From positions 62,001-126,000 of the forward strand of contig JAYWIR010000093.1 in NCBI GenBank assembly GCA_036172245.1: a stretch of 64,000 nt of DNA. Direction: 5' to 3'. How positions within the stretch are numbered: position 1 is the stretch's first letter; the number at the start of each line of letters is the position of its first letter. This document shows, in pieces, positions 1 to 64,000 of the stretch. Below the pieces are notes generated by a model. The model ran no database searches, was not told the DNA's origin, and saw nothing but the letters and a program-made list of their open reading frames with translations. Both the position numbers and the translations under genes were made by a program. The stretch comes from Raillietiella orientalis. Lineage: Eukaryota.

Positions 1-2300
1 ATGGGTCGCGCGCCTGGGGAGAATCGCGGAGTCCTTGATAAGTCCGGAGCAGACGTATGCTGTTCCGGGGCGGTCCATGTACGCAAATCTCTTCTTCGCG
101 CGAAGATGGTTCGAGTTGCAGCAGCGCGTGGCGCCGCAGAGCCAGTCAGCCGAAATCGCCGCTGCCAAAGGTAAGCGGCGGTGTTCAAGGCACGATGGAA
201 CGGCGGGAGCCTTAGCGGTCGCGTCGATCTCTGCAAAGCGTTCGACAGCGTAAACCAGGACCTTCTTCTGGAGCTTCTGGGACGCCTAGGCCTCCCGACG
301 CACCTCATCGCCTACTTGCGCTCCTCCTGGCGTCACGCGTTATGCTGTATCTCTTTCAGCGGGCGCAACGTGTACGGCGTTCCCATATGGCGAAGTATCA
401 AGCAGGGAGACAGCTTAATCCCCTTGCCCTTCAGCATCTTCTTTGAGTTGGTGCTGAGTGCGTGCAAGCTGACGCTGGCCATCCTGCCGAGCTTCTGTCC
501 GGGAACTTCGGCCATGGCCCCCTATTCTTACGACATTCTTCTTTTGCTGCCCATGTCCACCCCGGCGTCCAGGCTCAAGGACTTCTTCGAGCTCATTCGT
601 CGGGGAGCGGGCCTGAGCCTGAACAGGACGAAATCAACCGTTGTACCGGTTGGCTCTACGTGGGAGGGGCAGTCCGACTGGATCCGCCTGGGGATCCCCA
701 CGGGCAGGTGCTTGAAGTACCTCGGCGTTCCCTTGGGCGCCTTCTGCCCAGCAGAAGCGTGGTCGGACTGCCTTCACAAGGCCGAGACTGCTCTAGGCCC
801 GTTCCAAAGCGGCAGGTTTCTCCTGTCGGAACAGGCCTTCGTGTGGAACATTTTCGCTGCCCCCTTCCTCCGTCCCCTCTTCTTGGTTTGTCCCCCTCTC
901 TATTCGGCTAAGCGCCGGGCGCAACGCCTGTTGCGTAACGCCCTGTGGGGACCGGCGAGGTCCAGGATCCGCCTGAAGGACTTGGCGGCTCCTCGGCGGG
1001 ATGCAGGATTGGGCATCCTGACGCTGAATCGGATCGGACTGCTAGTGCAGTTCCGCATCCTGGCACTTTGTGCGCAGCTCTGGACTACTCCCTGGTGTGC
1101 TGCAGCGCGGCTGCTGCTGCGGCGCTGCACGGGTGGCGACGGACTACGTTCGTTGCATCTGCGCACGGAGCGCGCCCTGAGAGGATTCGGCTTACCTTTG
1201 AAGCAGCTCGCCACGCTTCTGGGAAAGCATGAGTGGATCTCCTGCCGGCTGACGAACTTCAACGCCTGGAGGCAGGAAGCCTTATCGTCCTGGGCAGCGC
1301 AACAGGATGTGTCCCGTTTGGAACTCCGTTGCGTGAAACTTTCCCCATACTGTCCAGTGGGGGAGGTGCTTGAAGACGAGAACGAGTGGACACACCTAGC
1401 CGCTACGCCCCTCGCAGAAGCACTGTGTGCATTCATGGTGGAAGACGACAGTGATCTGTAGGCGAGGTGGGAGGTAGTGTGCAAAATCGCAGGCGAAACC
1501 CGACTGCTGGGCGGCTGGAGGACTTGGGAGCTGACAGACACTGCTACTCCTCGCCTTCGTGCCAAGGGACTTTTCTTGTGGAGCGAGAACTTCGGGGTGC
1601 CCACCGTAGAACTTGTGGTCCCTTCTGCGTGCTTGGACACGACAGTCTTCCCCCTTCGTTGGAAACAGGACGCTTTTGTGCTGGTGCATTGGGGTTTGTA
1701 CTGCAACGTGCGCGCGCACCTCGTTTCCGGGAGAGGTGCGTCCCCGAACTGCGCAACATTCGGAGCGGTGGAATCGCTTCCGCATTTCTATTTGAATGCG
1801 GTGCCCTCCAGGAGCTGTGGCAGCGGCTGTCTTCAGCGCTCCTGCACCCTGGACACACCTCACTGGATTGGATGCGCCGCTTCTACACGCGTGGCGGACT
1901 TTCTCTTGGAGCGGTCGTCGCAATCATCAGCTGCGTCCGCGCCATTGTCAGGGCCCGCCACGTATTGGAGATGTGAGCAGTCCCAACATCGGTCCACGAC
2001 ACCGCAGCCTGCAACCTGCAAATGGTTTTCGGGTGGCCATTAGATTGGAGCAGAAGTGAGGACGGAGATCGGCGGCATTCACCGCCGGTTCTGAGAATAG
2101 GAACGGTTAGACGGTATACCCCTGTCCACGCCCCCCCACCCAGTTTATCTATTTATTGTCCCACCCCCTTACGTTCCCAACTCTCAGTGTGCCCGGACTG
2201 CGTTCCGGGAAATCTACTCCCCATTTTCTGTTCCCCTTGCATGGGAACACAGTTCCCAGTTGATGTTATAATAAACGTCCCGGCGCAACCGGGTAATAAA
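1..2300 (+). mobile_element. Element A: 3' part of L1/Tx1-like LINE (RT + C-terminal Zn finger + 3' UTR), runs off window start, inserted antisense into ORF1 of element B
   Basis: RT motifs SPEQTYAVPGRS, DLCKAFD, SIKQGDSL, decayed YSYD, KYLGVP, RRDAGLG; Zn finger C..FG..ESLPH. Frameshifts and stops at 1459 and 1974. Ends in AATAAA-hairpin-TAATAAA at 2270-2300, then abuts B ORF1 sequence. Confidence 0.92.
2270..2300 (+). terminator. 3'-terminal stem-loop of element A: AATAAA-CGT-CCCGG-CGCAA-CCGGG-T-AATAAA
   Basis: Read directly; same architecture at 3' ends of C, D, E, G. Confidence 0.8.
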
Positions 2301-3444
2301 CGACAACGCTGCATTCTTAAATTTGCTCGCTTGCCTGCTGTTTTTTCTGGCGGCACGCGTGCTTTTTCTCCATCCTCCTCTCCTTCTTTGATTTTTTGGC
2401 CGTAGCCACCTGCCACCCAGGCTCCTGGCTTCTTCCCTCGACTTGTTCGGCGTTGTTCGCCGGGGTCTCGGGTGCGGCCTGGGCTTTGGGCGCCGGTGGC
2501 ACAGCCTTGGCGGCAGCTTTCGCCGCCAGCCTTTTCTGCAGCAGACGGGCGCGTTTTTTAAGGTTTCTCTTGGAAACCACCCGCACTGCTGCTTTTGGGC
2601 ACACCTCCCTCGTGTGACCCATTGTGCCGCATACTTGCCACTGCACGTTGGGACACCTCTTTTTGAGGTGGCCCGACGTATTGCAGAAGCCACAGTATTT
2701 CGGCTTCCCCACATACCAGAGGTCGACGGTGTCGCCTTCGACCACCAGATTGTGGGGAAGAGTGCAGCCCTCCCGAACGGTCACGCGCGCAGCAGTGAGG
2801 CCGTGTTGCAGCCCCGTGTAGTCCTCGAAAGGACTTACTTTCGTCCACTGCGCGTGGACCGTTCCGAACTGTTCCAGAGCGGCGCGAACCTGTTCTTTGC
2901 GCATTCGCGCGGTTACGCCTAACAGGTGGACCACCATGCTGCGGTCCGCCGTAGTGGGGAGGAGCCTGCGCGTCCCCATCACAACGGGGGTTTTTAGCAG
3001 TCGTTGGGCCAGCTCTGCATGTTTGCAAATGACCTCAACGTACTGACCCCCGCCTCGGATGGTCATAGCGCTGAGCTCCTCCTCTTTCACATCGAGAGCG
3101 CGCATGCCCTTCGAGAAGGCGCGCGCGCTCTCTAAAGAATATAAATTGCCTACCTTGTATAACAATGATGGGTTGCACCCCTCCTCTACATAGGCCGACA
3201 ATTTCGCCGCGGCTGCAGGCGATGGCGCCGACACAACGGCGCTCCACGCCCGCGCTGCAGCGGGGACCGGTTTTGTGGTAGCGGACGCCCCCACCTCCTT
3301 CGTCACTGAAGGTGACGTTTCCGCCGCCCTCTGGCACTCCACCTTCTCTAGAGGCGACGTTGAAGCCGCCACCTGGCACTCCATTTCTTCAGGAGGCGAC
3401 GTTGCCACCGCCCCCTGACACGCACTGGTGGTCGTGTCAGGCAT
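2301..3444 (-). pseudogene. Element B ORF1, gag-like with two CCHC zinc knuckles, truncated
   Basis: CGFCNTSGHLKKRC and (W)QVCGTMGHTREVC; ATG 3444 (MPDTT); interrupted at 2301. Confidence 0.85.
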
Positions 3445-3540
3445 TGCTGCCTGATCAACCTCCGAACCACACGACGCTTGCACTGGGGGAGACTTCCTGG
3501 CACGAGGAGCACCGAGAAAACACGTTCGCCCTATAGCGCA
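2301..3540 (-). mobile_element. Element B: 5' end and ORF1 of a LINE of the same family as C, cut by A
   Basis: Close to 19497-20693 (near-identical centrally, indels in N-terminal repeats); 5' motif at 3517-3527. Confidence 0.9.
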
Positions 3541-3554
3541 CAAGGCGTTCGATT
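3541..3554. repeat. Left TSD of element C (CAAGGCGTTCGATT); also the 5' flank of B
   Basis: Identical 14-mer at 20694-20707 on the other side of C. Confidence 0.9.
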
Positions 3555-3772
3555 TTCACTTGGATTTCGCCGGGGCTTTTATTGTAAAATAAACTTTTAC
3601 AAAGACGTGCGGTGGCTGTACAATTGCTCCAGCCACGCACGAAGAAACACAGAGCCTGCCGGGTCGCCGGTTCGCAGACCGGTACGGTCCACCACGGAAG
3701 CAGGGGGAAGCAAGAAAAAAACAAAAAACAAAACAAAAAAAGAAAGGAAATTTGGGAAGGTAAGGGAGGGGA

Positions 3773-6700
3773 TCACAGTTGCTGGTGGGGCCGTTGCATC
3801 CTTTGCAGGATGCCGGCAAGCTCCTTCTGTATTCCTGGATCCAGGTGGGGCCATCGGGACGCCCTCGTCAGGAACTGGGAGGCTGGCTGGATGGCACTCT
3901 GGTCGCATTGTCCTCCCGTAGCCTTGCTCCAAGCGGTGACGATCCCGCGTAGGCAGCACAAAGCTGCTAACGAGGCCGCTGGCCGAAGTGAGTCGGCAAC
4001 GAAGAGGGCTTTCAGTGCGTCCCTGGGGTTGCCGCAGGGGATTCCGATGGCCGCGGCAAAGCGAAACCAAAGGGGCCGAAGGGCAACACAATCCACTAGC
4101 AGGTGGGGGAGGGACTCCCGTTCCCCACAGCTGACGCAATTGGGGTCCACCGCTCCCCAGGTCCAGTGGTGTCGGCGGGCGTTGCAGGGGAGTCCCCAGT
4201 GCAGCAACAGGAGAGCCGACTCCTGCCATTTTAAGGGGAGGGCGGAAGTGTTCATGAGCACCGGGGGCCACTTCAGATGTTCAATGGGAACATCGAGCAG
4301 CGCGCCCCAACGCAGAAGTCCATTGGGAGGCGTACTCGGGGTCGCAGCGTCTGTTAACTGGCCCGTCTTCCACTCTCCTATCTTCTTCTCCTTTCCGGAG
4401 ATTGTTACTGTAACCACCCACTTCGCCGCAACATCGCTGTCCAGATCTTCCATCAGGGAGGGCAGCGCAGCAGCGAGGGCGGTTCTTCCTGCCCACGCTC
4501 TCTTCTTTGGATCCTCCAGGATCTCGCGGAGCGTGCAACTTCTGTAACCCCCAAACAGGAACCTTCGTTCCTGTTGGGAGCGTTGCATGCCGAACTGTCC
4601 CCACGTTCGAGCGGTTTCCTGCAACCAGGCACTACCGTTCAAAGGGCGACAGGTGAGCAATCCTGGGTTTTTGCGATACAGCGCAGCCACCCTCCGTAGC
4701 TGGAGTCCGCATCGGTTGACGCGGCGACGGAGTGCAAGAAAGGACGTGAGTCCCGTCTTGCCGGTGGCTTGCTGGAGAAGGAGACGTGCAGGGACGCACC
4801 AACAGGTGCACCACAACTCTGGAACGAGTGCCGACAAGCGGAACTGGAGCTGAAGCTCCAGCCGCTCCAGCATCAGGAGGCCGAGACCACCGTCCCGACG
4901 AGGAGCGCACAAGTCCTTTAAGCGGACTCGGGCCCTCCCGTTGCCCCAAAGGGAGATACGGAGGAGGTCCTTTGTCCGCTTTTTAATTCTCTCTGTGGGG
5001 GGGCAAACAAAAAGCAGTGGGCGGAGGAGAGGAGCCGCGAACGTGTTCCAAACCGCGGCTCGTTCAGGCAGGAAAAACCTTCCGCCTCGGAACGGGCCGA
5101 TCGCCGTCTCTACCTTTTGGAGGCAGCCGGACCACGCTTCCGCAGGGGAGTAGTCCCCCAACGGCACACCAAGGTACTTGAAGAACCTCACCGTGGGGAT
5201 CCCCAAACGGACCCAGTCCTGCTGCCCTGCCCACGTCGCACCAACTGGCATCATGGACGACTTCGCCCTGTTCACCGTAAGTCCGGTTCCCCGATGCAGC
5301 AGGTCGAAGAACTCCTCGACCGCCGCAGCCGGGGTGGACATAGGGAGGAGCAGCACAAGGTCGTTGGCGTATGCTGAAACGGCCGGCGTACCGGCACAGT
5401 CGTGCGGCAGGTGCGCCAGAGTTCCCCTGTACGCTCTCAATACCAACTCAAAGTAGGTACTGAAGAGCAAGGGGCTCAGGCTGTCTCCCTGCCGGATCCC
5501 ACGCCGCACCAGCACGCCGTGCAAGGTCTGCCCGCTGAAAGTAACATTGATGAAGGCGTCGCGCCAGCAGGAGCGCAGATAGGCCACTTATGAGGCCGAG
5601 AAGCCCAAGCGTTCCAGAAGCTCCAGAAGGAGATTCTGGTCGACGCAATCGAATGCTTTTCGCAAGTCGATTGCGACCGCAAGGGCTCCCTCCCCCACCC
5701 GACCATCCAACCCCTTGCCGGCGCACGCACCGGAATTCCGACTGCGCACCAAGCTCCGTTCATGTTGGAGCTCTAGCCAGGTGGAAGCGTGGAACAGGTT
5801 CGCCTCCATGCTTCGCCCGGGAACAGCATATGTCTGTTCCGGGCTGATGAAGATGTTGGCAACCCGTCCCAGACGCTCTGCCCACATCTTTGCTATCAAC
5901 ATGGCGTCCGCATTCACTATTGTGATGGGACGCAAGTTGTTCATGCTCCTCAGATTTCCTCCCTTAGGGAGGAGCCGCCCCTTTGCCGAACGAAACGAGG
6001 CGGGAACGTCGCATGTTTCGCGTATCAGCAAGGTGAGTTGCTGTACCAGGGGGGTAAGCTCAGCCGCGAAAGTTTGATAAAACTTCGCGGGCAGGCCGTC
6101 CTCCCCTGGAGCCTTTCGCCTCTTGAGCTTTCCGATGGCCGAGAGGATCTCGTCCATCGTGAAAGGCTCGTCGAGGGTCTTTCTCTGCTCCTCCCCGATC
6201 GCTGGAGCGCCTTCCGGAAGCAGGAGTCGTGAGACGTTCCTCTCCGGAGGTGCCCTGGCATACAGGGAGGAGTAGTAACTCCGCAGCAGGCCGCGGATTT
6301 GGGCGGGTGCCGAGTGCTCCTGGCCCTGATCGTCCAGTAAGCTGGCCGATCCGGACTGCCAGGCTTGCCTCTCGGCTCCCGCTTTGTATTCCGCCAGCCT
6401 GCAGATGTCGGGGGTCCTGACGTAACGACGGGCCTGCAGGTAGGCTCGTTCGTAACGGACCCCGGTCCCAAAACCCGTAGGTAGGCGGTGCAGAGGGAAC
6501 TCGTCGCAGAACTCGTGGACGTACCGCTTGAAGCGGTCCTAATCCTGGAGTGTCCGCAGCCTGAAGCTCCGTATGAACGTGCGGAGATGTTCCGCCGCGT
6601 CCGGGAGCTTAAGCCAGTCCCCTGGGAGACGCCACGCTGACGAGGGGGGACCCCTGTCGCGCGGGTGGATCTCGAGGACTAGCGGGCGATGGTCGGACAG

Positions 6701-7354
6701 CTCGCACGGTAACTTGCCGCGCCTGCCCACGCGAGGGCACAGGTGCTCGTCAAGAAACACGTGGTCAATGCTTTCTTCCATCCCCGGTGCACTGGCCAAC
6801 AAATTACAGGTGTGCACCGCCATGCACACCTCGTTGACCAGGTCACGCTCGGGATTCTGCCCATCTGGTTTCAGGCGAACGTTGAAATCGCCTGCAACCA
6901 GATGGGCATTCCGCACGCCTGCTTCGGTCATCCAGTCTCGCCGGAGGGCAAGGAAAAACTCTTTCCTCGCCCTCCTGTTCATCAGGTCCGTGCCGCTCGG
7001 TGCGTACACGTTCGTGATGATCAGATCGATCGAGTCGGACCACCTGAGAGTCAGCTGGCCGGCACGACCGTGATCGTCGAATCGCACGCCCCGAGCCGCG
7101 GCCTCGACGGCTGGCCGAAGCAGGTAGGCGACACCGCAACTTTTCGCTCTCCCACACCTGCACCATAGCCGCCCTCCGGAGATCCGTTCGATCTCTTGCG
7201 CTTGTTCTGCAGAGATCACGTGGATCTCCTGCAGCAGTGCAAGGTCGTAGGAATCCAGAAGGGCGGCCATGTCTCGTCTCCTGCCGGCGTCTGTCATGCC
7301 GTTCACGTTCCAAACGGCGATGCGCAGACGACGGCGGGAGGAGATTCCCGGCAT
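3773..7354 (-). pseudogene. Element C ORF2 (APE endonuclease-RT-Zn finger), disrupted
   Basis: WNVNG, LQEIH, NVYAP, AGDFNV, IDH, SDH; KAPGEDG, LRPIT, DLRKAFD, GIRQGDSLSP, YAND (YADD mutated), YLGVP; CVSCGERESLPHLLVDC. Stops at 6539 and 5588. Confidence 0.93.
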
Positions 7355-7953
7355 TACTGCTGGGAAGATCAAGGTGTGGGGGAGCCCTCCTCTTGCGAGG
7401 CGGGCGGGATGTCCATGGGGGTTTCGGCCTTCTCAGGCACCTGAGGCGCCTGTTCGGCCTCCACCCCCTCCATCCCCTCCGTGTCCGCGCGTGGGAGTCT
7501 CTGGGGCGACGGGTCCCGAGAGTTTCCCACGCTCATGGCACCCTCGCTTGCGGAAGCCATCTCTTCCCCTTCGACGGGGGAGACGAGCTTCGTTGGCTTT
7601 GTGAACTTACGTCCAGCCTTCTTGCGCGGTGCCGTGGAAACGGAGGCTGCGCTTCCGGCCTCCACCTCGGGGTCGGAAGTGGGGGACTCCTGAGGGGAGG
7701 CCGGACGCCTTACGGCCTTCTTGCCAGCCTTGGAGGTTTACACCCGGGTACGCCCGGGGCGTTTATTTTTTAAAAAAACAACTCTACATCCGCGGTACAA
7801 GGCCCCGCTCACGGCCATATGCACTGGACCTGCCGGGACGCCGGGACGCAGCCCAGCGTAGCGTTCCTCAGCAGCGAAGGGGGATGGGGATAAAACAAAA
7901 AGAAAAATTAAAAACATAAACAGACAAAAAGAAGTTCGAGGGCAGGGAAGGGA

Positions 7954-10900
7954 TCACTGAACGCTGTGAGGAGGGCCCATCCGTTGAAGGAAGCCCTTGA
8001 GGTCCGTCCGTATATTCCCCAGTTGGGGCCATCCGGCAGCTCTCCGCATGAAGCGTTGGGCGTATGGGACGACATCCCTCGCGTGTGGACCCACTCCTTC
8101 GTTATTGGCGTCGCTCCATGCCGCCACGATGCCACGGACACAGCACAAGGCTGCGATGGCTGCGGCTGGCTGCAGTGCGTCCTTCACGAAGAGGGGCCGA
8201 AGAACGTCTCTAGGGGTGCTGCCCGTAGGGAGACCTAGGGTCGCCCCGAACCGTTCCCAGAGGGGTCGGATGGCAGCACAATCCACAATAAGGTGGGGAA
8301 GCGACTCCCGCTCCCCGCACCTGGCACACGCAGGATCCACAGCTCCCCTCGTCCAGTGGAAGCGGCGTGCGTTGCAGGTTAGACCCCAGTGCAACAAAAG
8401 CAACGCCGACTCTTGCCACTTGAGGGGCAGGATCCTGGATTCCTTTAATACCGGGGGCCACTTCAGCACATCCGTAGGGATGGCGAGCAGCTCGCCCCAT
8501 CTCATTAGTCCACGCGGCTGGACGCTCGGGGTCGTGGCGTCCGCCAGTTCTCCTGTGGTCCAGCCGCTTAACATCTTCTCCCTGCCTGCGATCTGGCAGG
8601 TGACTTGCCACCTCGGCTTCTGGCAATCCTGAAGCGCCCTCAGGAGGTAGGGCATCGCCGTAGCAAGGGGGGTCTTCAACGCCCACCTGCGACTCCGAGG
8701 AAATTCCAGTATTTCCCGCAGGGTGCGGTTGACGTATGGGCCGATTCGCAGGCAGTTCATGTGGTTTTCGCTCCTCCGGTTCAGCTTAGCCCATGTGCCA
8801 GCAGACTCCTCCAACCAGGCGGAGCAGTTGGCGGGGCCACAAACCATCCAACCGTTCGTCTTCGCCAAGGTTGCTATGCGTCCGAGCATAAGGCCGCATC
8901 TTCGGATCTTCCGGCCAGGGCACAGAAGAAACGACGCGAGTCCTTCGCATCGGGACACACGCCTGGCGAGGTGGCGGGCCGGAACGCACCAAGGGGTGCT
9001 CCACATCTTCGCTGCGATGGCGAGGGTTCGCCACCGCAGCTGGATTTACACCCGCTCCAGCGTCAGGAGGCCAAGGCCGCCGTCCCGACGCGGAGCGCAC
9101 AAGTCCTGCAGAGGGACTCGGGGCCTCCCCTTGCCCCAAAGGGCGATGCGGAGGAGGTCCTTCGTCCTCTTTTTGCATTCTCTGGGGGCGGGGCAAACAA
9201 AAAGCAAGGGGCAGAGGATGGGGGCCGCGAAGGCGTTCCAAACCGCGGCCCGTTCCGGCAAGTGAAACTTGCCTTCCAGGAACGGGCCGATCGCCGTCTC
9301 GACTTTTTGAAGACAGCTGGACCACGCTTCCGCAGGGGAGTAGTCACCTAACGGCACACCAAGGTACTTGAGGCACCTCGCCGTGGGGATCCCCAGACGG
9401 ACCCAGTCCTGCTGCCCTGCCCACGTCGCACCTACTGGCACCACCGACGACTTCGCCCTGTTGACCTGCAGTCCGGTCCCACGGCTGAGCAGATCGAAGA
9501 AGTCTCCGACCGCCTTCGCCGGGGTGGAAATAGGTAACAGGAGCAGAAATTCGTCGGCATAGGCTGCTACGGCGGGCGTGCCGGGACACGAGCTAGGCAA
9601 GGAGGCCAGAGTCACCCTGTAGGCTCTCAGCACCAACTCAAAGTAGGTGCTGAAGAGCAGGGGACTCAGGCTATCTCCCTGCCTGATGCCCCGCCGCACC
9701 GGCACGCCATGCACCTTCTGACCGCTGAAAGAGACGGAAATTATCGCATGGCGCCAGCAGGAGCGCAGGTAGTTGATCAAGGAGGGTGGGAAGCCCATAC
9801 GACCCAGGAGCTCCAACAAAAGCCCCTGGTCAACACAGTCGAACGCCTTATGGAGATCGACTGCGAGCGCTAAGGCCCCCTTCCCCGCCCGGGAGTCCAT
9901 TACCTGCCCTGCTGGCGGCCCCAAAGTGGGGTTGCCGATTTTTCCTTTCCCTTCCTTTTGACACCTCTGCGCGTGCATCCACGTGCTCGCGAAGAAGAGG
10001 TTGGCATCCATACTTCGCCCGGGAACAGCATATGTCTGCTCCGGGCTAATAATGGATTCTGCCACCTGCCCCAGACGCGAAGCCTATAGCCCGGCAACCA
10101 ACTTGGCGTCCGTATTCACAATCGTGATCGGACGCCAGTTGTTCAAATTCCTAAGGTCTCCCCCTTTCGGAAGGAGCCTCACTCTGGCTGACCGAAACGA
10201 GGCGGGAACATCGCCTTCGTCTCGGATCAGCCTTGTCAGCTGAAGCAGCAGGGGCGCCAGCCCTTCCGCGAAGCTCTGATAGAACTCCGCGGGCAAGCCG
10301 TCTTCCCCTGGAGCTAACCGCCTCTTGAGCCTTTTGATACCGGCGAGAATTTCGCCGGTGGTAAAAGGCTCATCGAGGCTTAACGACTCCTCCTCCCCTA
10401 TTGCCGCGGCACCATCCGGAAGCAAGAGCCGAGAGGCATCTTGATCCGGGGGCGCTCTGGCGTAAAGGGAGGAATAATAACTCCGCACGAGATGCCGTAC
10501 CGACGCCGGGGACGAACATTCCCGGCCCTGGTCGTCCAGCAAGCTGGCCCACCCGCATTGCCAGGCTTGGCGTTCGGCCCCGGCGCGGTACTCGGCCAGG
10601 AGACAGACATTAGGGGTTCTCTCGTACCTACGAGCCTGTAAATAGGCCCGATGGTTGCGAGTACCCTTGCCGGATCCGGGGGGCAGGCGAGCCAGGGGGA
10701 ACTGCTCGCATAACTCCCATACCGATTCCTTAAAAAGGTCCCAGTCCTGGAGATTCCGGAGCGTGACGCATCTCAGGTATTCGCGAAGGAGTTCCTTCGC
10801 ACCTGAGAAACGCGTTCAGTCCCCCGGCAGACGCCAATCCCTGGATGGCAGTCCTTTGTCACGAGGCCGCACCTCGAAAATTAGCCTGGAATGCTCCGAC

Positions 10901-11090
10901 AATGTCGACGCAACCCTCCCCCGTTTGCCGACCCGTGAACACAGGTCAGCGTCGAGGTAGACGTGGTCGATGCTGCGGACCATTCCCCTCTCACCCGCGA
11001 ACAAGTTGCGCTTACGCATGGCGGCGCACAACTCGTTCATCGCGTTCTGTTGTGTTTCTGGCTCACCTGTTAGAAAACGGAGATTGAAAT
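7954..11090 (-). pseudogene. Element D ORF2, C-terminal part (end of EN, RT, Zn finger)
   Basis: FNLR, SIDHV, APGEDG, NWRPIT, DLHKAFD, GIRQGDSLSP, YADE, YLGVP, CARCGERESLPH; stops 10816, 10084, 9046. Confidence 0.92.
11082..11090. repeat. Left TSD of element E (GATTGAAAT; right copy GATCGAAAT 16994-17002)
   Basis: 8/9 match flanking E; removal restores the GDFN endonuclease motif of D. Confidence 0.75.
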
Positions 11091-11403
11091 TTATCACCCG
11101 GTCACGCCGGGGCGTTTATTAATAATAATAAACTGGTCAGGGACAATTCCCCCAGCCAACAGAACGATAGAGAACATAGAAAAATTACCGGCACGCAGGC
11201 TTAGTAAATAAACCGCTCGCAGCGTGGGGGGAATGAGGGGAAACAAACAAAAATCAAAAACTGGAGGGAAGGGCCAAGGGTTTTTGGTTAGGCTCCGTAC
11301 TCACGGGGATTTAAACGATAAGCACCTTAAATGTTCCGGAGCCTATGGGGACGCGGGTGTACAATAAAAATACAAGATTAGTTTATGGAGGGTAGGGCAA
11401 TGA

Positions 11404-14400
11404 TCACCGCGTTGGCCGCTGCTGAGGGTGTGTAAACCGGCGGTGTATTGCGGCGAGATTCCTTTTTGTCTCCTCTGTCAAATGAGGCCATCTAGCGGAT
11501 GCTCCTATGTTGAAGGATGCTTTGCTGATTACCTCTTGGTGCTGTCCGTTGATTACCAGCGCCTGGCGGACGGAAACTATCGCGCGTATGCAACCGATGG
11601 TTGCAATCCTTGCGCTTAGTGACAGCCCGCACGGCGTGAAGAATCGTCGCAGCAAGTCTCTTGCGGTGTCCACGGGATGCATTAGTGCTGTTGCCATCCT
11701 ATGATACAGTCCTTGTAGGACACCGCAGTCCAGAAGTAGGTGCGGAATCGACTCCGTCGATCCGCACCGAACGCAGTTCGCAGACGCAAGTCCCCCGGAG
11801 TCACGATGCCAACGCTCGTTGCACTGAAAACCCCAGTGAACGAAAAGCAGCACGGCTTGTTTCCAAGCAAGGGGGAGCAGCGAACTGTCCATACACTGTG
11901 GAGGGACTACAAGTTCTTCGGGGGTGACAGCAAGTTCTTCTGCCCACCGGAGGAGTCCCTTTGCAGTAACACGAGGAGTGGCGGCGTCCGCCAACTCACT
12001 TGTCTTCTAGGTGCCAAGGAGTTTGGTTCTTCCCGCTATCGTGCGGGAAACCTCCCACCTCGCCGGTTGGTAACTGTCGTTTTTTGCCCTGAGGGCAGAC
12101 AGCGCTGCGGCAAGAGGCGTGGCAGCCAGGGTAGAAAACTTCACCTCGTCCTGCAGTACTTCTTCCAAGGATCGTGGAAAAAATTTGCGCAGGGGGCGAA
12201 GATCTTCAGGGCGTATTCCTTGGAACGCCGCCCAGGATTCAACAGACTCCTGCCGCCAAGCTTCAAAGTTCATTGGGCGGCAGGAGATCCAAGAGTGTGC
12301 TTCCAGAAGTGCGGTCAACTGCCGCAATGGAAACCCGAAACCCCGCTTCCTGTATTGAGTGCCCGGCAAAAGCGAGAGAAATTCTCCGCTGCCGGCGCAT
12401 CTCCGCAGGAGAATGCGGGCTGGCACACACAGGGGGGATGTCCATAGCTGGGCACACAGTGCCAGCAGTCGGAACTGCACCTGCAGTCCGATTCGCTCCA
12501 GTGTCAGGATACCCAAACCAGCATCCCGACGCGGAGCTGACAAATCTTTAAGGCGGATCCTGGATCTCGCCGGACCCCAGAGAGCGTTCCTGAGCAGGCG
12601 CTTAGTCCGCTGTTTTGCCGCATAGGGGGGGTCCAAAACAAAAAACAGGGGACGGAGGAGGGGGGCCACAAAGGTGTTCCATATAGTCGCCCGTTCCTGC
12701 AAGGTAAACTTGCCGTTAAAGAACGAGCTGATGGCCAACTCTGCTTTCTGAAGACAGTCCGCCCACGCTTCGGCTGCGCCGAAAGCGCTCAACGGAACGC
12801 CAAGGTACTTAAAGTACCCGCCCGTGGGGATCCCCAGGCGGATTCAGTCGGACTGCCCCTCCCACGACGTACCCACAGGAACGACCACGCTCTTCTCTCT
12901 GTTCACGCTCACGCCCGCTCCCCGACGAATCAGGTCGAAGAAATCCTCGACACTGGACGCCGGGGTGGACATGGGGAGCAGAAGAAGCAGGTCATCAGCG
13001 TAGGCGGCCACGGCAGGCGTTCCCGGGCAGGAGCTTGGCAAGTGAGACAGCGTCAGCCTGTATGCTCTTAGCATTAACTCAAAGAAGATGCTGAAGAGCA
13101 ACGGGCTTAAGCTGTCGCCCTGTCGGATGCCCCTACGAACGGGAATATCATACACGCGGCAGCCGCTAAAAGTGATGCAGGTTAGCGCGTGGCGCCAGCA
13201 CGCGCGCAAATACAGCAGGAGTTGCGCCGGGAACCCAAGGCGTTCCATAAGCTCCAAAAGCAGCTTCTGGTTTACGCAGTCGAACGCCTTGTGGGGATCG
13301 ACCGCGACCGCCAAGGCACCTGGCGTTCCCTCCTGCCGTCGGCGCCGGTTCTTTTTGCCTGCGGCAGTGACTTTCGCAGCAGCCTGGCTTTGCTGCGCCA
13401 CAACTTCCTGCAGCTGCATCCATGTACGCGCGAAAAGGATGTTCGCCTCCATGGATCGTCCCGGAACCGCGTAGGATTGTTCCGGGCTCACCACAGATTC
13501 CGCGATTCTTCCTAACCGCGCGACCCACAGCTTGGAAAACAACTTGACGTCCGAGTTCACCAAGGTGATCAAACGTTAGTTGTTAAGTTGGCGCAAGTCT
13601 CCGCCTTTCGGCAGGAGACGCACCTTCGCTGAGCGGAAGGAATCAGGGACATTCCCGGATTCACTCATCAGCGTCGCGAGTTTAAGCATCAAGGGAATGA
13701 GCTCCACTGCAAAGCACTGATAAAACTCTGCAGGGAGCCCATCCTCGCCTGGCGCCTTTCGTCTCTTCAGCCCAGCGATGGCGGACGAAAATTCATCCGC
13801 CGTGAAGGGCTCGTCGAGACGTTCGCGTTCCTCCTCGCCGACAACACGAGCATCCTGAGACAGGAGTATCTCAGAAAGAATATCCTTTGTCGGGGATTCC
13901 GCGTAGAGCGAGGAGTAGTAGCGTCTCACAATGCGGCGTACTTCGGCTGGGGCCGAACATTCCTGGCCCTTGTCGTCCAACAGGCATGCTGCTCCGGACT
14001 GCCAGACCTGGCGCTCGGCCCTCGCCTTGTACTCGTCGAGACGCCCGACATCCGCGCGTCTCGAAAACGTGCGGGCCTGCAGAAAGTCTCTACTGTTGGC
14101 CACGCCCTCTCCGGAACCGCGTGGAAGCCGGTGCAAGGGGAATTGGCAGCAGAACTCGCGGACAGATCTTTTGAGATCGTCCCAGTCCGCAAGTTCTTGA
14201 ATGGCAAAGCCCCGGAGGTATCCACGTAGATGCTCCGCAGCCTCCGGTTGGCTAAGCCAATCCGCCTGCATCCTCCAGCTTTGCAACGGAGGCCCCCTGC
14301 CTGGCGGAAGGATCTCAAACTCCAACCTGTGGTGGTCAGAAAGCCTAGTCAACAATCTTCCTCTCCTACCCACACGCGAATGCAGGTTTTCATCGAGGAA

Positions 14401-14996
14401 AACGTGATCGAGCGATCTTCCCATTCCAGGTTCGCTGACCATCAAGTTGGCGGCGTGCACGGACGCGCACATCTCGATGGGCAGCGCGCGCTCCCTCGGG
14501 CGGCTCCAATCGTCGGAGAGCAGGCGGACGTTGAAGTCCCCAGCGACGAGGTGCGCCACTTGGAAGCCGGAGTTGTTGAGCCACTGGCTCTGCACCTTAC
14601 CAAAGAAAGCTACTCTTTCTTCGAGGTAGCGAGAGCCACTCGGCGCGTAGACGTTCGTAACGACGAGATCGATGGACTCGGACCACTTGATGACAAGCTG
14701 GCCTATCCGTCCGTTGTCATCGAAACGAACACTACGCACCGCTTCCGCCATTTTTCTCTCACGAGGAACGCGACGCCGCACGTGTGTGCGCCGCCGCACC
14801 GCCAATGTAGCGTTCCGCCTGCGCGCTCCTCGATTTCGGCTGCCTGCTCGTCGGAGATTACGTGAATCTCCTGCAGCAGCGCGAGGTCGAAGGGGCGCAG
14901 GGCGTTGGCTACTAATCGCCTCTTCTCGTCGTTCTGCAGTCCGTTCACGTTCCAACACGTTACGGAGAGACGACGAGAAGACGCGATTCCCCGCAT
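11404..14996 (-). pseudogene. Element E ORF2 (APE-RT-Zn finger)
   Basis: WNVNG, LQEIH, NVYAP, AGDFNV, SDH, KAPGEDG, KAFD, GIRQGDSLSP, YADD, CVRCGSTESIPH; frameshift near 14760 and Trp-position stops 13576, 12844, 12007. Confidence 0.93.
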
Positions 14997-16915
14997 TACT
15001 GCTGGGAAGGTGGCAGCTTTTTGCTCGCTTTATCCGGCGAGCAGACGGCGAGAAGCACGACTGGCTGGAGGGGACGGTCGCCACCGTCCTCTGTCGTGCT
15101 GCATGCATGTAATGCCTCCACGCCAGGCTGAACCCCGTCGGGTTTCGTGGAGACTTCGCGTTGCTTCGCGGCGAGCGTTGCCTGGCTGCCTACTATTAAT
15201 CGGTGCGCACACGCTTTCGAACGAGTTGTCCTCGTCTCGGTGATCGGAACGGCATCCATTTCGGAGTCCGACCGGCGCATGTTCGATCGGGTTTCGGCCT
15301 TCCGCGAAGCAGTGACAGGTTCTGCTGGATTGACAGCTGTCCTGTTTTCGTTTTCCGTCACCAGAGCATCGCTTTTGGTGACGGCTGCTTTCCCGGCGCG
15401 CGCGTTTTCAGCGTTCTCACGCGCAGTTGCACGAGGGACCTTTGCTGAAGTCTTCTTTACTTCATTACGGTTCCTCACTCCGCGTGGCGCCGTAAATGGA
15501 GATTGTGCTCCATGGCCATCTTTGAAGCCATCCGCGTCTTTGGACGGGAGCACTTTCGATGGCTCCGACACGCTCGTCATAGACGCTGCTTTCGGAAGGG
15601 CTTTTAATCCCTTCGTTGGCATGGCATCCGCGCCAGTCGAGAGCTTGCTCTCCGACTGCGATGGCGTGAGATTTTTCTTCGCTTTCGCGGTGTTGGATCG
15701 CGACGTGGATTTTTTTTTGCCGACTTTCGAAGTCGACACGGCACAACCCTTCTTACCCGATTTGGGCTTCTCAGCCACTGCAGGAGGTGAGGGAATGGAT
15801 CTGACGGTACTGGAAGTGTCCTTACCGCCGTTGTCCATTGGCGTCCCCGCCGGTTGCTCGAACTCCGAGAGAGCCGGGCGTGCTTGGGAAGGACAGCTAT
15901 TGCGTCTAGGGGGACTTACCATTGCCCCGGATTCCCCGCACCCTTTCTTTTGCGGCTGATCTGCCGCGAGAGGGGGTGCGCAGGGCTTCGCGTGCGAGGT
16001 TTCCTGCTGCTCTTGGGCGACATTCCGCCTCGCGTTTTTACCGAATTTCTGCCGTGGGGTCTCCAGGTTTTTCGCAAATTTTTTCTTTTTATCCGCGCTT
16101 TGTTTTTTAAAATGGAGCTCCGCGGCTGCCTTTTTTCGCAAAAGATCCGGGCAATTTTTCAATTGGTGCCCGGATAGTTTGCAATAACGGCATTTTCCGG
16201 AGGGGCATTTATCCAAACAATTCCCCTCCTTTCCGCATTGCTCGCACGTTTTTACTTTGCCAGAGAACCACAGGTGAACGACCGTGTCTTTCACCTGTAG
16301 TTTGGTGGGCAGCAGACGGCGGTCCGGCATTGTAAGCCGGACTCCAGCGACTCCGCTGTGTATGGACGGGAAGTCCTTGAGGTTGCTACGCACCCTCCAC
16401 AGCGCATGGACCGTGGCGAATTTCGCCAACGCGTTCCGAATATCAGTATCGGAGATTTCCGACTCTATGTCGAAAATCTCCACCACAAATGAGTCGTCCA
16501 TGGCGGCCGGGAAGACCTTCTGGCCACGGATCGACAACGGGGTGTGCAGCAAGCGTTGCACAAGTGCAGCGTCTTTGCAACGCACCTTGAAATAGCCCAT
16601 GTCTTTTACGGGCATAATGGCGAGAAGGTCCTCCTCCCGCACGCCAACACGGGTCAGTTCATCGTTGAACTGATTCCCGTCGCGCGCAGAAAGAAAACCA
16701 CTCACCTTATATCGGAGAGCAGGTCTATAGCCTTGGGCTACGTATGCCCGCAACTCCGACTCGTCGAGTGGTTTCCCTTTGACGGCTGCTGTGGCAGCAA
16801 CGTCAGCAAATCTCTCCATTGGCGAGAAAGACGAAGTGGAGGCGGCCGTCGGTTCCGCGATTGCAGATCCGGATGCTGTTCCTCCAACTTCAGTAGCTTC
16901 AAGTTGGGTCGACAT
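14996..16915 (-). CDS. Element E ORF1, gag-like nucleic-acid-binding protein (two zinc knuckles, long K/S/A-rich tail); uninterrupted
   Basis: Open frame from ATG 16915 to TAA overlapping ORF2 ATG; CEQCGKEGNCLDKC and CRYCKLSGHQLKNC. Confidence 0.85.
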   Translation of the reverse strand: MSTQLEATEVGGTASGSAIAEPTAASTSSFSPMERFADVAATAAVKGKPLDESELRAYVAQGYRPALRYKVSGFLSARDGNQFNDELTRVGVREEDLLAIMPVKDMGYFKVRCKDAALVQRLLHTPLSIRGQKVFPAAMDDSFVVEIFDIESEISDTDIRNALAKFATVHALWRVRSNLKDFPSIHSGVAGVRLTMPDRRLLPTKLQVKDTVVHLWFSGKVKTCEQCGKEGNCLDKCPSGKCRYCKLSGHQLKNCPDLLRKKAAAELHFKKQSADKKKKFAKNLETPRQKFGKNARRNVAQEQQETSHAKPCAPPLAADQPQKKGCGESGAMVSPPRRNSCPSQARPALSEFEQPAGTPMDNGGKDTSSTVRSIPSPPAVAEKPKSGKKGCAVSTSKVGKKKSTSRSNTAKAKKNLTPSQSESKLSTGADAMPTKGLKALPKAASMTSVSEPSKVLPSKDADGFKDGHGAQSPFTAPRGVRNRNEVKKTSAKVPRATARENAENARAGKAAVTKSDALVTENENRTAVNPAEPVTASRKAETRSNMRRSDSEMDAVPITETRTTRSKACAHRLIVGSQATLAAKQREVSTKPDGVQPGVEALHACSTTEDGGDRPLQPVVLLAVCSPDKASKKLPPSQQ

Positions 16916-16993
16916 CGTCGTCAAAATGTACGACGCCAAGATGAAGCGGATGAAAGCACGGAGACGAGAGCGAAGAAAAACACGTCCGCACTC

Positions 16994-17465
16994 GATCGAA
17001 ATCTCCCGCTATCAGGTGAGCCTTCCGCACGTTCGTGTTCGCAAGCCAGTCGCGATTCAGAGATTCAAGCAACCTGCTACGGTGGCTGTATCCATTTTCA
17101 CCGTTTGGGGCGTACACATTCGTGACGATCAGATCGATCGAGTCGGACCAGCCGAGAATCAGCTGACCGACCCGACCGTCCTCATCAGAGCGCACGCCCT
17201 TCACGGCAGCGTCGATGGCCGGCTTCACGAAGAAAGCGACCCCGCAGGTGTAGCGGATGCCGCATTGCCAGTTCAGCCGACCCCCTGCGATCGTCTCGAT
17301 CTCCTGGACGTCCGCCGCGTTGATCACATGGATCTCCTGCAACAGGGCCAGGTCGAACTCCCGCAGGGTGTCGGCTGTATCTCGCCTGTTACCGTCGGCG
17401 CGCAGCCCGTTGACATTCCAACAGGCGGCGCGAATCCGACGGTGACTGGCGAGCCCAGGTGTCAC
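16994..17465 (-). pseudogene. Element D ORF2, N-terminal endonuclease half
   Basis: CWNVNG, LLQEIH, TNVYAP, HLIAGDF, cut by E. Confidence 0.9.
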
Positions 17466-19212
17466 TCCTGAGAAGGTGGCAATGCGGCGTCCGCCACCTG
17501 CTGGGGCGGGACGCTATGTGGAGGAGGTGGGTCGGTTGCTGAAGGCACCTGGTCCCTTTCGTCCATAGGTAACGGCGCGTCTAGCGGGTCACCCACAGGT
17601 GGGGTCGCGCCTACCTGTTCGTCCTCCTCCATGGAGGCGGGCTGTTCAGGGTCGGCGCCTGCAGGGGGGACTTCACCCCCTGTTCACCCTCCTCCATGGG
17701 GGTGGCCGCATCGACGGCTTCCGAGCGTGGGAATTCCTCCTCCGAATTTCCCAAGCTGGCGACGGCTTCCGTCTTCTCCTCCTCGCTGGTGGAGGGGAGG
17801 CGCCTCCTGGGCTTCTGGGACTTGCGTCCCGACTTCCTGGGGGGTGCCTCCGAGGAGGAGGATGTGCTTCCGGCCCCCAGGTCTAACTCACCTTTGGGGG
17901 CCTTCCTCGCCGGAGCCGGCCTTCGCACGGCCTTGCGCGAGGGGTTCTCACGCTCGGCCAGCGTGACCGCGAGCTCCTCCGCCGCCTGCGCGAACGCGGC
18001 GTCCGCGGTTTCGACCGCCGCTATGTCGCGCGGCTCACCCTCTGTGTAAACAGAGGGTTCGCCGTCGCGAGCCTCGGGCGCAGCGGAAACGGCAAGGGGA
18101 GGATCGACGCTCCGGGTGGCAATCTCGGGAACGACGATTCGTTCCAGTGCCACCGTGCACTGGCGCAAAGTTTTCGAGCACGGACCGGGTTTTTTCGGCT
18201 TACCGGCCGTCTTGCGCTCTTTGCTCTCCGCGGGTGGGAGTTTCCTCGGCTTTCTGGCCTCTACAAGCTTCCATCCCTCTTCGCCTTCCACCGTTTCAGA
18301 AGGTTTATCCTCCGGCTTACGCTCCGGAGGTTGAGGTGTTGACAGCTTGTGCTGGCCCTTTTCTACTTTAGGTCTAGAGACCTTTGAAGCACGTTTCCCC
18401 TGCGCTTTTTTCGCGGCAGGGGGAACCGGGGTGGGGCGTTTGGGACACACGCGCCGAACGTGGCCCCGCTCCTTGCACAAATGGCATTGTATATTGGGAC
18501 ACCTTTTACGTAGGTGTCCCACGGTATCACAATGCCCGCAATACCGGGGCTTCCCTACATACCACAGGTCGACGTTTTCTTGCGCCACCTGTAGTTTGTG
18601 GGGAAGCCCACAATTCTCCCGTACGGTGACCCGCGCTGCAGACTGCCCACCAAAAAGGCTATCGAAGCCGTCGAAAATGGAGGGTTTCGGCCACAGTGCG
18701 TGCACCTCACCGTATTTTTGTAATTCCTCACCAACCGCTGACCGCGTCATGCGGCTGGTGATGCCAGTCATGTGGACCACCACGGAGTGGTCCATAGATA
18801 CTGGCAGGATCTTGCGGCCGTCTACGTTCAGCGGCGCATGGATAAGGCGGTGAGCCAAGGTGACATCTTTGCAGACCACCTCGACCCGCTGCCCACCGCT
18901 GAGGACGGAGAGGCCGTCCAGATCCTTCTCTGTAACATTCGCGTCCTTCAACGCTTTGCTGAAGGCGCGCGCTGTCCGGCCGTCGAACAAGTTGCCTACC
19001 TGGTAGACAAGCGATGGCTTGTACCCGGAGGCCTTGTATGCGGCCATTTCCGCCATGGCTTCTGCGCTGGGCGCGGCCAACATGGCGCTCCATGTCCTCG
19101 GCGTGGCTGGGGATGATTCCGGGGCGGCTGCCCCTGCTCCAGTAGGCTGTGGGGGCGAACTAGCCTCCCCCACTCCCACCTCCATCGCGGTGTCCTCTGG
19201 CGTCGTGGCCAT
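17466..19212 (-). pseudogene. Element D ORF1 (two CCHC knuckles)
   Basis: ATG 19212 (MATTPED); CGHCDTVGHLRKRC, CHLCKERGHVRRVC; stop at 17611, about 150 bp before the ORF2 start. Confidence 0.88.
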
Positions 19213-19311
19213 TGGATACCGACGATGTACACAAAACACCACACAGAAGAAAAAGCGCTTTCCTACTACTCTTTGGGGAGTGAAGGAAAAACACGTCCTC
19301 CTACTGGCCGC

Positions 19312-20597
19312 GTAGGGTTCTGGCTGCAACGAGGCTGCCAGCTCCTCCGCGGCTCGCGCGAAGGCTACGTCATCGATGGTGGTGTCGATGACGGACTCTG
19401 CCGCCGGCTCGCTCCCCTCGCTGTTGGCAGAGTCAACAGAGGGGAGGTCGTCGGTAGCGGCGAGTTGTTTTTCGCAGCTGTCGGGAATACGCTTCACGAC
19501 AACGCTGCATTCTTTTATCTGCTCGCTTGCCTGCTGTTTTTTCTGGCGGTACGCGAGCTCTTCCTCTAATCTCCTCTCCTTCTTTGAGTTTTTGGCCGTT
19601 GCCAATTGCCAGCCAGTATCCTGGCCGGCTCTCTCAACTTTTTCGGCGTTGGTCGCCGGGATATCGGGTGCGGCCTGGGTCTTGGGCGCGGTTGGCACAG
19701 CCTACGCGGCAGCTTTCTCCACCAGCCTTTTCTGCAGAAGCCGGGCACGTTTTTTAAGGTTTCTCTTGGAAACCACCAGCACTGCTGCTTTAGGGCACAC
19801 CTCCCTCGTGTGAGCCATTGTGTTGCATACTTGGCACTGCACGTTGGGACACCTCTTTTTGAGGTGGCCCGACGTATTGCAGAAGCCGCAGTATTTCGGC
19901 TTCCCCACATACCAGAGGTCGACGGTTTCGCCTTCGACCACCAGTTTGTGGGGAAGAGTGCAGCCCTCCCGAACGGTCACGCGCGCAGCAGTGAGGCCGT
20001 GTTGCAGCCCCGTGTAGTCCTCGAAAGGACTTACTTTCGTCCACTGCGCGTGGACCGTTCCGAACTGTTCCAGAGCGGCGCGAACCTGTTCTTTGCGCAT
20101 TCGCGCGGTTACGCCTAACAGGTGGACCACCATGCTGCGGTCCGCCGTAGTGGGGAGGAGCCTGCGCGTCCCCATCACAACGGGGGTTTTTAGCAGTCGT
20201 TGGGCCAGCTCTGCATGTTTCAAATGACCTCAACGTACTGACCCCCGCCTCGGATGGTCATAGCGCTGAGCTCCTCCTCTTTCACATCGAGAGCGCGCAT
20301 GCCCTTCGAGAAGGCGCGCGCGCTCTCTGAAGAATATAAATTGCCTACTTTGTATAACAATGAGGGGTTGTACCCCTCCTCTACATAGGCCGACAATTCC
20401 GCCGCGGCTGCAGGCGATGGCGCCGACACAACGGCGCTCCACGCCCGCGCTGCAGCGGGGACCGATTCTGTGGGGGCGGATGCCCCCACCTTAATCGCCT
20501 CCGGGGGCGACGTTGCCGCCGCCCCCTGGCTCTCCATCGCCTCTGGGGGCGGCGTTGCCGCTGCCCCCTGGCCATCCCTGGTGGTCGCGTCAGGCAT
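19312..20597 (-). pseudogene. Element C ORF1, N-terminal part (continues at 7354-7736)
   Basis: CGFCNTSGHLKKRC, CQVCNTMAHTREVC; frameshift ~20221 and stop 19702 relative to B. Confidence 0.88.
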
Positions 20598-20693
20598 GGC
20601 TGCCTGATCGACCACCGAACCACACGACGCTTGCACTGGGGGAGACTTCCTGGCACGAGGAGCACCGAGAAAACACGTCCACCCTGGAGCACG

Positions 20694-20793
20694 CAAGGCG
20701 TTCGATTGCGTGGACCAGGTTCTCTTCTAGGAGCTTCTGGGACGCGTGGGCTTCCCTCTCTCCCTGATAACTTGTTTGCGCTCATGCTGGCGC
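20694..20793 (+). pseudogene. Short RT fragment of a related LINE: the target into which B and C inserted (first 14 bp are the right TSD)
   Basis: Translates KAFDCVDQVLF*ELLGRVGFPLSLITCLRSCWR, homologous to RT of A/C/D/E. Confidence 0.85.
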
Positions 20794-21900
20794 ACTTCGA
20801 TGATATTCCTCCGTCTTATTGAGCTTCAGTCAGTCCCTTGGCAGAAGCCACGCTGACGAGGGGGGGCCCTTGTCGCGCGGATGCTTTTCGAACACGATCC
20901 GGCCATGTTCCGACACCTCAGGCGGTCACCTTCAGCGCCTGCTTACGCAAGAGCAAAGGTGCTGGTCAAGGAACACGTGATCGATGCTGTGTTCCTTGGC
21001 CGTATCTCCGGCCAACAAGTTGCGCGTGTGCATTGCTGCACACAACTCGTTGAGGCGGTCGTTGAGCGTATCCGGCGCATTTGGCAGCAGGCGCAGGTTG
21101 CTATCACCTGCGATCAGGTGCGCTCTGCTGACGCCGGCTCCGGTCAGCCAATCGCGTCTCAGGTCAAGGTAGAACTCTTTTCTTGCCTTTTCTATCGACG
21201 CGGAGTTTCCGCTAGGAGCGTACAGGTTGGTGACGATCAGGTCGATAGAGTTGGGCCAGCTGAGAGTCAGCTGACCGACTCGACCGGCGTCATCGAACTG
21301 TTCGTCCTTTATTGCGGACTCGATAGCTGGCTCATGTAGGAAGGCCACACCGCTTGATTTCGCCGTGCCGCTGCCCAACAGCAGCCGTCCACCCCAGATC
21401 CGTTCGAAATCCTGGGCTTGATCTTCGGACATCGCGTGGTTCTCCTGCAGCAGCACCAGGTCGAACGATGCCAGGGTGGCGGCTACGTCACGCCTCTTGC
21501 CGTCGTCGCTCATTCCTTTGACGTTCCAACAGGAGATAAGCAAACGACGCCGACAGGCGATTTCCGGCATTATGGTTGGTAAAGTGTAGTTGCGTCACCT
21601 GCCGCGGGGCAGTTGTTGGGGATGTCCCTAAGGACGAAGGCCTCTTCAGGCTCCTGGGGCACCTGTGCGACCTCCATCACCTTCATCCCCTTCGTCTCCG
21701 AAAGTTGTGTTCTCTCGGGCGATGTGTCCGGGGTTTCCCACGCTCATCGCTCCCTTGCTACCGGAAGCCATCTGATCTCAGCATCCTCTCGTCCGACCTG
21801 TTTTTTTTCCGACTTGGGCGTCTCTCGCCCCGTAGAGGCGGCGGGCTACGTGCACAGCTTCCGGCGCGACTCCCTTGCGCTCGGAGCGCGAGCTCGAGTC
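20794..21900 (-). mobile_element. Element F: LINE fragment (ORF1 C-terminus, TAATG, endonuclease domain)
   Basis: CWNVKG, LLQENH, NLYAP, HLIAGDSN, SIDHV; CATTA at 21568-21572; right boundary approximate. Confidence 0.85.
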
Positions 21901-22975
21901 CTCCGCTCGCGCTAATTGGTCGCCGCAGCTCCCACGCGCGCGATGCCGAGCGTCGTTTTCTCCTGGTGGGCCGAGGGGTCGCTAGCTGGCCGGCTCCGTG
22001 CTTCTCTCTCCTCCGTGCTTCTCTCCCCCCTTCCCTCCCTGACCTGCCCGACTCTCGTCGAACCGACCATTCACTTCTTGTTGTCTACCTGACACCCATC
22101 TTGGGTCTCATCTTGAGCAATTCTTCATCACGACCTCCTCTCACCCGCTCTGGGATGCGAGCGCTCTCTGGTGGGTGACCGTGAGGAAAGGGCGTCATTC
22201 TTCGACGGATTCAGGGCTCCACGCTCATCAAAGGGTCTTACGATGAGGAAAGGGCAGGCTGGAACGAGGGAGGTGACTCCCGTTCGCTTTCTTCCATGGC
22301 GCCGCTCTTCACCCCTCCGTAGAACAAAGCCTCGAGGGCCGACCCCTTTTTCCCCGAGCACCGTCCGCGGCGGCCGTCCTGGGCGAAGATTCGGAGCAGT
22401 CGAGGGCGCTGTAGCTTGGGAAAAAAAGATCCAAAGCGCCAAGGCTGACTACGGGTACTTTACAGCAACTGCTTTCATGGGGTCGGGTCAGGCGCCGCAA
22501 GGCGTGGTCGCCGATGGCCAGCACACCGCAGTCTCGGGTCTCTCCCAGAATCTCAGGTGTCCGAAATGGAATGACCAACGGTTTCCCATGAGCACGCAAA
22601 AAAGGAGGACAAAAACGGGCCTAGAGGGATTTCTGGATGGGCGTTGCCGAGTTGGGAACAGCGAGGTACGATCTGGATTCATCGCTGCTCGTCTTCGTAT
22701 TGAGCACTTCCCAGGTCTTGGTTGGAGACCACACCTTCTCTTCCCCCTCTCCTGACACGGGTCGAGCATGAGTAGTTGAAGGTGGACCGCGCGCCACGCA
22801 CCACGGAAACGCGAAACGGGTCGCCTGAGGCTCTTTGGAACGCGTCCTGGGACGGACGCAGATCAACGGGCTCGATGTTGACATCTAACGGTTCGCAGGG
22901 AAAACACGGCTTACACGAACACATGGAAACCCGGAGAGAGGTGAGCGGTCAGAATGCAAATCCTTTGGGCTTCCG

Positions 22976-23470
22976 CTAATTTACTTCCGGCTTTCCTTTT
23001 TCTACTTCGTTTTTTCCTCGTTTCTTTTTGATTCCATGAGTGCTGAAGAACGGTTCGTCTAGAGACCCACGAAATTCTTCAACGCTGTCCACCAAAGGGT
23101 GCGTGTGTCTCTTCAAGTTCAGGGGTACCCCGGCAGGGGACCACCCTATGAGTTCAAGAAGGTCTCCAAAAAAAGGACTCCGGTCTTGCTCTTGGGAAGG
23201 AACCCCAAAGGCAACTTCCACCTTGGTTGTCTCTGTAGGGAATCCCGAAGTTGGGGTCATTCCTCATTCCTTCTTTTCTCCTGGAATTTCTTCTCTGAAG
23301 AGACGGAAACTCACAAGGGAACCGCTCTTCGTTTACGCATCCTCCGAAGAGAACCCAGAAGGGACGCTTCCCAATGTCTGTAAAAGGAACATCTGGCACT
23401 CTGGGAAGGCAACTCCTCGGGGGGGCATCATCCAGGTCCATGGTGAGAGAAGGAAGACTCCATTCTCACA
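22976..23470 (-). repeat. Decayed unknown coding repeat, copy 1
   Basis: Peptides IGKRPFWVLFGG and GFPTETTKVE match the opposite-strand copy at 27731-28096. Confidence 0.65.
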
Positions 23471-24575
23471 ACCGTAGGGAAAACCCTGGAGGGTCGACTT
23501 CCAGATCCCGGCCACTCAACGGGGGCACCCTGTTTCCGCCAGCTCCCGCCAACGCCTCCGCACTTGAACAGGATGACCAGCGTCATCTTGCGGGGACACT
23601 CGAAACCCTCAACGCACTGCAGCAGTTTCGCACTGGCGCCAGAGTTAGGACTCCACCATTCTAACGCTTGGCAGAGGATTCGAACGCGTTACATCACCCG
23701 CCGAGACCGTGGTTACGCGGGCGCCCACGCGGGCCGGTTTAATTCCTAACCTCTGCATTCGATAATTCCGGCTACTCTGGCCAAAAGCATGCATTTCGAT
23801 ACCTCTCTGCCTCACAGCACACTTATATTCTTTAAAAATCTTTGTAGAGAAACAATAGAGAAACAGCATCGCCCCTTCTACTTCGATGCATCATTTGGTA
23901 GGTGCAATTACTCTCCTGTAAGAAGAGCAGCATTGCAACTAAGGTAGTGGAGGTGGCTTGGACCCAGGTCTTCCTACCGTCCGACTTCCACCTTGGCTTC
24001 TTGGGACTATTCAGACTGTGACTATTCAGTGAGAAGTCTGTCCTTGCAAAGCGGATCCAGGCGCCTCCTCTCGTTTTCGATTGTGACAGGAATGCCGGTC
24101 CGTGCAGCTGAGAGGGAATGCTTCCTCAAGAGGGTCTATTTCACCTTCAGGTGCTCATAGGATCAAAAACACCTTCAGCGCTTTAATTATTACAATAATT
24201 GAGGGAATCTATCCCTTCCTATCTTCTTGTGGAAAGTGGTCTTCCTGGAGAATGTAATCGTGTGAATGTCCACAATGTCTTTTTACACCTATTTTGGCGT
24301 AGATTTGCTTAAAAATGTACGTAGTGTGTAGGTCGGAGAAAGAGTGGTCTAGTTGCGCTTCCTGGAAGCGCATCCGGTTATCGGTCCCCTTCCAAGAAAC
24401 GTCCAGGAAAGCAACTTTCCTTGCCAGAACGGACCGCAGTTTGGAACACTTTTCTGGATTCCACCCTCCACCCCTTTCCTACAAGTGCAGGAAGCTCGTT
24501 GTCCTTCTCGACCTTCTTGTGCGCGTCGGATTGCTGTGGTGCCGTTCCTTGCCGCAAGATTTATTCAGTCGGTTC

Positions 24576-25976
24576 GCCAGATATGTGGGCAGAGTGAAGG
24601 GAATCATCCCTGATGCCACGCAGAAGGAGATTCAGGGAGCTCCGCGTGACGCGTCATTGATCGTTTAGTTGCCAAGGAATGCATCTCGCCGTCACCACAC
24701 TTTGGTCAAACGGCTGAAGAGCACCACTGCCACCCAAGGGGGGCCGATCGGCTCATCCCCGGTGCAGCCGTGCATCTCGCGGACGGTGAGTCTCCATCCT
24801 TGCGCTGTGTCTCATCTCCGCTCAGGAGAAATAGCAGCAACTCATTCGGCGTGCACGCTCTACACAGAGGTGTGTGACATTTGTGTGCCAATACGGAGCG
24901 CGTAACGCAAGCATTACAAACCGTGGAAAGCAAGAAAGTCCCCCCTCAGGTAGTGGCTGACCTTTTCGCAGAAAGGTTGGTTCCGAAATGTCGAGAGCAT
25001 TCGACAGCCCACGATACGCTCACCGGACTCTTCATAAGGTCAATTGCCTATTCGATGTCTATTTGTACAAGACCGAAACTATGGAAAATTGTCCAGCAGC
25101 TAGAAGAAGATAAGGTAAATGCATCGTGCATGATGGTCCGCGAGAGCACACAGCACAGGGATAATAGGAAAATAGGAAACTCTACGACTACTTTTATGCT
25201 GACCAGGCCGTGACAGATGACATGACACCGAGAGATTAATACGAGAGATACTGCTACCAAGCCTTGAACATGAAAGTGAAGCAACCAATCATGCTACTGC
25301 CATTGGGAAAATGATAAGTGACGTCTTGCTGACTGACACCGAGAGGGCCGTATGGTGCGTCTCTGATGACATGACACGATGGGCACAGCGTAATCTTTCG
25401 ATGGTGACCAAGTGCCAAGTCGGAAGTTTCCACGAGTGTAATCTTACATCTGCAGAGAAGAGCGCCAGAGACTTCTTGACAACATCTATGGCTGTATACA
25501 AAGCATGCAGAAAATCGGCGGATAACATCTGGGGAGGTGTTAATGGGCCTCTTGAATCTGGATCAACGTGGAAAGTGTACGAAGATTGGAGTCTCAGCGT
25601 CGAAGGCCTTCGTATGTTAGCTGAAAGTGAAAGTAATCGCAAAGGTCATCATGCATGCAGACTGAATGACTTTGAAGTCTGCGAGCAGGAGATTAGCATG
25701 AAGCACTCAAGATCTGGGTCCATAGTGCATGCAAAGATATATAAGACAGCATGCATGATGATGATGCTATATGACGACGAAGAGATGCATATTTTTGGTT
25801 ACGCAGCCATGGAACAACTGCAAGCTGTCTCGAAATTTGGGGTAGGCGCATGGGGCATATTCCATGAATTGCAGACTCAGAGGTGTATCCAATCGGGATG
25901 GAACCTAGAAAGGACCCACCCAATTCGTGTTAAGAACCTAACTAGAAGAGTCAGTCTAGGGAAATCAAAATCCTAA
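24576..25976 (+). pseudogene. Probable endogenous viral element: RdRp core fragment of a bunyavirus-like (segmented negative-strand RNA virus) L protein
   Basis: After removing an 8-bp and a 5-bp tandem duplication one frame reads QHRDNRKLY-x13-E..IR (premotif A/F), VWCVSDDMTRWAQ (motif A, 25362-25388), degenerate QEI..H..GSIVH (B-like) and MMLYDD (C-like, 25770). Motif comparison from memory. Confidence 0.7.
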
Positions 25977-27730
25977 GCGATACCTCGAAAGCCAAAATAG
26001 AGCCAAAGCCACAGACTTACACTCCTCAGGAGTGGCAACGATTTCCGCAAAAGGGGAAACCGGAAATTTTTAATGCCCAGAAAGACAGAAGACCCTGAAT
26101 CGGCATCGAGCATCATCACCCGAAGCTGCACCCTCAGCAAATGTGCATCGAAACATACATGCAAACTCCGCGAAGGAATGGCTCCATTCTGGAAGACGCC
26201 ATTTTCCACCCAGGTGTTCAGGTGACCGAGATGGATGCACTGGAAACTTTTGGAAACTTTTGGAAACTAGAAACTTTCAATCTTTAGGGACGAGGTGCGC
26301 AAAGAGTAGCCCCGGATTGTGTAAAGCTCGAGGGAAAGCATGAAAACGCAGAACTCGGATTCCACCCAACGGCCGTGTTATTAGAGATCATCTCGGAACG
26401 CGATTCTCCCCTTTGCAAGCTTATGTTCCCAAGGCGAGACGCAACCGGAAGAATTTTGTATTCCAAAGCCAAAACTAAGCTAGACCGGAAACTCAAATGA
26501 TTGTGTGGGAGAAACCACCGAGCTGCAAATTCCAAATCTCCAGGCAAGAGTACTGAGGAATAAAGGAGGACGCAAACGCCGAACGCAATCTCTCAAGGGA
26601 ATCACAGAATCTCTCCGCAGAGGTCCTCGGGATAGCAGCAGTGCTGTCTCTGCTCTCACGCCCCATCTCGTGAGCACGAGTCGAACAACGTGGTCCAGAC
26701 GCCCCGAGAAACGGCCTCCACTGGGTCCGAAGAGAATTGCCCTGAAGCATGAAGCAGCCGCTCGCCCCGGATGTGCTGGTTGATCGTACTGCATTCCTCG
26801 CAGGGTGAGGTGGGTGGGGTGGGGGACAATGGGAGCTCCGGTTGCATCGGGAATTGCTCAAGGGAACGAACCTCACGGGCGCGTTCGAACTCGAAGCGTG
26901 CAATGCATGCATGCAGGGAACGTAATTGCCGTCGACCCCAGAACGTGCACGAAATCATGTTCCAGGTGTTGTTGCGTCCAGCAAAAGCGTCTTCCCGTCT
27001 TCTTCCTTGTTCTTGCTTCTCCGAATAACTGCTGATGAATACGATCCATGCCAGGAGCTCGCGAGTCCATCTTAGGCGGATGGAGAACGTTTGCACGTCC
27101 AGATGTGAGCAGCCAAGTCCGTCAAGAGACAGTCACAAGGTTTCCCTCATTCCGAGCGGTCCAGAAATGTCGGCACACGCAAGGGGTGAAAACCCTGATC
27201 CTTAGCCCTTGGCTCTGTCTCCAGTTGTCCCTGCTGAAGTGCCTTCGGTCTCCTGGGTCCGATTTCCCGTTTCTTCGTGTGTGGAATGCGTGACTCGCGC
27301 ATGTGACCCGCGCAGGTCTGGAGTCTCCAGACCTGCTTCGAACTCTTCCTCTTGCAGCCGAGAGACGTCGCGCTGCTCTTTTCGTGAGATTTTCATAAAC
27401 TTTCGTTTCAAAGAGAAGGCTGCAGGCACGTGCTCTACTTGTGGACCTTGCCGATCCGCAGGCCACGTAGGAGACCACGTGGTCACGGTCTCCTCGCGTG
27501 GCGCACGGCCAAAATTCCCGGGTTCGAATTCCACGCGGGGAAAAGCTGATGCCGAGAGATGGAGGGGGAGTCGCGGGTTCGGGTTCATCCCGCGAGATGA
27601 CGCTGGGCGGCTTCCATTCATTCGGGTGCGACACAGGTGGTGGTTCGAACCCTGACGAGTGGCCGCGATTGGGAGTCCAACCTCCGGGGCTCATCTATAA
27701 ATCAAAGAGTGAATGCTCCTTTCCCACTGA

Positions 27731-28096
27731 TTGTACAAAGGAGCAAGCCTACTCTCCGTGGGGGAACCTCCTTCTCGCACTATGGATTCGGTGTGTCGCC
27801 ACCTCTACGGAGTGCAAGGAAGAGAGCGGATCCCTTCGGGCTCTTCAGAGAAAATTGGGAAGCGTCCCTTCGGGGTTCTCTTTGGAGGGGGGAAGAGGGA
27901 GAAGGTCCTTTTTTCCCGAGGAGAGATTCCTACTAGCAGTTCGTTTCCCGGGTTCCCTTCGGAGACAACCAGGGTGGAGAGGTTCCCTTCTCTGATCCCT
28001 GCCCTCCAGGAGCGAGAGGAACGGACTCCAAGCTTTCTCTGGATTCGAATGGCGCTCCCCTTCCGGGCACTCCCTATCCAGAAGTTCTGTCAGTGA
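27731..28096 (+). repeat. Decayed unknown coding repeat, copy 2 (inverted relative to copy 1)
   Basis: IGKRPFGVLFGG, GFPSETTRVE; DNA match 27853-27888 to reverse complement of 23341-23376. Confidence 0.65.
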
Positions 28097-28649
28097 AAAA
28101 ATACGTAGCGGCAAGGATCGGAGGTGTTTATCATTTGGGGACTCTCGTGGTCGGCCCTAGCTCAAGGGACGCCCATGCGATCACGGCTCCGATGTCACAG
28201 CAGCACACATCACCAGGAAAGTGCATGGTGTGTACGCAACGAGCTTGGTGAGATCAAAATTTTCTCTTCCGTGGGAGGGCGCAGGTGGTCTTCGACTTGC
28301 GGCGGGGTCACGTTCCATGGTGGCCGTCGCCTCTGACGTCAGCCAGAGACTTCTTTACATTCTTGGTTTGTTGGATTGCTGTTTTGCATGTCTTGCATAT
28401 CCCAGGCGGGTTCCCAACTATCTTCAAATGCCTTGAAAAACGTATGAACTTACATGAACATCCACAAATTGCTCATTCGTGTATGTGTGAATACATAAAC
28501 ATGTATAAAATTAAGGAAGAAAAATTCACGAAAAGAAAAAACCACGCGCACATATCAAAACTGGTGCAAAGATAAACAAAAAACTTATTAACGGCGTTTA
28601 ATTCGATGATTTTTTAATTGGAACGACATGCCTATCTTTTTTCGGGAGT

Positions 28650-29180
28650 GTTTTTTTTTAGATAAAAAAATTAGTTCGCGCTGTCTGTTTTTTTGTTTTG
28701 GTTTTTTTCATTTTTCTTCATTTCGTGGAAACATCGAATTGCTTCCCGAATTTGCTTTTCGCCTTTGGCAGAAAGGTCATCGCCCTGATCCATATTTTCG
28801 AGTAGCCGAAGTCCTCGATTCAGCCTAGAAGACACTTCGGCTAACCCTTTTACACTGATTTTTTTTTTTTTTCTCAACGATTTCCCTTTCTCATCTTCCT
28901 CATTCTTTCTTCATTCCGCTTCAACTCTTCCATTCTCGAAAGTGAGTCTTGATGAGAGGGTTCACTTTCTTCGTGTGCTACTAATTCTTCTACGTCGGTA
29001 ATATTGATTCCGAGATCCAGCTTTCTGGCAATCCTGACGACCTCCTCGTCAGCTTGTTCTAACATATTACGTTCATTCTTATGAAGCAAAGAACCCATAA
29101 CAGAATAGAAGTTGAGACAGTCCCGTACTAGCAATCACATTGAACTTTTCCTCCCAACTTGAGATCCACAATTTATTTTA
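28650..29180 (-). mobile_element. Tigger/pogo (TIGD-like) DNA transposase C-terminal remnant
   Basis: EEVVRIARKLDL.I...DVEELVAHEE and KKISVKGLAE...GLRLLENMD....AKGEKQIREAIRCFHEM resemble the Tigger transposase C-terminus; no TIR identified. Confidence 0.7.
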
Positions 29181-30431
29181 TTACCTAACCCATCTCTAGC
29201 CCGGGAACGCTCTTTGCTTTGGTCAAAGTTAGGGAATTGGCCGTCGTAAGTGCCAACCGTCGAGGGCAACCTGCAGCTTCATGTGGCCACTCACAGTCAA
29301 ACCGCTTATTAAGCGCTCAGTGGTAAAGGCAGAAGGAGCATTCGGTTGCGACTTGCATGGTGGACAGCCTCCACAGATCATTGCTTCAAGGAGTCAGCGA
29401 GTTCATCCTCAGAATTGAGGATGCTCGCCGACGCTTTTGGCGCTTAACATCCGAGAGCTGCAAATGCCAGAGGCAGTGTTCAGACTTTCTGGATTTGCAC
29501 GCGAGAGGAAAAGGAAGAGATGCTTCCTGCGACCTACCCGTGGGGAAGCGTTTTCGTTCTCCCCAACGCGCACTGAGGCAGCAGCAATGAAATGTGCAGT
29601 CGAAGAGATTCCCTCAAGAGAATCCCACTCTCCTGACTGCTGCTTCCACCCTCGAGTGCGAAAAGGCATCGAATCGGATTCGACAGATGTTCGATGGAGG
29701 TCTCAAACAGCAACCAGGGACTCCTAGGTGTCTCACGTGATGTTATGAAAGCATATTTTATGGAACCATTAATTACAGAGCGTGCATTCGTTCCTTTTTT
29801 TTATTCTCCCACAGCAAATCCTGCCTGATCCACGCTAGCCGGCATTCGTTGGGAAGAGCCGGAGAACTCCACCAAGCGGTCGGAAGATAAGAAAGAGCAG
29901 TCGATCGAAAAGGGCGTTTCCGCGATTCCAAGTCGTTTCGTGGTTGCATTCCTGAAATGAAGGTTCCATTAGTGGACGGAGGTCCACCACTCATGCAGCT
30001 GGCTGCTTCCTGTTTGCGTTTTTCAAGGAGGCATCGTCCTCTCAAAGCAATGTCCAGACGGACCCCGAAACAGGGACTTTTCAGCATTCGGCATCTCTCT
30101 GGGAAAAATTTCGAGCTGTCGAATTGCTGCTACATGCGTTACCACGGTGAAAGTCTTCGCAATAAATTGTGTGCTTCCGATGGGTAAAAAAAATAGGTGC
30201 GCTGATTTATAAGAAGATTCAGCGGTTTCTGGTTTCCTAAGAAGCAGCGAAGATTGCGATGGCCTTCATTTTTGAGAATCCTTTCGATAGATTTTGTGGA
30301 GAAAAGAGAATATACAGACGGCTGTGTAAGCATCAAAAAAACACACACAAATGCCGCGTGTTTTAATGACCTTAACGTCAGGGATACGCGGTATTTCATT
30401 CCCCCAGAAGCCTTCATTTCCACACCGTTCA

Positions 30432-30567
30432 GCGTAGACACTGCGTGTGGTAATGCCGTGCTAAAAGGAGACTTACCTTTTTGCTCCTCCTCTTCATTAA
30501 ACATCGCATTCGAATTCCAGAAGAGTTCCATTCACTTGGGGTGTCACGTTCCAACTTTCGCCCAAAT
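30432..30567 (-). repeat. 136-bp diverged copy of 34513-34648 (internal to element H), abutting the 3' end of H
   Basis: Same length, colinear, roughly 85% identical by eye. Confidence 0.8.
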
Positions 30568-33500
30568 AATCCTGGCACTGGTTTCCCCAAGCCCCACAAG
30601 GGGTGGGGTGAGTTTGTTTCCTTTCATCACTGACTCTAGATATTCATGCATTCGTTTTCTCCAATTAATTCACTTATGTCTCCCGGGATTATCACTGAGG
30701 TTCGCTACAGTTGGGGAACTGGGCGGTGTTTATGCCTGGACGTTGTCCTCAATCCTTCTCAGGATATGTCGGTGCTTCCAGGACTGTACTCTTTCACAGT
30801 TTCTTATGGCGATCTCCTTCTAGATAAGCCCTTTCAAGATTTCCATTGGAGATACGGCGGTGCTGGTGGTCTTCATCTTCAACCACCGCACATCGATGGC
30901 GGTGATGAAGAGGGCGATGGTCATTCTTACCATGAGATTATAACAGGGAACGTTCCCATTTCCTGGGAACATGCCTGCTAAAATTCCTATGGTCGATGTG
31001 GTGGGCAGCCCGGTCACCCTTTTGAGGGTGTGCCACTCTTGTTGCATAGTGGGACAGGTGACGACGTGGAGTCTTATATCCTTGTCTCCACATGCTTTGC
31101 AGGCCTCATCTTCTCTTCTTCCTGTGAATAGCCTAATGGTTGTCCCGCACAGCATTCCTCCATGATAAAACATCAGGAGGTTATCCTGTGTGTCCTGTGG
31201 CAAGTCGCTCCCCCAGAGCGTCGTTTTGGTCGCCAACAGGTTTACCCCTGCACTCCCGTGGCGATCGACGGCTTCTTGAAGGGCATGGTGTCTTTTTCCT
31301 CTTCGACTATTATGCGGCATAGGTTTCTCTTTGTTACCCTCGACCACACGAAGTTGTTGTGGTTTTTCCACACTTCGCGTGTCCTGTGGGTGAATCTTCC
31401 AGCTATCCTGTCCATGTATCGGAGTACTTCGGAGTGGTGAAGGTACTCTCCTCGTCTCTATGCTTGAGCTGCTTGCAAGGTAATCCTAGACCGCTGGTGG
31501 GTCCAGTATTCTCCGTATCCGGAGGTACCGAAAGCATGCACTGGATCACAAGGATGGATTCCTCCTGCCAGAGTTCCTTGTTCCTTGTTATGATCTTCAG
31601 CTGGTGCTTGTGTACCAACTGTTGCTTTCGTCTTCAGGTTGGGTCGATGGTCCCCCATTTTCCCACTCCGCCGAGCAGCTCAGTCATCAGTCCTCTCGAG
31701 TTATTTATCAACAACGAGTAAGTCCTGTACGCCGCATACGGCCAGCCTTCCCGGATTTTTCGACATGTCCAGGAGTTGTCGCACGTCTATGGTGTCCACG
31801 GCGTGTGCAAGCGACTTCATCCTGGTACCGCCTTCCTCCTTAGGACAACACAGTGGTTTGAGGAGGACTCTAGGTCGGTAACCTCCCCAGAGGGTTTTCC
31901 TTCGTAGCTTTTCTACCTGTATTTTGGTGTATTGATGCATTCTGCAGAAAGCCGCTACGGAGAGTATCTTTGGAAGGAGTATTTCGTTCAAAAGGTTGGC
32001 CTTCCGCTTCATGCTAAAGTCCAAATGGGTATACTTCGCTCCTTCTTGCTCTGTTTTCTCCAGGATTTCCTTCCACAATAGTTGAGACGATGAATTGTCG
32101 TCAATGTGGACACCCATGTTCTTGGCATTGTCCACCGTTCCGAATTCTTTTTTCATGAGTATGGGGAGATTCAGGATCCCCACGGGCAAAAGTTAGCTTT
32201 TCTGGGAGTGGATTTTTAAACTCAGTCCTTCTTCCATGAGCTCCGCCACATCCAGAAACACACTGATTTCTCTGCCCATTGAGGGAGAAGATCATCCGCG
32301 TAAGCCAGATGGGTGAGCCGTTGATTGTGGACATTGATTTCGCGGAGGTGCCCACTTCTCTCCATGAATGAAGAGAAAGCCTCCATGTATATGACAAACA
32401 GCTCTCATCGGACTGACTGCGTTGTCTTGGCGGACTCATGGTTCCATTTGGATGGCTGTCTCTTCCCCGTTTATCTTGATCTGAAAGTGCTGCTCTTCAA
32501 GTATCATCTTCACAAAGCTGCTAAATTGTTCCGAGAGGTCCAGTCTTCCTAGAATCTTCAGCAGCATCTCATGGTCCACCGTATCGAAAGCTTTCTCCAT
32601 GTCAGTGAAACCCAGTACCAAGTTCTCGCCGATATATCAGCTGAGACCAATGGTAGCCTGGGCACACTTGACATTGTCCGACATGTGGCGTCCGGGCACG
32701 GCGCATGTCTGAACGGGAGAGATGAGCTGTGGCATGACCTCGCCTAAGCGGTTAGCCCAGATCTTTGCTAACCACTTGGCATCGCTGTTCAGGATTGAGA
32801 TTGGTCTCCATTGGGTAACCATAGTCAGATCACCTCCTTTCGGCAACAATCTCATTCTGCTCTCGTAGAAGGATGCAAGTAGTCGTCCTTCTGGTCGGAT
32901 GCAGAGCGTGAGCTGGTGGAACAGACGTCGGTAGGCATGCGAGTACCGCTTATAGTGAGAGATGGGGACACTATCAGGGACCGCCGCCACATTACTGCGA
33001 AGTTCCACAAACGCAGCTTTCACTTCTTCTTCCGAGATTTACTTTCCAAGCATCTTCCGATGGTTTTCACTCGTTCGTTTTTCCAGGTGTCGCAGAAAAT
33101 TCCTTGATTAGTAAAGCACAGATGTCTTCGTCGGAAGTGCTCCACGTAACGCCACTGGAAGGCGTGAGAGATGTTTTCCAACGTGTACCGACTGTGGCCA
33201 TCATACTGAATGCAGAAGATGTCTGTTGACAGATTCTTCTTCTCCAGTACGCCGACTTTTTCTTTCACATTTTAGAAGACGTACTGACTCTCGTATTGTT
33301 CCCAATACTTCGAGAGGGAAAGATCTGGATGTGAAGCTCCCGGTACGCTCCCTGACTCAGTCTCATGTCCCCAAACTGTATGTTGCAGAACAGGTGGACT
33401 CGGTGTTTCAGACTATGCCAGTCGGCAACTCCGCGGATGCTGGTCGTCCGCAGAATCGTCTCTATAACTTCTTGATGGCACGGAAAAGTTTCGAACCAGG

Positions 33501-36100
33501 CGGGCATGCTGATGAGAGCCACCCTTGTGGCCCTCTTTCGCCGACGGTTTTCAGTCCGTAGGGACCTCACCAACCTCACCAACGGGTGATCGGACAGCAA
33601 GGTGGGCGTGTCACGAAACCTCTGCATACGGTTCTCTATATCGGAGCTGTAGATGATGTGGTCGATCGGATTGTGGCTGGCTGTTAGCCACAGCAGCGCG
33701 AAGTCGTCGGACAGCCTCCGATATAGAGAAGCCCATAGATATAGAGACCGATATAGTCCTGCCTCTGGCGTCTTGGGAATGGATGATGTCGTCCAGGATG
33801 TTGAAATCCCCCACGATGATCACGATGTCCTTCGGTGCGGCCTTTTGTAGGAGTGTTCTGTGGAGTTCTTCCGCACACTAATGCTCTTGGTGGTGTGTGC
33901 GTATACGCTCACAAAGAACAGGTGAACATTTGTGGACCAGGACATTGGGTACGCCGAAGATTCTTCCCGGCATGGAGCAGATGGTTTCCAGGATGGTGTG
34001 AGCGAGCTCGTTCCTTATCGAAATTGCCACTCCCATGGTGTTCCTCTGTACCTCGCTGGAGAACAGTTTTGCGTTCAATCGCCGTTCCACGTCGATGCTG
34101 ATTTGTTGCCCCATCGCGTGGGCTTCTTGCAGGCACATTATCTCTTGATGTGCCATGGTCCGACACAGTCCTTTTTCGTTTTGGCTGGTCGGTAAGTCCA
34201 TTAACATTCCAGGAGGTGATGTTGATCCTCCTGACGGTGGACAAGGACGAGGCCATAAAGGGGTTTTATTCTTTTAACCTTTCGGAGTTTCTTCTGCTAA
34301 GGAGACCGTTGCAGGCCCCGCACAGAGATTTCTACTACCAGCATTGCTTTCCATTTAGGTGAGGTCAGTGAATTCTGCCTCCTCCGTCGGGTTTCCCACC
34401 TCCACGATCAGTTAGCGAGGGAGCGTCTCCAGGCTCACCGTCGCACAGAAGTTCGACTTGATGCCGAGAAGCTTGTCTCCCAGCTTCTCACGCTGGGTTT
34501 CATCCACCACATGCGTAGACACTTCGTGTGCTAATGCCGTGCTAAAAAGAGACTTAGTTTATTGCTCCTTCTCTACATTGGATATCGCATTCGAATTCCA
34601 GAAGAGTTCCATTCACTTGTAGTGTCACGTTTCAACTTTCTCCCAAATGTCCTCCTGGACCTTGGAGATGCGTTGCAGGAGTTTCCTCTGCTCCTCTCCG
34701 CTGGTTCCCGGTTGGACCTCTTCATTCAGCTTCGCCACTTCCTCGTTGATTTGCAGGGTTTCCGCGTTCCCTTGACTGGCTCGGCTGTTTGCATTTTCTC
34801 TTCTGCTTTTTCCTCGGGCTTGTCGGAGGACAGCTGCTCCTTGACGAGCATCCTCCTCTTCCCTTTTTCCTTACTTCGATGAAGCCGTCCTCAGACACTG
34901 GGACGACCTTTCTTACTTTTTTCACCTTCTCGGTGATTTTTTGGGCTCTTTCTTCTGGTGTCTCTCTCGTACGGGTGAGAGCCCGCGCATGGTACGTCAG
35001 TTGGCGTATTCTGGGCAGCTCCACCTCGCTTTGCCCGTTGCCTTACTGAAGGCACAGACTTTACGTTGGCTGCAAGACCAGATCTGGTATCCCTGCTTGC
35101 CGCAGCGGAAGCACCGAGATCTTGGACAAGCACTGACCCTGTGGCCAAAATGCTTGCAACCCGTACAAAATGTAGGCTGTTGCCCATATCGTATGAAGAC
35201 TTCCAGGGAATTCCCATCGATGTGGGCGAGTCCCGGAATCTTCGTATCTTCAAATAACCTGATCTTGGCGATGACATCGCCGGAGAAAACCTTTCTGGAG
35301 CAGTTCCGGAATTCCACATCCAAAACTTCCCCTTATTTGGTGAGGAAACTCCACATTGCTTCTTTATTTGTTGTCACGCAGAGTCCTTCAAGAAACACCG
35401 TCGTATACGGCATTTCGCCGATTCCGCGGACCATCCTCTCGTGGATATTTATGCCCTTTTCGATCAGGGCCTTGATGAAGGGTTCACTGTCCGCGTGGAC
35501 TGTGAACTCCGTCGTACTCGGTACGATCGCTTGTGCGTGGTCAAAGTCTACATTCTCTTTATAGAGGGCCAAATACACCTCTGCGATATTATTTTCCCGG
35601 ATGAATCCTGTTTTGAAAGTGATCGGCTTCCCATTCTGACTGATCCGCACGATCGGCTCATCCACATTCTCGATTTTGCTGACATCCAGCTTTCCTATTA
35701 TTCGTGGTGAAGCGTTGGAATTTCCGGCTACCACCGCCGCGTAAGAAAATGCTCACGTCGCTGCAGCCGAACACGATGGCGTCGCAGCCTTCGAGCCCCG
35801 GCTAATTGGGAGGTCGTAGGCTGCGATGCCAGCGCCGTCGCGTAGGTGACACGCGGCGACGCTGCACAATCTCCATCAGCTGGGGTGACGTCGGCCTGTC
35901 CTCCAGCTCCCCTCTCATCCTTGAGGCGGACTGGTGAACTCCTGTCGCCGTGGTGGAATGCAAGTCCTCCACTGTGGTGTCGCTGCTGCTGGTGATTGTC
36001 CTCAGCTGCACTACACTGCCACTTCCTAGTGGGTAGCATTTATTAATGAATAAATGGATTATTAAATATAAATACGCAGAAAGCACGCAAGATCCGTGGT
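30568..36100 (-). mobile_element. Element H: near full-length, heavily decayed L1/Tx1-like LINE of a separate lower-GC family
   Basis: ORF1 ~34600-35930 with CTGCKHFGHRVSAC, CFRCGKQGY; ORF2 from 34256: SWNVNG, CLQEAH, VGDFN, LSDH, QWRPIS, DMEKAFD, LAYADD (~32292-32309), CKACGDK...H..TC. Many frameshifts; ends approximate. Confidence 0.88.
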
Positions 36101-36109
36101 TGAGTCCAG

Positions 36110-36510
36110 TATGCACTTTACGCGCTCGCCAAATCGCGGCAGGGGAGTGAATACCCTTAACTGTGAACAGCGTAGTGTAAAAGTTAAACCTCGAGCAAAG
36201 ATAGTAAGGGTGTGAAGTTTAACCATTGAATGTGAACCCTCCGGCAAGGCGAAACTCTTCTCCTAGTGGGCCTCTGCATGCTTTCCATGATGCCACGTAG
36301 ATCCGTCTGCACTGCACCCAGGTGGAGATAGATATCCTGCTGCTATCCGCAGAGAGCGAAGTGCACGCTCGATGTCGTGCCTCGCCTCCGTCGCTCCAGG
36401 CCGTCACAATCCCGTGTATGAGGCATAGAGCTGATGAGGCCGCGGGCGGGGGCAGGGTCTCAGGCGTTAAGAGGCGTAAAGTGAACAGGTAACCCATAGG
36501 GGGCAAGGCA
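36110..36510 (-). mobile_element. Short 3' fragment of a C/D-like LINE
   Basis: LPPPAASSALCLIHGIVTAWSD matches the ORF2 C-terminus of C/D. Confidence 0.7.
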
Positions 36511-38559
36511 TATACGGTGAATCTTCACCAGGACAGAAATTTGGTCACCAACGCCGTTGTACAATGCCGACCAAATCGTTAATGACTCCTTCGAGACCAT
36601 AATGTAGCTCTTCAGTTTGAGGAGCGTGCTCAACGAGTATCTAGGTAGAGGGGTCCCTCACAGTTTGAACTGGGGGGAAGTAAATGTGATGGTCGCGGTC
36701 CCACGCGAGAGCAGACTCCATCGTCGAGGATAGAGATTGTCAGGAGTGTTCAAGGCTTTGGTGCCCCTGAAAAAAAATTACTGAACGACATGCACACTTT
36801 GGACGAGCCTAAGAGGATGAAGGGAGGTTATGAAACCACCAGCATATCGTGACAGACCTTGCTAAACTGTGTCTTCCTAAAGCACAAGCGAGGAAAAATT
36901 CCTTTATTCAGCTTGGGCGTTGGACAAAATTTGCAGGGATGTCGGCCTTTGTAGCGTCGTTTGATTACATGGTTTATGACCACGAAACGGAACACGATAC
37001 AAAAACAAAGACTTGAGTCGAGGAGGGTTGGGAAGCTGAGTGGGTTAGGGAGGTTGAGGAAAGTCGGCTTCATTCGTCGCTTGTTCGAGGAATGGAGAGC
37101 TTCTGACGGAATTACGGCTGAATTCGCAGCGTCCCACCTCTGTCACAAGCTGAGTAATTTTGAGCAAACAGCGATCAGCGAAGGTGACAAAGAGCAGAGG
37201 TTTCGAAAGCTACTCGCGAAAGCTTGCATCGGCAACCCTCGGATAGTCCCGGAAATGCAATTTGTTCGGCACGGGCTATGACAACTCTGAGAGGTGAAAG
37301 AATCAGTGGATATAACACCACGATTAAGCCGATGGAGCTTGAATTAGAAGGACACGGCTCAGTAACGGCTCACCAAACATAGAGAACAGGTGAGAGGACT
37401 TCTCCTTTCAAGAGATCCAAAGCTAAAACATGAGAAGAGGAATCCAAGGATGGTGACATACACAATGTTAACATCATGTTATCCACAGTGCCACAGGTGA
37501 TCAAGTAGAGGTGCGCTTCAAATGGTTCAGTGACAGCTGGCGAACCAGTCAGTTCAACCGAGAGATCCACCTCCCTTGTGGTGCGCAGAAGGATAGGACC
37601 GTACCCACCCGACGTGAAAAGACAGACGAAACACAGACCACCTTAGCAGCCTTGGAAACAGCAGACATCCTAGCTCAAGGCGAACTTTATACTGTAGTTC
37701 CCGTAATTAGTCCAATGAACTGGCTTGCCTGTCGCAGCGAGGTGCGTTACGAGTCGCTTCTCGATAGACATGAAGATGGGACCTTCAGCTCCATGGTTGA
37801 TGCTACCCTCACTATTAAGCTGTGGCAATGAGCGCGACATTGAATTTTGTTGTTGGGTATGAGCCTGCGGTGGGGGGATGAGGAGTAGAACGACATCGTC
37901 GAGATTAGAGCCGCTCTCAAAATCAAAGATTTGTTTTCAACACCTTGACCCCCGACCTACTGAGATCTACACGGGTCACAAGGAAGCTTCGGCTTGGAAT
38001 AGACCGTGCCGCACAACCACACCTAACTGCATTCGCATGCGGCCCCCGCGAGGTAATGGGTTTGTTCTCAGGGCACCGTGGTTTCAACTTTGGAAGGCGC
38101 TTCTTGGCTGGGAGACCAAAGGCGAAAGACGAGCACCGAGGTAGGTGACAAAAATGAGGAACGGCGGGCACAGCACAGGGAAGTTTGAAGGAGAATCCGG
38201 GCCGAAACTGGGGGAAGCAGCGGAGAATACTGAACAAAACCTGGATCATCAGGATCAAAACAGGACATCGCATCAACCGCGAATGTCATCTTACCTCAAA
38301 ATTTGGTTATAAGAAAGGGTTGGGGACAATTCACCCCTTATTGAGTCCCGATCAGACGCGGAACCAGAAAGTTATTCGGAAGCAGAAACGAAGAAGGTCG
38401 GACCCTTAAACTGTGACCTGGGTTTCAGAGGTGGGCCCAACCAATTCGACAGAGATATCGTAAGACATGAGCTAAGCAACCAACCCCGCTTGTTCCAAAT
38501 ATCTGCTCCATCGTTTGCTTTACTTACGATCTCCTTCTGGGACGAACGTTGATTCTTGG

Positions 38560-39290
38560 AAGATGGTGTGCTCGCAGATGACCCTGTGGATTTTCCTCTT
38601 TGAGTGGCACTGTCGCTCCTGCGGACAGCCACCAGTCCGCAGGATGGGGAATGAATTGCCACTTATCAAGGAAAAAAAGGAGCTACCGGGATGCTGGACA
38701 TCCGCCCCTGCCGGCCTTTTCAAATGACTCCTCCGCTGAGCAGATCTTTTCGAGAAAGTGGGGATTGCCGCGGCATTCCTCGAAAGTTTAGCGCTTTCCC
38801 TGAAGCGACGGCACGCGGTGTTGCGCAACCGCTGCATATTACCAACCCACGCAGCGCACGCTTCTACCTCTCAACCAGGGAAACTGCAGCTCCGGCGCGA
38901 AAAGGAAACCTTAGCGCACTTCCTTTTCAAGTGTCCGTGTGTGAGGTAATGGACTCATGACCACATCACCGAAGACCACCCGAGGGCTTCATTCACACGC
39001 CTGTTCACGTGCAGTGTGGTGTCGCCTTCCGCGACGACCTCAGCTTCGTGCTGCGCCATCAAGAACGGAAGCCCCGACGACAGAGAGCGGAGTAACGGAG
39101 GTTATCACCTTCGTCTTCTCGTTTCTGAGGGTCGTGTTGGGACGGCTGCATCCGAGGAACAACCAGCTGGAGCCCACCCTCATCTTCGAGAGGATGCATA
39201 CGCTACCGGTGAGCAATTTGCAATCCGTTTCCTTACGCCCCTCCACCATCAAACACCTCATTACTTGCTTTTTTAGAATATTCTGAATTT
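38560..39290 (+). mobile_element. Decayed LINE ORF2 C-terminal fragment
   Basis: EKETLAHFLFKCP Zn-finger-like motif at ~38900-38940; boundaries approximate. Confidence 0.5.
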
Positions 39291-39369
39291 TCTTATCTCC
39301 CTCACTTTACCTTCCAAGCGCTGACCTCTGCTGGTGACTGCTCCGGGCATAGAACTCATCCGGAACACG

Positions 39370-39550
39370 CGGAAGCAGTGGCACCGCACCACCACCACGC
39401 ACCTCGTGGACTTCCGCATTGGGGCGAGCTGCTGGGAATTACAAAGGAAGACCTGCAGTGGCCGCACCGCTCGTGGACACCCACCGCATGGAGTGGCGGG
39501 AGTCGCCGCTGCTGCTTCTGCACTGCGTCCTTCCGGGCAACGACAGCAGC
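39370..39550 (+). mobile_element. C/D-like LINE ORF2 fragment
   Basis: PRGLPHWGELLGI..DLQWP and EWRESPLLLLHC.LP.N. Confidence 0.7.
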
Positions 39551-40204
39551 TATTGCATCGCTGAGCGCGGGGCAAGAGCAGTGACCCGAACTGAACGGGT
39601 TTCCCACAAAACACCGGTAAGAGGGAGCATATACAGCCCAGAGCTGCAACCCACCGCCTCCTATTAAAGGTAAGTTGCCTCGGTTCTGGAAGTATCGGGA
39701 CGAATACAGCGGGCGAGCTTTCGCGTGCAACTGTAAAGAAAGGGAGAGAACTCTGTGGTCATCAAGCCAAGGGGCCAGTAAGGGGAGCATAAGTTCTGTT
39801 CTGCAGAGATTCTCTATGCACAGCCTCCCTTGAGGAAGCCCATCGTAGTGCTGAGCAGGAACGCGCAGCTTGATCTGCCGAAGTGGATGAAGGCAAATTG
39901 GACGATACCGTCGTCAAATGTAGCGCACAGTCTCGTCCAGTTTCCCTTCCCCCACTTCGACAAATGGTTGTTTTGGTGGTGGAGAACACACGAGTCTTCT
40001 GCCTCCCGCGAACTGTACTGCCTGGCTTTGAGGAATCAGTTTCTACGTGGAGAAACATACACGACACGAGCGCGGAGGAATACGCCAGTCTGTGACGTGG
40101 CTAATGTGATCGTCGGTGGCTGCAGGAGATCCTTAGCATAGCGAACAAGATGATGGACTTCGATTACCCCATTGCTCCAGTGCTGCTCTCCCTAAAAGAC
40201 GTAA

Positions 40205-41075
40205 AGAATGGCGTCATCCCAGCGAGGTGGGAAGCGACTTGCGGCATAGCAGAGAAGAAACTTTTGGGGGAGTAAACAACTCGAGAGATCACGGACGATG
40301 CGTCCCCGAGTGTCCCGCCCCACGGACTTTTCTACGCTGAAGAGAGCTGTTCGACAACCCTCCGCAGGAGGTGAAGTTCTCCAGCGTTGCGAAGCAGCGA
40401 GCGTCCTCCTCAAGAGCGGGGGTTGGCGCTGCTGGTCTTGAATAAGGAATCGCATCCAAAGCGATTCTTCACCACAGATCACAAAGGAGCGTAGACGCTC
40501 AGTACTTCTGGTGCGGGAAGAAGGAAACCCTCCTGCACCTGCTGTTAGACTGTGCTGTCCTCCTAACCCTTTGGGATTGCATCGCGACGGCAATAGTTTC
40601 CCTGGCGGGTGGACTCTCATGGAGATTTTCAAACGCCTCTTAGTGTGCGCTGCACTGCCGCCGGCCCCACCCAATCGGCACTCTCTCGAAGGAAAGCGAC
40701 GGATGCAATCTTCTGCTATTCCGTTCGCGGTTGGTGGCGGTCTGGAACGCGGAAAAAAAGGGGTTGGAACGCCATATACTGGGCGCGGATCTTCCTCAGG
40801 GCCTCCTTGGAATGCTCCACCTGGGCGTCATACGGACGGAACTTGCCAGCATCCGCAACTGGATGCAGAAGACGCATGACAGCGTACCGTGATCCCTTCA
40901 TCTCCCAGTTCCCTCGTCGTATAAGAATTGCCCTCTCTGGTTTGTGTGTTCATTTGTTCGTGTCTGTTTTTGTTCTCCCTTCCCCTACGCTGCCGAAGCG
41001 GACCTCGCCGGTCTGTGCCCTGCTCTTCGACAGGCCAATAGCACGTGGTAGAACCAACGGTTCCACCACATAAAA
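40205..41075 (+). mobile_element. 5'-truncated LINE 3' end
   Basis: PARWEATCGIA.KKLLGE*TT, CGKKETLLHLLLDC; ends in hairpin 41045-41069 followed by ATAAAA. Confidence 0.75.
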
Positions 41076-41307
41076 GTATTTTTAGCTGTTCGCTGTTGCG
41101 AGCCCGAGTGTCCCACCAAAAGGACTGCTCCGGAGGAGGTACAGTGGCGTCGGCGGGATGGAACAGTAGTACCCTCCCCTAAAGTAGAAGGATTCAGCGA
41201 CCCAACCGGCATTCTCTTGAAGGAAAGCGACGAACGCTTCAAGGGAACGGCTAAATCGCTCTGGACCTCCCGTGCAATGCCTTCCGAGAACATGGGACCC
41301 GGGAAAG

Positions 41308-42400
41308 TTTTTACCCGTTCACGCCGGGGCGTTTATTTCTAAACTCTGTACATTTGCGGTACGAGGCCTCGCTACGGCCAATAGATCGTGGGGCCTGCTG
41401 GAGAGCCGCTGCGCAGACCAGCTTGACTTTCCTTGGCAGCGGAGGGGATAAGGGAGAAAACAAAAATAAAAATATAGCGGAAAACAAATAAAAAAGAAAC
41501 ACTTGGGTGGGCCGGGAAGGCATCACAGCCCGCTGAAGGAAAAGACCATCCTTTCCAGGATGCCCTCGAGGTCCCTCTGCATAGCTCCAAGATGGGACCA
41601 GCCGATCGCGATTCGCAGGTAGCGACCCGCGTGTACGATGGAGTCCCTATCGCTGCTTTCTCTGTTGGCTGCGCCCCACGCTGCCACAATCCCTCGGAGG
41701 CAGCAGAGCGCTGCCAGGGCTGAGGCTGGTGGCAGGGCGTCTCGCACGAAGAGTCTCACAACGTCTCTGGGGGTGCTGCCTACCGGCATTGAAAGGTTCG
41801 TAGCCAAACGTTCCCACAAGGGCCGGAGGGCACCGCAGTCCACTAACAGATGGGGGAGGGATTCCTTCTCCCCGCACACTGCACACTTCTGTCCCACCAT
41901 CTCCAACGTCCAGTGGTTGCGGCGCGCGTTTCAGGGAAGACCCCAGTGCTACAGCAGCAGCGCCGATTCCTGCCACTTGAGGGGGAGGGAGAGGGTGGAT
42001 GTGTCTCTGAATAACTGGGGCCACTTTAGGTCATCCACCGGGATGCCAAGCAGCTCGCCCCATCTCCGTATTCCGTGCGGGAGAAAGCATGGGGTCGCGG
42101 CTTCTGCCAGTTCCCTCATGGTCTACCCACTTAAATCCTTCTCCTTGCCTGCTATCCGGCAGGTGACTTGCGACCTTGGCTTCCGGCTGTTTTGAATCGC
42201 CCTTCTTAGGAAGGGCAGCGCCGTGGCCAGTGGGGTCGTCTCAGCCCACGTGCTTCTGGCGGGACACTCGATCATGTTCCGCAGCGTGCAGCAGCTGTAG
42301 ATGCCGGGACGCAGGCGGTTGCAGGATTCTCCACTGATGTCTTTTAACTTTGCTCACGTTCCCACTGTTTCTTCCAGCCATGCGCTGGAGATGGTGGTGC
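41308..42400 (-). mobile_element. Element G: 5'-truncated D-family LINE
   Basis: CAVCGEKESLPHLLVDC, LKWQESALLL; 3' UTR similar to D; terminal AATAAACGC-CCCGG-CGTGA-ACGGG-TAAAAA at 41308-41337. Confidence 0.88.
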
Positions 42401-45400
42401 TGGCGAGGCTCCGTGCAACGGCTCTGCCCGGCTGGAGGCGGAAGGAGGCTGACTGGCGGTTGCGGTGGCCACCGGACGGAGTGTACATCCCAGTGAGGGA
42501 TGAGGAGTCTTTGCAGACGGATCTAAGGGGTGGGACCGGTTTGCGATGCAGGTCGGAGCTTTTCGCCGACGCTGGAGGCGATGGTCACACGAGGTTAGCC
42601 TTGCAAAGTTGGGCGGCGCCCCGGACGGCTTGCCTGGCGACGAAAGGAAGAAATTTCAACCCCCACTCCTCCTGCTCCTCCTCTCCAGCTTCCTATTCCG
42701 TGAAGGCTCAAACCCCCCAAATGCGAAGGTTCTGAGAGCATCGATCCCTTTATTTCCTTGGTGACTCTCTACCTCAGGACCTTTTGATCCTCTGCGGAAC
42801 TTCATGAGTTTTTCAGATTTGCAAAACCGACATCTTGGCACCCTTCGGGACCGCCCAGGTGCAGAATCGTGTAGTATTGCCTGAGGAGTCCCGTCCCTAG
42901 GGTAAAGAATTTGTCGTCTTTGGGACTCTTTTTGTTGGAGGAAACCACGAGGCCACAGGAGCCGTCCTGGAGGAGATCGGGCCATCATTGGCAGTGACGA
43001 TACCCAAAGGGAGGATGGACGGTCGTACCTGGTTTTGTTTATACAGCTCCCGAAAAGTCAGGTTGAAATTGGGGAACTCGAAGATCAGCAAGAGGTCTTC
43101 AGAACCGCCGTTGCGGGTCGTGTCCTGCAAACGCAAGAGGAAGAGGTCCTCGCCTAAGCATTTCCCCCTCGAGTGAGCCTCACTTGAATGATCCTGTCCG
43201 CCTTCCCTTTCCGACAAATTTTTTTCTTTAGTCCGCTGCTCAGCTTCCGGTAGAGCTCTGGAGGGACCTTTGAGGTCGGTGACCCAGTTTCGATCGACAC
43301 GTAGCACTTCTCCTTGCAGAAGGTCTCGCCTCCCAAAGTCACCCTGGAGACGAGGAGGCGGGGGAGAGGCGGGGCAATGTCCTTTCCATTCCCCGAGGAG
43401 GGATCGCTCTGGTCGCGGAAGGAGGGAGATGCAATCGGGGAGGAAAAGCAGGACAAATTGGGCACGGCAGCGCTCCAACCCTCAGCTCCCGTCCCTTCTC
43501 CGAGGAGCGAAGATCGCAAGGAGATGAGGATGGGCCGCCGTTTGGGATGCAAGTCAAGAGGGAAACCGCAAAATTCTGAACCCCCCCCCTCTGGAAGAGC
43601 TCCCTTTCAAAAAGAGACCTCCTTACTTCGTGCTAATGACGGTCCAGCGCCCGCCCACAGTGCTCACGTAGTTGATCGGATCCTGGTAGGCGCTCTGGTC
43701 CAAGGTGCATACTGCGAGCGACCCCCGTGGCCTGAAAAAGGAGCAGGATAAAAAATGGCACCGTTCCTCCTCTCCTTTTCTCCCTTCCCTCCCTTGCTCT
43801 CCTCGTGACTTAGGAGGCAAGGTCAGGAGGTACATCGACCTGCCTGGTGAGATGGAAGCCCAGCACCTTTTTCTCGCAGTACCCGAGCATCCTCTTTACC
43901 AGGGGGCTCTTAGCGGCATGCTTGCCGCTTTCGCTCGTAGGGCTGAGGCCCAAGAATCCGTCCTCTGGGTGCTGCTCTTTTGGAAAGCGATATGTCTCGT
44001 CTTCCAAGATGATCTCGGCGAGGCTGACGCACGGAATGGAGGCGGAGCCGACCTGGAGAAGAAGGCAGGGAGGTCTCAGGACGCACCGGAGAAGTCCACC
44101 GCTGCCCGCCCCTCTCTCGGAGGCAGCTCGTGGATGTCTTCCGTTCTCTTCCTGCCCGCACGCGAAACCCCAGCGGCTGCGGTGCAGAAGAGCGACGTCT
44201 GCCAGAAGGGAGCGCGCGAGCACGGGAGATCGCAACCGCCCCGGGATCGCCTCCCATAGTCCTCGCAGAGAGAGGCGAGGAGTGGAGGAGGAAGGAAAGG
44301 AAGAGTATGAAACACACCCCGGAGCAAGAAAATGGCAGTCGGGGTGCGGCTGCTGACCTTGACCGTGTCCGTCGATTCGTGACCAATGAATTCCGTGTCA
44401 AAGAACTGATCGTTGAGAAGTGTGTCTAGAGATTCGCACGTCGAGGACTTACGACAGTTGAACTTCTTGCGCTGCTCTGTAAAGCAACGCCGTCGTCTGC
44501 CGGCCGTTCCTCGTGCGCTGCCGGGCGCGACTTACCGCAGAACCTTGCTTCGCAGGTTTTCGAAGACAGCCAGAGAAACGGCGACTGCGTATACGGGAGC
44601 ACCAGAAACTGCTCAGGAGGAGTTCCTATCTGAACTGAAAAGGTGAAGATGCCCTGAAAAGACAAAATGGTGCTGACAATGGGGGCAAAGACGACGTCTC
44701 CGTACTGCGGACGCTCCTGAGGACTCTTCTCTCGTCCCTTTCGAGCAATGGGAGGAAAACGTACTGGTTTCGCAAACAACAGCACTCGAGTGGAGGGAAT
44801 TGCCTGAGAGGAGGGGTGAATGGGGAGGAAGAACGGAAGAAGAAGAGGAGGGAGAGAGGAAGGACAGGCACTTTTCGTGGGATGGGACCCGAGGCTGCTC
44901 CACCAGCAGGAACCGCTGCCTTGAGGTGTGATGTCAATGTTGGGACGAAGAATGCCTAGAAATGCATCGGCTGGAAATTCACCAGCTGAAATCTGACGAA
45001 CGCACGACCACGCCCTCAACCACTCTCACTTCGTTTTTCGGCACGCCTTAGGAAATAAAGAAACGTGGCGTTCCAAAGAGGAAACTTCCCCACACGTTGA
45101 CCTCGAGTTGATCGCTTTAAGCAGTGGCCTCAACTCCACTCGTCGCTTTTCCTCCTCAGAAACGCTCTGCTTCCATGCCGCTTCCAAGATGGCCGCACGG
45201 AGGCACCAAGCATCACACGGAGGCTACCCAGACGCTTCCAGGCAAGCAGCTGACCGAGGTCGTCTCCAGCAGCAACTGGGATTTGGACCATTGGAATCGC
45301 CAGCATTCTCTGGCTGGGAGACCTTCAGAAAACAGGTCGCAGGGAACGATAACAGCCGAAGCCTTCGCGTCGCATTTGGCAGTAAGAAAGGACCCTTCTG

Positions 45401-46539
45401 GCAAAGCTGCCTCTTGAAGTTTCCATCCCAATTCCGAGCGCAGCGGGCAGGTGGGAGAAGTAATAAAGTGACGCGCGGTAGCGACGTTTGCGTGAAACCC
45501 TTTTGGCCCCGCTCGTCCTGCTCTCCCGAAAACACCGAGCGACCACACCCCGAATAACACAGGGAGCGAGCAAAGTCTACGGATCGAAGGCGCCGCCCCA
45601 TTGGGATCGGGCAGCTCCGCCGGAGGGAACGGAACAAATCAAAGTTCGTATGCGCGGAAGAACGGATCCTCCGCGTTGCCGAGGATGCGAAGCGTCCGAA
45701 AGGATCGACGTGCGTGGCTTACTTCTTCCGTTGAGTTCATCGGGATGATTTCACCTGTTATCATCTGACCCTGGCCGTGGGGAGACAACGCTTGTGCAGT
45801 GCTGCAAGAGAAAGCTTTAAGAGGCCCCACTCGTCCAGAAAATCTTCTTACCACAGGAGGAACAGCAGCTCTGGGTACAGCATGGCGATCTTCATCTTTG
45901 GTTGGTAGGACCGGACTCGGTTCTTCTGAAGGAAGCAGCCAGGCTCTCTGGTGCCAGTGGATCACTCACCCTGATCCACTTCGCTTTTATAGCCCACGCT
46001 GCTTTGTCTGCTCCTTTCCACCAGCAGGCCAAAATTAGAAGAGTCTGCAGAGATGCTCGCTCCGGAGCAGCTGCAAACTTTGCAGATAATTATTTCTTCC
46101 AGTTTCGTTGCGTGTCGATAATGGGTAAGCAACCGAATGTCGGAAATTGCGCCTCATCTCAGCTGCAGACTCGGCATGCGATCCGGGCAATTACCTGAAT
46201 CCCTGCGAGGGTGCTCGAGGGCTTCTGGCCGTTCCAGCAAGTGCCTTCCGAGATGCGCTTCCCTCCTTTTTCTCCCAACAAGAAGAAGCGCTAAAAATAA
46301 ACCAATTCTCCGAAAACACGGCACTCGCCGATGTGTGCACCGAAGGATCACGCAGCACGGGAGAGGGGAGGGGGGTGGGGCTCGCACCGGGAACGAGATC
46401 AAGTGCACGGGTGTGTCCTCCACCCTCTTTCGGAGCCAAGAAGAAGAGATGCGAGTCGAAGCCATGCAGCATCCTCCGGGAAGCCGCTCCCGGCCCCAAG
46501 AGCCACGCAGCAGGCGGGAACGCGTCGAAGGGGCTTCGG

Positions 46540-47560
46540 TCATAAAGATTACAGAAAATACATACACACCGCTCACTATTTACATTAATAAACAGATTTA
46601 CGTATAGATTAAAGTGTAGAATAATACAGATTATAAATATTATAAAAAAGTATGCGTATTTATAATGTATGTTAATAGACAGGTTTATGTATAGATTAAT
46701 GTATATTCTAAAAATTACAGAAAGAAAACACGTATGCTTGTTACATACTTTCAATTTATTGATTTATTTGAGATTTATATGTGGACTAACGTAAAGGAAA
46801 ATGAGTATCATCAAGATTAAAAAATTACATGTATATGCTCTATGTATAGATTTTTATGTATTTCAAATAAATAAAGACTATAGATTTATGTACAGGATAA
46901 AATACATCATAAAGATTATAAAAAATAGATATACGTGCTTAGTATATCCATTAATACATAGATTTGTATGCAGAATAATGTGTATTATAAAGATTATACT
47001 AAATATATGTATATGCTTGGTATATGTACGCATGCATACATTTGTATATAGATTAATGCATAGAATAGGACATATTATAAACTTTATAGAGAACAAATAC
47101 AAATTCATAGTACTTGTATGAATAGAGAGATCTATTTACACATTCATATGCAAATTCGACATACCTATTTATGACTATTGCCAACATTGTGATTTGTTCA
47201 TTGCATCAGAATACGCATTTGCATATAGAACTATGCATATTGCAAAGATTATGAAGAATATATGCATGCGATTATTCTACACATCAATATGTATGTTTAT
47301 GTATGATTAATATATGGATTAATATGCATTATTAAGAGAATAGTACGTGTGTGTTTATCCTAAATACTAACAAAATTACTTATTAGCCTTTTATATACAT
47401 TTGTATATATTACAAAGACTATCAAAAATAAATACATACGGTTGCTTTAATTGAATAAAAGCAAAAGAAGTGATTTTTTATGAGCTTTCTACTATGTATC
47501 GATCCACACACTGATTCATGTATCAATATATACGTATATTCTAAGCACGTGTATTGGCTT
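46540..47560. repeat. AT-rich degenerate tandem repeat, unit about 75-100 bp
   Basis: Recurring ATAAAGATTA(T/C)A..AAATA..TATGC-like words near 46542, 46632, 46708, 46808, 46908, 46986, 47076, 47242, 47412. Confidence 0.75.
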
Positions 47561-50500
47561 TCCAGGATCTTTGGGGCTTTGGGACCGCACCCGTTTGAGG
47601 GAAAACGAGCGCCTTCGCAGGGGTCACGGAGATGCGGGGAAACGGCGTGCCTGGGGGCAGAACGCTGCCCGCTGGCTTCTCTGGAGGTCGCGCACGAGGT
47701 CCGAGGTCGCCCGCACCGCATCTCCTCCTCGGAATGGGGGGACTCCTCCGTGGACTCCACCGCGCCGTGAAGGCTCGGCGAGCGGCGGCCAAACTCCAAG
47801 CTGCTGTCGGAAGCGTGCAGGGGGGTCCCCTACGCGGGTGGCAGCATCTCAGTGCCCCATTGCCCCCGGCAAGCGGCACGTGGGAAGCTGCTTGCCGGAG
47901 GGACTGCCGAGAGTGTTCTTCGCGGGCCTGAGATGGCGCTGCTGTTCCGTCCGCGGAAAGCTGTCCGAAGAACATTCGGGATGTTCTCCCTTCGGTCGCG
48001 CAACTTTCTACAAAAGCGAAACGTTCTCTTTTGTTTGGATCGTGACTTTGGGGAAACGGGAAGTGCAACCACCCAAGCACCCACCAAAGGCGGTGGTTTC
48101 TGTTTGGAGCTGCCCCTTCCTTGTGGTTGATGAAACGTGCAGTCTCCGTTTTCTACACTGGCAGGACTGCGCCGGAAGTGGATGGACTTTGCTTCTTTGA
48201 GCCGCATGCAAGCAAACCGCGGACCCCGGAAGAGCCTGCAGAATACTCGATCGTAAGAGGGACTTTTTGCCTGTGGAAGGCGTTCCAAAAAAGGAGGCTG
48301 CAGTGTTCTCGAAAGGCCGCTTTCCTTGTCCGGAGCTGATGGTGCCGCCACGGCCATTTCGTTGCGCATGCATGCGGTTCTTCGAGTTATGTGGGGTTTG
48401 GAAGAGTACCATCTTCCACACCCAGCGTAAGGCTAAGAAGGTGCTGAGTTGCCACGCGCAAGCGCCGACGCGTACTGTGAAAAAGAGGAAGCAATTCCAT
48501 ACAGTTTGAGAATCGGGAGATCCCGGGAAGACTATTCTGGAATGAACGCTGAGAACAAAAGAGGGAAGAGGAAGAAATATTCAACCGCCTCGATGGCGGG
48601 GGGCAAAGCTTTGCGACCATCTCTCAAAGTCGCTTTGCGAGATGGTTTCACTGTGGCAGAGTAAAGCAATAAGGGAAAACACCCCGAGGCACTTTTACCT
48701 TGTCTCCGTTTGCCCGCTTGCCACGAATCAGCTTCCGGGAGCATGCATCCCATTCGGGAGGGTGTATGCCCTGTTCCGATGTTTGGAAGACTCGAACGCT
48801 TGGAATCGATTCTCATTGGAGGCAGCTGAGGGCCCTTCCCAGCGCTGCCAGCTACGTGTACAGTGTGGTCCAAGAAAATTAGGGTTCAGATCGTTCGAAC
48901 TTGAAGAAAGCACGGAATTATTCTTTCCACATTTGATTTATCCGAAATGGAGTCCACCTGGCTCTGCATGCTGCTTTGCGCGGGATTTCAATTTCCGCAT
49001 GGCAATGGCGTAGTGCTTTCAAGGGATCTCCTGCAAGCACAGCTGTCTGAATGTCACTGACGAGCCCCCCTGACCTGCGGTCTCATTCGCCGAATAGGAA
49101 ACGGTCGGGAAGAAGAAAATTCGGCAAGTCCGGGGATGGGGCGACGCCAGATGGGTCTTCTGTCATTCGCCTGCCTTCTTGCGCTGGCGACAGCAAGCAC
49201 GGTGACCGATTGCGTGCGCGGTTTGCGGAGTGTCCAAAGTGTCCACCGCCCTTCGAGTTTCCTCCTTGAGGGCAATTTTGCACCGACGGAGACGTCGCCG
49301 TCGGGTGCCCGTTGCAACTGGGCGACCTTTGCGTTCGTCGTCCTTTCGCCGGCCAACCGTCTTCCGTCTCGAAGTCATGTCTTTGGACCATCCGTGGCTG
49401 CGTCCCCGTGGGCCTTTCGAACGGTGGCACTGCGTCCGTAGCCACAACTTTCTTCCTTCACGAAAATTTCGCCAGAGGGCGAAAACCAAAGTCTCGCGAA
49501 ACGTCCCTTCACATCAAAAACGAAACACGCAGTCACGTTGGTCGTTTTCCGCACCATTTAAGGAAGGGGCATGGCAAATGGTCCCTCTGCCCGCCGGTGC
49601 ACGGCATGACCACTGCAGTCTCAGAAAATCGAGTCCTCAGTCTAACACTCGTGGGTCGGGCTGCGTACATCTCTTTGCATCTTTTAGTTTGTGGTGTCTC
49701 GTACGCCCTCTTTCCTACAGTACATTTTTTCAGAATGGAAGCACAGATGGCAGAGCGGCTCCGCAGGCTCTGGCAACGTAACCAAGGCGATGGATGTGTT
49801 TCCTTTTCGGTTTCGTGCTAGCATTCTCCAGCGACTGAAGGAGTTTTCCTCTTCTGAAGCCAACACCTACCACTCGCATCCAGTAGTTCCCTTGGCGCGC
49901 CCTCGCAGAGATGAAAATTTCCACGCCTACATCACGAACGATGAACGAAGTGGTTTCCTCCAAACTTGGAAGGAGTCTTTGTGGCATCCTTTACCCCCGA
50001 GCTCCCTTCCTGCTGCTGCTTGTAAGTTCTTCAGGCAAGCAGTACGAAGCGCGAAGAGCGCGGAAGGATTTTGTGAGGTCAAACCGCGTAGAAAAAAGCG
50101 TGAAGCGTACGGAAACGCGTATGTGATTTCGGTTCCGAAAAGCGAACCGTTCCCAATGGACGCCGTCGTCAGTGGCCAAGCGGATGCCGACCGTGTGAAG
50201 TCTTCGATTACCACGACCGAGTTCTCCTTCATGGAACGGAAGACGGCAGCACGGAGTGCGCGCTGTGTGGAGTTCGTTCCGAAAACTGCGGTGCCCAGAA
50301 CAGCCCTGGCAGAGCGTGCAAATCCTGGAGTCATCCTGGAGGATCAGATACCACGGAGCAGGGTGTGGCCAAGTAAGTCTCTTTTATTGCTGCGTGAATC
50401 GGGAATGCATCGAGTGTCCCCAATCCCTTGGTCTTGTTACGTGACGTGGAACGACGCAGGTGGGGAAATGACTCGTTGAGAGGTCAGGCGGTTTGCCGAC

Positions 50501-53500
50501 CACATTACATGTGGATGGCTACTCTCACGGCTCGAATTCAGTCTTTCTTCCTTTTCATGAAAGTCAGCCAAAGCCATGGATTCTCTGACGGTTGCTTGCA
50601 AGGGCCATACGTTTATGGACTTGGAGCCAAAGGCGGGAAGTTCGGACCTTTCGGCACCTTTCAAATGGTGGTAACTTTGGGGAGAAGGGGGAAGTCGACT
50701 GAGTCTCCCATGGGAACGATTTCGATGTCATCGTTCGATAGGATTCGGAACTGCTGATGTCTGCTGGTTTGGGTGCGTTGGGGGACCTCGGAATGCTTAC
50801 TGCAGCCCCGTCCATGTGTCGAGAGTCGTTCGCTTTTGTTTATTTAGCACGGATGGTAAGCAGCCTTTTTGGGCTGGATGGACAGGTGGTGTTCGTGTGA
50901 AGTGTTTCCACCGAAGCAGATGCACTCATCAGATTGTCCAATTTTCGTTTCGCTTCGGGACGCCTTTGTTCCATGCTGGTGACTCTTTGGTTTCTGGAAA
51001 ATACGACCTATTTAACGAGTCGTAGAATCGGACGGCGTTTCTGCTGACGTCCAAAGTGCTCAAAACGTCTCAATACTTTTCACCATGTATGTATTTTCTT
51101 CGATGCAGACGTCCCTTTTACAAGAGTTATTATTATAAGAGTTAACCACACAACTTCGGATGCTCAGTGTTGATCCCATGTTGATGGCGCATAGCGGTTG
51201 CACCAACGAAAACTTTGGGAATGGAGTCTGTGTGGTGGATGCTCCCATCACACACACTCACAGGAGTGGAGGTGCTGCACCACTTCAGCTTCCTTTACTG
51301 CTGTCACCCTTACATGGTCGAAAGCGGTAGACAGCTACGGCGTCCGTCGACGCTGAAGCTTCTCTGGCCGATGACATGGACTGCGCAACTTCTTTCGGTC
51401 CAATCAGATGTTCTTACTCTTCTAAAGCTGCCTTGGTCTTCATGCCCATTGTACCATCACCATTCGCCGACAAATTTCGACTTTAAAAGTGGGGAATTGG
51501 CTGAGGATCGTGGACAACGATGGGACATAGCAGAGGCTGAAGTCGCTGCCGGACGCAATTCGGGACCGGGACCCGCTGTCGGGCAACAGGACCACGTAAT
51601 CCTTGTGGTCCCACGGGATCCATTGGTCACTCCGGCCTTTCCACCGTATGTGCAACTTGGGGCTCCGCAGCTCGTGATGCAATCCAAGATGCGACATCTT
51701 TTCCCAAGCTCGGAAATTCTTCGATTGTCTTCGTTTACCTCAGCAGCACGAAACTTTCCTCTGTGGCAGAAGATCGTTCAATCTGAATCGTTTAGGGCGA
51801 ATTCTGAAAGGCACTCTGTGGTCATTCGGCAGAAATTACGAGCGCATCTCGTGCGTGCTGCGAGGTGGTTGCGGCAGGGGTGGCACGGGTTTGACCGGAT
51901 CGGTCAGTGCATTGGCTCCGTGGTTTGGTTTCCACCTTTCCTCCCTGTCAATGTTTAAAATCCTACGCCGCTGTGGCGTATGCGTGGATTTCTCGTGTGC
52001 TGTGCGTGTTGTTGTAAATGAAGGGCTCAGAACTCGGTCAGGGTGTCGGAAGTTGGAATGAAAATGTAAGCATTTGCCGAGGAAGTCGCGGTGCTAAGGG
52101 ATGGTGGCAATGGCGAGTCTCGTGGAGCACTTGAAGCACGTAGCAGCAAATAGTTTGCTGCCGTAGCTGCTGCGCTTTGTTTCTGTTTCTGGAAACCTAT
52201 AGAACTGAAATCGATTCTTATGTTTCACATGAATCGCTATAACACGAAGACATCCTCTGCTCCTGGGAGCGTGCGCGCTGGAAGGAATTTCGCAAAGCGA
52301 AGCACAGAGAGATCGCAATTCGATGTTGGGGCGGTGAAGTATCTGTTCCAAGTGAATGGCTCGCAACATTTTCTCTGGCGCCCTTGGTGGCTTCCTGGAT
52401 GTGATGCAGCATTTGGGCGAGGGGGGGGTTGTATGGCGCAGCTTTGCTGTTGTCCCTGCTGAAGCCAACGACGGTGATTGGTTGCCGCTGTAGAGATGGG
52501 TGTCGTCAGCCTTCCTGCATGACTGCATGCGTTTGGTCTTTTTTCCAGAGTCGAAGGACTTTGGCAAATGTTTTGCTTGCAGTTCCGAGCGGATCAAGTA
52601 TCCAGGAGGTGGTTCATGTGTGCGATGACTGTTTGATCCTGGTCCTTCCATGGGATTCTTCTGTATTTATGATCTTGTGATTCGGAAGCAATCCTGAATA
52701 AGGTTTGTTCGTGGCGTAGAATTTCATCTTAACACCCACGGATTTACCGTTCTGGATCAATGGTAGTATTTGGAATTATGGAATTCTTCAAGAATAGATG
52801 GAAATTTTCCGCATAGGGTTTTCCGGAAATTCTCCTTCATTGTTTTTCGAATGGTCATGTTGTCGAAGGAGATGTGGTGACGGTAAGCAAACGGATTCCC
52901 ATCTTACCACCTGAAGAGGTAACGCACTGTGCTTTTGGCTTAAGGTCCCTCCTGATGCGCTCTGCAAGGGTTGTCTCGAATACCTCGCTTTTCAGGTGTA
53001 GAGTGGTGTGGGCTCGAGTCTGCCTCTATTCTTTAGCTCTTCCTTCCTCTGTTTCCGAGTGTTCTCCTGTCTTCAGCTGGCGTCTCGAAGCCGTCTGTCC
53101 TCTGTGCGTGGTGGCGCGACATCTTTTGAGCATTGCGATCAAAGGATTTTTGGTCTTTACTGAGGGCATGAATGTCGTTGTACGTCGATTCCTTAGGAAT
53201 TTTGGTTTCCATTGGTGGTAATGAGCAGAGGTTTGTGAAGATGCTTATCTCTATTGTGATCGTGGTTCGGAGTAGGGCAGACTGCTGGGTTTAATAATCG
53301 TTGTTGAACTGTGGCTGAGCAAGAGGTCGAGTCTTGCTGAAGGAAGGAAGCCATCTGGATGATTCCCAGGAAGGGAAGGAAGGTGGCGATAGAGTGTCAG
53401 TGTCGGAGAGTATATAGAGGGCGTTCAATGAGGAGCCGTGTTGGCAGTCATCATCGTGGATGTGTTTCTCACGAGGCTACTGTATTCTCTTTGTACACGT

Positions 53501-55279
53501 GTATGGTTGCTTATGGTGAAACTTCACGTGTCCATCGTGTTGCTGAAAAATGAAGTTGACAAAAAGTTGGATATAGGAAGTGTGCTGTGGAAATTGATGA
53601 CTATCAATGTTTCTGTGTGGTCGGAAACGGTTAATCTGGTGAGCATAAAAAGCGTTTGTCAATATGTGAAGATTGATGGCAACATGGCTCATAATCTCGC
53701 ACATGATTCCGTTTCTTAAAGACTATGACAGCGTACTGGACCGTGTACGGCTTGTTTTGCAAAAAGTGTACCGAAGGGAAGCTCCTCACCGTTGTTCAGG
53801 AAGCGGCATCCACCTTTTTGCAGCTCTGCATGTGGATGGAGTTTCCTTTGAGGATCAAGAATCTTGCAAATGTGTTTTCTTCTGGTGTTTCTAGCATTAT
53901 CTGGTCAAAAAGGACTATCATGGGATGAGGAATTATTTGTGTTTAGCTGGACTGTTTGTGAGCAACAAATTGCAAGAAAATGGTGCTTCTGAGGATGTAA
54001 AGAAGCAAATGGATAGGTTTCGTCGTCACCGAATACGACGAGTATGGGCGTGTTCGGTACCTGTGGCACTGGAAAGTACATATACGTTCTTGTGTCAAGT
54101 TGTTGAGAATGTGTGAGGGTGGCCAAAGGAGGCGTACGATAAAGTGTCTTTGGCTGCAGTGGGAAGATGAGAAGTGTGAGTGTTCTGTTCACATCTCCTT
54201 GGGAACGTATCATTCGGTCAACTGTTTCACGAATGCGCGGAGGGGCTCATTTGCAGTTTCGACGTCGACCAGTCCTTCCAAATTTCTGGCACTTCGGTCA
54301 GCCCCGTTATGGAGAGCTGTTTTTCTGTTCCACTGCGATCGCGCACCGCCACCTCTGGATTGGCATTCGTTCATATAGAATGGTGCGCTGTTAGTTGTTT
54401 GTCCACAGGTCGTTCTCCATGCAGAAGGTGGGTCGAACCATGCGCTCCAGCTGCGGTGTCCCACCTACTTGCCCGGGAAAAAGGATGCGATTCCGCAGGC
54501 GGGGCGGGAAATTGCCTTCCTGTCAGAGTGCGTCAAGCAACCAGCTGAGGAGGCGGAGGACTTAATTATTCTGAGATCTCCCTGCATTCCATAGTAATGG
54601 CTTCCACATTAAGTGAACTCTGCATACAAATTGGTGAAGGGAGGAATGACTGATATTCGGCGTTGTTGTTCAGCGAATATCATATACTTCAACAGTCTGT
54701 GGTATACGCTCGGAATCAACTGACCACTCCTTCCAGTATCGTAGTGTGATGCGGCGCAAAAGATCGCACTGCTCTGTGGCGTAAAGACTCTTTTTTGGGT
54801 AGAACAAAATCTCTAGAGGCTCAGCCTTTGCGAGAGACGGTGTTACCACGGTAATGGGGACCCAAGAACGCTATTTTACTGGCTTTTTCGTTTTGAATAA
54901 ATCATCGGCGTAGAAAGTAATGTTAAATCGATTTGAGTATCCAGCACATTCCTTTAAATCGATGTTCTCTTGAGCTGCAAATAGACAATCGTCGTTTAGA
55001 ACGGAACTAGGGACTGTCCTGTTGAGATGGCGCAACTGAATGGCATGCAGCAAATGGCTTGAAATTAGCAATCGTGCCAATTAAGCTGGCACCCAGCGAA
55101 TCACTAAGAACACTGGTGACAAATTCAAACAGTTCGCAGTCGGGTGTAACCCCGAAAGTGTGCTTGAATGAGCGTTCGCAAAAACGAAATGCCAAAACCT
55201 TTCGGTGGATCCAATTACTGTCCGGCATTCTCCATGCCACATCAAGTATTCGTTCACTGAGACCTAAGGGACTGCTCCT

Positions 55280-57120
55280 CACTATGGAGGACAACACCTG
55301 CAGGCCGGGTACGGAGACACTTGATCCCCATCCCTCGTCGTCCGCAGCCGCACCCTGTTCTTCATAACCAAGGTGTCCAGACGAAGGCAAAACGCGTGAA
55401 GCGTGCCTTGCACTGTAGGACAACTGGATCCGGTCAACATCTTTCTGATGATGAGCACCTCTTCGGTTAGCTGTTCATACCGTCTCATGAGCTCATGGTG
55501 CCCAGAGTAAGGGCTTATCAGCACGAAAGGCAAGTCCCACGCATAATGATGTAAATACTGGGCAGTCTCAAATCTCGACCAGGTCTTCTCGGTCTTGAAA
55601 TTTATGTCACTGTTTCCAGAGTGCATTTCCCTATTGTGGGCTTCTGCAACTGCATGGAGGTCACGGTCTCCGTTCTCTACTGACCAACAAAGAATTTCGC
55701 GGTGTGGGACGTCTGATGTTGTTTCAGAATAATTAATGGCGCCGGGGATCCCAACCAGAGGGAGGTTCAACCCCACGGGAGTCGTACGAACGAACAGCCG
55801 CTGACACACACATCAGTGGCAGACACGGTTAAGCTCACAGGAACGGCGCCACAAGGACGAGGAGAATGCTCTCCCAAAGTGAGTCAACCGGTCTCCCGGA
55901 ATATGCAGGGGTGTGGGGCCCAACGCCTCCTCGCTGGGTTCCTCCACACTCTTGGGGGCTAGGGGCAACTTCGGCCCCTCTCGCTTAATCCATAAAGTCA
56001 AGCTCGACAGCTACCGAGAGACGATGACACGCCCGGTGCTGCGAGCGGGGAGACCATGGTGTCGTACGGCTATTTGCTCCCCCAAATAGCCACAAATCCT
56101 TGTCCTGCGCCAGGAGAGTCCGGCAGACCGCGATGACAAAGCGACTTTCAGAGGGACCCTTATTCACAAAGCGGAATACACGCTTATCACCACTGATCTG
56201 CGTGGCGAACTTGACGGCCCGCTGTCATAACGAGGGCTTGATCTTCGAGTCTCCAAGAGGAGCCATGGGTGATGGTTCGCTTCCCCCTGGTGTCACCTCC
56301 TCACCACCACTGGAGTTGCAATCCTGAGGCTCACTCTTCTTCCTCGTGGGCAAGATCGTGACCCCGCGGAGTTCCCCCTCCGCAGGCCCTGTGTCCGGTC
56401 ATTCATTCGCTTGATAAGGGAGTCGGGCACCCCGCCCGTTAGGCGCTCCGACGTCTGCACTCTATCCAAACTAAGGAGTGAGAACCTCGTAATGAGGTGG
56501 TCCTCCAGAGACGAGCCTAAGTTAGAGGTGGTGCGCACCTCAACGCCAATAGGGCTAATGACGGATCTCAACAGTCTTCTCGGCTTTCTCTACGTCCACC
56601 GTGTACCGCTTTTTTTCAGGAAGGGTAAACCTGACCGTCTTCGGTGTTTTCTAGGGGATACCCCAACCCCGTCCGTATGTACGCTCTCGGTGGCGCACCC
56701 CGTAGCACGTTCGGGAACCTTGGCGGGAACTTCCGACCCCATCCCGGCTCCCTCCCCAAACTCCGCCTTCTCTGGGACTCCATTTTAGTCAGGGAAAGTC
56801 GATTCTGCCCCTACCTCGAGTCTAAGCCGCTTCAGCACCGGTAGCAGAGCGCTGAAGACCCGGGTGCAGCGGAGTTGCCCATTTTTTTTTTCTAAAATTA
56901 CTCTACTCAGTTCCCGGGAGGCTATATCGAACTGCATGAGGTTCCGTGCAGTGCTTAGGTCGTATAGCACTGCCCGAGCAATTTCGCCCACCCACGAGGC
57001 GCTGAGATCCCTGCGAGCTCGCTGGCCCACAATGGGCTCAGCTCGGCCTTCGAATGAGGAAGAGCAGCCATCACATTCGACTCTCAATTCGGGCGTCCAC
57101 TGTGCAAATTGTAAATACAT
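55280..57120 (-). pseudogene. Unknown protein family, decayed copy 1
   Basis: Three colinear peptide blocks shared with 59600-60880, e.g. AQYLHHYA....SGHHELMRRYEQLTEEV.IIR..LTGS..TVQGTLH. Confidence 0.6.
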
Positions 57121-59599
57121 TGCTCATAATTCACCAGCTCTGTTATCATCCGGAGCAGATGCCGAATCAGATCATGTCCTAAATTGTAGAGAGGGTCGCT
57201 CATCACTGCTTTCCTCAGCATATTCCGGCTAATCAATCCTTTAATTCTTATTGTCAAAGGGACGATCCAAAACGTCTAATCCTTAAGCTCTGCGTTCTGG
57301 TCAGGTGAGTTCTAAAATAAGTGTTGTCTGAAAAAATCTCATTGATCACCCTGACGTTTCTAAAGGTTTGAGAGGGCTCTCGTAGCATTATGGCGAGTCT
57401 TTCGATAATTAGATTCCTCGTTTTTGTATACAAAACTAACACTACCAGAACAAACACACACAATCTTATGAATGTCACTCATGTTTTGGAATAGAAACTG
57501 AAATTTAGACGTTGTTTGGTCTTCTACAATAGAGATCGAACGCTGAATAATTGGGTCTTTGCAACAGACCGAAGAGAACTGGTACTTAAGTGCATCAGGT
57601 TTTTGATAGCTATGAAAACTATTATAATTCAGTTCCAATGAATATCCTGCATGCTGACGTTGTGGAATTTTAATTTCTTTAATCTGTTCTTCCGAAAAGG
57701 TTCATGCAACGATTTTTTTCTTCGAAAATTAAGAAATTCCAAAGATGAATCCCAATGAGTGAATTTCCAATTCTGTGGGCCGTTGAATACCGCTGAACCT
57801 CGACTGACTGGGAATTCAGCTCTGGATGTGCTCCATCCCCAGGGATGGGATGCATTCTATCGGTAGGTGGTTCTCTTCTGTCATTAGCTCCTGCTATTTT
57901 TCTAACAGGATGAGCAAGGTTTAGCATCCATCGTTATAGAGGATTCAGCAGCTATAACCTGCTGCATCACTTGGTCTTTATCATCATGTGGTCTTCTGAC
58001 ATTGCAGACAAGCGTTCAGATCCGCCAGATTAATGAGACAAATTGGAGTTCACAACTGCTATCACACGGCAATTTGGATAACCTGCTGGTATCCAAATCT
58101 GCTTCCAGCTCTTGAGTCTGCAGTGGGTGTATTTCGCTCATGAGGGCTAGCAGCAAAGTTGGAAATTTATGAATCGTTTAACTGTTATTCTCGTTTGTGG
58201 TCCCCGCATCTCTTCAGCATGGCCAAAGCACATCCCGGAGCATATCATTCACAAGGATGGATATTCTGGCATAAGCTTTCATCAAGAAAATGTCTTCGGA
58301 ACCACTACCATGGACTTTTCTGGACTCTGTTTCGACGCCGGTGACGATGGTAACGAACATGGTCAATTAGTAGTGCTCATCGGCAGCCTTGGAGAGGACA
58401 CGAGGGAGTACGCAACCCTTTTACAAGAGAATATACCGTCTATCAGCATGCGGATGGGACCCAGACGATACAAAATTCATAAGCAAGAGGATCCTCAATA
58501 TTTCTGTGTGCATTCATCTCCTTGCTTGTTGAGTGGGAGAAATGTCCACCGTATGCATGCGTATACAACTGCTACTGACGACATCTCCTCAGGTAATCAA
58601 TATTGCGCCCTTCAATCCAGAATATCCAAGAGATTTTTGGTTTTTCGTATAATGGGAGTCTTCATTAAGCTGTGGTGGACATGGGCAGGAAAAACAAGAA
58701 GGATCGGAGCAGAAAGCATTTTCTCTTTCTGGAGAATCCGAGGCATGAAGGAATGAAAACATTGCTTTTGTTGGTGATCGCATTTCTACATGATAGTTGG
58801 GCTTCCACGCCTTGGGCTTTGAACGGAGTTGCAACTCTTTTACTCAGGGGGTTTTAAAGCCTACAAGTTGATGAGCAGATGCTTCGTATCACACATCAGA
58901 ATTCACAGACAGAATGACACCAGTGAAGTAAGCAGCCAAGGAGTCAGGTGACGCACGATCTGTCCGCGATGATAGATGAGGCATTTCGCAGTCACTGAAG
59001 TATGGAGGAGCAAATGCTGCTTCGACGGTTGAAAGCACGCTATGTGCCATTAGTTGATTGGCTGCTTGATAGTTTAACGCCCCAAAACGCTGTAAATCAC
59101 GATAATAAGCTGCAAATAATAAGCTCCTTTCTAACCTTATGTTCTCAATGATCTTCAAATAATGTCCATTTAAGAGAAGGTGCCATCGAACCTTCTCTGT
59201 CTTTCTAGCTGCATGAGTCAGCACTTCCATTGGTACTCGAACTTCACTCCCTTCTCAGAAAAATCCATTAAGAAGTAGGTACCTTGAAGAAGAGTAGATC
59301 TTGGTTTTATCGAGTTCAGCTGCTTGTTCCTTCCATGTTTAATAAGTAATTGAGAAATGCCAATCTGTTGCTGTCTGTGTCTTCTTTTCGCTATTGCTGT
59401 GCTCAGCCACCTGCCCAGCAAGATCTACGACACCAGTTGTCGTGGCTTCTTCAAAGAATTACCGCCTCACGGGCAAACTGCCTCACGATTCGTGACGGCA
59501 AGTCTGGGTGCAGTGCACCAGCAAGCGGCTCGGGTACTTTGCCTATCTCAAGCAGGTGATCATCGGTCAAGCCGGCGGCTGAAATACCGTTGCCTAACA

Positions 59600-60880
59600 A
59601 TCCCACTGATGTCATCCATTCGTTGCCTCCCCACGAGGTCTCGACGGTTGAGTTCTCTCGACCCGGGAGAGTACACGCTGAGTCGGAGAGCTGCTCTTCC
59701 CAACCGCCTTCCTCAAAACCTCGGTCCTGGGACTCCTGGATGTAAAGTCCTCCTGCGTAGACTGTAGGAGTGTAGCGTGCCCTGCACGGTAGAGCACCGA
59801 CGGACCCAGTGAGCGTGCCCCTGATAATCTGGACTTCTTCCGCAAGCTGTTCGTGGCGTCTGAGCAGTTCCTGCGTGCCAGAATGGAGCCTCAGAACCGC
59901 CGCCTCTCTGTCGCAGGCGTGGTGATGCAACTCCTGAGCGCTTGGGAAAGTGTTGGAAACCCACACTCACCAACTTTTGGCTGGTGAGTGTGGATTTCGC
60001 ACGGGGCTCATTTGCTCCTTCTCCCTCTTGCCTCCTCTTTCTCAGTTGGGGGTCTTTCTGAACTTCTTTCCCCTTCTCGCCAGGCCTCACCGCTTGACGC
60101 CTAACAAAGACGGTGGACTCTAGCGGAATATTCCGTCATGACTGGTCACCACATGGTTGATGTCTAGGTCCCAGGTTATAGCTCCCGTGGCATTGGCCTG
60201 ACTGTGGCCTTGATTTTTCCACATCCAAGCAAAGCGAACCTCCTCACGGCGAGGTCGTGCCGGGACATTGCGTCTATGATTTCGTTCCTAAGGCTACGAA
60301 GGCGTGAGTCGTAGACGGTCGCAATCAACTCACGCTCAGCCGTTATGACGTTGCCGTCAAGGCTTTCCAAAGTGACATCCTCGAAGCTCATTGCCTTCCT
60401 TTGAGGTTCTTTGGTCTTAGTCCGGGGGTTAATGTCCCCTTTATCTTAAGTTTTGCAGTCTCCGCAACGGAGCTCCTGGAGTCGACATTCGTTGGTACTG
60501 CCTGTGGAGTGTTGGGGTCTGCGGTCTGCTTAAGAGCTTCGTCCTCGTCCTCAAGGCGGTCCTCTAGTTCGCCTTGAGGACGTCCTCATGCCTCTCAGGA
60601 CGGACCTGAGCGTACTTAAAACGCGAGCACACCGCAGATGCCCTCCTTTATCTTCAAGTATTAACTTTCTCTTTCTGTTTCTGTTTAACTTTCTGTTTAA
60701 CGGCTTCATCTAAGCCAGAAAATGTGCACGCGCAACTCAGATCTGCGAGTCGCGCCTCGGCAATTTCCCTCACCCACAAGGCGCCGATCCGAGTGAGTGT
60801 GAGGTGCCAAAACTGATCACCTCCCGGGTCCGTCGAAGGCCGAGCACTCATTGCCCTATTCATTCCTTCTTTCGGTCGGA
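59600..60880 (-). pseudogene. Unknown protein family, decayed copy 2
   Basis: AQELHHHA....SGTQELLRRHEQLAEEV.IIR..LTGS..TVQGTLH; ALWVREIA.A.L.DLS. Confidence 0.6.
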
Positions 60881-61614
60881 TTCCCAAAGGCAGCAGCATG
60901 ATTGATTGCTTCACTTTCATGTTCGAGGCTTGGTAGCAGTATCTCTCGTATTTATCTCTCGGTGTCATGTCATCTGTCACGGCCTGGTCAGCATAAAAGT
61001 AGTCGTAGAGTTTCCTATTTTCCTATTATCCCTGTGCTATGTGCTCTTGCGGACCATCATGCACGATGCATTAACCTTATCTTCTTCTAGCTGCTGGACA
61101 ATTTTCCATAGTTTCGGTCTTGTACAAATGGACATCGAATAGGCAATTGACCTTATGAAGAGTCCGGTGAGCGTATCGTGGGCTGTCGAATGCTCTCGAC
61201 ATTTCGGAACCAACCTTTCTGCGAAAAGGTCAGCCACTACCTGAGGGGGGACTTTCTTGCTTTCCACGGTTTGTAATGCTTGCGTTACGCGCTCCGTATT
61301 GGCACACAAATGTCACACACCTCTGTGTAGAGCGTGCACGCCGAATGAGTTGCTGCTATTTCTCCTGAGCGGAGATGAGACACAGAGCAAGGATGGAGAC
61401 TCACCGTCCGCGAGATGCACGGCTGCACCGGGGATGAGCCGATCGGCCCCCCTTGGGTGGCAGTGGTGCTCTTCAGCCGTTTGACCAAAGTGTGGTGACG
61501 GCGAGATGCATTCCTTGGCAACCAAACGATCAATGACGCGTCACGCGGAGCTCCCTGAATCTCCTTCTGCGTGGCATCAGGGATGATTCCCTTCACTCTG
61601 CCTACATATCTGGC
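60881..61614 (-). repeat. Inverted near-identical duplicate of 24576-25309 (bunya-like L fragment); coding-like sequence continues to ~61960
   Basis: ~734 bp colinear reverse complement with scattered substitutions; same micro-duplications. Confidence 0.95.
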
Positions 61615-62449
61615 AAGCGCAATAATTATGTCAACAGGTATGTGCTTCGAAAACACGCTGCGTGCTGTCGGCACGTAGATAATCCACTTTAGGAAGTGCA
61701 TTTTACACTCATAGGTATAAAAGACAATCTTATCATAAGGAACCTATATCAGCGCGTTGATTCGAAATCGAAAAATGCTCTCCTGAAAAATTTCTGCACA
61801 TTAAGTTCATCGGATATATTCAGTTATCCCATGTTGTCACCAATACCATTCCTGTGCCATGGTCTTGCAGACCAATTCAGCATTTGCAACACGGTTTCGT
61901 ACAATGTCACTATATGGTAAGTGTACAGAAAAATACCGCACGACTGGACCGTGGAAGGGATGGGCTTTTACCACCGGATGGCATCCTCAGCTGGATAGTG
62001 ACTATCTTTAACAGCATCCTTGAACCCACTGACACGGCTCCCTGCAACTTGGCTGCCTTGGACGCGTGCGTGGGAAGCTTCGACTGGTGTCATGGCAACG
62101 TCGCATTGCTGTGGTTTTCCACCCGAGTAAGCCGAAGCTTTTATTATTAAAATTTTTACATAGAAAAATTCCATAATGAAGTCATCTTTTTGGTCTTTTT
62201 GGCTTTTGTTCTTCAGTCAGAACACATCGTTCTGATTGCCTTGAGGCACTTGTCCTTACCGACCCGCAGGCCGGAAAGGTCCTCATTGCTGTGGAAGAAA
62301 GAGCGAGTAGCGCCCCAGCGTTGCTGTGGTTCCCTTCTTGCCTTCCTATTAATTACTTTTCGTATTCTTGGGTATACTTCATTTGCATCTTTTAACAGTC
62401 TTGATATACTTTGATACCTTGACTAAACTAAATTGTTACATTTCTTTAT

Positions 62450-63050
62450 CATGAAATGAAATATTCAGTGACACCGAACTCTCATCAAGTTCAATTATTG
62501 ACCCAGTATCAGCAGTTCTATCAAGGCAGTCTAAGAAACCTTCAACTCGTTCTTTCATTTTATGATCACATGCCTGAAAGTAAGCAGGTAAGGGGATATT
62601 TGTGGTCCAGAACAGGAATCATGAATCTGCAGACTGGTTATCACCTTGTCCGATAATGTATCTCTTTATACCTATTCTTCTCTCTATTAAGAAAGTGAAA
62701 TGCAGTTGTCGCTAATGTCCGCCCTTCATAGTGCCACCCCTTCAACTCATCTGGATGTCAAAACCAGTATCTCACTTCCTGCTGGACTTCATTCTGGGTC
62801 ATTTCGAAAAAGCATTCGGGCGGATTTCGGTCAGCAGCAAGGATGATCATAGATTCTTCGAAGTATTGGCGTGTCTATGTGCATAGTCCGGTTGTACGAA
62901 ATATATCATCAGTTGATTGGAAAATGGGATGTACAAATATCCAACTCCAACACATTCCAGCTCTTTCATCAATCCCTCACCTGCTGACGGAGTCCTTATG
63001 CGAGGGCTCCAGGGTGAAGACATACAACTTCTGGGGCGACTATACAATCA
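62450..63050 (+). pseudogene. Possible mononegavirus-like L protein capping-domain fragment
   Basis: RGYLWSRTG resembles the YLGS(K/R)T GxxT motif (TGG vs GGG, one change); no intact HR motif seen. Confidence 0.3.
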
Positions 63051-64000
63051 TTAACGGTTTTCTCCCTCTGTAATTAGCACTTGTGCAAGGGTTCCCTTTT
63101 GTTCTGCTGGCGTTCTTCCTGTTCAAAGCTTTCGTAAGAAACCAAATTTGCAGATGGTATTTTTTTTCGAGGCAGTGCAGTTCTTGTTGGCACTGCTTCT
63201 CGGGTTTGCTCCTTTGCTTCGGCGCTTTCGTTTGGCTACTGCTCATACTATATATTGGTCGTGTACAAATACATCCTTCAGTCTTGGGGGTTCCATCTCT
63301 TAAAGGTGCTCTCCGATAGAGTATCGCAGTGGAGGCAACGTATTTTGTTTCTTCTTCCACTTCATCAAGTGGGAGAGCCACTCTCGAGAGCAGGTTAAAG
63401 TGGTCCTCTTCGTGTTTCCGCTCCACTCCTGAGGAGGGTTTCATATCAAAGTCACCTTTGATGCTCGCATGCCCTTACTGTATCACCAAATATCTCCTTT
63501 CCCCGTCAAAAACTGGCCGAATCGCTTATGTTTTTCTGCAGCAGGCATCAATTGGGGAGCATCGCTGCCGTCATCCGAATTTGCAGCGCTCTTTTGCCTC
63601 TGTTTCTGAAACCATGTTGGAACGCAGGTGGTTCGTACAGTGGCAAAGATAAGTTTTCTTGAAGACACTGTTCAGTATCGCTCGGGAGTTTCTATAATAT
63701 CTCAAAGTTTCCCAAGGAAGTTTATCTTTTGCACGCTGCGTACCACGTTTTCCCGTCGGTGAGACGGTAAGCTGTTCTTTGGGGGACTTTCATCAAAAGT
63801 GCTCACATCAAAATGAATTTGTGATCATAGACTTCTCCTTCCACTCTCATTCGCAAATTAACTGATTCATGTGGTTTTCTTGTGATGTTTTTTCTGATGG
63901 TGAATTAACTAATCAGTGTGAGTTCAATGCCTCCTGACAATATTGGTTTAGGGTGCCGTCTGAATCACCAAACGACATCGTTGGTTATTGTGACACTGGC

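Follow-up and report, generated by a model that had tools for sequence, protein, structure and literature searches.

The window, that is the whole stretch of 64,000 nucleotides of Raillietiella orientalis contig JAYWIR010000093.1 (assembly GCA_036172245.1) that was analysed, is occupied from its first position to ~21.8 kb by a dense, GC-rich nest of related APE-type LINEs (Table 1), with a GC content of 55-62% in the first 22 kb as compared to 43-57% in the remainder. The LINEs of the nest measure ~5.6-5.9 kb each and encode an ORF1 with two putative CCHC knuckles and an RRM-like region as well as an ORF2 with endonuclease, RT and zf-RVT. Two motifs are common to them, GGACGTGTTTT close to the 5' end and AATAAA-GCCCCGG... 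at the 3' end, and a poly(A) tail is absent. Their assignment to the APE-type LINEs follows from colinear minus-strand frames with Pfam matches to Exo_endo_phos (E 7.9e-14) and RVT_1 (best E 1.8e-18), the match to zf-RVT (E 1.2e-4) falling short of Pfam's cut-off, and the nearest solved RTs are those of human LINE-1 ORF2p and R2 (E ~1e-12). The elements B, C, D and A3 all possess the 5' motif and an ORF1, in the translations of which two CX2CX4HX4C motifs can be read; the database matches of these knuckles are sub-threshold (Pfam AIR2-like_ZnK4, E 0.0046; PDB AIR2, E 0.0021). A word-indexed protein search returned no homologue of ORF1 and one match for the C-terminal half of ORF2, for which an exhaustive search of 1.84 billion representatives yielded 848 matches at E<=0.001, a single one of them at E<=1e-30, the next-best match being 28% identical. 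With ORF2 proteins that are 47-61% identical (39-53% different), at least five diverged families are present in the nest. A 3' stem-loop was considered and rejected in favour of a conserved sequence motif, as short stems were found in four of the five ends with z-scores of -0.4 to -1.7 and the copy in C was unfolded. Beyond 21.5 kb, the 125 ORFs of >=110 aa gave a single Pfam match, a weak RVT_1.

Table 1. Elements and boundaries of the LINE nest, in window coordinates.
Feature	Position	Strand	Description	Landmarks and matches
P	1..2299	+	3' part of a LINE that leaves the window at the left edge; antisense insertion in the ORF1 tail of B	RVT_1 in ORF 175-1458 (Pfam); 51-64% aa identity to the other RTs (tblastn); 3' motif AATAAACGTCCCGG at 2270-2283; end ...GGGTAATAAA at 2299
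B	2300..3540	-	5'-terminal 1.24 kb (5' UTR and ORF1) of a LINE of the B/C family, truncated at 2300 by P	Frame 2320-3555 open over 412 codons, zero stops; 5' motif GAACGTGTTTTCT at 3515-3527
TSD, left copy (CAAGGCGTTCGATT)	3541..3554	+	Separates the 5' end of B from the 3' end of C	Exact match
C, 3' part	3555..7733	-	ORF1 end/ORF2 start, APE endonuclease, RT, zf-RVT, 3' end	Exo_endo_phos in 6542-7432, RVT_1 in 5591-6538 and 3776-5587, zf-RVT in 3776-5587 (Pfam); 3' motif at 3570-3583
D, 3' part	7734..11085	-	Endonuclease end, RT, 3' end; nested in the ORF1 tail of C	RVT_1 in 9049-10083 (Pfam); 3' motif at 7754-7767; end ...GGGTGTAAA
A3	11091..16997	-	Full-length LINE of 5907 nt inside the endonuclease of D, between the codons for GDF and N	ORF1-like, APE and RT matches (Pfam, tblastn); 5-bp TSD ATTTC at 16998-17002 and 11086-11090 (junction sequences)
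D, 5' part	16998..19321	-	5' UTR, ORF1, N-terminal half of the endonuclease	5' motif GGACGTGTTTTTC at 19286-19298; ORF1 homology 19209-18241 and APE 17498-16995 (tblastn)
C, 5' part	19322..20693	-	5' UTR and ORF1	Alignment to B; 5' motif at 20668-20680; single ORF1 frameshift near 20220 and in-frame TAG at 19702-19704
TSD, right copy (CAAGGCGTTCGATT)	20694..20707	+	Doubles as the KAFD codons of the host RT fragment H	Exact match
H, host fragment	20694..~20797	+	Piece of an older LINE from the same superfamily that encodes RT motif A; runs antisense to B and C	
E	20798..21773	-	LINE fragment, endonuclease region	Exo_endo_phos in 20935-21594 (Pfam); 56% aa identity over 284 aa to the endonuclease of C (tblastn)

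In terms of nesting, A3 lies within D and D within C, P lies within B, and both B and C lie within H. The original prediction had described C as bounded by a shared 14-mer, which holds. C is not a single 17-kb element: the span 3555-20693 comprises one LINE of 5551 nt (5.55 kb) and two nested ones, with D inside C and A3 inside D. When A3 is excised in silico, the endonuclease frame of D runs uninterrupted from 17513 to 10819. Contigs of X1, an independent sequencing run and the sole public one found, join position 7733 to 19322, i.e. C without D, and 11085 to 16998 with five shared letters and a shorter side of just 26 nt; each joint is represented by one contig, with short sides of 26-34 nt and 85% likeness. 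The nested structure is backed by the order of the domains, by the reading frames that resume upon removal of the inserts and by the X1 joints.

The exact copies of CAAGGCGTTCGATT flank C on both sides and the left one adjoins the 5' end of B, which bears out the layout that had been proposed. Each of the two 5' ends is followed, 13 nt downstream, by a common G(G/A)ACGTGTTTTC motif, and the TSD is sandwiched by tandem copies with precise junctions. As the 3' tail of C ends in A's, the true TSD of C amounts to 12-14 bp. With up to two mismatches, the 14-mer matches five times in the window as compared to 0.66 matches expected, a count that was reached in none of 100 shuffles, and two of the three inexact matches (9837-9850 and 13278-13291, minus strand) represent the KAFD codons of resident LINEs; the variant in A3 agrees with the 14-mer at 13/14 positions and that in D at 12/14. 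The right flank, 20695-20802, translates into KAFDCVDQVLF, one in-frame stop and ELLGRVGFPLSLITCLRSCWRTSM; H comprises KAFDCVDQ... and 33 codons. This translation together with the tblastn match of H to the RT of P (E 8e-7) confirms that the flank carries an RT motif on the strand opposite to B and C. At the DNA level, H is 68-76% identical to four resident RTs across ~101 nt. The remnant extends over just ~100 nt before the minus-strand fragment E begins, and the junction between the two is sharp and without filler. Sequence comparison hence supports a target of B and C that encodes RT motif A (KAFD) of another LINE, in opposite orientation.

B (2300-3554) can be aligned to 19496-20707 with 89.3% identity over 1255 nt, and this identity is a mosaic of a ~98% identical centre and flanks of 84-87% (13-16% divergence). 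At the 5' end, the 14-mer is identical at all 14 positions, six of the following 15 nt are mismatched, and identity is again complete over the subsequent 64 nt (64/64). Together with further substitutions and a 42-nt indel in an N-terminal repeat, these differences agree with the claim that B and C belong to one family and are yet distinct. The central block of 213 codons (639 nt) differs at 12 sites (1.9%) with a dN/dS of ~1, and so similar a block calls for recombination or gene conversion as its origin. The flanking coding blocks show a dS of 0.18-0.23; dN/dS ranges from 0.5 to 1.0, so that the divergence does not directly reveal selection. The ORF2 of C, with 1219 codons, contains just two stops and no frameshift. 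In simulations of neutral decay, two or fewer stops in this ORF2 had a probability of 0.025 at 6% and of 0.003 at 8%, and the absence of stops from the 412 codons of B one of 0.035 at 8%. Because the frames are too intact for decay in place, most of the 13-16% flank divergence is older than the insertions. Two other ideas were tried and ruled out: an annealing of C cDNA to the 5' UTR of B, i.e. homology-guided 5' joining, does not fit with six differences between B and C in the first 15 nt, and APOBEC-like strand-biased editing behind the stops at Trp codons does not fit with equal numbers of lineage-specific G>A and C>T changes (56/49, 63/62 and 118/117).

From our point of view, the best account of these observations, to which we assign a probability of roughly 0.55, is a Zepp/Cnl1-like LINE nest in which B and C, two members of one low-copy family, would have inserted in turn, in the same orientation and 5'-complete, at one staggered 12-14 bp cut in the strand antisense to the KAFD codons that an older LINE fragment carries. 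The putative cut would be ...CAAGGCGTTCGATT^GCGTGGACCAG... (...TTCGATT^GCGTGG...), and the second insertion would have re-used the target that the first one had regenerated, leaving the TSD sandwiched between the copies. The most likely cause would be an endonuclease with a strong preference for the site, possibly aided by target-derived read-through RNA, and later insertions would have placed D in C, A3 in D and P in B. To the left, the model predicts the remainder of B, then (A)ATCGAACGCCTTG and then the upstream half of the RT of H on the plus strand, so that the 3' end of B, a third copy of the TSD and the rest of the host RT would all lie beyond the window. With regard to the original prediction of two independent insertions at one nucleotide, the common nucleotide, the common orientation, the complete 5' ends and the sandwiched TSD are all observed, and it is the succession of independent events that we infer from them.

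A different explanation would be a cluster-level habit of landing in resident LINEs, caused by chromatin or survival bias, in which case the shared nucleotide would be a local hotspot or lesion and KAFD recognition would play no role. Of the six element ends with a readable flank (B, C, D, A3, P and F), the first five are indeed located within LINEs of this superfamily, as is a further P-like 3' end in an X1 contig, and we could discern no nick-site motif common to the six sites. Zepp (PMC8226300) and Cnl1 (PMC9942834) are likewise described, in the accessible parts of these accounts, to nest in their own resident copies. A regional preference, however, leaves the nucleotide-exact shared junction unexplained, since the positional chance of such a coincidence within a cluster of ~20 kb is about 1 in several thousand, and the 12-14 bp TSD of C also differs from the TSDs of 0-5 bp at D and A3. 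We thus consider the hotspot unlikely.

Slightly less probable still is a single insertion followed by a local tandem duplication of the element and its TSD, through slippage or microhomology repair on the 14-bp repeat, with subsequent drift and patchy gene conversion. B and C are adjacent, in direct orientation and maybe the only copies in the genome, given the low X1 depth over their 5' part; the 98% identical central 639 nt with their dN/dS of ~1 would fit recent shared ancestry or conversion, and neutral drift could also account for the dN/dS of 0.5-1.0 in the more divergent blocks. Nevertheless, a flank decay of 13-16% split over the two copies predicts ~7-10 stops in the ORF2 of C, where two are seen and frameshifts are absent (P 0.003-0.025), and the 412 codons of B are free of stops (P ~0.035-0.1). 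Moreover, the succession of 14/14 identical, 6/15 different and 64/64 identical positions is unlike uniform drift, and conversion tracts would have to stop at the first 15 nt. A simple tandem duplication, which the original prediction had named as the outcome that would speak against it, is hence disfavoured by both the mosaic identity and the intact frames.

We give a low probability, somewhat below that of the duplication, to the notion that the 14-mer, and for C also the 100-nt RT fragment, represents a 5' leader of the RNA carried over from the source copies, with the unit of C, 14-mer and B having formed by template jumping or read-through and having been inserted as a whole in E at ~20797. 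Such a leader would account for the shortness of H and for the sharp junction with E, but two rare events are needed, and sources of the B type and the C type must still both have been located downstream of one 14-mer, which merely relocates the same-site problem. On a simpler account of E and H, a minus-strand LINE may have entered E with a twin-priming-like 5' inversion, and H may be its inverted 5' segment. Finally, a mis-joining of repeats during assembly is very improbable: the region is LINE-rich and highly repetitive, 0.33 of the sampled words for 20300-21300 are present in X1 and, among the matches listed, no X1 contig bridges 3540/3555 or 20693/20707, but the junctions are clean and coherent, TSDs are found at C and A3, frames resume upon insert removal and empty-site joints exist in independent contigs.

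Returning to successive insertion of B and C at one cut, the double hit at a single 14-base spot suggests that the family may aim at the KAFD site, with the evidence coming from one locus and two copies. The X1 depth over the 5' part of B and C is 4.3-9.3 as compared to 15-42 over ORF2 regions, and the family may therefore have no further copies on which such a trait could be tested. A metagenome scan for the junction TCGAAYGCYTTN{11,20}GRACGTGTTTT returned six loci of 34-46% GC, none of which (0/6) showed tblastn likeness to LINE proteins and which we regard as chance matches; a scan of a collection of genome contigs with 25 nt of the shared 5' UTR gave no match. The window also contains four ends of sister families (D, A3, P and F), which are located at other, non-KAFD sites, three of them (D, A3 and P) inside LINEs, in the case of D with a TSD of 0-5 bp, and the flank of F at 41306 reads CTTTCCCGGG.... 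As these ends lie outside KAFD, the superfamily is not generally site-specific, and nesting alone accounts for the target being a LINE. The KAFD site of P itself (~233-246) is uninterrupted; that the KAFD sites of P, C, D and A3 are empty was dropped as counter-evidence, since D, A3 and P are later than C or B and the sites may postdate the activity of B and C. One could speculate that the endonuclease of B and C, possibly helped by target-derived RNA, recognises antisense KAFD and thereby inactivates competing LINEs at a site that they could not change without loss of the RT, which would make the family a parasite of parasites with an ever renewed safe harbour. We put this forward as a tentative idea that is rather doubtful at present.

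Some of these features have precedents in the Tx1 clade, an animal clade for which the accessible part of the literature lists the insertion of Tx1L in Tx1D and of Keno in U2 (Kojima, 2015; PMC4494074). According to the same source, Tx1-Mar and SINEU-3 target Mariner-N4_AMi, Tx1-8_Crp and Tx1-4_AMi target LTR retrotransposons, and tandem SINEU-3 copies that sandwich a 16-bp TSD were read as sequential insertions by a target-specific Tx1 machinery (PMC4494074). As far as described there, the likeness comprises an APE-type LINE with a target within another transposable element and in fixed orientation to it, and a long TSD (16 bp there, 12-14 bp at B and C) that is sandwiched by tandem copies. 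The difference is that the target of B and C would be the RT motif-A coding sequence of a LINE and that its specificity is deduced from one locus as opposed to hundreds of copies; target specificity was assigned in that work where >20% of the copies of a family had the same kind of flank (PMC4494074).

Zepp and ZeppL, from Coccomyxa/Chlorella and Chlamydomonas, resemble the present nest in that LINEs are nested in resident LINE copies and the cluster forms a local GC peak, with 61% GC for Zepp in Coccomyxa as compared to 53% for the genome in the portions of these reports available to us (PMC8226300, PMC3446292). In those accounts, Zepp arrays consist mostly of 3' ends that result from 5' truncation and of one family nesting in itself, whereas here four elements are 5'-complete and at least five diverged families nest in each other. 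Insertion into resident copies and a GC-rich cluster are thus shared with Zepp, while a predominance of 5'-truncated ends of one family is not seen in the nest. Cnl1 of Cryptococcus differs in forming subtelomeric single-family arrays, and the accessible part of that study describes no RT-motif target (PMC9942834). None of the papers on target-specific and nested LINEs that we consulted describes a LINE that targets the codons for RT motif A in another one.

Overall, the locus is best placed as a Zepp/Cnl1-like nested LINE cluster in which one family is probably site-preferring. It represents one well-documented double hit, which justifies a genome-wide count of flanks and is too little to claim a targeting behaviour. 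LINEs with sequence-specific insertion are known to use rRNA, snRNA and tRNA genes, microsatellites and telomeres as targets, and also some DNA and LTR transposons. The KAFD coding sequence is among the few nucleotide stretches that are conserved across diverged LINE families, and a LINE that aims at the coding sequence of a catalytic motif of other LINEs would, if true, represent a new kind of target and a clean case of competition between transposons. It would further imply an APE-type endonuclease with a long and defined recognition site and could provide a possible mechanistic account for the growth of Zepp-like or centromeric LINE nests.

The 14-mer CAAGGCGTTCGATT occurs twice without mismatch on the + strand of the window (3541-3554 and 20694-20707), and at up to two mismatches there are five matches vs 0.66 expected, a count reached in 0 of 100 shuffles. 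Of the three inexact matches, those at 9837-9850 and 13278-13291 on the minus strand correspond to the codons for KAFD in reverse transcriptases (RTs) of resident LINEs. Since 2300-3554 aligns to 19496-20707 (89.3% identity across 1255 nt), each 14-mer, read in the sense of the elements, immediately precedes one of two homologous 5′ ends, those of the minus-strand LINEs B and C, which lie on either side of the left copy. On the right-hand side, at the second copy, the translation of 20695-20802 is KAFDCVDQVLF*ELLGRVGFPLSLITCLRSCWRTSM; this host fragment, H, has a tblastn match (E 8e-7) in the RT of P, the plus-strand LINE with which the window opens, and shows 68-76% DNA identity to four resident RTs over ~101 nt. 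The layout described in the original prediction, i.e. the 14-mer pair, the B/C homology and a right flank reading KAFDCVDQ, is present. From our point of view, B and C would best be explained by independent, sequential insertion at one site, to which we assign, as a whole explanation, a probability of about 0.55.

The sequence between the 14-mers had been taken for C as a single element. Its bracketing by the 14-mers stands, whereas the 17.1 kb turned out, by Pfam and tblastn mapping, to comprise three nested LINEs, colinear and all on the minus strand. With the inserts removed in silico, the endonuclease frame of D is continuous from 17513 to 10819 and each ORF2 lies in one frame. In X1, an independent public sequencing run, contigs connect 7733 with 19322 (8 other letters intervening) and 11085 with 16998 (5 letters shared), as in a C-type and a D-type copy without the nested insert; each joint is carried by one contig, whose shorter side spans 26-34 nt at 85% likeness. 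In a further X1 contig, a P-like 3′ end (2294) followed by TTCAA runs into antisense sequence resembling D at 10748, the end of the endonuclease region, which would be another antisense LINE-in-LINE insertion elsewhere in the X1 genome.

Coordinates of LINE copies, fragments and ends in the window
Feature	Position	Strand	Remarks
C	20693..19322 + 7733..3555	minus	5551 nt; between the two 14-mers
D	19321..16998 + 11085..7734	minus	5676 nt; inside ORF1 tail of C; boundaries from junction sequences
A3	16997..11091	minus	5907 nt; in endonuclease of D at GDF|N codons; 5-bp target-site duplication (TSD) ATTTC; boundaries likewise from junction sequences
P	1-2299	+	terminates, with its 3′ motif, at 2299 within ORF1 tail of B
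E	~20798-21773	minus	endonuclease fragment right of H
F	41307-42473	minus	5′-truncated relative; flank unrelated
H		+	host RT fragment, only ~100 nt; junction with E near 20797
3′ ends with conserved AATAAA-GCCCCGGCG-N-CCGGGTGATAAA	2265-2299	+	
	3555-3589, 7737-7771, 11091-11125, 41305-41339	minus	
More distant LINE remnants	~31800-34300; 41307-42473	minus	
	~39350-40600	+	

Translations of ORF1 contain in all elements an RRM-like region and two CX2CX4HX4C knuckles, for which database support is sub-threshold only, and ORF2 matches Exo_endo_phos and RVT_1 as well as, below threshold, zf-RVT (Pfam). The 5′ motif G(G/A)ACGTGTTTT(T/C), preceded by 10-23 variable nucleotides, is common to B, C, D and A3 (four matches at up to one mismatch; 15 in all vs 6.06 expected at up to two), as is the 3′ motif AATAAA(N)G(Y)CCCGG to P, C, D, A3 and F (five exact matches; eight in all vs 2.59 expected at up to two mismatches). 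No poly(A) tail is present at the 3′ ends, whose terminal sequence is ...GTGATAAA or close to it. A short 3′ stem is possible in four of the five ends, yet it is not statistically distinctive; the end of C reads CCAAG, not CCGGG, and with the stem lost does not fold.

ORF2 protein identities of 61% (C-D), 51% (C-A3) and 47% (D-A3) imply that several diverged families occupy the same nest. Once inserts are removed, the minus-strand ORF2s of C (3776-7432), D (7957-17513) and A3 (11407-15189) span 1215-1261 codons in one frame with no frameshift; each has 2-3 in-frame stops, six of eight aligning with Trp in the other two elements. Lineage-specific changes are GC-to-AT rich and strand-symmetric (G>A/C>T = 56/49, 63/62 and 118/117), and the decay looks like a substitution-only process, possibly of the methyl-C or RIP type. 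Strand-biased editing as the source of the stops is rejected, given this symmetry.

Across 21500-64000, no ordinary genes were recognised among ORFs of at least 110 aa searched against Pfam; a weak RVT_1 match (32640-33038) is the only one for these 125 ORFs. An inverted repeat of 734 nt (24576-25309 and 60881-61614; 98.4% identity, copies 36 kb apart) is unrelated to the LINE nest. Public protein sets contain almost no members of this LINE lineage: in a search of 1.84 billion representative proteins, the C-terminal half of ORF2 has one close relative (70% identity; next best 28%), P0001 from a 2870-nt JGI metagenome contig, the only match at E<=1e-30, and a word-indexed protein search returned no relative of ORF1. 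X1 depth is 4.3-9.3 over ORF1 of B/C and the 3′ terminal 440 nt of C vs 15-42 over ORF2 regions, suggesting very few B/C copies. For further copies, a metagenome scan for the junction gave six chance matches and a scan of the genome collection none.

It had further been proposed that the B/C family targets the KAFD motif in the RT of other LINEs. In favour of this, two different, 5′-complete elements lie in the same orientation at the same nucleotide, and the TSD of C, at 12-14 bp, differs from those of D and A3 (0-5 bp); against it, one locus provides all the evidence. The four sister-family ends that the window contains occupy sites other than this one, three of which are within LINEs, and no nick motif shared by them is apparent by eye; the P-like end in the X1 contig likewise lies at another site inside a LINE. 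As sister-family ends nest in LINEs, nesting alone accounts for the target being a LINE; that such a general habit, and not KAFD recognition, is behind the shared site seems unlikely to us. D, A3 and P have intact KAFD sites (matching the 14-mer at 12/14 positions in D and 13/14 in A3), which is uninformative because these elements arrived after C or B.

Somewhat less likely still, B and C could be a tandem duplicate that drifted apart after one insertion. They belong, as predicted, to one family and differ by substitutions, a 42-nt repeat indel and their first nucleotides, and their alignment is a mosaic: the 14-mer is the same at 14/14 positions, 6 of the first 15 element positions are mismatched, a run of 64 identical nt comes next, and a diverged block including the indel follows. 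Duplication is favoured by a central ORF1 block of ~640 nt (B 2640-3280 vs C 19836-20476; 98% identity, 84-87% on both sides), in which 213 codons have 12 differences (1.9%) at dN/dS about 1. In the flanking blocks, dS is 0.18 (5′ coding block) and 0.23 (3′ block); the divergent blocks are low-complexity tails whose dN/dS of 0.5-1.0 is by itself no sign of selection. Drift after duplication would, however, entail ~6.5-8% neutral change per copy, for which ORF2 of C (1219 codons, free of frameshifts and with just 2 in-frame stops) and B (open across 412 codons) hold too few stops. Under simulated neutral decay, the probability of at most two stops in ORF2 of C is 0.115 at 4%, 0.025 at 6% and 0.003 at 8% change, and that of no stop in B 0.105 at 5% and 0.035 at 8%, so that most flank divergence probably predates insertion. 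The claim of two independent insertions at one nucleotide thus gains in that simple duplication with drift is disfavoured by simulation, and is held back by resting on one locus. The best-supported reading of the sequences is that B and C derive from different source elements; to explain their near-identical centre, the lineages would then have to have recombined, or the neighbouring copies to have undergone gene conversion later on, as the 98% block suggests. Annealing of C cDNA to the homologous 5′ UTR of B is opposed by the differing first 15 nt.

The junction of H with E (20790-20810) is sharp and without filler, plus-strand RT meeting minus-strand endonuclease: E runs in sense direction to the endonuclease end, followed by antisense RT, from KAFD+33 codons down toward lower coordinates. 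This geometry would fit the insertion into E of a minus-strand LINE whose 5′ segment was inverted, possibly by twin priming, a mechanism known from L1. That H and the 14-mer are a leader carried on RNA, not a local target, is a doubtful alternative, as source elements of both types, B and C, would still have to lie behind one and the same 14-mer.

Among known LINEs, Zepp and ZeppL (PMC8226300 and PMC3446292) and Cnl1 (PMC9942834) nest in their own kind. The GC contrast between the nest (55-62%) and the remainder of the window (43-57%) fits a Zepp-like cluster, whereas its full-length, multi-family make-up does not fit Zepp arrays as published. In the full-text literature searched, no LINE was described as targeting the sequence that encodes RT motif A in other LINEs. 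LINEs aimed at other transposons are described in PMC4494074, namely Tx1L in Tx1D, Tx1-Mar in a Mariner, and Tx1-8_Crp and Tx1-4_AMi, which aim at LTR retrotransposons. KAFD targeting as a trait of the B/C family is plausible, though unproven and for now tentative. In its favour, the B/C pair, with a TSD of 12-14 bp at C, shares the architecture of tandem copies sandwiching a 16-bp TSD in crocodilians, attributed there to sequential insertion by target-specific Tx1 machinery (PMC4494074).

Follow-up and report, generated by a model that had tools for sequence, protein, structure and literature searches.

A two-copy, LINE-rich block of arthropod DNA with clustered pieces of qinvirus-like polymerase genes

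LINEs, repeats and viral pieces at the locus

The features at the locus and in its second copy are listed in Table 1, where the window is the whole stretch of DNA that was analysed (64,000 nucleotides). The host is an arthropod, with 14 cuticle-protein matches, and genes of the PIWI pathway are present in it, including a PIWI-clade gene (E 3.5e-141). The locus was enriched in TE remnants and EVEs. LINE islands are widespread in the host genome, and very large LINE nests surround the locus. The retroelements recognised were LINEs, and no LTR-type family was found in Pfam scans of the window frames, in agreement with a previous sequence-only reading that had associated the locus with LINEs rather than LTR elements. 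LINE-protein matches in the whole window covered 23.8 kb on the minus strand versus 3.0 kb on the plus strand, the majority coming from a nest at 2-22 kb. Between 23.7 and 64 kb the values were 5.2 kb (4.1 kb of it a single LINE) versus 0.85 kb. In the 30 kb to the right of the window, 4.5 kb lay on the plus and 2.7 kb on the minus strand; the corresponding values for the 20 kb on the left side were 7.3 and 9.6 kb. The earlier statement that most large TE pieces, with several exceptions, are on the minus strand holds for the window totals and for 23.7-64 kb; the window totals reflect mainly the 2-22 kb nest, and the balance is reversed or mixed in the flanks. LINE endonuclease was the only family over the Pfam cut-off among 130 frames from paralogs and flanks, and Rfam gave no matches, the SINE-like repeat included.

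Table 1. Features of the locus and of its second copy (positions in the window unless a contig is given; a dot marks features without a strand)
Feature	Position	Strand	Remarks
Two-copy block, ~46 kb	21775..~67,546	.	second copy at G000:C26:513,444-560,752
Stretch extra in C26 copy	24184..24205	.	2.9 kb in C26 without counterpart here
Piece X, coding-like	24576..24905	+	stop 82 bases upstream of L start codon
L EVE 1 (qinvirus-like)	24988..25884	+	residues 1-306, viral start codon onward, frame broken
LINE family F, full-length, decayed	30582..36150	-	many copies at 74-89%
Stretch extra in window	35829..37475	.	1.65 kb without counterpart in C26 copy
Piece U2, coding-like	36837..37825	+	32-40% protein match beside LINE, C19:809.6-810.6 kb
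LINE ORF2 C-terminal pieces, decayed	39354..40598	+	LINE-protein matches
LINE 3' piece	41307..42473	-	LINE-protein matches
Low-copy ~12-kb repeat	42553..54411	.	colinear paralogs C26:2.807-2.824 Mb and C19:0.80 Mb, 70-85%
Pepsin/cathepsin-D-like protease fragment, host-type	44531..44665	-	weak, E 0.0015
Family U1 copy a, low-copy	55264..57060	- (inferred)	79% DNA match, C16:3.855 Mb
Open frame, 201 codons	58151..58753	+	78% DNA match, 191 bases, C45
L EVE 2 (qinvirus-like)	58904..59452	-	residues 754-937, motif C region
Family U1 copy b	59454..60880	-	C115 and C359, protein matches of ~45%
Inverted duplicate	60881..61614	-	98% copy of 24,576-25,309; part of X + L
Piece X, longer copy	61288..61743	-	152 codons open
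SINE-like high-copy repeat, ~170 bases	62113..62284	.	no Rfam match
A-rich stretch	62400..64000	-	possible positional continuation of L EVE 3
L EVE 3	65,093-66,769	-	just right of window; 1,677 bases
Chuvirus-type (Monjiviricetes) glycoprotein EVE	C26:516,711-517,367	+	PF24664, E 9.7e-11, over cut-off

The region had been described as a mosaic of short coding fragments with abrupt composition shifts. A segmentation test placed six composition boundaries in 51-64 kb and one each in 23.7-26.5 kb and 36.1-39.3 kb, and none in five of five shuffles per region or in two LINE stretches used as controls, which bears out the shifts. The segments of 51-64 kb, at about 1.0-2.4 kb, were longer than the 0.3-1.5 kb proposed. 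In contrast to that description, the part from 51 to 54.4 kb belongs to the low-copy repeat of about 12 kb, which includes the pepsin-like fragment; codon periodicity in this repeat is no more than weak, and numerous indels break the frame.

Four pieces of qinvirus-like L polymerase genes span 42 kb: the three L EVEs and the L part of the inverted duplicate (residues ~1-95 at 60,915-61,202, minus strand). L EVE 1 scored 175 in a frameshift-aware scan (background 31-46) and matched the profile HMM with E 2e-21 over residues 102-296. L EVE 2 had 34-36% identity, with two stops in 175 aligned codons (E 1.4e-18 in the genome search, E 5e-28 with the profile HMM). Reversed sequences, used as controls for the L profile HMM, gave nothing above 8 bits, and the frameshift-aware scan of 42 tile-strands peaked at the L pieces only. 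Genome-wide, at least eight L matches were obtained (10 candidates scored), and eight of the eight lay at this locus or its C26 copy. The pieces contain stops and run through several reading frames, as the description of broken frames had it. The viral bases by piece were 549, 288 and 1,677 on the minus strand and 897 and 657 on the plus strand, the last in the C26 copy. The viral DNA demonstrated in the window amounted to 1,734 bases, out of 40,301 in 23.7-64 kb and out of about 17,800 in the three regions previously named as mosaic. In two overlapping L pieces, 33 of 126 residues were identical (approximately 26%) and the DNA similarity was not significant, which points to at least two donor viruses.

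The closest known proteins were only 23-36% identical to the L pieces. The L references, encoded on contigs of 6,761 and 6,055 bases, were 1,835 and 1,830 aa long; the size range of the Qinviridae L segment is 5.6-6.6 kb, one reference contig being slightly above it (PMC10721934). Both full-length references carry the IDD motif, reported as the catalytic motif C of qinviruses (PMC8513489), and its position is altered in both L EVE pieces aligned across motif C. Matches of the references to PF00946 were weak (E 1.3e-5, below cut-off), and a PF00946 profile search of the genome gave no match. The references agree with the L segment of Qinviridae (Muvirales; PMC10721934) in size class and motif C but are metagenomic proteins.

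Several candidate readings were rejected. The phenuivirus reading of the open frame at 25.2 kb found no PF04196 match (the controls were silent too), its real homolog being the N-terminal L region. A continuation of L EVE 3 into 62.4-64 kb scored 28, not significantly different from shuffled means of 26-30, and an inversion with staggered breaks as the source of the 734-base inverted duplicate had no supporting junction match. The reovirus Sigma_1s match at 62,732-63,070 (E 0.0029) was below cut-off and was put down to chance. None of the stop-to-stop window frames scanned (150, 140 and 127 proteins) matched a viral family over the Pfam cut-off; this result is little informative, since the proven L pieces were included in the scans and scored nothing.

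Most fragments of the region were without an identifying match. Pieces X, U1 and U2 gave no identifying family match in Pfam, NCBIfam, PHROGs or metagenome searches. NCBIfam matched none of 29 frames and PHROGs one of 29 (a family with no assigned function, in an AT-rich frame); the single metagenome match was rejected as a bacterial-type oxidoreductase-like frame on inspection. The two U1 copies were 55% identical over 49 residues, and the AlphaFold model of a U2 paralog had a pLDDT of 29.

Two copies of the block with different viral content

In the assembled genome, the block of about 46 kb occurs twice, and the copies differ in content. It is host chromosomal DNA, with multi-copy host repeats on its flanks and a place on two contigs (0.26 and 3.0 Mb). 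The copies are 89% identical at the left, and identity increases rightwards to 99.9%. The second copy might stem from a haplotype that was not collapsed, or be an assembly artefact, with allelic differences in place of a segmental duplication, and the 99.8-100% identity at the right end and the small size of the window contig (C93) are what this would predict. However, the flanks of both copies, where sampled, are unrelated to each other on either side, and in the left part identity is no higher than 89-96%, with interruptions by kilobase indels, so we regard this account as a serious but somewhat unlikely one.

The chuvirus-type glycoprotein EVE sits in the 2.9-kb stretch of the C26 copy that is lacking in the window. 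Of three chuvirus-type G matches in the genome, one was in the C26 copy and two were at C68 sites, so the locus is not the genome's only EVE archive. Judged by the protein matches, non-retroviral EVEs are present and clustered at the locus, as had been proposed. The earlier reading named fragments that match host genes or ordinary TEs, together with a lack of mapped small RNAs, as evidence against a memory locus; the first of these applies in part, to the repeats and the host-type gene fragment. The protein matches show that RNA from at least two qinvirus-like negative-strand viruses, and from a chuvirus-like one, was converted to DNA and came to lie at the locus or its copy.

Origin and putative function

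Overall, the best explanation, which we hold to be rather probable, is an old hotspot of insertions, lying within a LINE-rich genomic island of the arthropod, and a candidate source of small RNAs; the locus is an EVE hotspot of a known sort and plausibly a piRNA source. Viral RNA was turned into DNA and inserted among LINE debris and low-copy repeats, with the abundant LINEs as the presumed suppliers of reverse transcriptase. The LINE involvement is suggested by proximity, since no target-site duplication of 10 or more bases was found at the ends of the pieces, which are old and uncertain at their ends and showed only chance-level 9-base repeats. The inserted pieces then decayed, and part of one was copied in inverted orientation. 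Putative PIWI-pathway small RNAs probably arise, or once arose, from transcription of the locus, and they may come from both strands or from patches rather than from one flamenco-like transcript. The pieces are probably too decayed to protect against present-day viruses, and their heavy decay suggests a record more than an active memory.

The locus could instead be a passive graveyard, a gene-free heterochromatic island that tolerates insertions under weak deletion and selection and makes no small RNAs. Mixed strands, heavy decay, the very large LINE nests around and the further EVEs scattered elsewhere (chuvirus G at two C68 sites) all fit such an origin. It accounts poorly for the confinement of eight of eight L matches to a single 42-kb span and the copy of it despite widespread LINE islands, and in Aedes aegypti it is the piRNA clusters with several EVEs for which activity in soma and ovaries is described (PMC8048955); we therefore consider it unlikely, while still a contender. 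An active one-strand memory of the flamenco type, transcribed from the plus strand and yielding antisense piRNAs against LINEs and viruses, appears improbable. The host has PIWI genes, and every homology-stranded piece between 41 and 67 kb is on the minus strand (the LINE 3' piece, the protease and three L pieces), but L EVE 1, the G EVE, U2 and the LINE pieces at 39-40.6 kb are on the plus strand. With viral pieces on both strands, the sequence is unlike a flamenco-type one-strand cluster, in which nearly all TE and EVE pieces would share a strand, as do nearly all pieces of Aedes cluster 38 in the available part of its report (PMC7161354). The decay of the pieces, and their 23-36% identity to the nearest known proteins, also argue against it. 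A further joint reading, which we consider doubtful, combines three elements: the block would be a LINE-fed viral trap duplicated as a unit, its copies gaining and losing viral content separately; X, U1 and U2 would be fossils of virus genes without sampled relatives; and the order of X stop, 82 bases and L start would reflect a qinvirus-like genome in which one more gene preceded that of the polymerase.

Known EVE loci and implications

EVEs yielding primary piRNAs made up 81.4% inside clusters versus 35.7% outside (10.1101/396382). As far as the available part of the report goes (PMC6580184), a 75-kb EVE hotspot of the tick Ixodes scapularis holds LINEs and no LTR elements, and replicase fragments are the commoner kind in that species. 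Our locus resembles the Ixodes NIRVS hotspot DS826508 described there in extending over tens of kb, in its negative-strand fragments of different viruses, and in having non-LTR retrotransposons and lacking LTR elements. It differs in its viruses (qinvirus-like and chuvirus-like, compared with orthomyxo-, mononega- and bunya-like) and in the two copies with different content; small RNAs were mapped there, whereas our locus is described from DNA sequence. Like Aedes aegypti EVE cluster 38, it is a repetitive intergenic region in which numerous EVEs and TE pieces are gathered; that cluster, in the part of the account at hand (PMC7161354), is same-strand and LTR-rich with a demonstrated antisense transcript, whereas our locus has pieces on either strand and LINEs as its recognised TEs. 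Qinvirus EVEs have been reported in ants (PMC6540820; an RdRp), basal hexapods (PMC6955108) and sea lice (PMC10287012), with piRNAs from qin-like sequences in Caligus (PMC10287012). In the accessible portions of these reports they are single or scattered, in contrast to the four pieces from at least two putative donors within 42 kb found here.

The concept has been published before, and so has the LINE association: LINEs instead of LTR elements were reported for Ixodes scapularis (PMC6580184, in the portion available) and for Chilo suppressalis (PMC12810003). The locus adds a candidate EVE cluster that is precisely placed and open to testing, in an arthropod genome with many LINE nests. It extends the qinvirus-like fossil record by at least two donors and by an N-terminal L piece that Pfam missed. 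Its copies with unlike EVE content may offer a natural comparison between a passive graveyard and a maintained source of small RNAs.

Decayed viral polymerase pieces within a patchwork region

A Pfam search of the window, which spans C93:62,001-126,000, gave no match above the cut-off for viral content. When the X-read frame of 24,501-26,500 was compared with 1.84 billion proteins, one match was obtained (E 4.6e-6, 24% identity), and the matched protein was the N-terminal part of a family with four further unnamed proteins (4 of 1,454 candidates), two of them 1,830-1,835 aa long. The PF00946 match in these two full-length references was weak (E 1.3e-5 and 0.081). Because both carry IDD at motif C, given as the qinvirus signature in PMC8513489, and their size agrees with the Qinviridae L (large polymerase protein) segment (PMC10721934), the donor viruses are called qinvirus-like, a designation made from sequence.

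In a scan of 42 tile-strands, the peaks (175, 242/102, 55 and 199/518) all fell on L pieces and the remainder scored 31-46; the peak of 55 barely exceeds this background, and the support for that piece is its DNA duplicate. The score of L EVE 3 was set against shuffled C-terminal profiles (about 30), and no reversed control for the L profile search exceeded 8 bits. The L pieces contained two stops in 175 and three to seven in about 320 aligned codons. The presence of non-retroviral viral fossils (EVEs), proposed in the sequence-only reading, was borne out by protein homology: the viral origin of four qinvirus-like L pieces and one chuvirus-type glycoprotein piece was demonstrated, together with their clustering and decay. 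Within the studied region (23,700-64,000), 1,734 of the 40,301 bases are demonstrably viral.

The mosaic with abrupt composition shifts described earlier was real by segmentation and unevenly spread, with six boundaries in 51-64 kb, one in each of two smaller regions and none in shuffles or two LINE controls. The reported minus-strand bias of transposon pieces held for the whole window (23.8 kb of LINE matches on minus vs 3.0 kb on plus), but within the region (5.2 vs 0.85 kb) it reflected largely one element, and the window's flanks were mixed; the original observation was partly confirmed. A 12-kb low-copy repeat at 42,553-54,411, with 70-85% paralogs, showed weak codon periodicity relative to a LINE control and includes a pepsin-like fragment (E 0.0015). 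A degenerate AT-rich 78-base minisatellite lies within it (46,540-47,420) and is also found in its C19 paralog.

Features of the locus and related sequences (window positions unless a contig is named)
Feature	Position	Strand	Remark
L EVE 1, residues 1-306	24,988-25,884	+	begins at viral start codon
L EVE 2, residues 754-937	58,904-59,452	-	L reference homology
Partial L copy, residues ~1-95	60,915-61,202	-	within inverted duplicate
L EVE 3, residues 473-1041	65,093-66,769 (window-equivalent, just outside)	-	score 594
Inverted duplicate	24,576-25,309 / 60,881-61,614		734 bases, 98%
Stretches holding open frame X	24,576-24,988 and 61,200-61,743		
U1	55.3-57.1 and 59.5-60.9 kb		relatives on C16, C115, C359
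U2	36.8-37.8 kb		relative on C19
Full-length LINE	30,582-36,150		family F
Further chuvirus-type glycoprotein EVEs	G000:C68:59,035-59,718 and 443,111-443,908		E 4e-34 and 1e-42

Clustering, donor viruses and the inverted duplicate

All eight genome matches to full-length L (from 10 candidates; a lower bound) were located either here or in the second copy of the locus. Two L pieces spanning the same L region agree at 33 of the 126 positions they have in common, whereas their agreement with the reference is higher (39 and 47). Their DNA comparison gave no significant match. This suggests two or more donor viruses, with decay adding to the divergence. By our own arithmetic, the chance of two independent insertions within 42 kb of the 210-Mb assembly is of the order of 4e-4 under uniform insertion, an assumption that is too generous because repeat islands attract insertions.

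Beyond the right end of the inverted duplicate L runs on in the left copy only, and beyond the other end X runs on in the right copy only; both arms therefore come from one longer X-L piece, by inversion or copy-and-paste. The stop of X precedes the L start codon by 82 bases on the same strand, and the base composition changes at about 24,890. X may be a viral gene that lay upstream of L, or a neighbour with no connection to it.

The second block copy, LINE surroundings and unassigned pieces

The block from 21,775 to about 67,546 was found again at C26:513,444-560,752, with identity climbing from 89% to 99.9%; no match was detected between the flanks of the two copies in the sampled parts, which on C93 took in 140 of 256 kb outside the window. 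The copies could represent either a duplication or an allelic difference. The C26 copy lacks 35,829-37,475 and has an extra 2.9-kb stretch, missing from the window's copy, with a chuvirus-type glycoprotein EVE (E 9.7e-11), one of three genome matches to this protein. It also carries a 356-base insertion (G000:C26:531,437-531,792), corresponding to about 38,562.

Endonuclease/RT LINEs form a nest that fills the window's first 22 kb. The nest left of the block (1-21,774) is absent from the C26 copy and runs on leftwards along C93 for another 20 kb or more. A 136-base piece within the family-F LINE (34,513-34,648), absent from that LINE's other copies, is repeated at 89% directly past its 3' end (30,432-30,567).

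Five pieces have a coding-like character and a low copy number: U1, U2, X, 58,151-58,753 and 62.4-64 kb. Identity searches gave no assignment for them, and their origin may lie in viruses, transposons or the host. On C115 (94.8-96.5 kb), a U1 relative and more unassigned frames adjoin the 3' portion of a family-F LINE with an internal deletion; the relative and this LINE portion share a strand, an arrangement that would fit LINE-captured RNA. In U1 copy b (about 60,400-60,420, minus strand), one frame's stop seemingly overlaps the next frame's start codon, whereas in the C115 relative a gap of 30 bases takes the place of the overlap; coupled stop/start frames are known from some viruses.

Possible origin, small-RNA role and known EVE loci

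Chitin_bind_4, a cuticle-protein family marking arthropods, gave 14 of 16 candidates above the cut-off across the whole genome. Of nine Piwi-domain matches in the genome, one belongs to the PIWI clade (Piwi-like protein 1, E 3.5e-141).

The proximity of LINEs suggests that their reverse transcriptase may have made the viral cDNA; no target-site duplication was found at the viral pieces. The locus may supply the PIWI pathway, with priors in 10.1101/396382 (primary piRNAs from 81.4% of EVEs within clusters vs 35.7% of those elsewhere) and PMC8048955. Rightwards from 41 kb, homology-oriented pieces are all on the minus strand. Because viral pieces occupy both strands, the locus does not follow the flamenco-like one-strand design, unlike Aedes cluster 38 as described in PMC7161354. 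Protection against present-day viruses would be unlikely, since the viral pieces are decayed. Both the local inverted duplication and the existence of the block in two copies are counted as established; the proposed archive is partly supported, its piRNA role being a candidate.

Ixodes EVE hotspots are described as occurring with non-LTR retrotransposons and without LTR elements, and the EVEs as yielding piRNAs (PMC6580184). For Chilo, too, an association with non-LTR elements is reported (PMC12810003). Qinvirus EVEs are known in ants and basal hexapods (PMC6540820; PMC6955108), and in sea lice qin-like sequences give rise to piRNAs (PMC10287012). A polymerase hotspot with several qinvirus donors did not appear in the literature passages covered, a partial set of main texts. 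The C93 locus holds genuine qinvirus-like polymerase fossils, clustered in a LINE-island block that is present in two copies, and is a further example of a kind of locus already known.

Follow-up and report, generated by a model that had tools for sequence, protein, structure and literature searches.

A probable genomic relic of the start of a qinvirus-like polymerase (L) gene, with a partial inverted second copy

The plus-strand stretch 24988-25976 of the window, by which we mean the whole 64,000 nucleotides of contig DNA that were analysed, is very probably a non-functional endogenous viral element (EVE), namely a DNA copy of the start (the first ~310 codons) of a qinvirus-like L gene. The affinity of the relic is to a divergent qinvirus-like negative-strand RNA virus of the Haploviricotina, and it is not bunyavirus-like. 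The viral-derived stretch lies in one contig with LINE copies and non-coding DNA on both sides, its frame is disrupted, and no further viral gene was found in the window. Homology to a protein family, colinearity with it, lesions, a duplication and a lower GC content were all read directly from the relic. Its link to the qinvirus L is indirect and runs from the window to the protein family (P0001-P0010) and from the family to the virus.

Results

A protein family without names matches the relic

An exhaustive phmmer search with the relic frame returned a single match among 1.84 billion representatives, P0001 (E=1.2e-6), and a profile search from P0001 gave a ten-member family without names, consisting of proteins of 160-500 aa. 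By tblastn, P0001 matched the region of a 251-aa open frame in the window at E=4e-12, and seven of the ten family members matched this frame. In a family HMM search of the 2329 ORFs from all six frames of the window, 25221-25973 was matched at E=1e-17 (hmm 109-309), and the best match beyond the relic and its second copy (copy B) had E=7. The homology ends near 25865 (hmm 309), with nothing further in the window by family HMM or tblastn. A translation that reads through the breaks with X aligned as one domain over hmm positions 13-309. The N-terminal peptide MSR.Y[DE]TPRY is common to five family members and to the translation from the window ATG. Identity between the window and the family is just 19-26%, and the family-invariant LDYS..DQVH..K.WEG has become FGYA..EQLQ..K.GVG in the window. 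When the local 3 kb was simulated 1000 times with a Markov model, an open frame of 251 codons appeared 7 times. Alone, the frame is only moderately unusual; it is the homology (family HMM, E=1e-17) that makes it real.

The family members nearest to the relic are environmental sequences only, without names, and the window is about one quarter identical to them. Other searches returned little. A word-based protein search with the 251-aa ORF gave nothing, Pfam on four window pieces gave at best a chance-level deaminase match (E=0.087), and Rfam gave no match on the window. On the family side, no match was obtained with PHROGs for P0002 and P0006 or by tblastn of P0002 against phage records, and no usable match in the ESM Atlas for P0001 and P0006. 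PDB sequence and profile searches returned chance matches only (PaaA, haemoglobin, Elf1 and CTP synthetase). Loci carrying family members were sought in viral, metagenome and genome contigs and none was found.

The largest family contig has 6,917 nt (P0002, 6.9 kb) and that of P0001 has 1.5 kb. An S-segment or nucleocapsid gene, considered from the P0001 1.5-kb contig, was dropped on the longer members and the L matches described below. The longest of the ten members has 500 aa, and the other nine are shorter and end at differing points; some of them may be genomic relics and not virus genomes. A genetic code with TGA=W was considered for the truncated members and rejected, the stop in P0003 being one position before a conserved W and not on it.

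Architecture of the relic

The relic and its surroundings were divided into the following features.

24576..24987, plus strand: leader in the duplicated unit, ahead of the viral start codon; GC 0.561
24988..25110, plus strand: N-terminal coding piece in frame 1, starting with ATG (MSRAFDSPRY...), homologous to the family MSR[IV]Y[DE]TPRY
25111..25259, plus strand: disrupted middle stretch with stops, both tandem duplications and the switch from frame 1 to frame 0
25221..25976, plus strand: 251-aa open frame in frame 0, of which 25260-25865 is homologous to family (L) positions ~109-309
60881..61614, minus strand: copy B, a partial inverted copy of 24576-25309 (blastn 98.4% over 734 nt)

The leader (24576-24987) had no Pfam or family-HMM match and its GC content resembles that of the flanks (0.52-0.56) and differs from that of the relic (0.457); it is probably host or transposable element (TE) sequence that was copied along with the relic. 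An in-frame stop is located nine codons upstream of the ATG at 24988. Residues 1-25 of P0001 matched 24988-25062 by tblastn at 44% identity (E=0.025), colinear with the main match, and residues 14-31 of P0006 were 61% identical to the N-terminal piece. The family HMM recovered this piece (24961-25110) at E=7e-4.

Three in-frame stops interrupt frame 1 (25111, 25162 and 25165), and besides these the relic carries at least one frame change. Candidate ancestral paths through 25111-25259 score almost alike: when the breaks were read through with X, the family HMM gave 68.7 bits for the path of the initial annotation, 68.3 for frame 1 and 67.5 with no middle piece. In the middle stretch, LYDYFYADQAV matches LFDQFYLGDAV of P0006 at 6 of 11 residues (E=0.05). 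Over the last ~35 codons of the 251-aa frame homology is undetectable.

The initial annotation was built on strings, frames and a pair of short tandem duplications that are all present in the sequence. A frame-2 ORF at 24878-25213 (111 aa) ends ...VRESTQHRDNRKIGNSTTTF..., the frame-0 ORF at 25221-25976 (251 aa) includes AVWCVSDDMTRWAQ, CEQEISMKHSRSGSIVH and CMMMMLYDDEEMHI, and the frame-1 piece LYDYFYADQAVTDD sits between the two duplications. The sequence AATAGGAA forms a perfect tandem pair at 25163-25178 (TRF: 25159-25179, period 8, 2.6 copies) and ATGAC forms another at 25217-25226. The window holds 61 perfect 5-nt tandem pairs compared to 54.5 in shuffles, so the ATGAC pair is at chance frequency. 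Perfect 8-nt tandem pairs number 3 compared to 0.65 in shuffles, and the pair at 25163-25178 is on this count probably a real slippage event.

The family resembles the N-terminus of qinvirus-like L proteins

That the family would be the N-terminus of a qinvirus-like L is suggested by Foldseek (3Di+AA) matches of two of its members, and not by the window sequence itself. Against BFVD, all five matches of P0006 with E<0.01 were qin-like RdRp/L proteins, the best being that of Linepithema humile qinvirus-like virus 1 (E=4e-12, 55% identity over 288 columns). The matches of P0008 at ranks 1-9 were all RdRps, six of them with 'qin' in the name, and Beihai sesarmid crab virus 4, also among these ranks, is listed as Qinviridae. 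The best P0008 match had E=9.7e-7 with 33% identity over 222 columns, and residues 4-96 of P0008 overlap the window-matching part. Unrelated proteins start at E >=0.05. The AlphaFold2 models behind these searches were poor (pLDDT 35.8 and 46) and the TM-scores low (0.15-0.53), so the Foldseek matches rest on the amino-acid term; we used the fold searches for the sequence-carried signal alone and give the matches as identity and column count.

The Foldseek targets were the '_1' pieces (806-1002 aa) of L proteins that are 1,679-1,888 aa long. The relic spans approximately the first 310 residues of an L of this length and is located upstream of the catalytic palm. RdRp motif C of qinvirids is IDD, and no IDD was read in the family sequences up to residue 500. 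The relic cannot encode a polymerase, because the rest of L is absent, including the catalytic palm with this motif. The ICTV profile describes qinvirid L as related to Mononegavirales L. VIA-align placed P0008 residues 84-205 on VSV L 237-356 with Z 6.6, from a model with pLDDT 46 and in a range (Z 4.6-6.8) that is common for helical models. It also placed them on mumps L 248-366 and hPIV3 L 260-362, with Z 4.6-4.8 for the L of RSV, mumps, hPIV3 and Marburg (model pLDDT 46), and unrelated helical proteins appeared in the same list at similar Z (MCU-EMRE 6.8, Mob-kinase NTRs 5.7-5.9).

An alternative reading is that the family and the relic represent an ORF of a cell or a transposon (a gag-like one, for example), and that the qin-like database entries were mis-assigned or captured it. 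The relic does lie within a unit that is repeated from the same 5' end, no family member has a name, and the shortness of nine of the ten members is like that of degenerate genomic copies. Two Pfam hints point the same way, a C-terminal CCHC knuckle in P0005 (E=0.07) and a Caulimovirus coat match in P0008 (E=0.017), but both are sub-threshold and each occurs in one of the ten members. A gag-like protein had these hints as its sole support and was discarded as an identification. In contrast, the family matches at least seven qin-like RdRp/L entries that bear different names and come from separate hosts (18-55% identity), which is the pattern of an orthologous viral gene and not of one stray contaminant. 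By Pfam on 148 ORFs of >=70 aa, neither pol, RT nor integrase adjoins the relic, and its GC content is unlike that of the flanks. We therefore consider a cellular or transposon origin improbable and retain the qinvirus-like L as the probable source.

Motifs of a bunyavirus-like polymerase core are not conserved in the relatives

According to the initial annotation, a divergent negative-strand RNA virus had left a hidden relic of its polymerase gene here, frameshifted and not visible as a single ORF, and the family HMM and Foldseek results support this. The annotation had further interpreted the stretch as an endogenised bunyavirus/phenuivirus-like RdRp core in which removal of the duplications would restore premotif A and motifs A, B and C. 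The order and rough spacing of the acidic blocks may resemble those of an RdRp palm, the quoted strings exist, and the 8-nt duplication count is above chance (3 vs 0.65). However, the way in which the true relatives are conserved contradicts the proposed phenuivirus parallel. At the supposed motif A, the window reads VSDDMTRW and the relatives read D[SF]DA..R[LI] (within W.D[SF]DA..R[LI]V) in seven of seven cases, so that only the window has the second D and the W. At the supposed motif C, the window YDD aligns to THD, YEM, YDS, FED and FEH, with a gap in P0009, and DD occurs in none of six relatives. The B-like block is, like those of A and C, a coincidence that the relatives do not conserve. 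The frame-2 piece read as premotif A had an hhalign probability of 0.3% and gained just 0.4 bits over the frame-1 read-through.

The position within the protein also differs from that of a polymerase core. The relic starts with the conserved Met of the N-terminus (24988) and spans roughly the initial 310 residues of L, and the supposed motif A follows ~130 residues after this Met. In a bunyaviral L, which has at least 2000 aa, the core typically comes many hundreds of residues into the chain, and the Met is too near for this. The Bunya_RdRp and Arena_RNA_pol models belong to the Pfam-A library, and the Pfam-A RdRp families matched none of 14 sequences (four window pieces and ten relatives; E <=10 for the four window pieces and P0001, E <=1 for P0002-P0010). 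Neither a solved bunyaviral or arenaviral L nor any viral polymerase was found in PDB sequence and profile searches at E <=10. Thus no bunyaviral, arenaviral or other RdRp profile and no solved L was matched by sequence; the best viral matches were qin-like, and a bunyavirus L first appeared at rank 19 (E=0.4) in the P0006 Foldseek list. Collectively, these results leave the bunyavirus-like core with a negligible probability. They also carry a lesson of method, in that motifs picked by eye can lead to the correct class of virus while the domain and the order are both wrong.

A second copy shares the lesions

Copy B is located 36 kb from the first copy and is identical to 24576-25309 at 722 of 734 positions (12 differences). 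The two copies have the same start base, both tandem duplications are present in copy B, and copy B breaks off at the equivalent of 25309, so that its coding part ends after 107 codons. The N-terminal peptide is matched in copy B at 61202-61128 (family HMM E=1e-3). An alternative E/K residue in the peptide of the initial annotation is a difference between the two copies. The differences number 3 in 412 nt of the leader and 9 in 322 nt of the coding part.

These observations bear on two other explanations. The first is an assembly artefact, in which viral cDNA or contaminant reads were joined into a genomic contig. The two copies have different flanks, share their lesions and have diverged by 1.6%; the stops and frame changes are unexpected in a replicating virus, and the first 412 nt are host-like in composition. 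An artefact is accordingly extremely unlikely. The second is that the locus is alive, as a co-opted or intron-containing expressed gene, with the frame changes as small introns, or as a small-RNA source. Its 251-codon frame exceeds 993 of 1000 simulations, GT...AG-like sites are present near 25115 and 25167, and two copies have been retained. However, the TAA at 25111-25113 is upstream of the candidate donor and remains in frame, most family-invariant residues are replaced and copy B is cut after 107 codons. Divergence between the copies is higher in the coding part (9/322) than in the leader (3/412), and there is thus no sign of purifying selection. We give a living locus only a slim chance and regard a non-functional relic as the better description.

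Surroundings and possible origin

The surroundings consist of LINE copies and unannotatable DNA. Pfam on 148 ORFs of >=70 aa gave one match, a LINE RT fragment at 32640-33038 on the minus strand. The genome is described as LINE-rich and non-CpG-depleted. A DNA transposon with inverted repeats at 23100-23750 and 27450-28100 was considered and rejected; the arms are patchily similar and are absent from copy B.

The most probable history begins with the copying into DNA of the 5'-proximal ~1 kb of a qinvirus-like L coding sequence, which a cellular reverse transcriptase, for example that of the abundant nearby LINEs, may have carried out. Reverse transcription by a resident retroelement is plausible because LINE copies with RT lie nearby. 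LINE-mediated retroposition does not usually leave a fragment with only the 5' end of an mRNA. A poly(A) search found no A or T run of >=6 in 24400-27000, and no direct repeat that would represent a target-site duplication brackets the unit. The relic was disrupted by stops and frame changes between 25111 and 25260, and once these lesions were in place a 734-bp block (412 bp of upstream flank and the first 322 bp of the relic) was copied as DNA to 60881-61614 in inverted orientation. As a tentative and rather doubtful extension, the source may have been a deeply divergent, yet unsampled qin-/yue-like lineage, and the duplicated 5' fragment might serve as a source of antiviral small RNA.

Discussion

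For a virus family seen only in metatranscriptomes, endogenous copies are the sole direct evidence of the true hosts. According to a 2023 paper, the Qinviridae are known almost wholly from invertebrate holobionts, with a trypanosomatid as the single unambiguous host. A relic of a qin-like L that is fixed in a genome implies that the host lineage was once infected. If the identification is true and the host group is one with no known qinvirus, for example a protist, the relic would be direct genomic proof of host range. The relic also shows that such sequences can escape Pfam, PDB and word-based searches.

Among known systems, the closest comparison is with the L of the Qinviridae (Yingvirus and qin-like viruses), which has the same N-terminal Met start and is colinear with the family and the relic. 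The Qinviridae L segment is 5.6-6.6 kb and the largest family contig (6,917 nt) is near that size. In contrast to the L of these viruses, the window holds ~310 of 1,679-1,888 codons, broken and without the RdRp core (IDD) and the PRNTase domain; a PRNTase-type domain was sought by Pfam in 265 surrounding ORFs and none was found. The N-terminal domain of Mononegavirales L (VSV L, PDB 5chs) offers a more distant comparison. The C-terminal half of the family was placed on L residues ~240-365 in VSV, mumps and hPIV3 at Z 4.6-6.6 from a model of pLDDT 46, but the part matched is mostly beyond what survives in the window, and no sequence match to a solved L was obtained. The L of the Bunyavirales and Phenuiviridae is likewise the polymerase of a negative-strand RNA virus, but the Bunyavirales belong to the Polyploviricotina and the qin-like viruses to the Haploviricotina, which are different subphyla.

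EVEs of related origin have been described in other eukaryotes. According to PMC9927876, the genome of Bigelowiella natans has an IDD-motif RdRp-like EVE. It carries motifs A and C (IDD), whereas the present relic stops well before them; on the same account it is also a distant qin-/yue-like polymerase relic in a eukaryotic genome and a sign of ancient infection. For arthropods, PMC6540820 and PMC6955108 together place 'Qinvirus' among 13 RNA-virus clades with EVEs, and describe Camponotus floridanus EVE7 as an RdRp-derived EVE of the qinvirus clade. As presented there, such EVEs came to light in BLAST comparisons with the RdRp region, whereas the present relic is N-terminal and invisible to Pfam, PDB and word-based searches. 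Like the relic described here, the arthropod qin-clade EVEs are fragmentary genomic copies of the polymerase gene and a record of past infection.

Identification of a broken gene and its protein family

The relic, a probable broken polymerase (L) gene fragment at 24988-25976 (+), lies within a segment (24576-25976) for which the initial annotation had proposed a hidden gene not visible as one ORF. All of the strings quoted for that gene were found in the sequence; the frame-1 piece reads LYDYFYADQAVTDD and the two ORFs are:

24878-25213, plus strand, frame-2 ORF
25221-25976, plus strand, frame-0 ORF of 251 aa, containing AVWCVSDDMTRWAQ, CEQEISMKHSRSGSIVH and CMMMMLYDDEEMHI

The two duplications whose removal was said to repair the frame are also present, AATAGGAA as a perfect 8-nt tandem pair at 25163-25178 (TRF) and ATGAC as a perfect tandem pair at 25217-25226. 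Perfect 8-nt tandem pairs occur 3 times in the window versus 0.65 in shuffles, and perfect 5-nt pairs 61 times versus 54.5, a chance-level count.

When 1.84 billion representatives were searched exhaustively with phmmer, P0001 (331 aa, E=1.2e-6, 24% identity) was the sole match. The frame-1 ATG at 24988 opens a peptide (MSRAFDSPRY...) resembling the P0001 N-terminus (MSRIYDTPRY...), and tblastn placed P0001 residues 1-25 on 24988-25062 and residues 93-296 on 25260-25853, with spacing that agrees. A profile of P0001 and the window ORF recovered 10 unnamed proteins of 160-500 aa (P0001-P0010; JGI and Logan assemblies), carried on contigs of 1.3-6.9 kb; none of these proteins matched a Pfam family above cut-off. 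An HMM of this family was used to score the complete set of 2329 six-frame ORFs from the window:

25221-25973, plus strand, E=1e-17, hmm positions 109-309
24961-25110, plus strand, E=7e-4, the piece with the initiating Met
61229-61080, minus strand, E=1e-3, piece of a second copy (copy B)
next best ORF, E=7, unrelated

With X placed at each break, the read-through translation of the relic aligned as a single domain over hmm positions 13-309, and the hidden gene is therefore real. It opens with the start codon of the protein itself and holds nothing past family position ~309. The longest family member has 500 aa; the other nine are shorter, with differing ends or starts, and P0005 shifts to a tail that is unrelated to the family and carries a CCHC knuckle below threshold. 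Instead of virus genomes, some members may represent remnants of qin-like viruses within the genomes of AT-rich eukaryotes.

The proposed polymerase motifs are not shared by the family

The initial annotation had read the locus as a bunyavirus-like RdRp core with motifs A to C. Pfam (E <= 10) gave no match at all for the 251-aa ORF and a single chance hit for the 111-aa frame-2 piece, phmmer against PDB gave one chance hit, and word-indexed protein searches with the 251-aa ORF gave no match. In the family alignment, VSDDMTRW, the supposed motif A, faces W.D[SF]DA..R[LI]V in 7/7 relatives, and YDD, the supposed motif C, faces THD, YEM, YDS, FED and FEH, and a deletion in P0009. The A/B/C assignment was rejected as a coincidence of the window copy. 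The block that is invariant in the family, LDYS..DQVH..K.WEG, has degenerated in the window to FGYA..EQLQ..K.GVG. A 20-nt direct repeat inside the relic (25209-25228 and 25358-25377, 85% identity) contains GATGACATGACAC, so a single short DNA word, used twice, accounts for both the ATGAC duplication and SDDMT in the supposed motif A.

The frame-2 piece taken for premotif A likewise found no family support (hhalign probability 0.3%). The path through it scored 68.7 bits, a plain frame-1 read-through 68.3 and a path with no middle piece 67.5. In the middle stretch, the frame-1 piece LYDYFYADQAV alone resembles P0006, weakly and in colinear order (6/11, E=0.05).

The family resembles the N-terminal region of qinvirus L

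Family sequences had no match in PDB, PHROGs, ESM Atlas or contig collections. AlphaFold2 models were poor (pLDDT 35.8 for P0006 and 46 for P0008), yet searching both against BFVD with Foldseek 3Di+AA gave coherent results. For P0008, ranks 1-9 were all viral RdRps (next unrelated E at least 1.1), headed by Linepithema humile qinvirus-like virus 1 (E=9.7e-7, 33% identity over 222 columns). Ranks 2-7 comprised Frankliniella qin-like virus, Collembolan qin-related virus, the qinvirus-like viruses Wenzhou, Shahe and Sanxia, and Beihai sesarmid crab virus 4, which a passage of PMC9927876 assigns to Qinviridae. For P0006, ranks 1-5 were qin-like (next unrelated E = 0.05), with the same best target (E=4e-12, 55% identity over 288 columns). 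The TM-scores were low (0.15-0.53), so the signal resides in the amino-acid term; at the sequence level, 29-55% identity over 135-290 columns amounts to homology between the family and qin-like RdRps.

The Foldseek targets, '_1' pieces 806-1002 residues long, are probably the first parts of split L proteins. VIA-align over 48,161 PDB representatives placed P0008 residues 84-205 on the VSV L N-terminal domain (237-356, Z 6.6), and listed mumps L 248-366, hPIV3 L 260-362, and RSV and Marburg L; these Z-scores are middling, yet all suggest the same L region. The qinvirid L segment is 5.6-6.6 kb and encodes an RdRP with a Mononegavirales-related PRNTase (ICTV profile, PMC10721934). Excerpts of the respective reports give L as 1,679 aa in Leptomonas qin-like virus (PMC10496375) and 1,888 aa in Anurida (PMC6955108), and qinvirus motif C as IDD (PMC9927876). 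Reading the sequences revealed no IDD in the first 500 residues of the family. The relic therefore probably matches L from its N-terminus to about residue 310, a stretch that precedes the palm, with the link to qinvirus L running through the family.

Duplication and genomic setting of the relic

The segment 24576-25309, comprising the 412-nt leader (24576-24987) and the start of the relic, recurs as copy B at 61614-60881 (-), with 722/734 bases identical. The two copies share their start base, and copy B stops at the equivalent of 25309, ahead of the supposed motif A. Both tandem duplications occur in both copies, so these lesions are older than the duplication. The copies differ at 3/412 positions upstream of the ATG and 9/322 after it, and the coding part therefore carries no sign of purifying selection. 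Because the 412-nt host-like leader is part of copy B, this copy arose by duplication at the DNA level rather than by a second integration.

The window is eukaryote-like in character and looks gene-poor and repeat-derived as a whole. Its repeats include:

1-21600 (first 21.6 kb), minus strand, non-LTR retrotransposon array of at least 4 copies
3773-5587, minus strand, RT and zf-RVT of this array (Pfam)
6539-7432, minus strand, endonuclease (APE) domain of this array (Pfam E=8e-14)
23100-23750 and 27450-28100, inverted repeats of patchy similarity bounding a ~4-kb segment with the relic
32640-33038, minus strand, degraded LINE RT fragment (Pfam)

The ORF1 of each non-LTR copy shows, by eye, a CCHC-like knuckle that gave no Pfam hit, and several copies keep long open frames, so this family may have been active recently. 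GC is ~0.6 across the array and 0.45-0.55 in the rest of the window, CpG observed/expected is 0.82-1.01, and an Rfam search of the window gave no match. Among 148 + 117 ORFs around the relic, the LINE RT fragment is the only Pfam domain, and at 36000-56100 none of 117 ORFs (>= 85 aa) has one at E <= 1e-4. The inverted repeats (best block 23341-23375 vs 27854-27888, 94% over 35 nt) were rejected as transposon termini; their arms rather resemble a small repeat present in two diverged copies, and are absent from copy B. A perfect 10-nt tandem repeat, TGGAAACTTT x2.8, lies at 26241-26268, ~270 nt downstream of the relic.

GC is 0.457 in the relic, 0.561 in the co-duplicated leader and 0.524 downstream. 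No A or T runs of >= 6 were found in 24400-27000, nor a direct repeat bracketing the relic unit. A cellular RT is the natural candidate for having made the DNA copy of the viral RNA, and LINEs are plentiful in the window. A fragment of the 5' end only is atypical of LINE retroposition, which would imply that the 3' part of the L copy was lost afterwards or that template switching took place during copying.

Comparison with known qin-like elements

Endogenous elements of this type have been reported, in the passages cited here, as a qinvirus-clade RdRp in ants (Camponotus floridanus EVE7, PMC6540820), as qinvirus-clade elements in arthropods generally (PMC6955108, citing Shi et al. 2016) and as a distant IDD-motif RdRp-like element in Bigelowiella natans (PMC9927876). 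The relic therefore adds to an already known type of locus; if its host is not an arthropod, it bears on the question of which hosts qinviruses infect. What makes it unusual beside the recorded qin-like elements is that it represents an N-terminal fragment, one that standard searches overlook.
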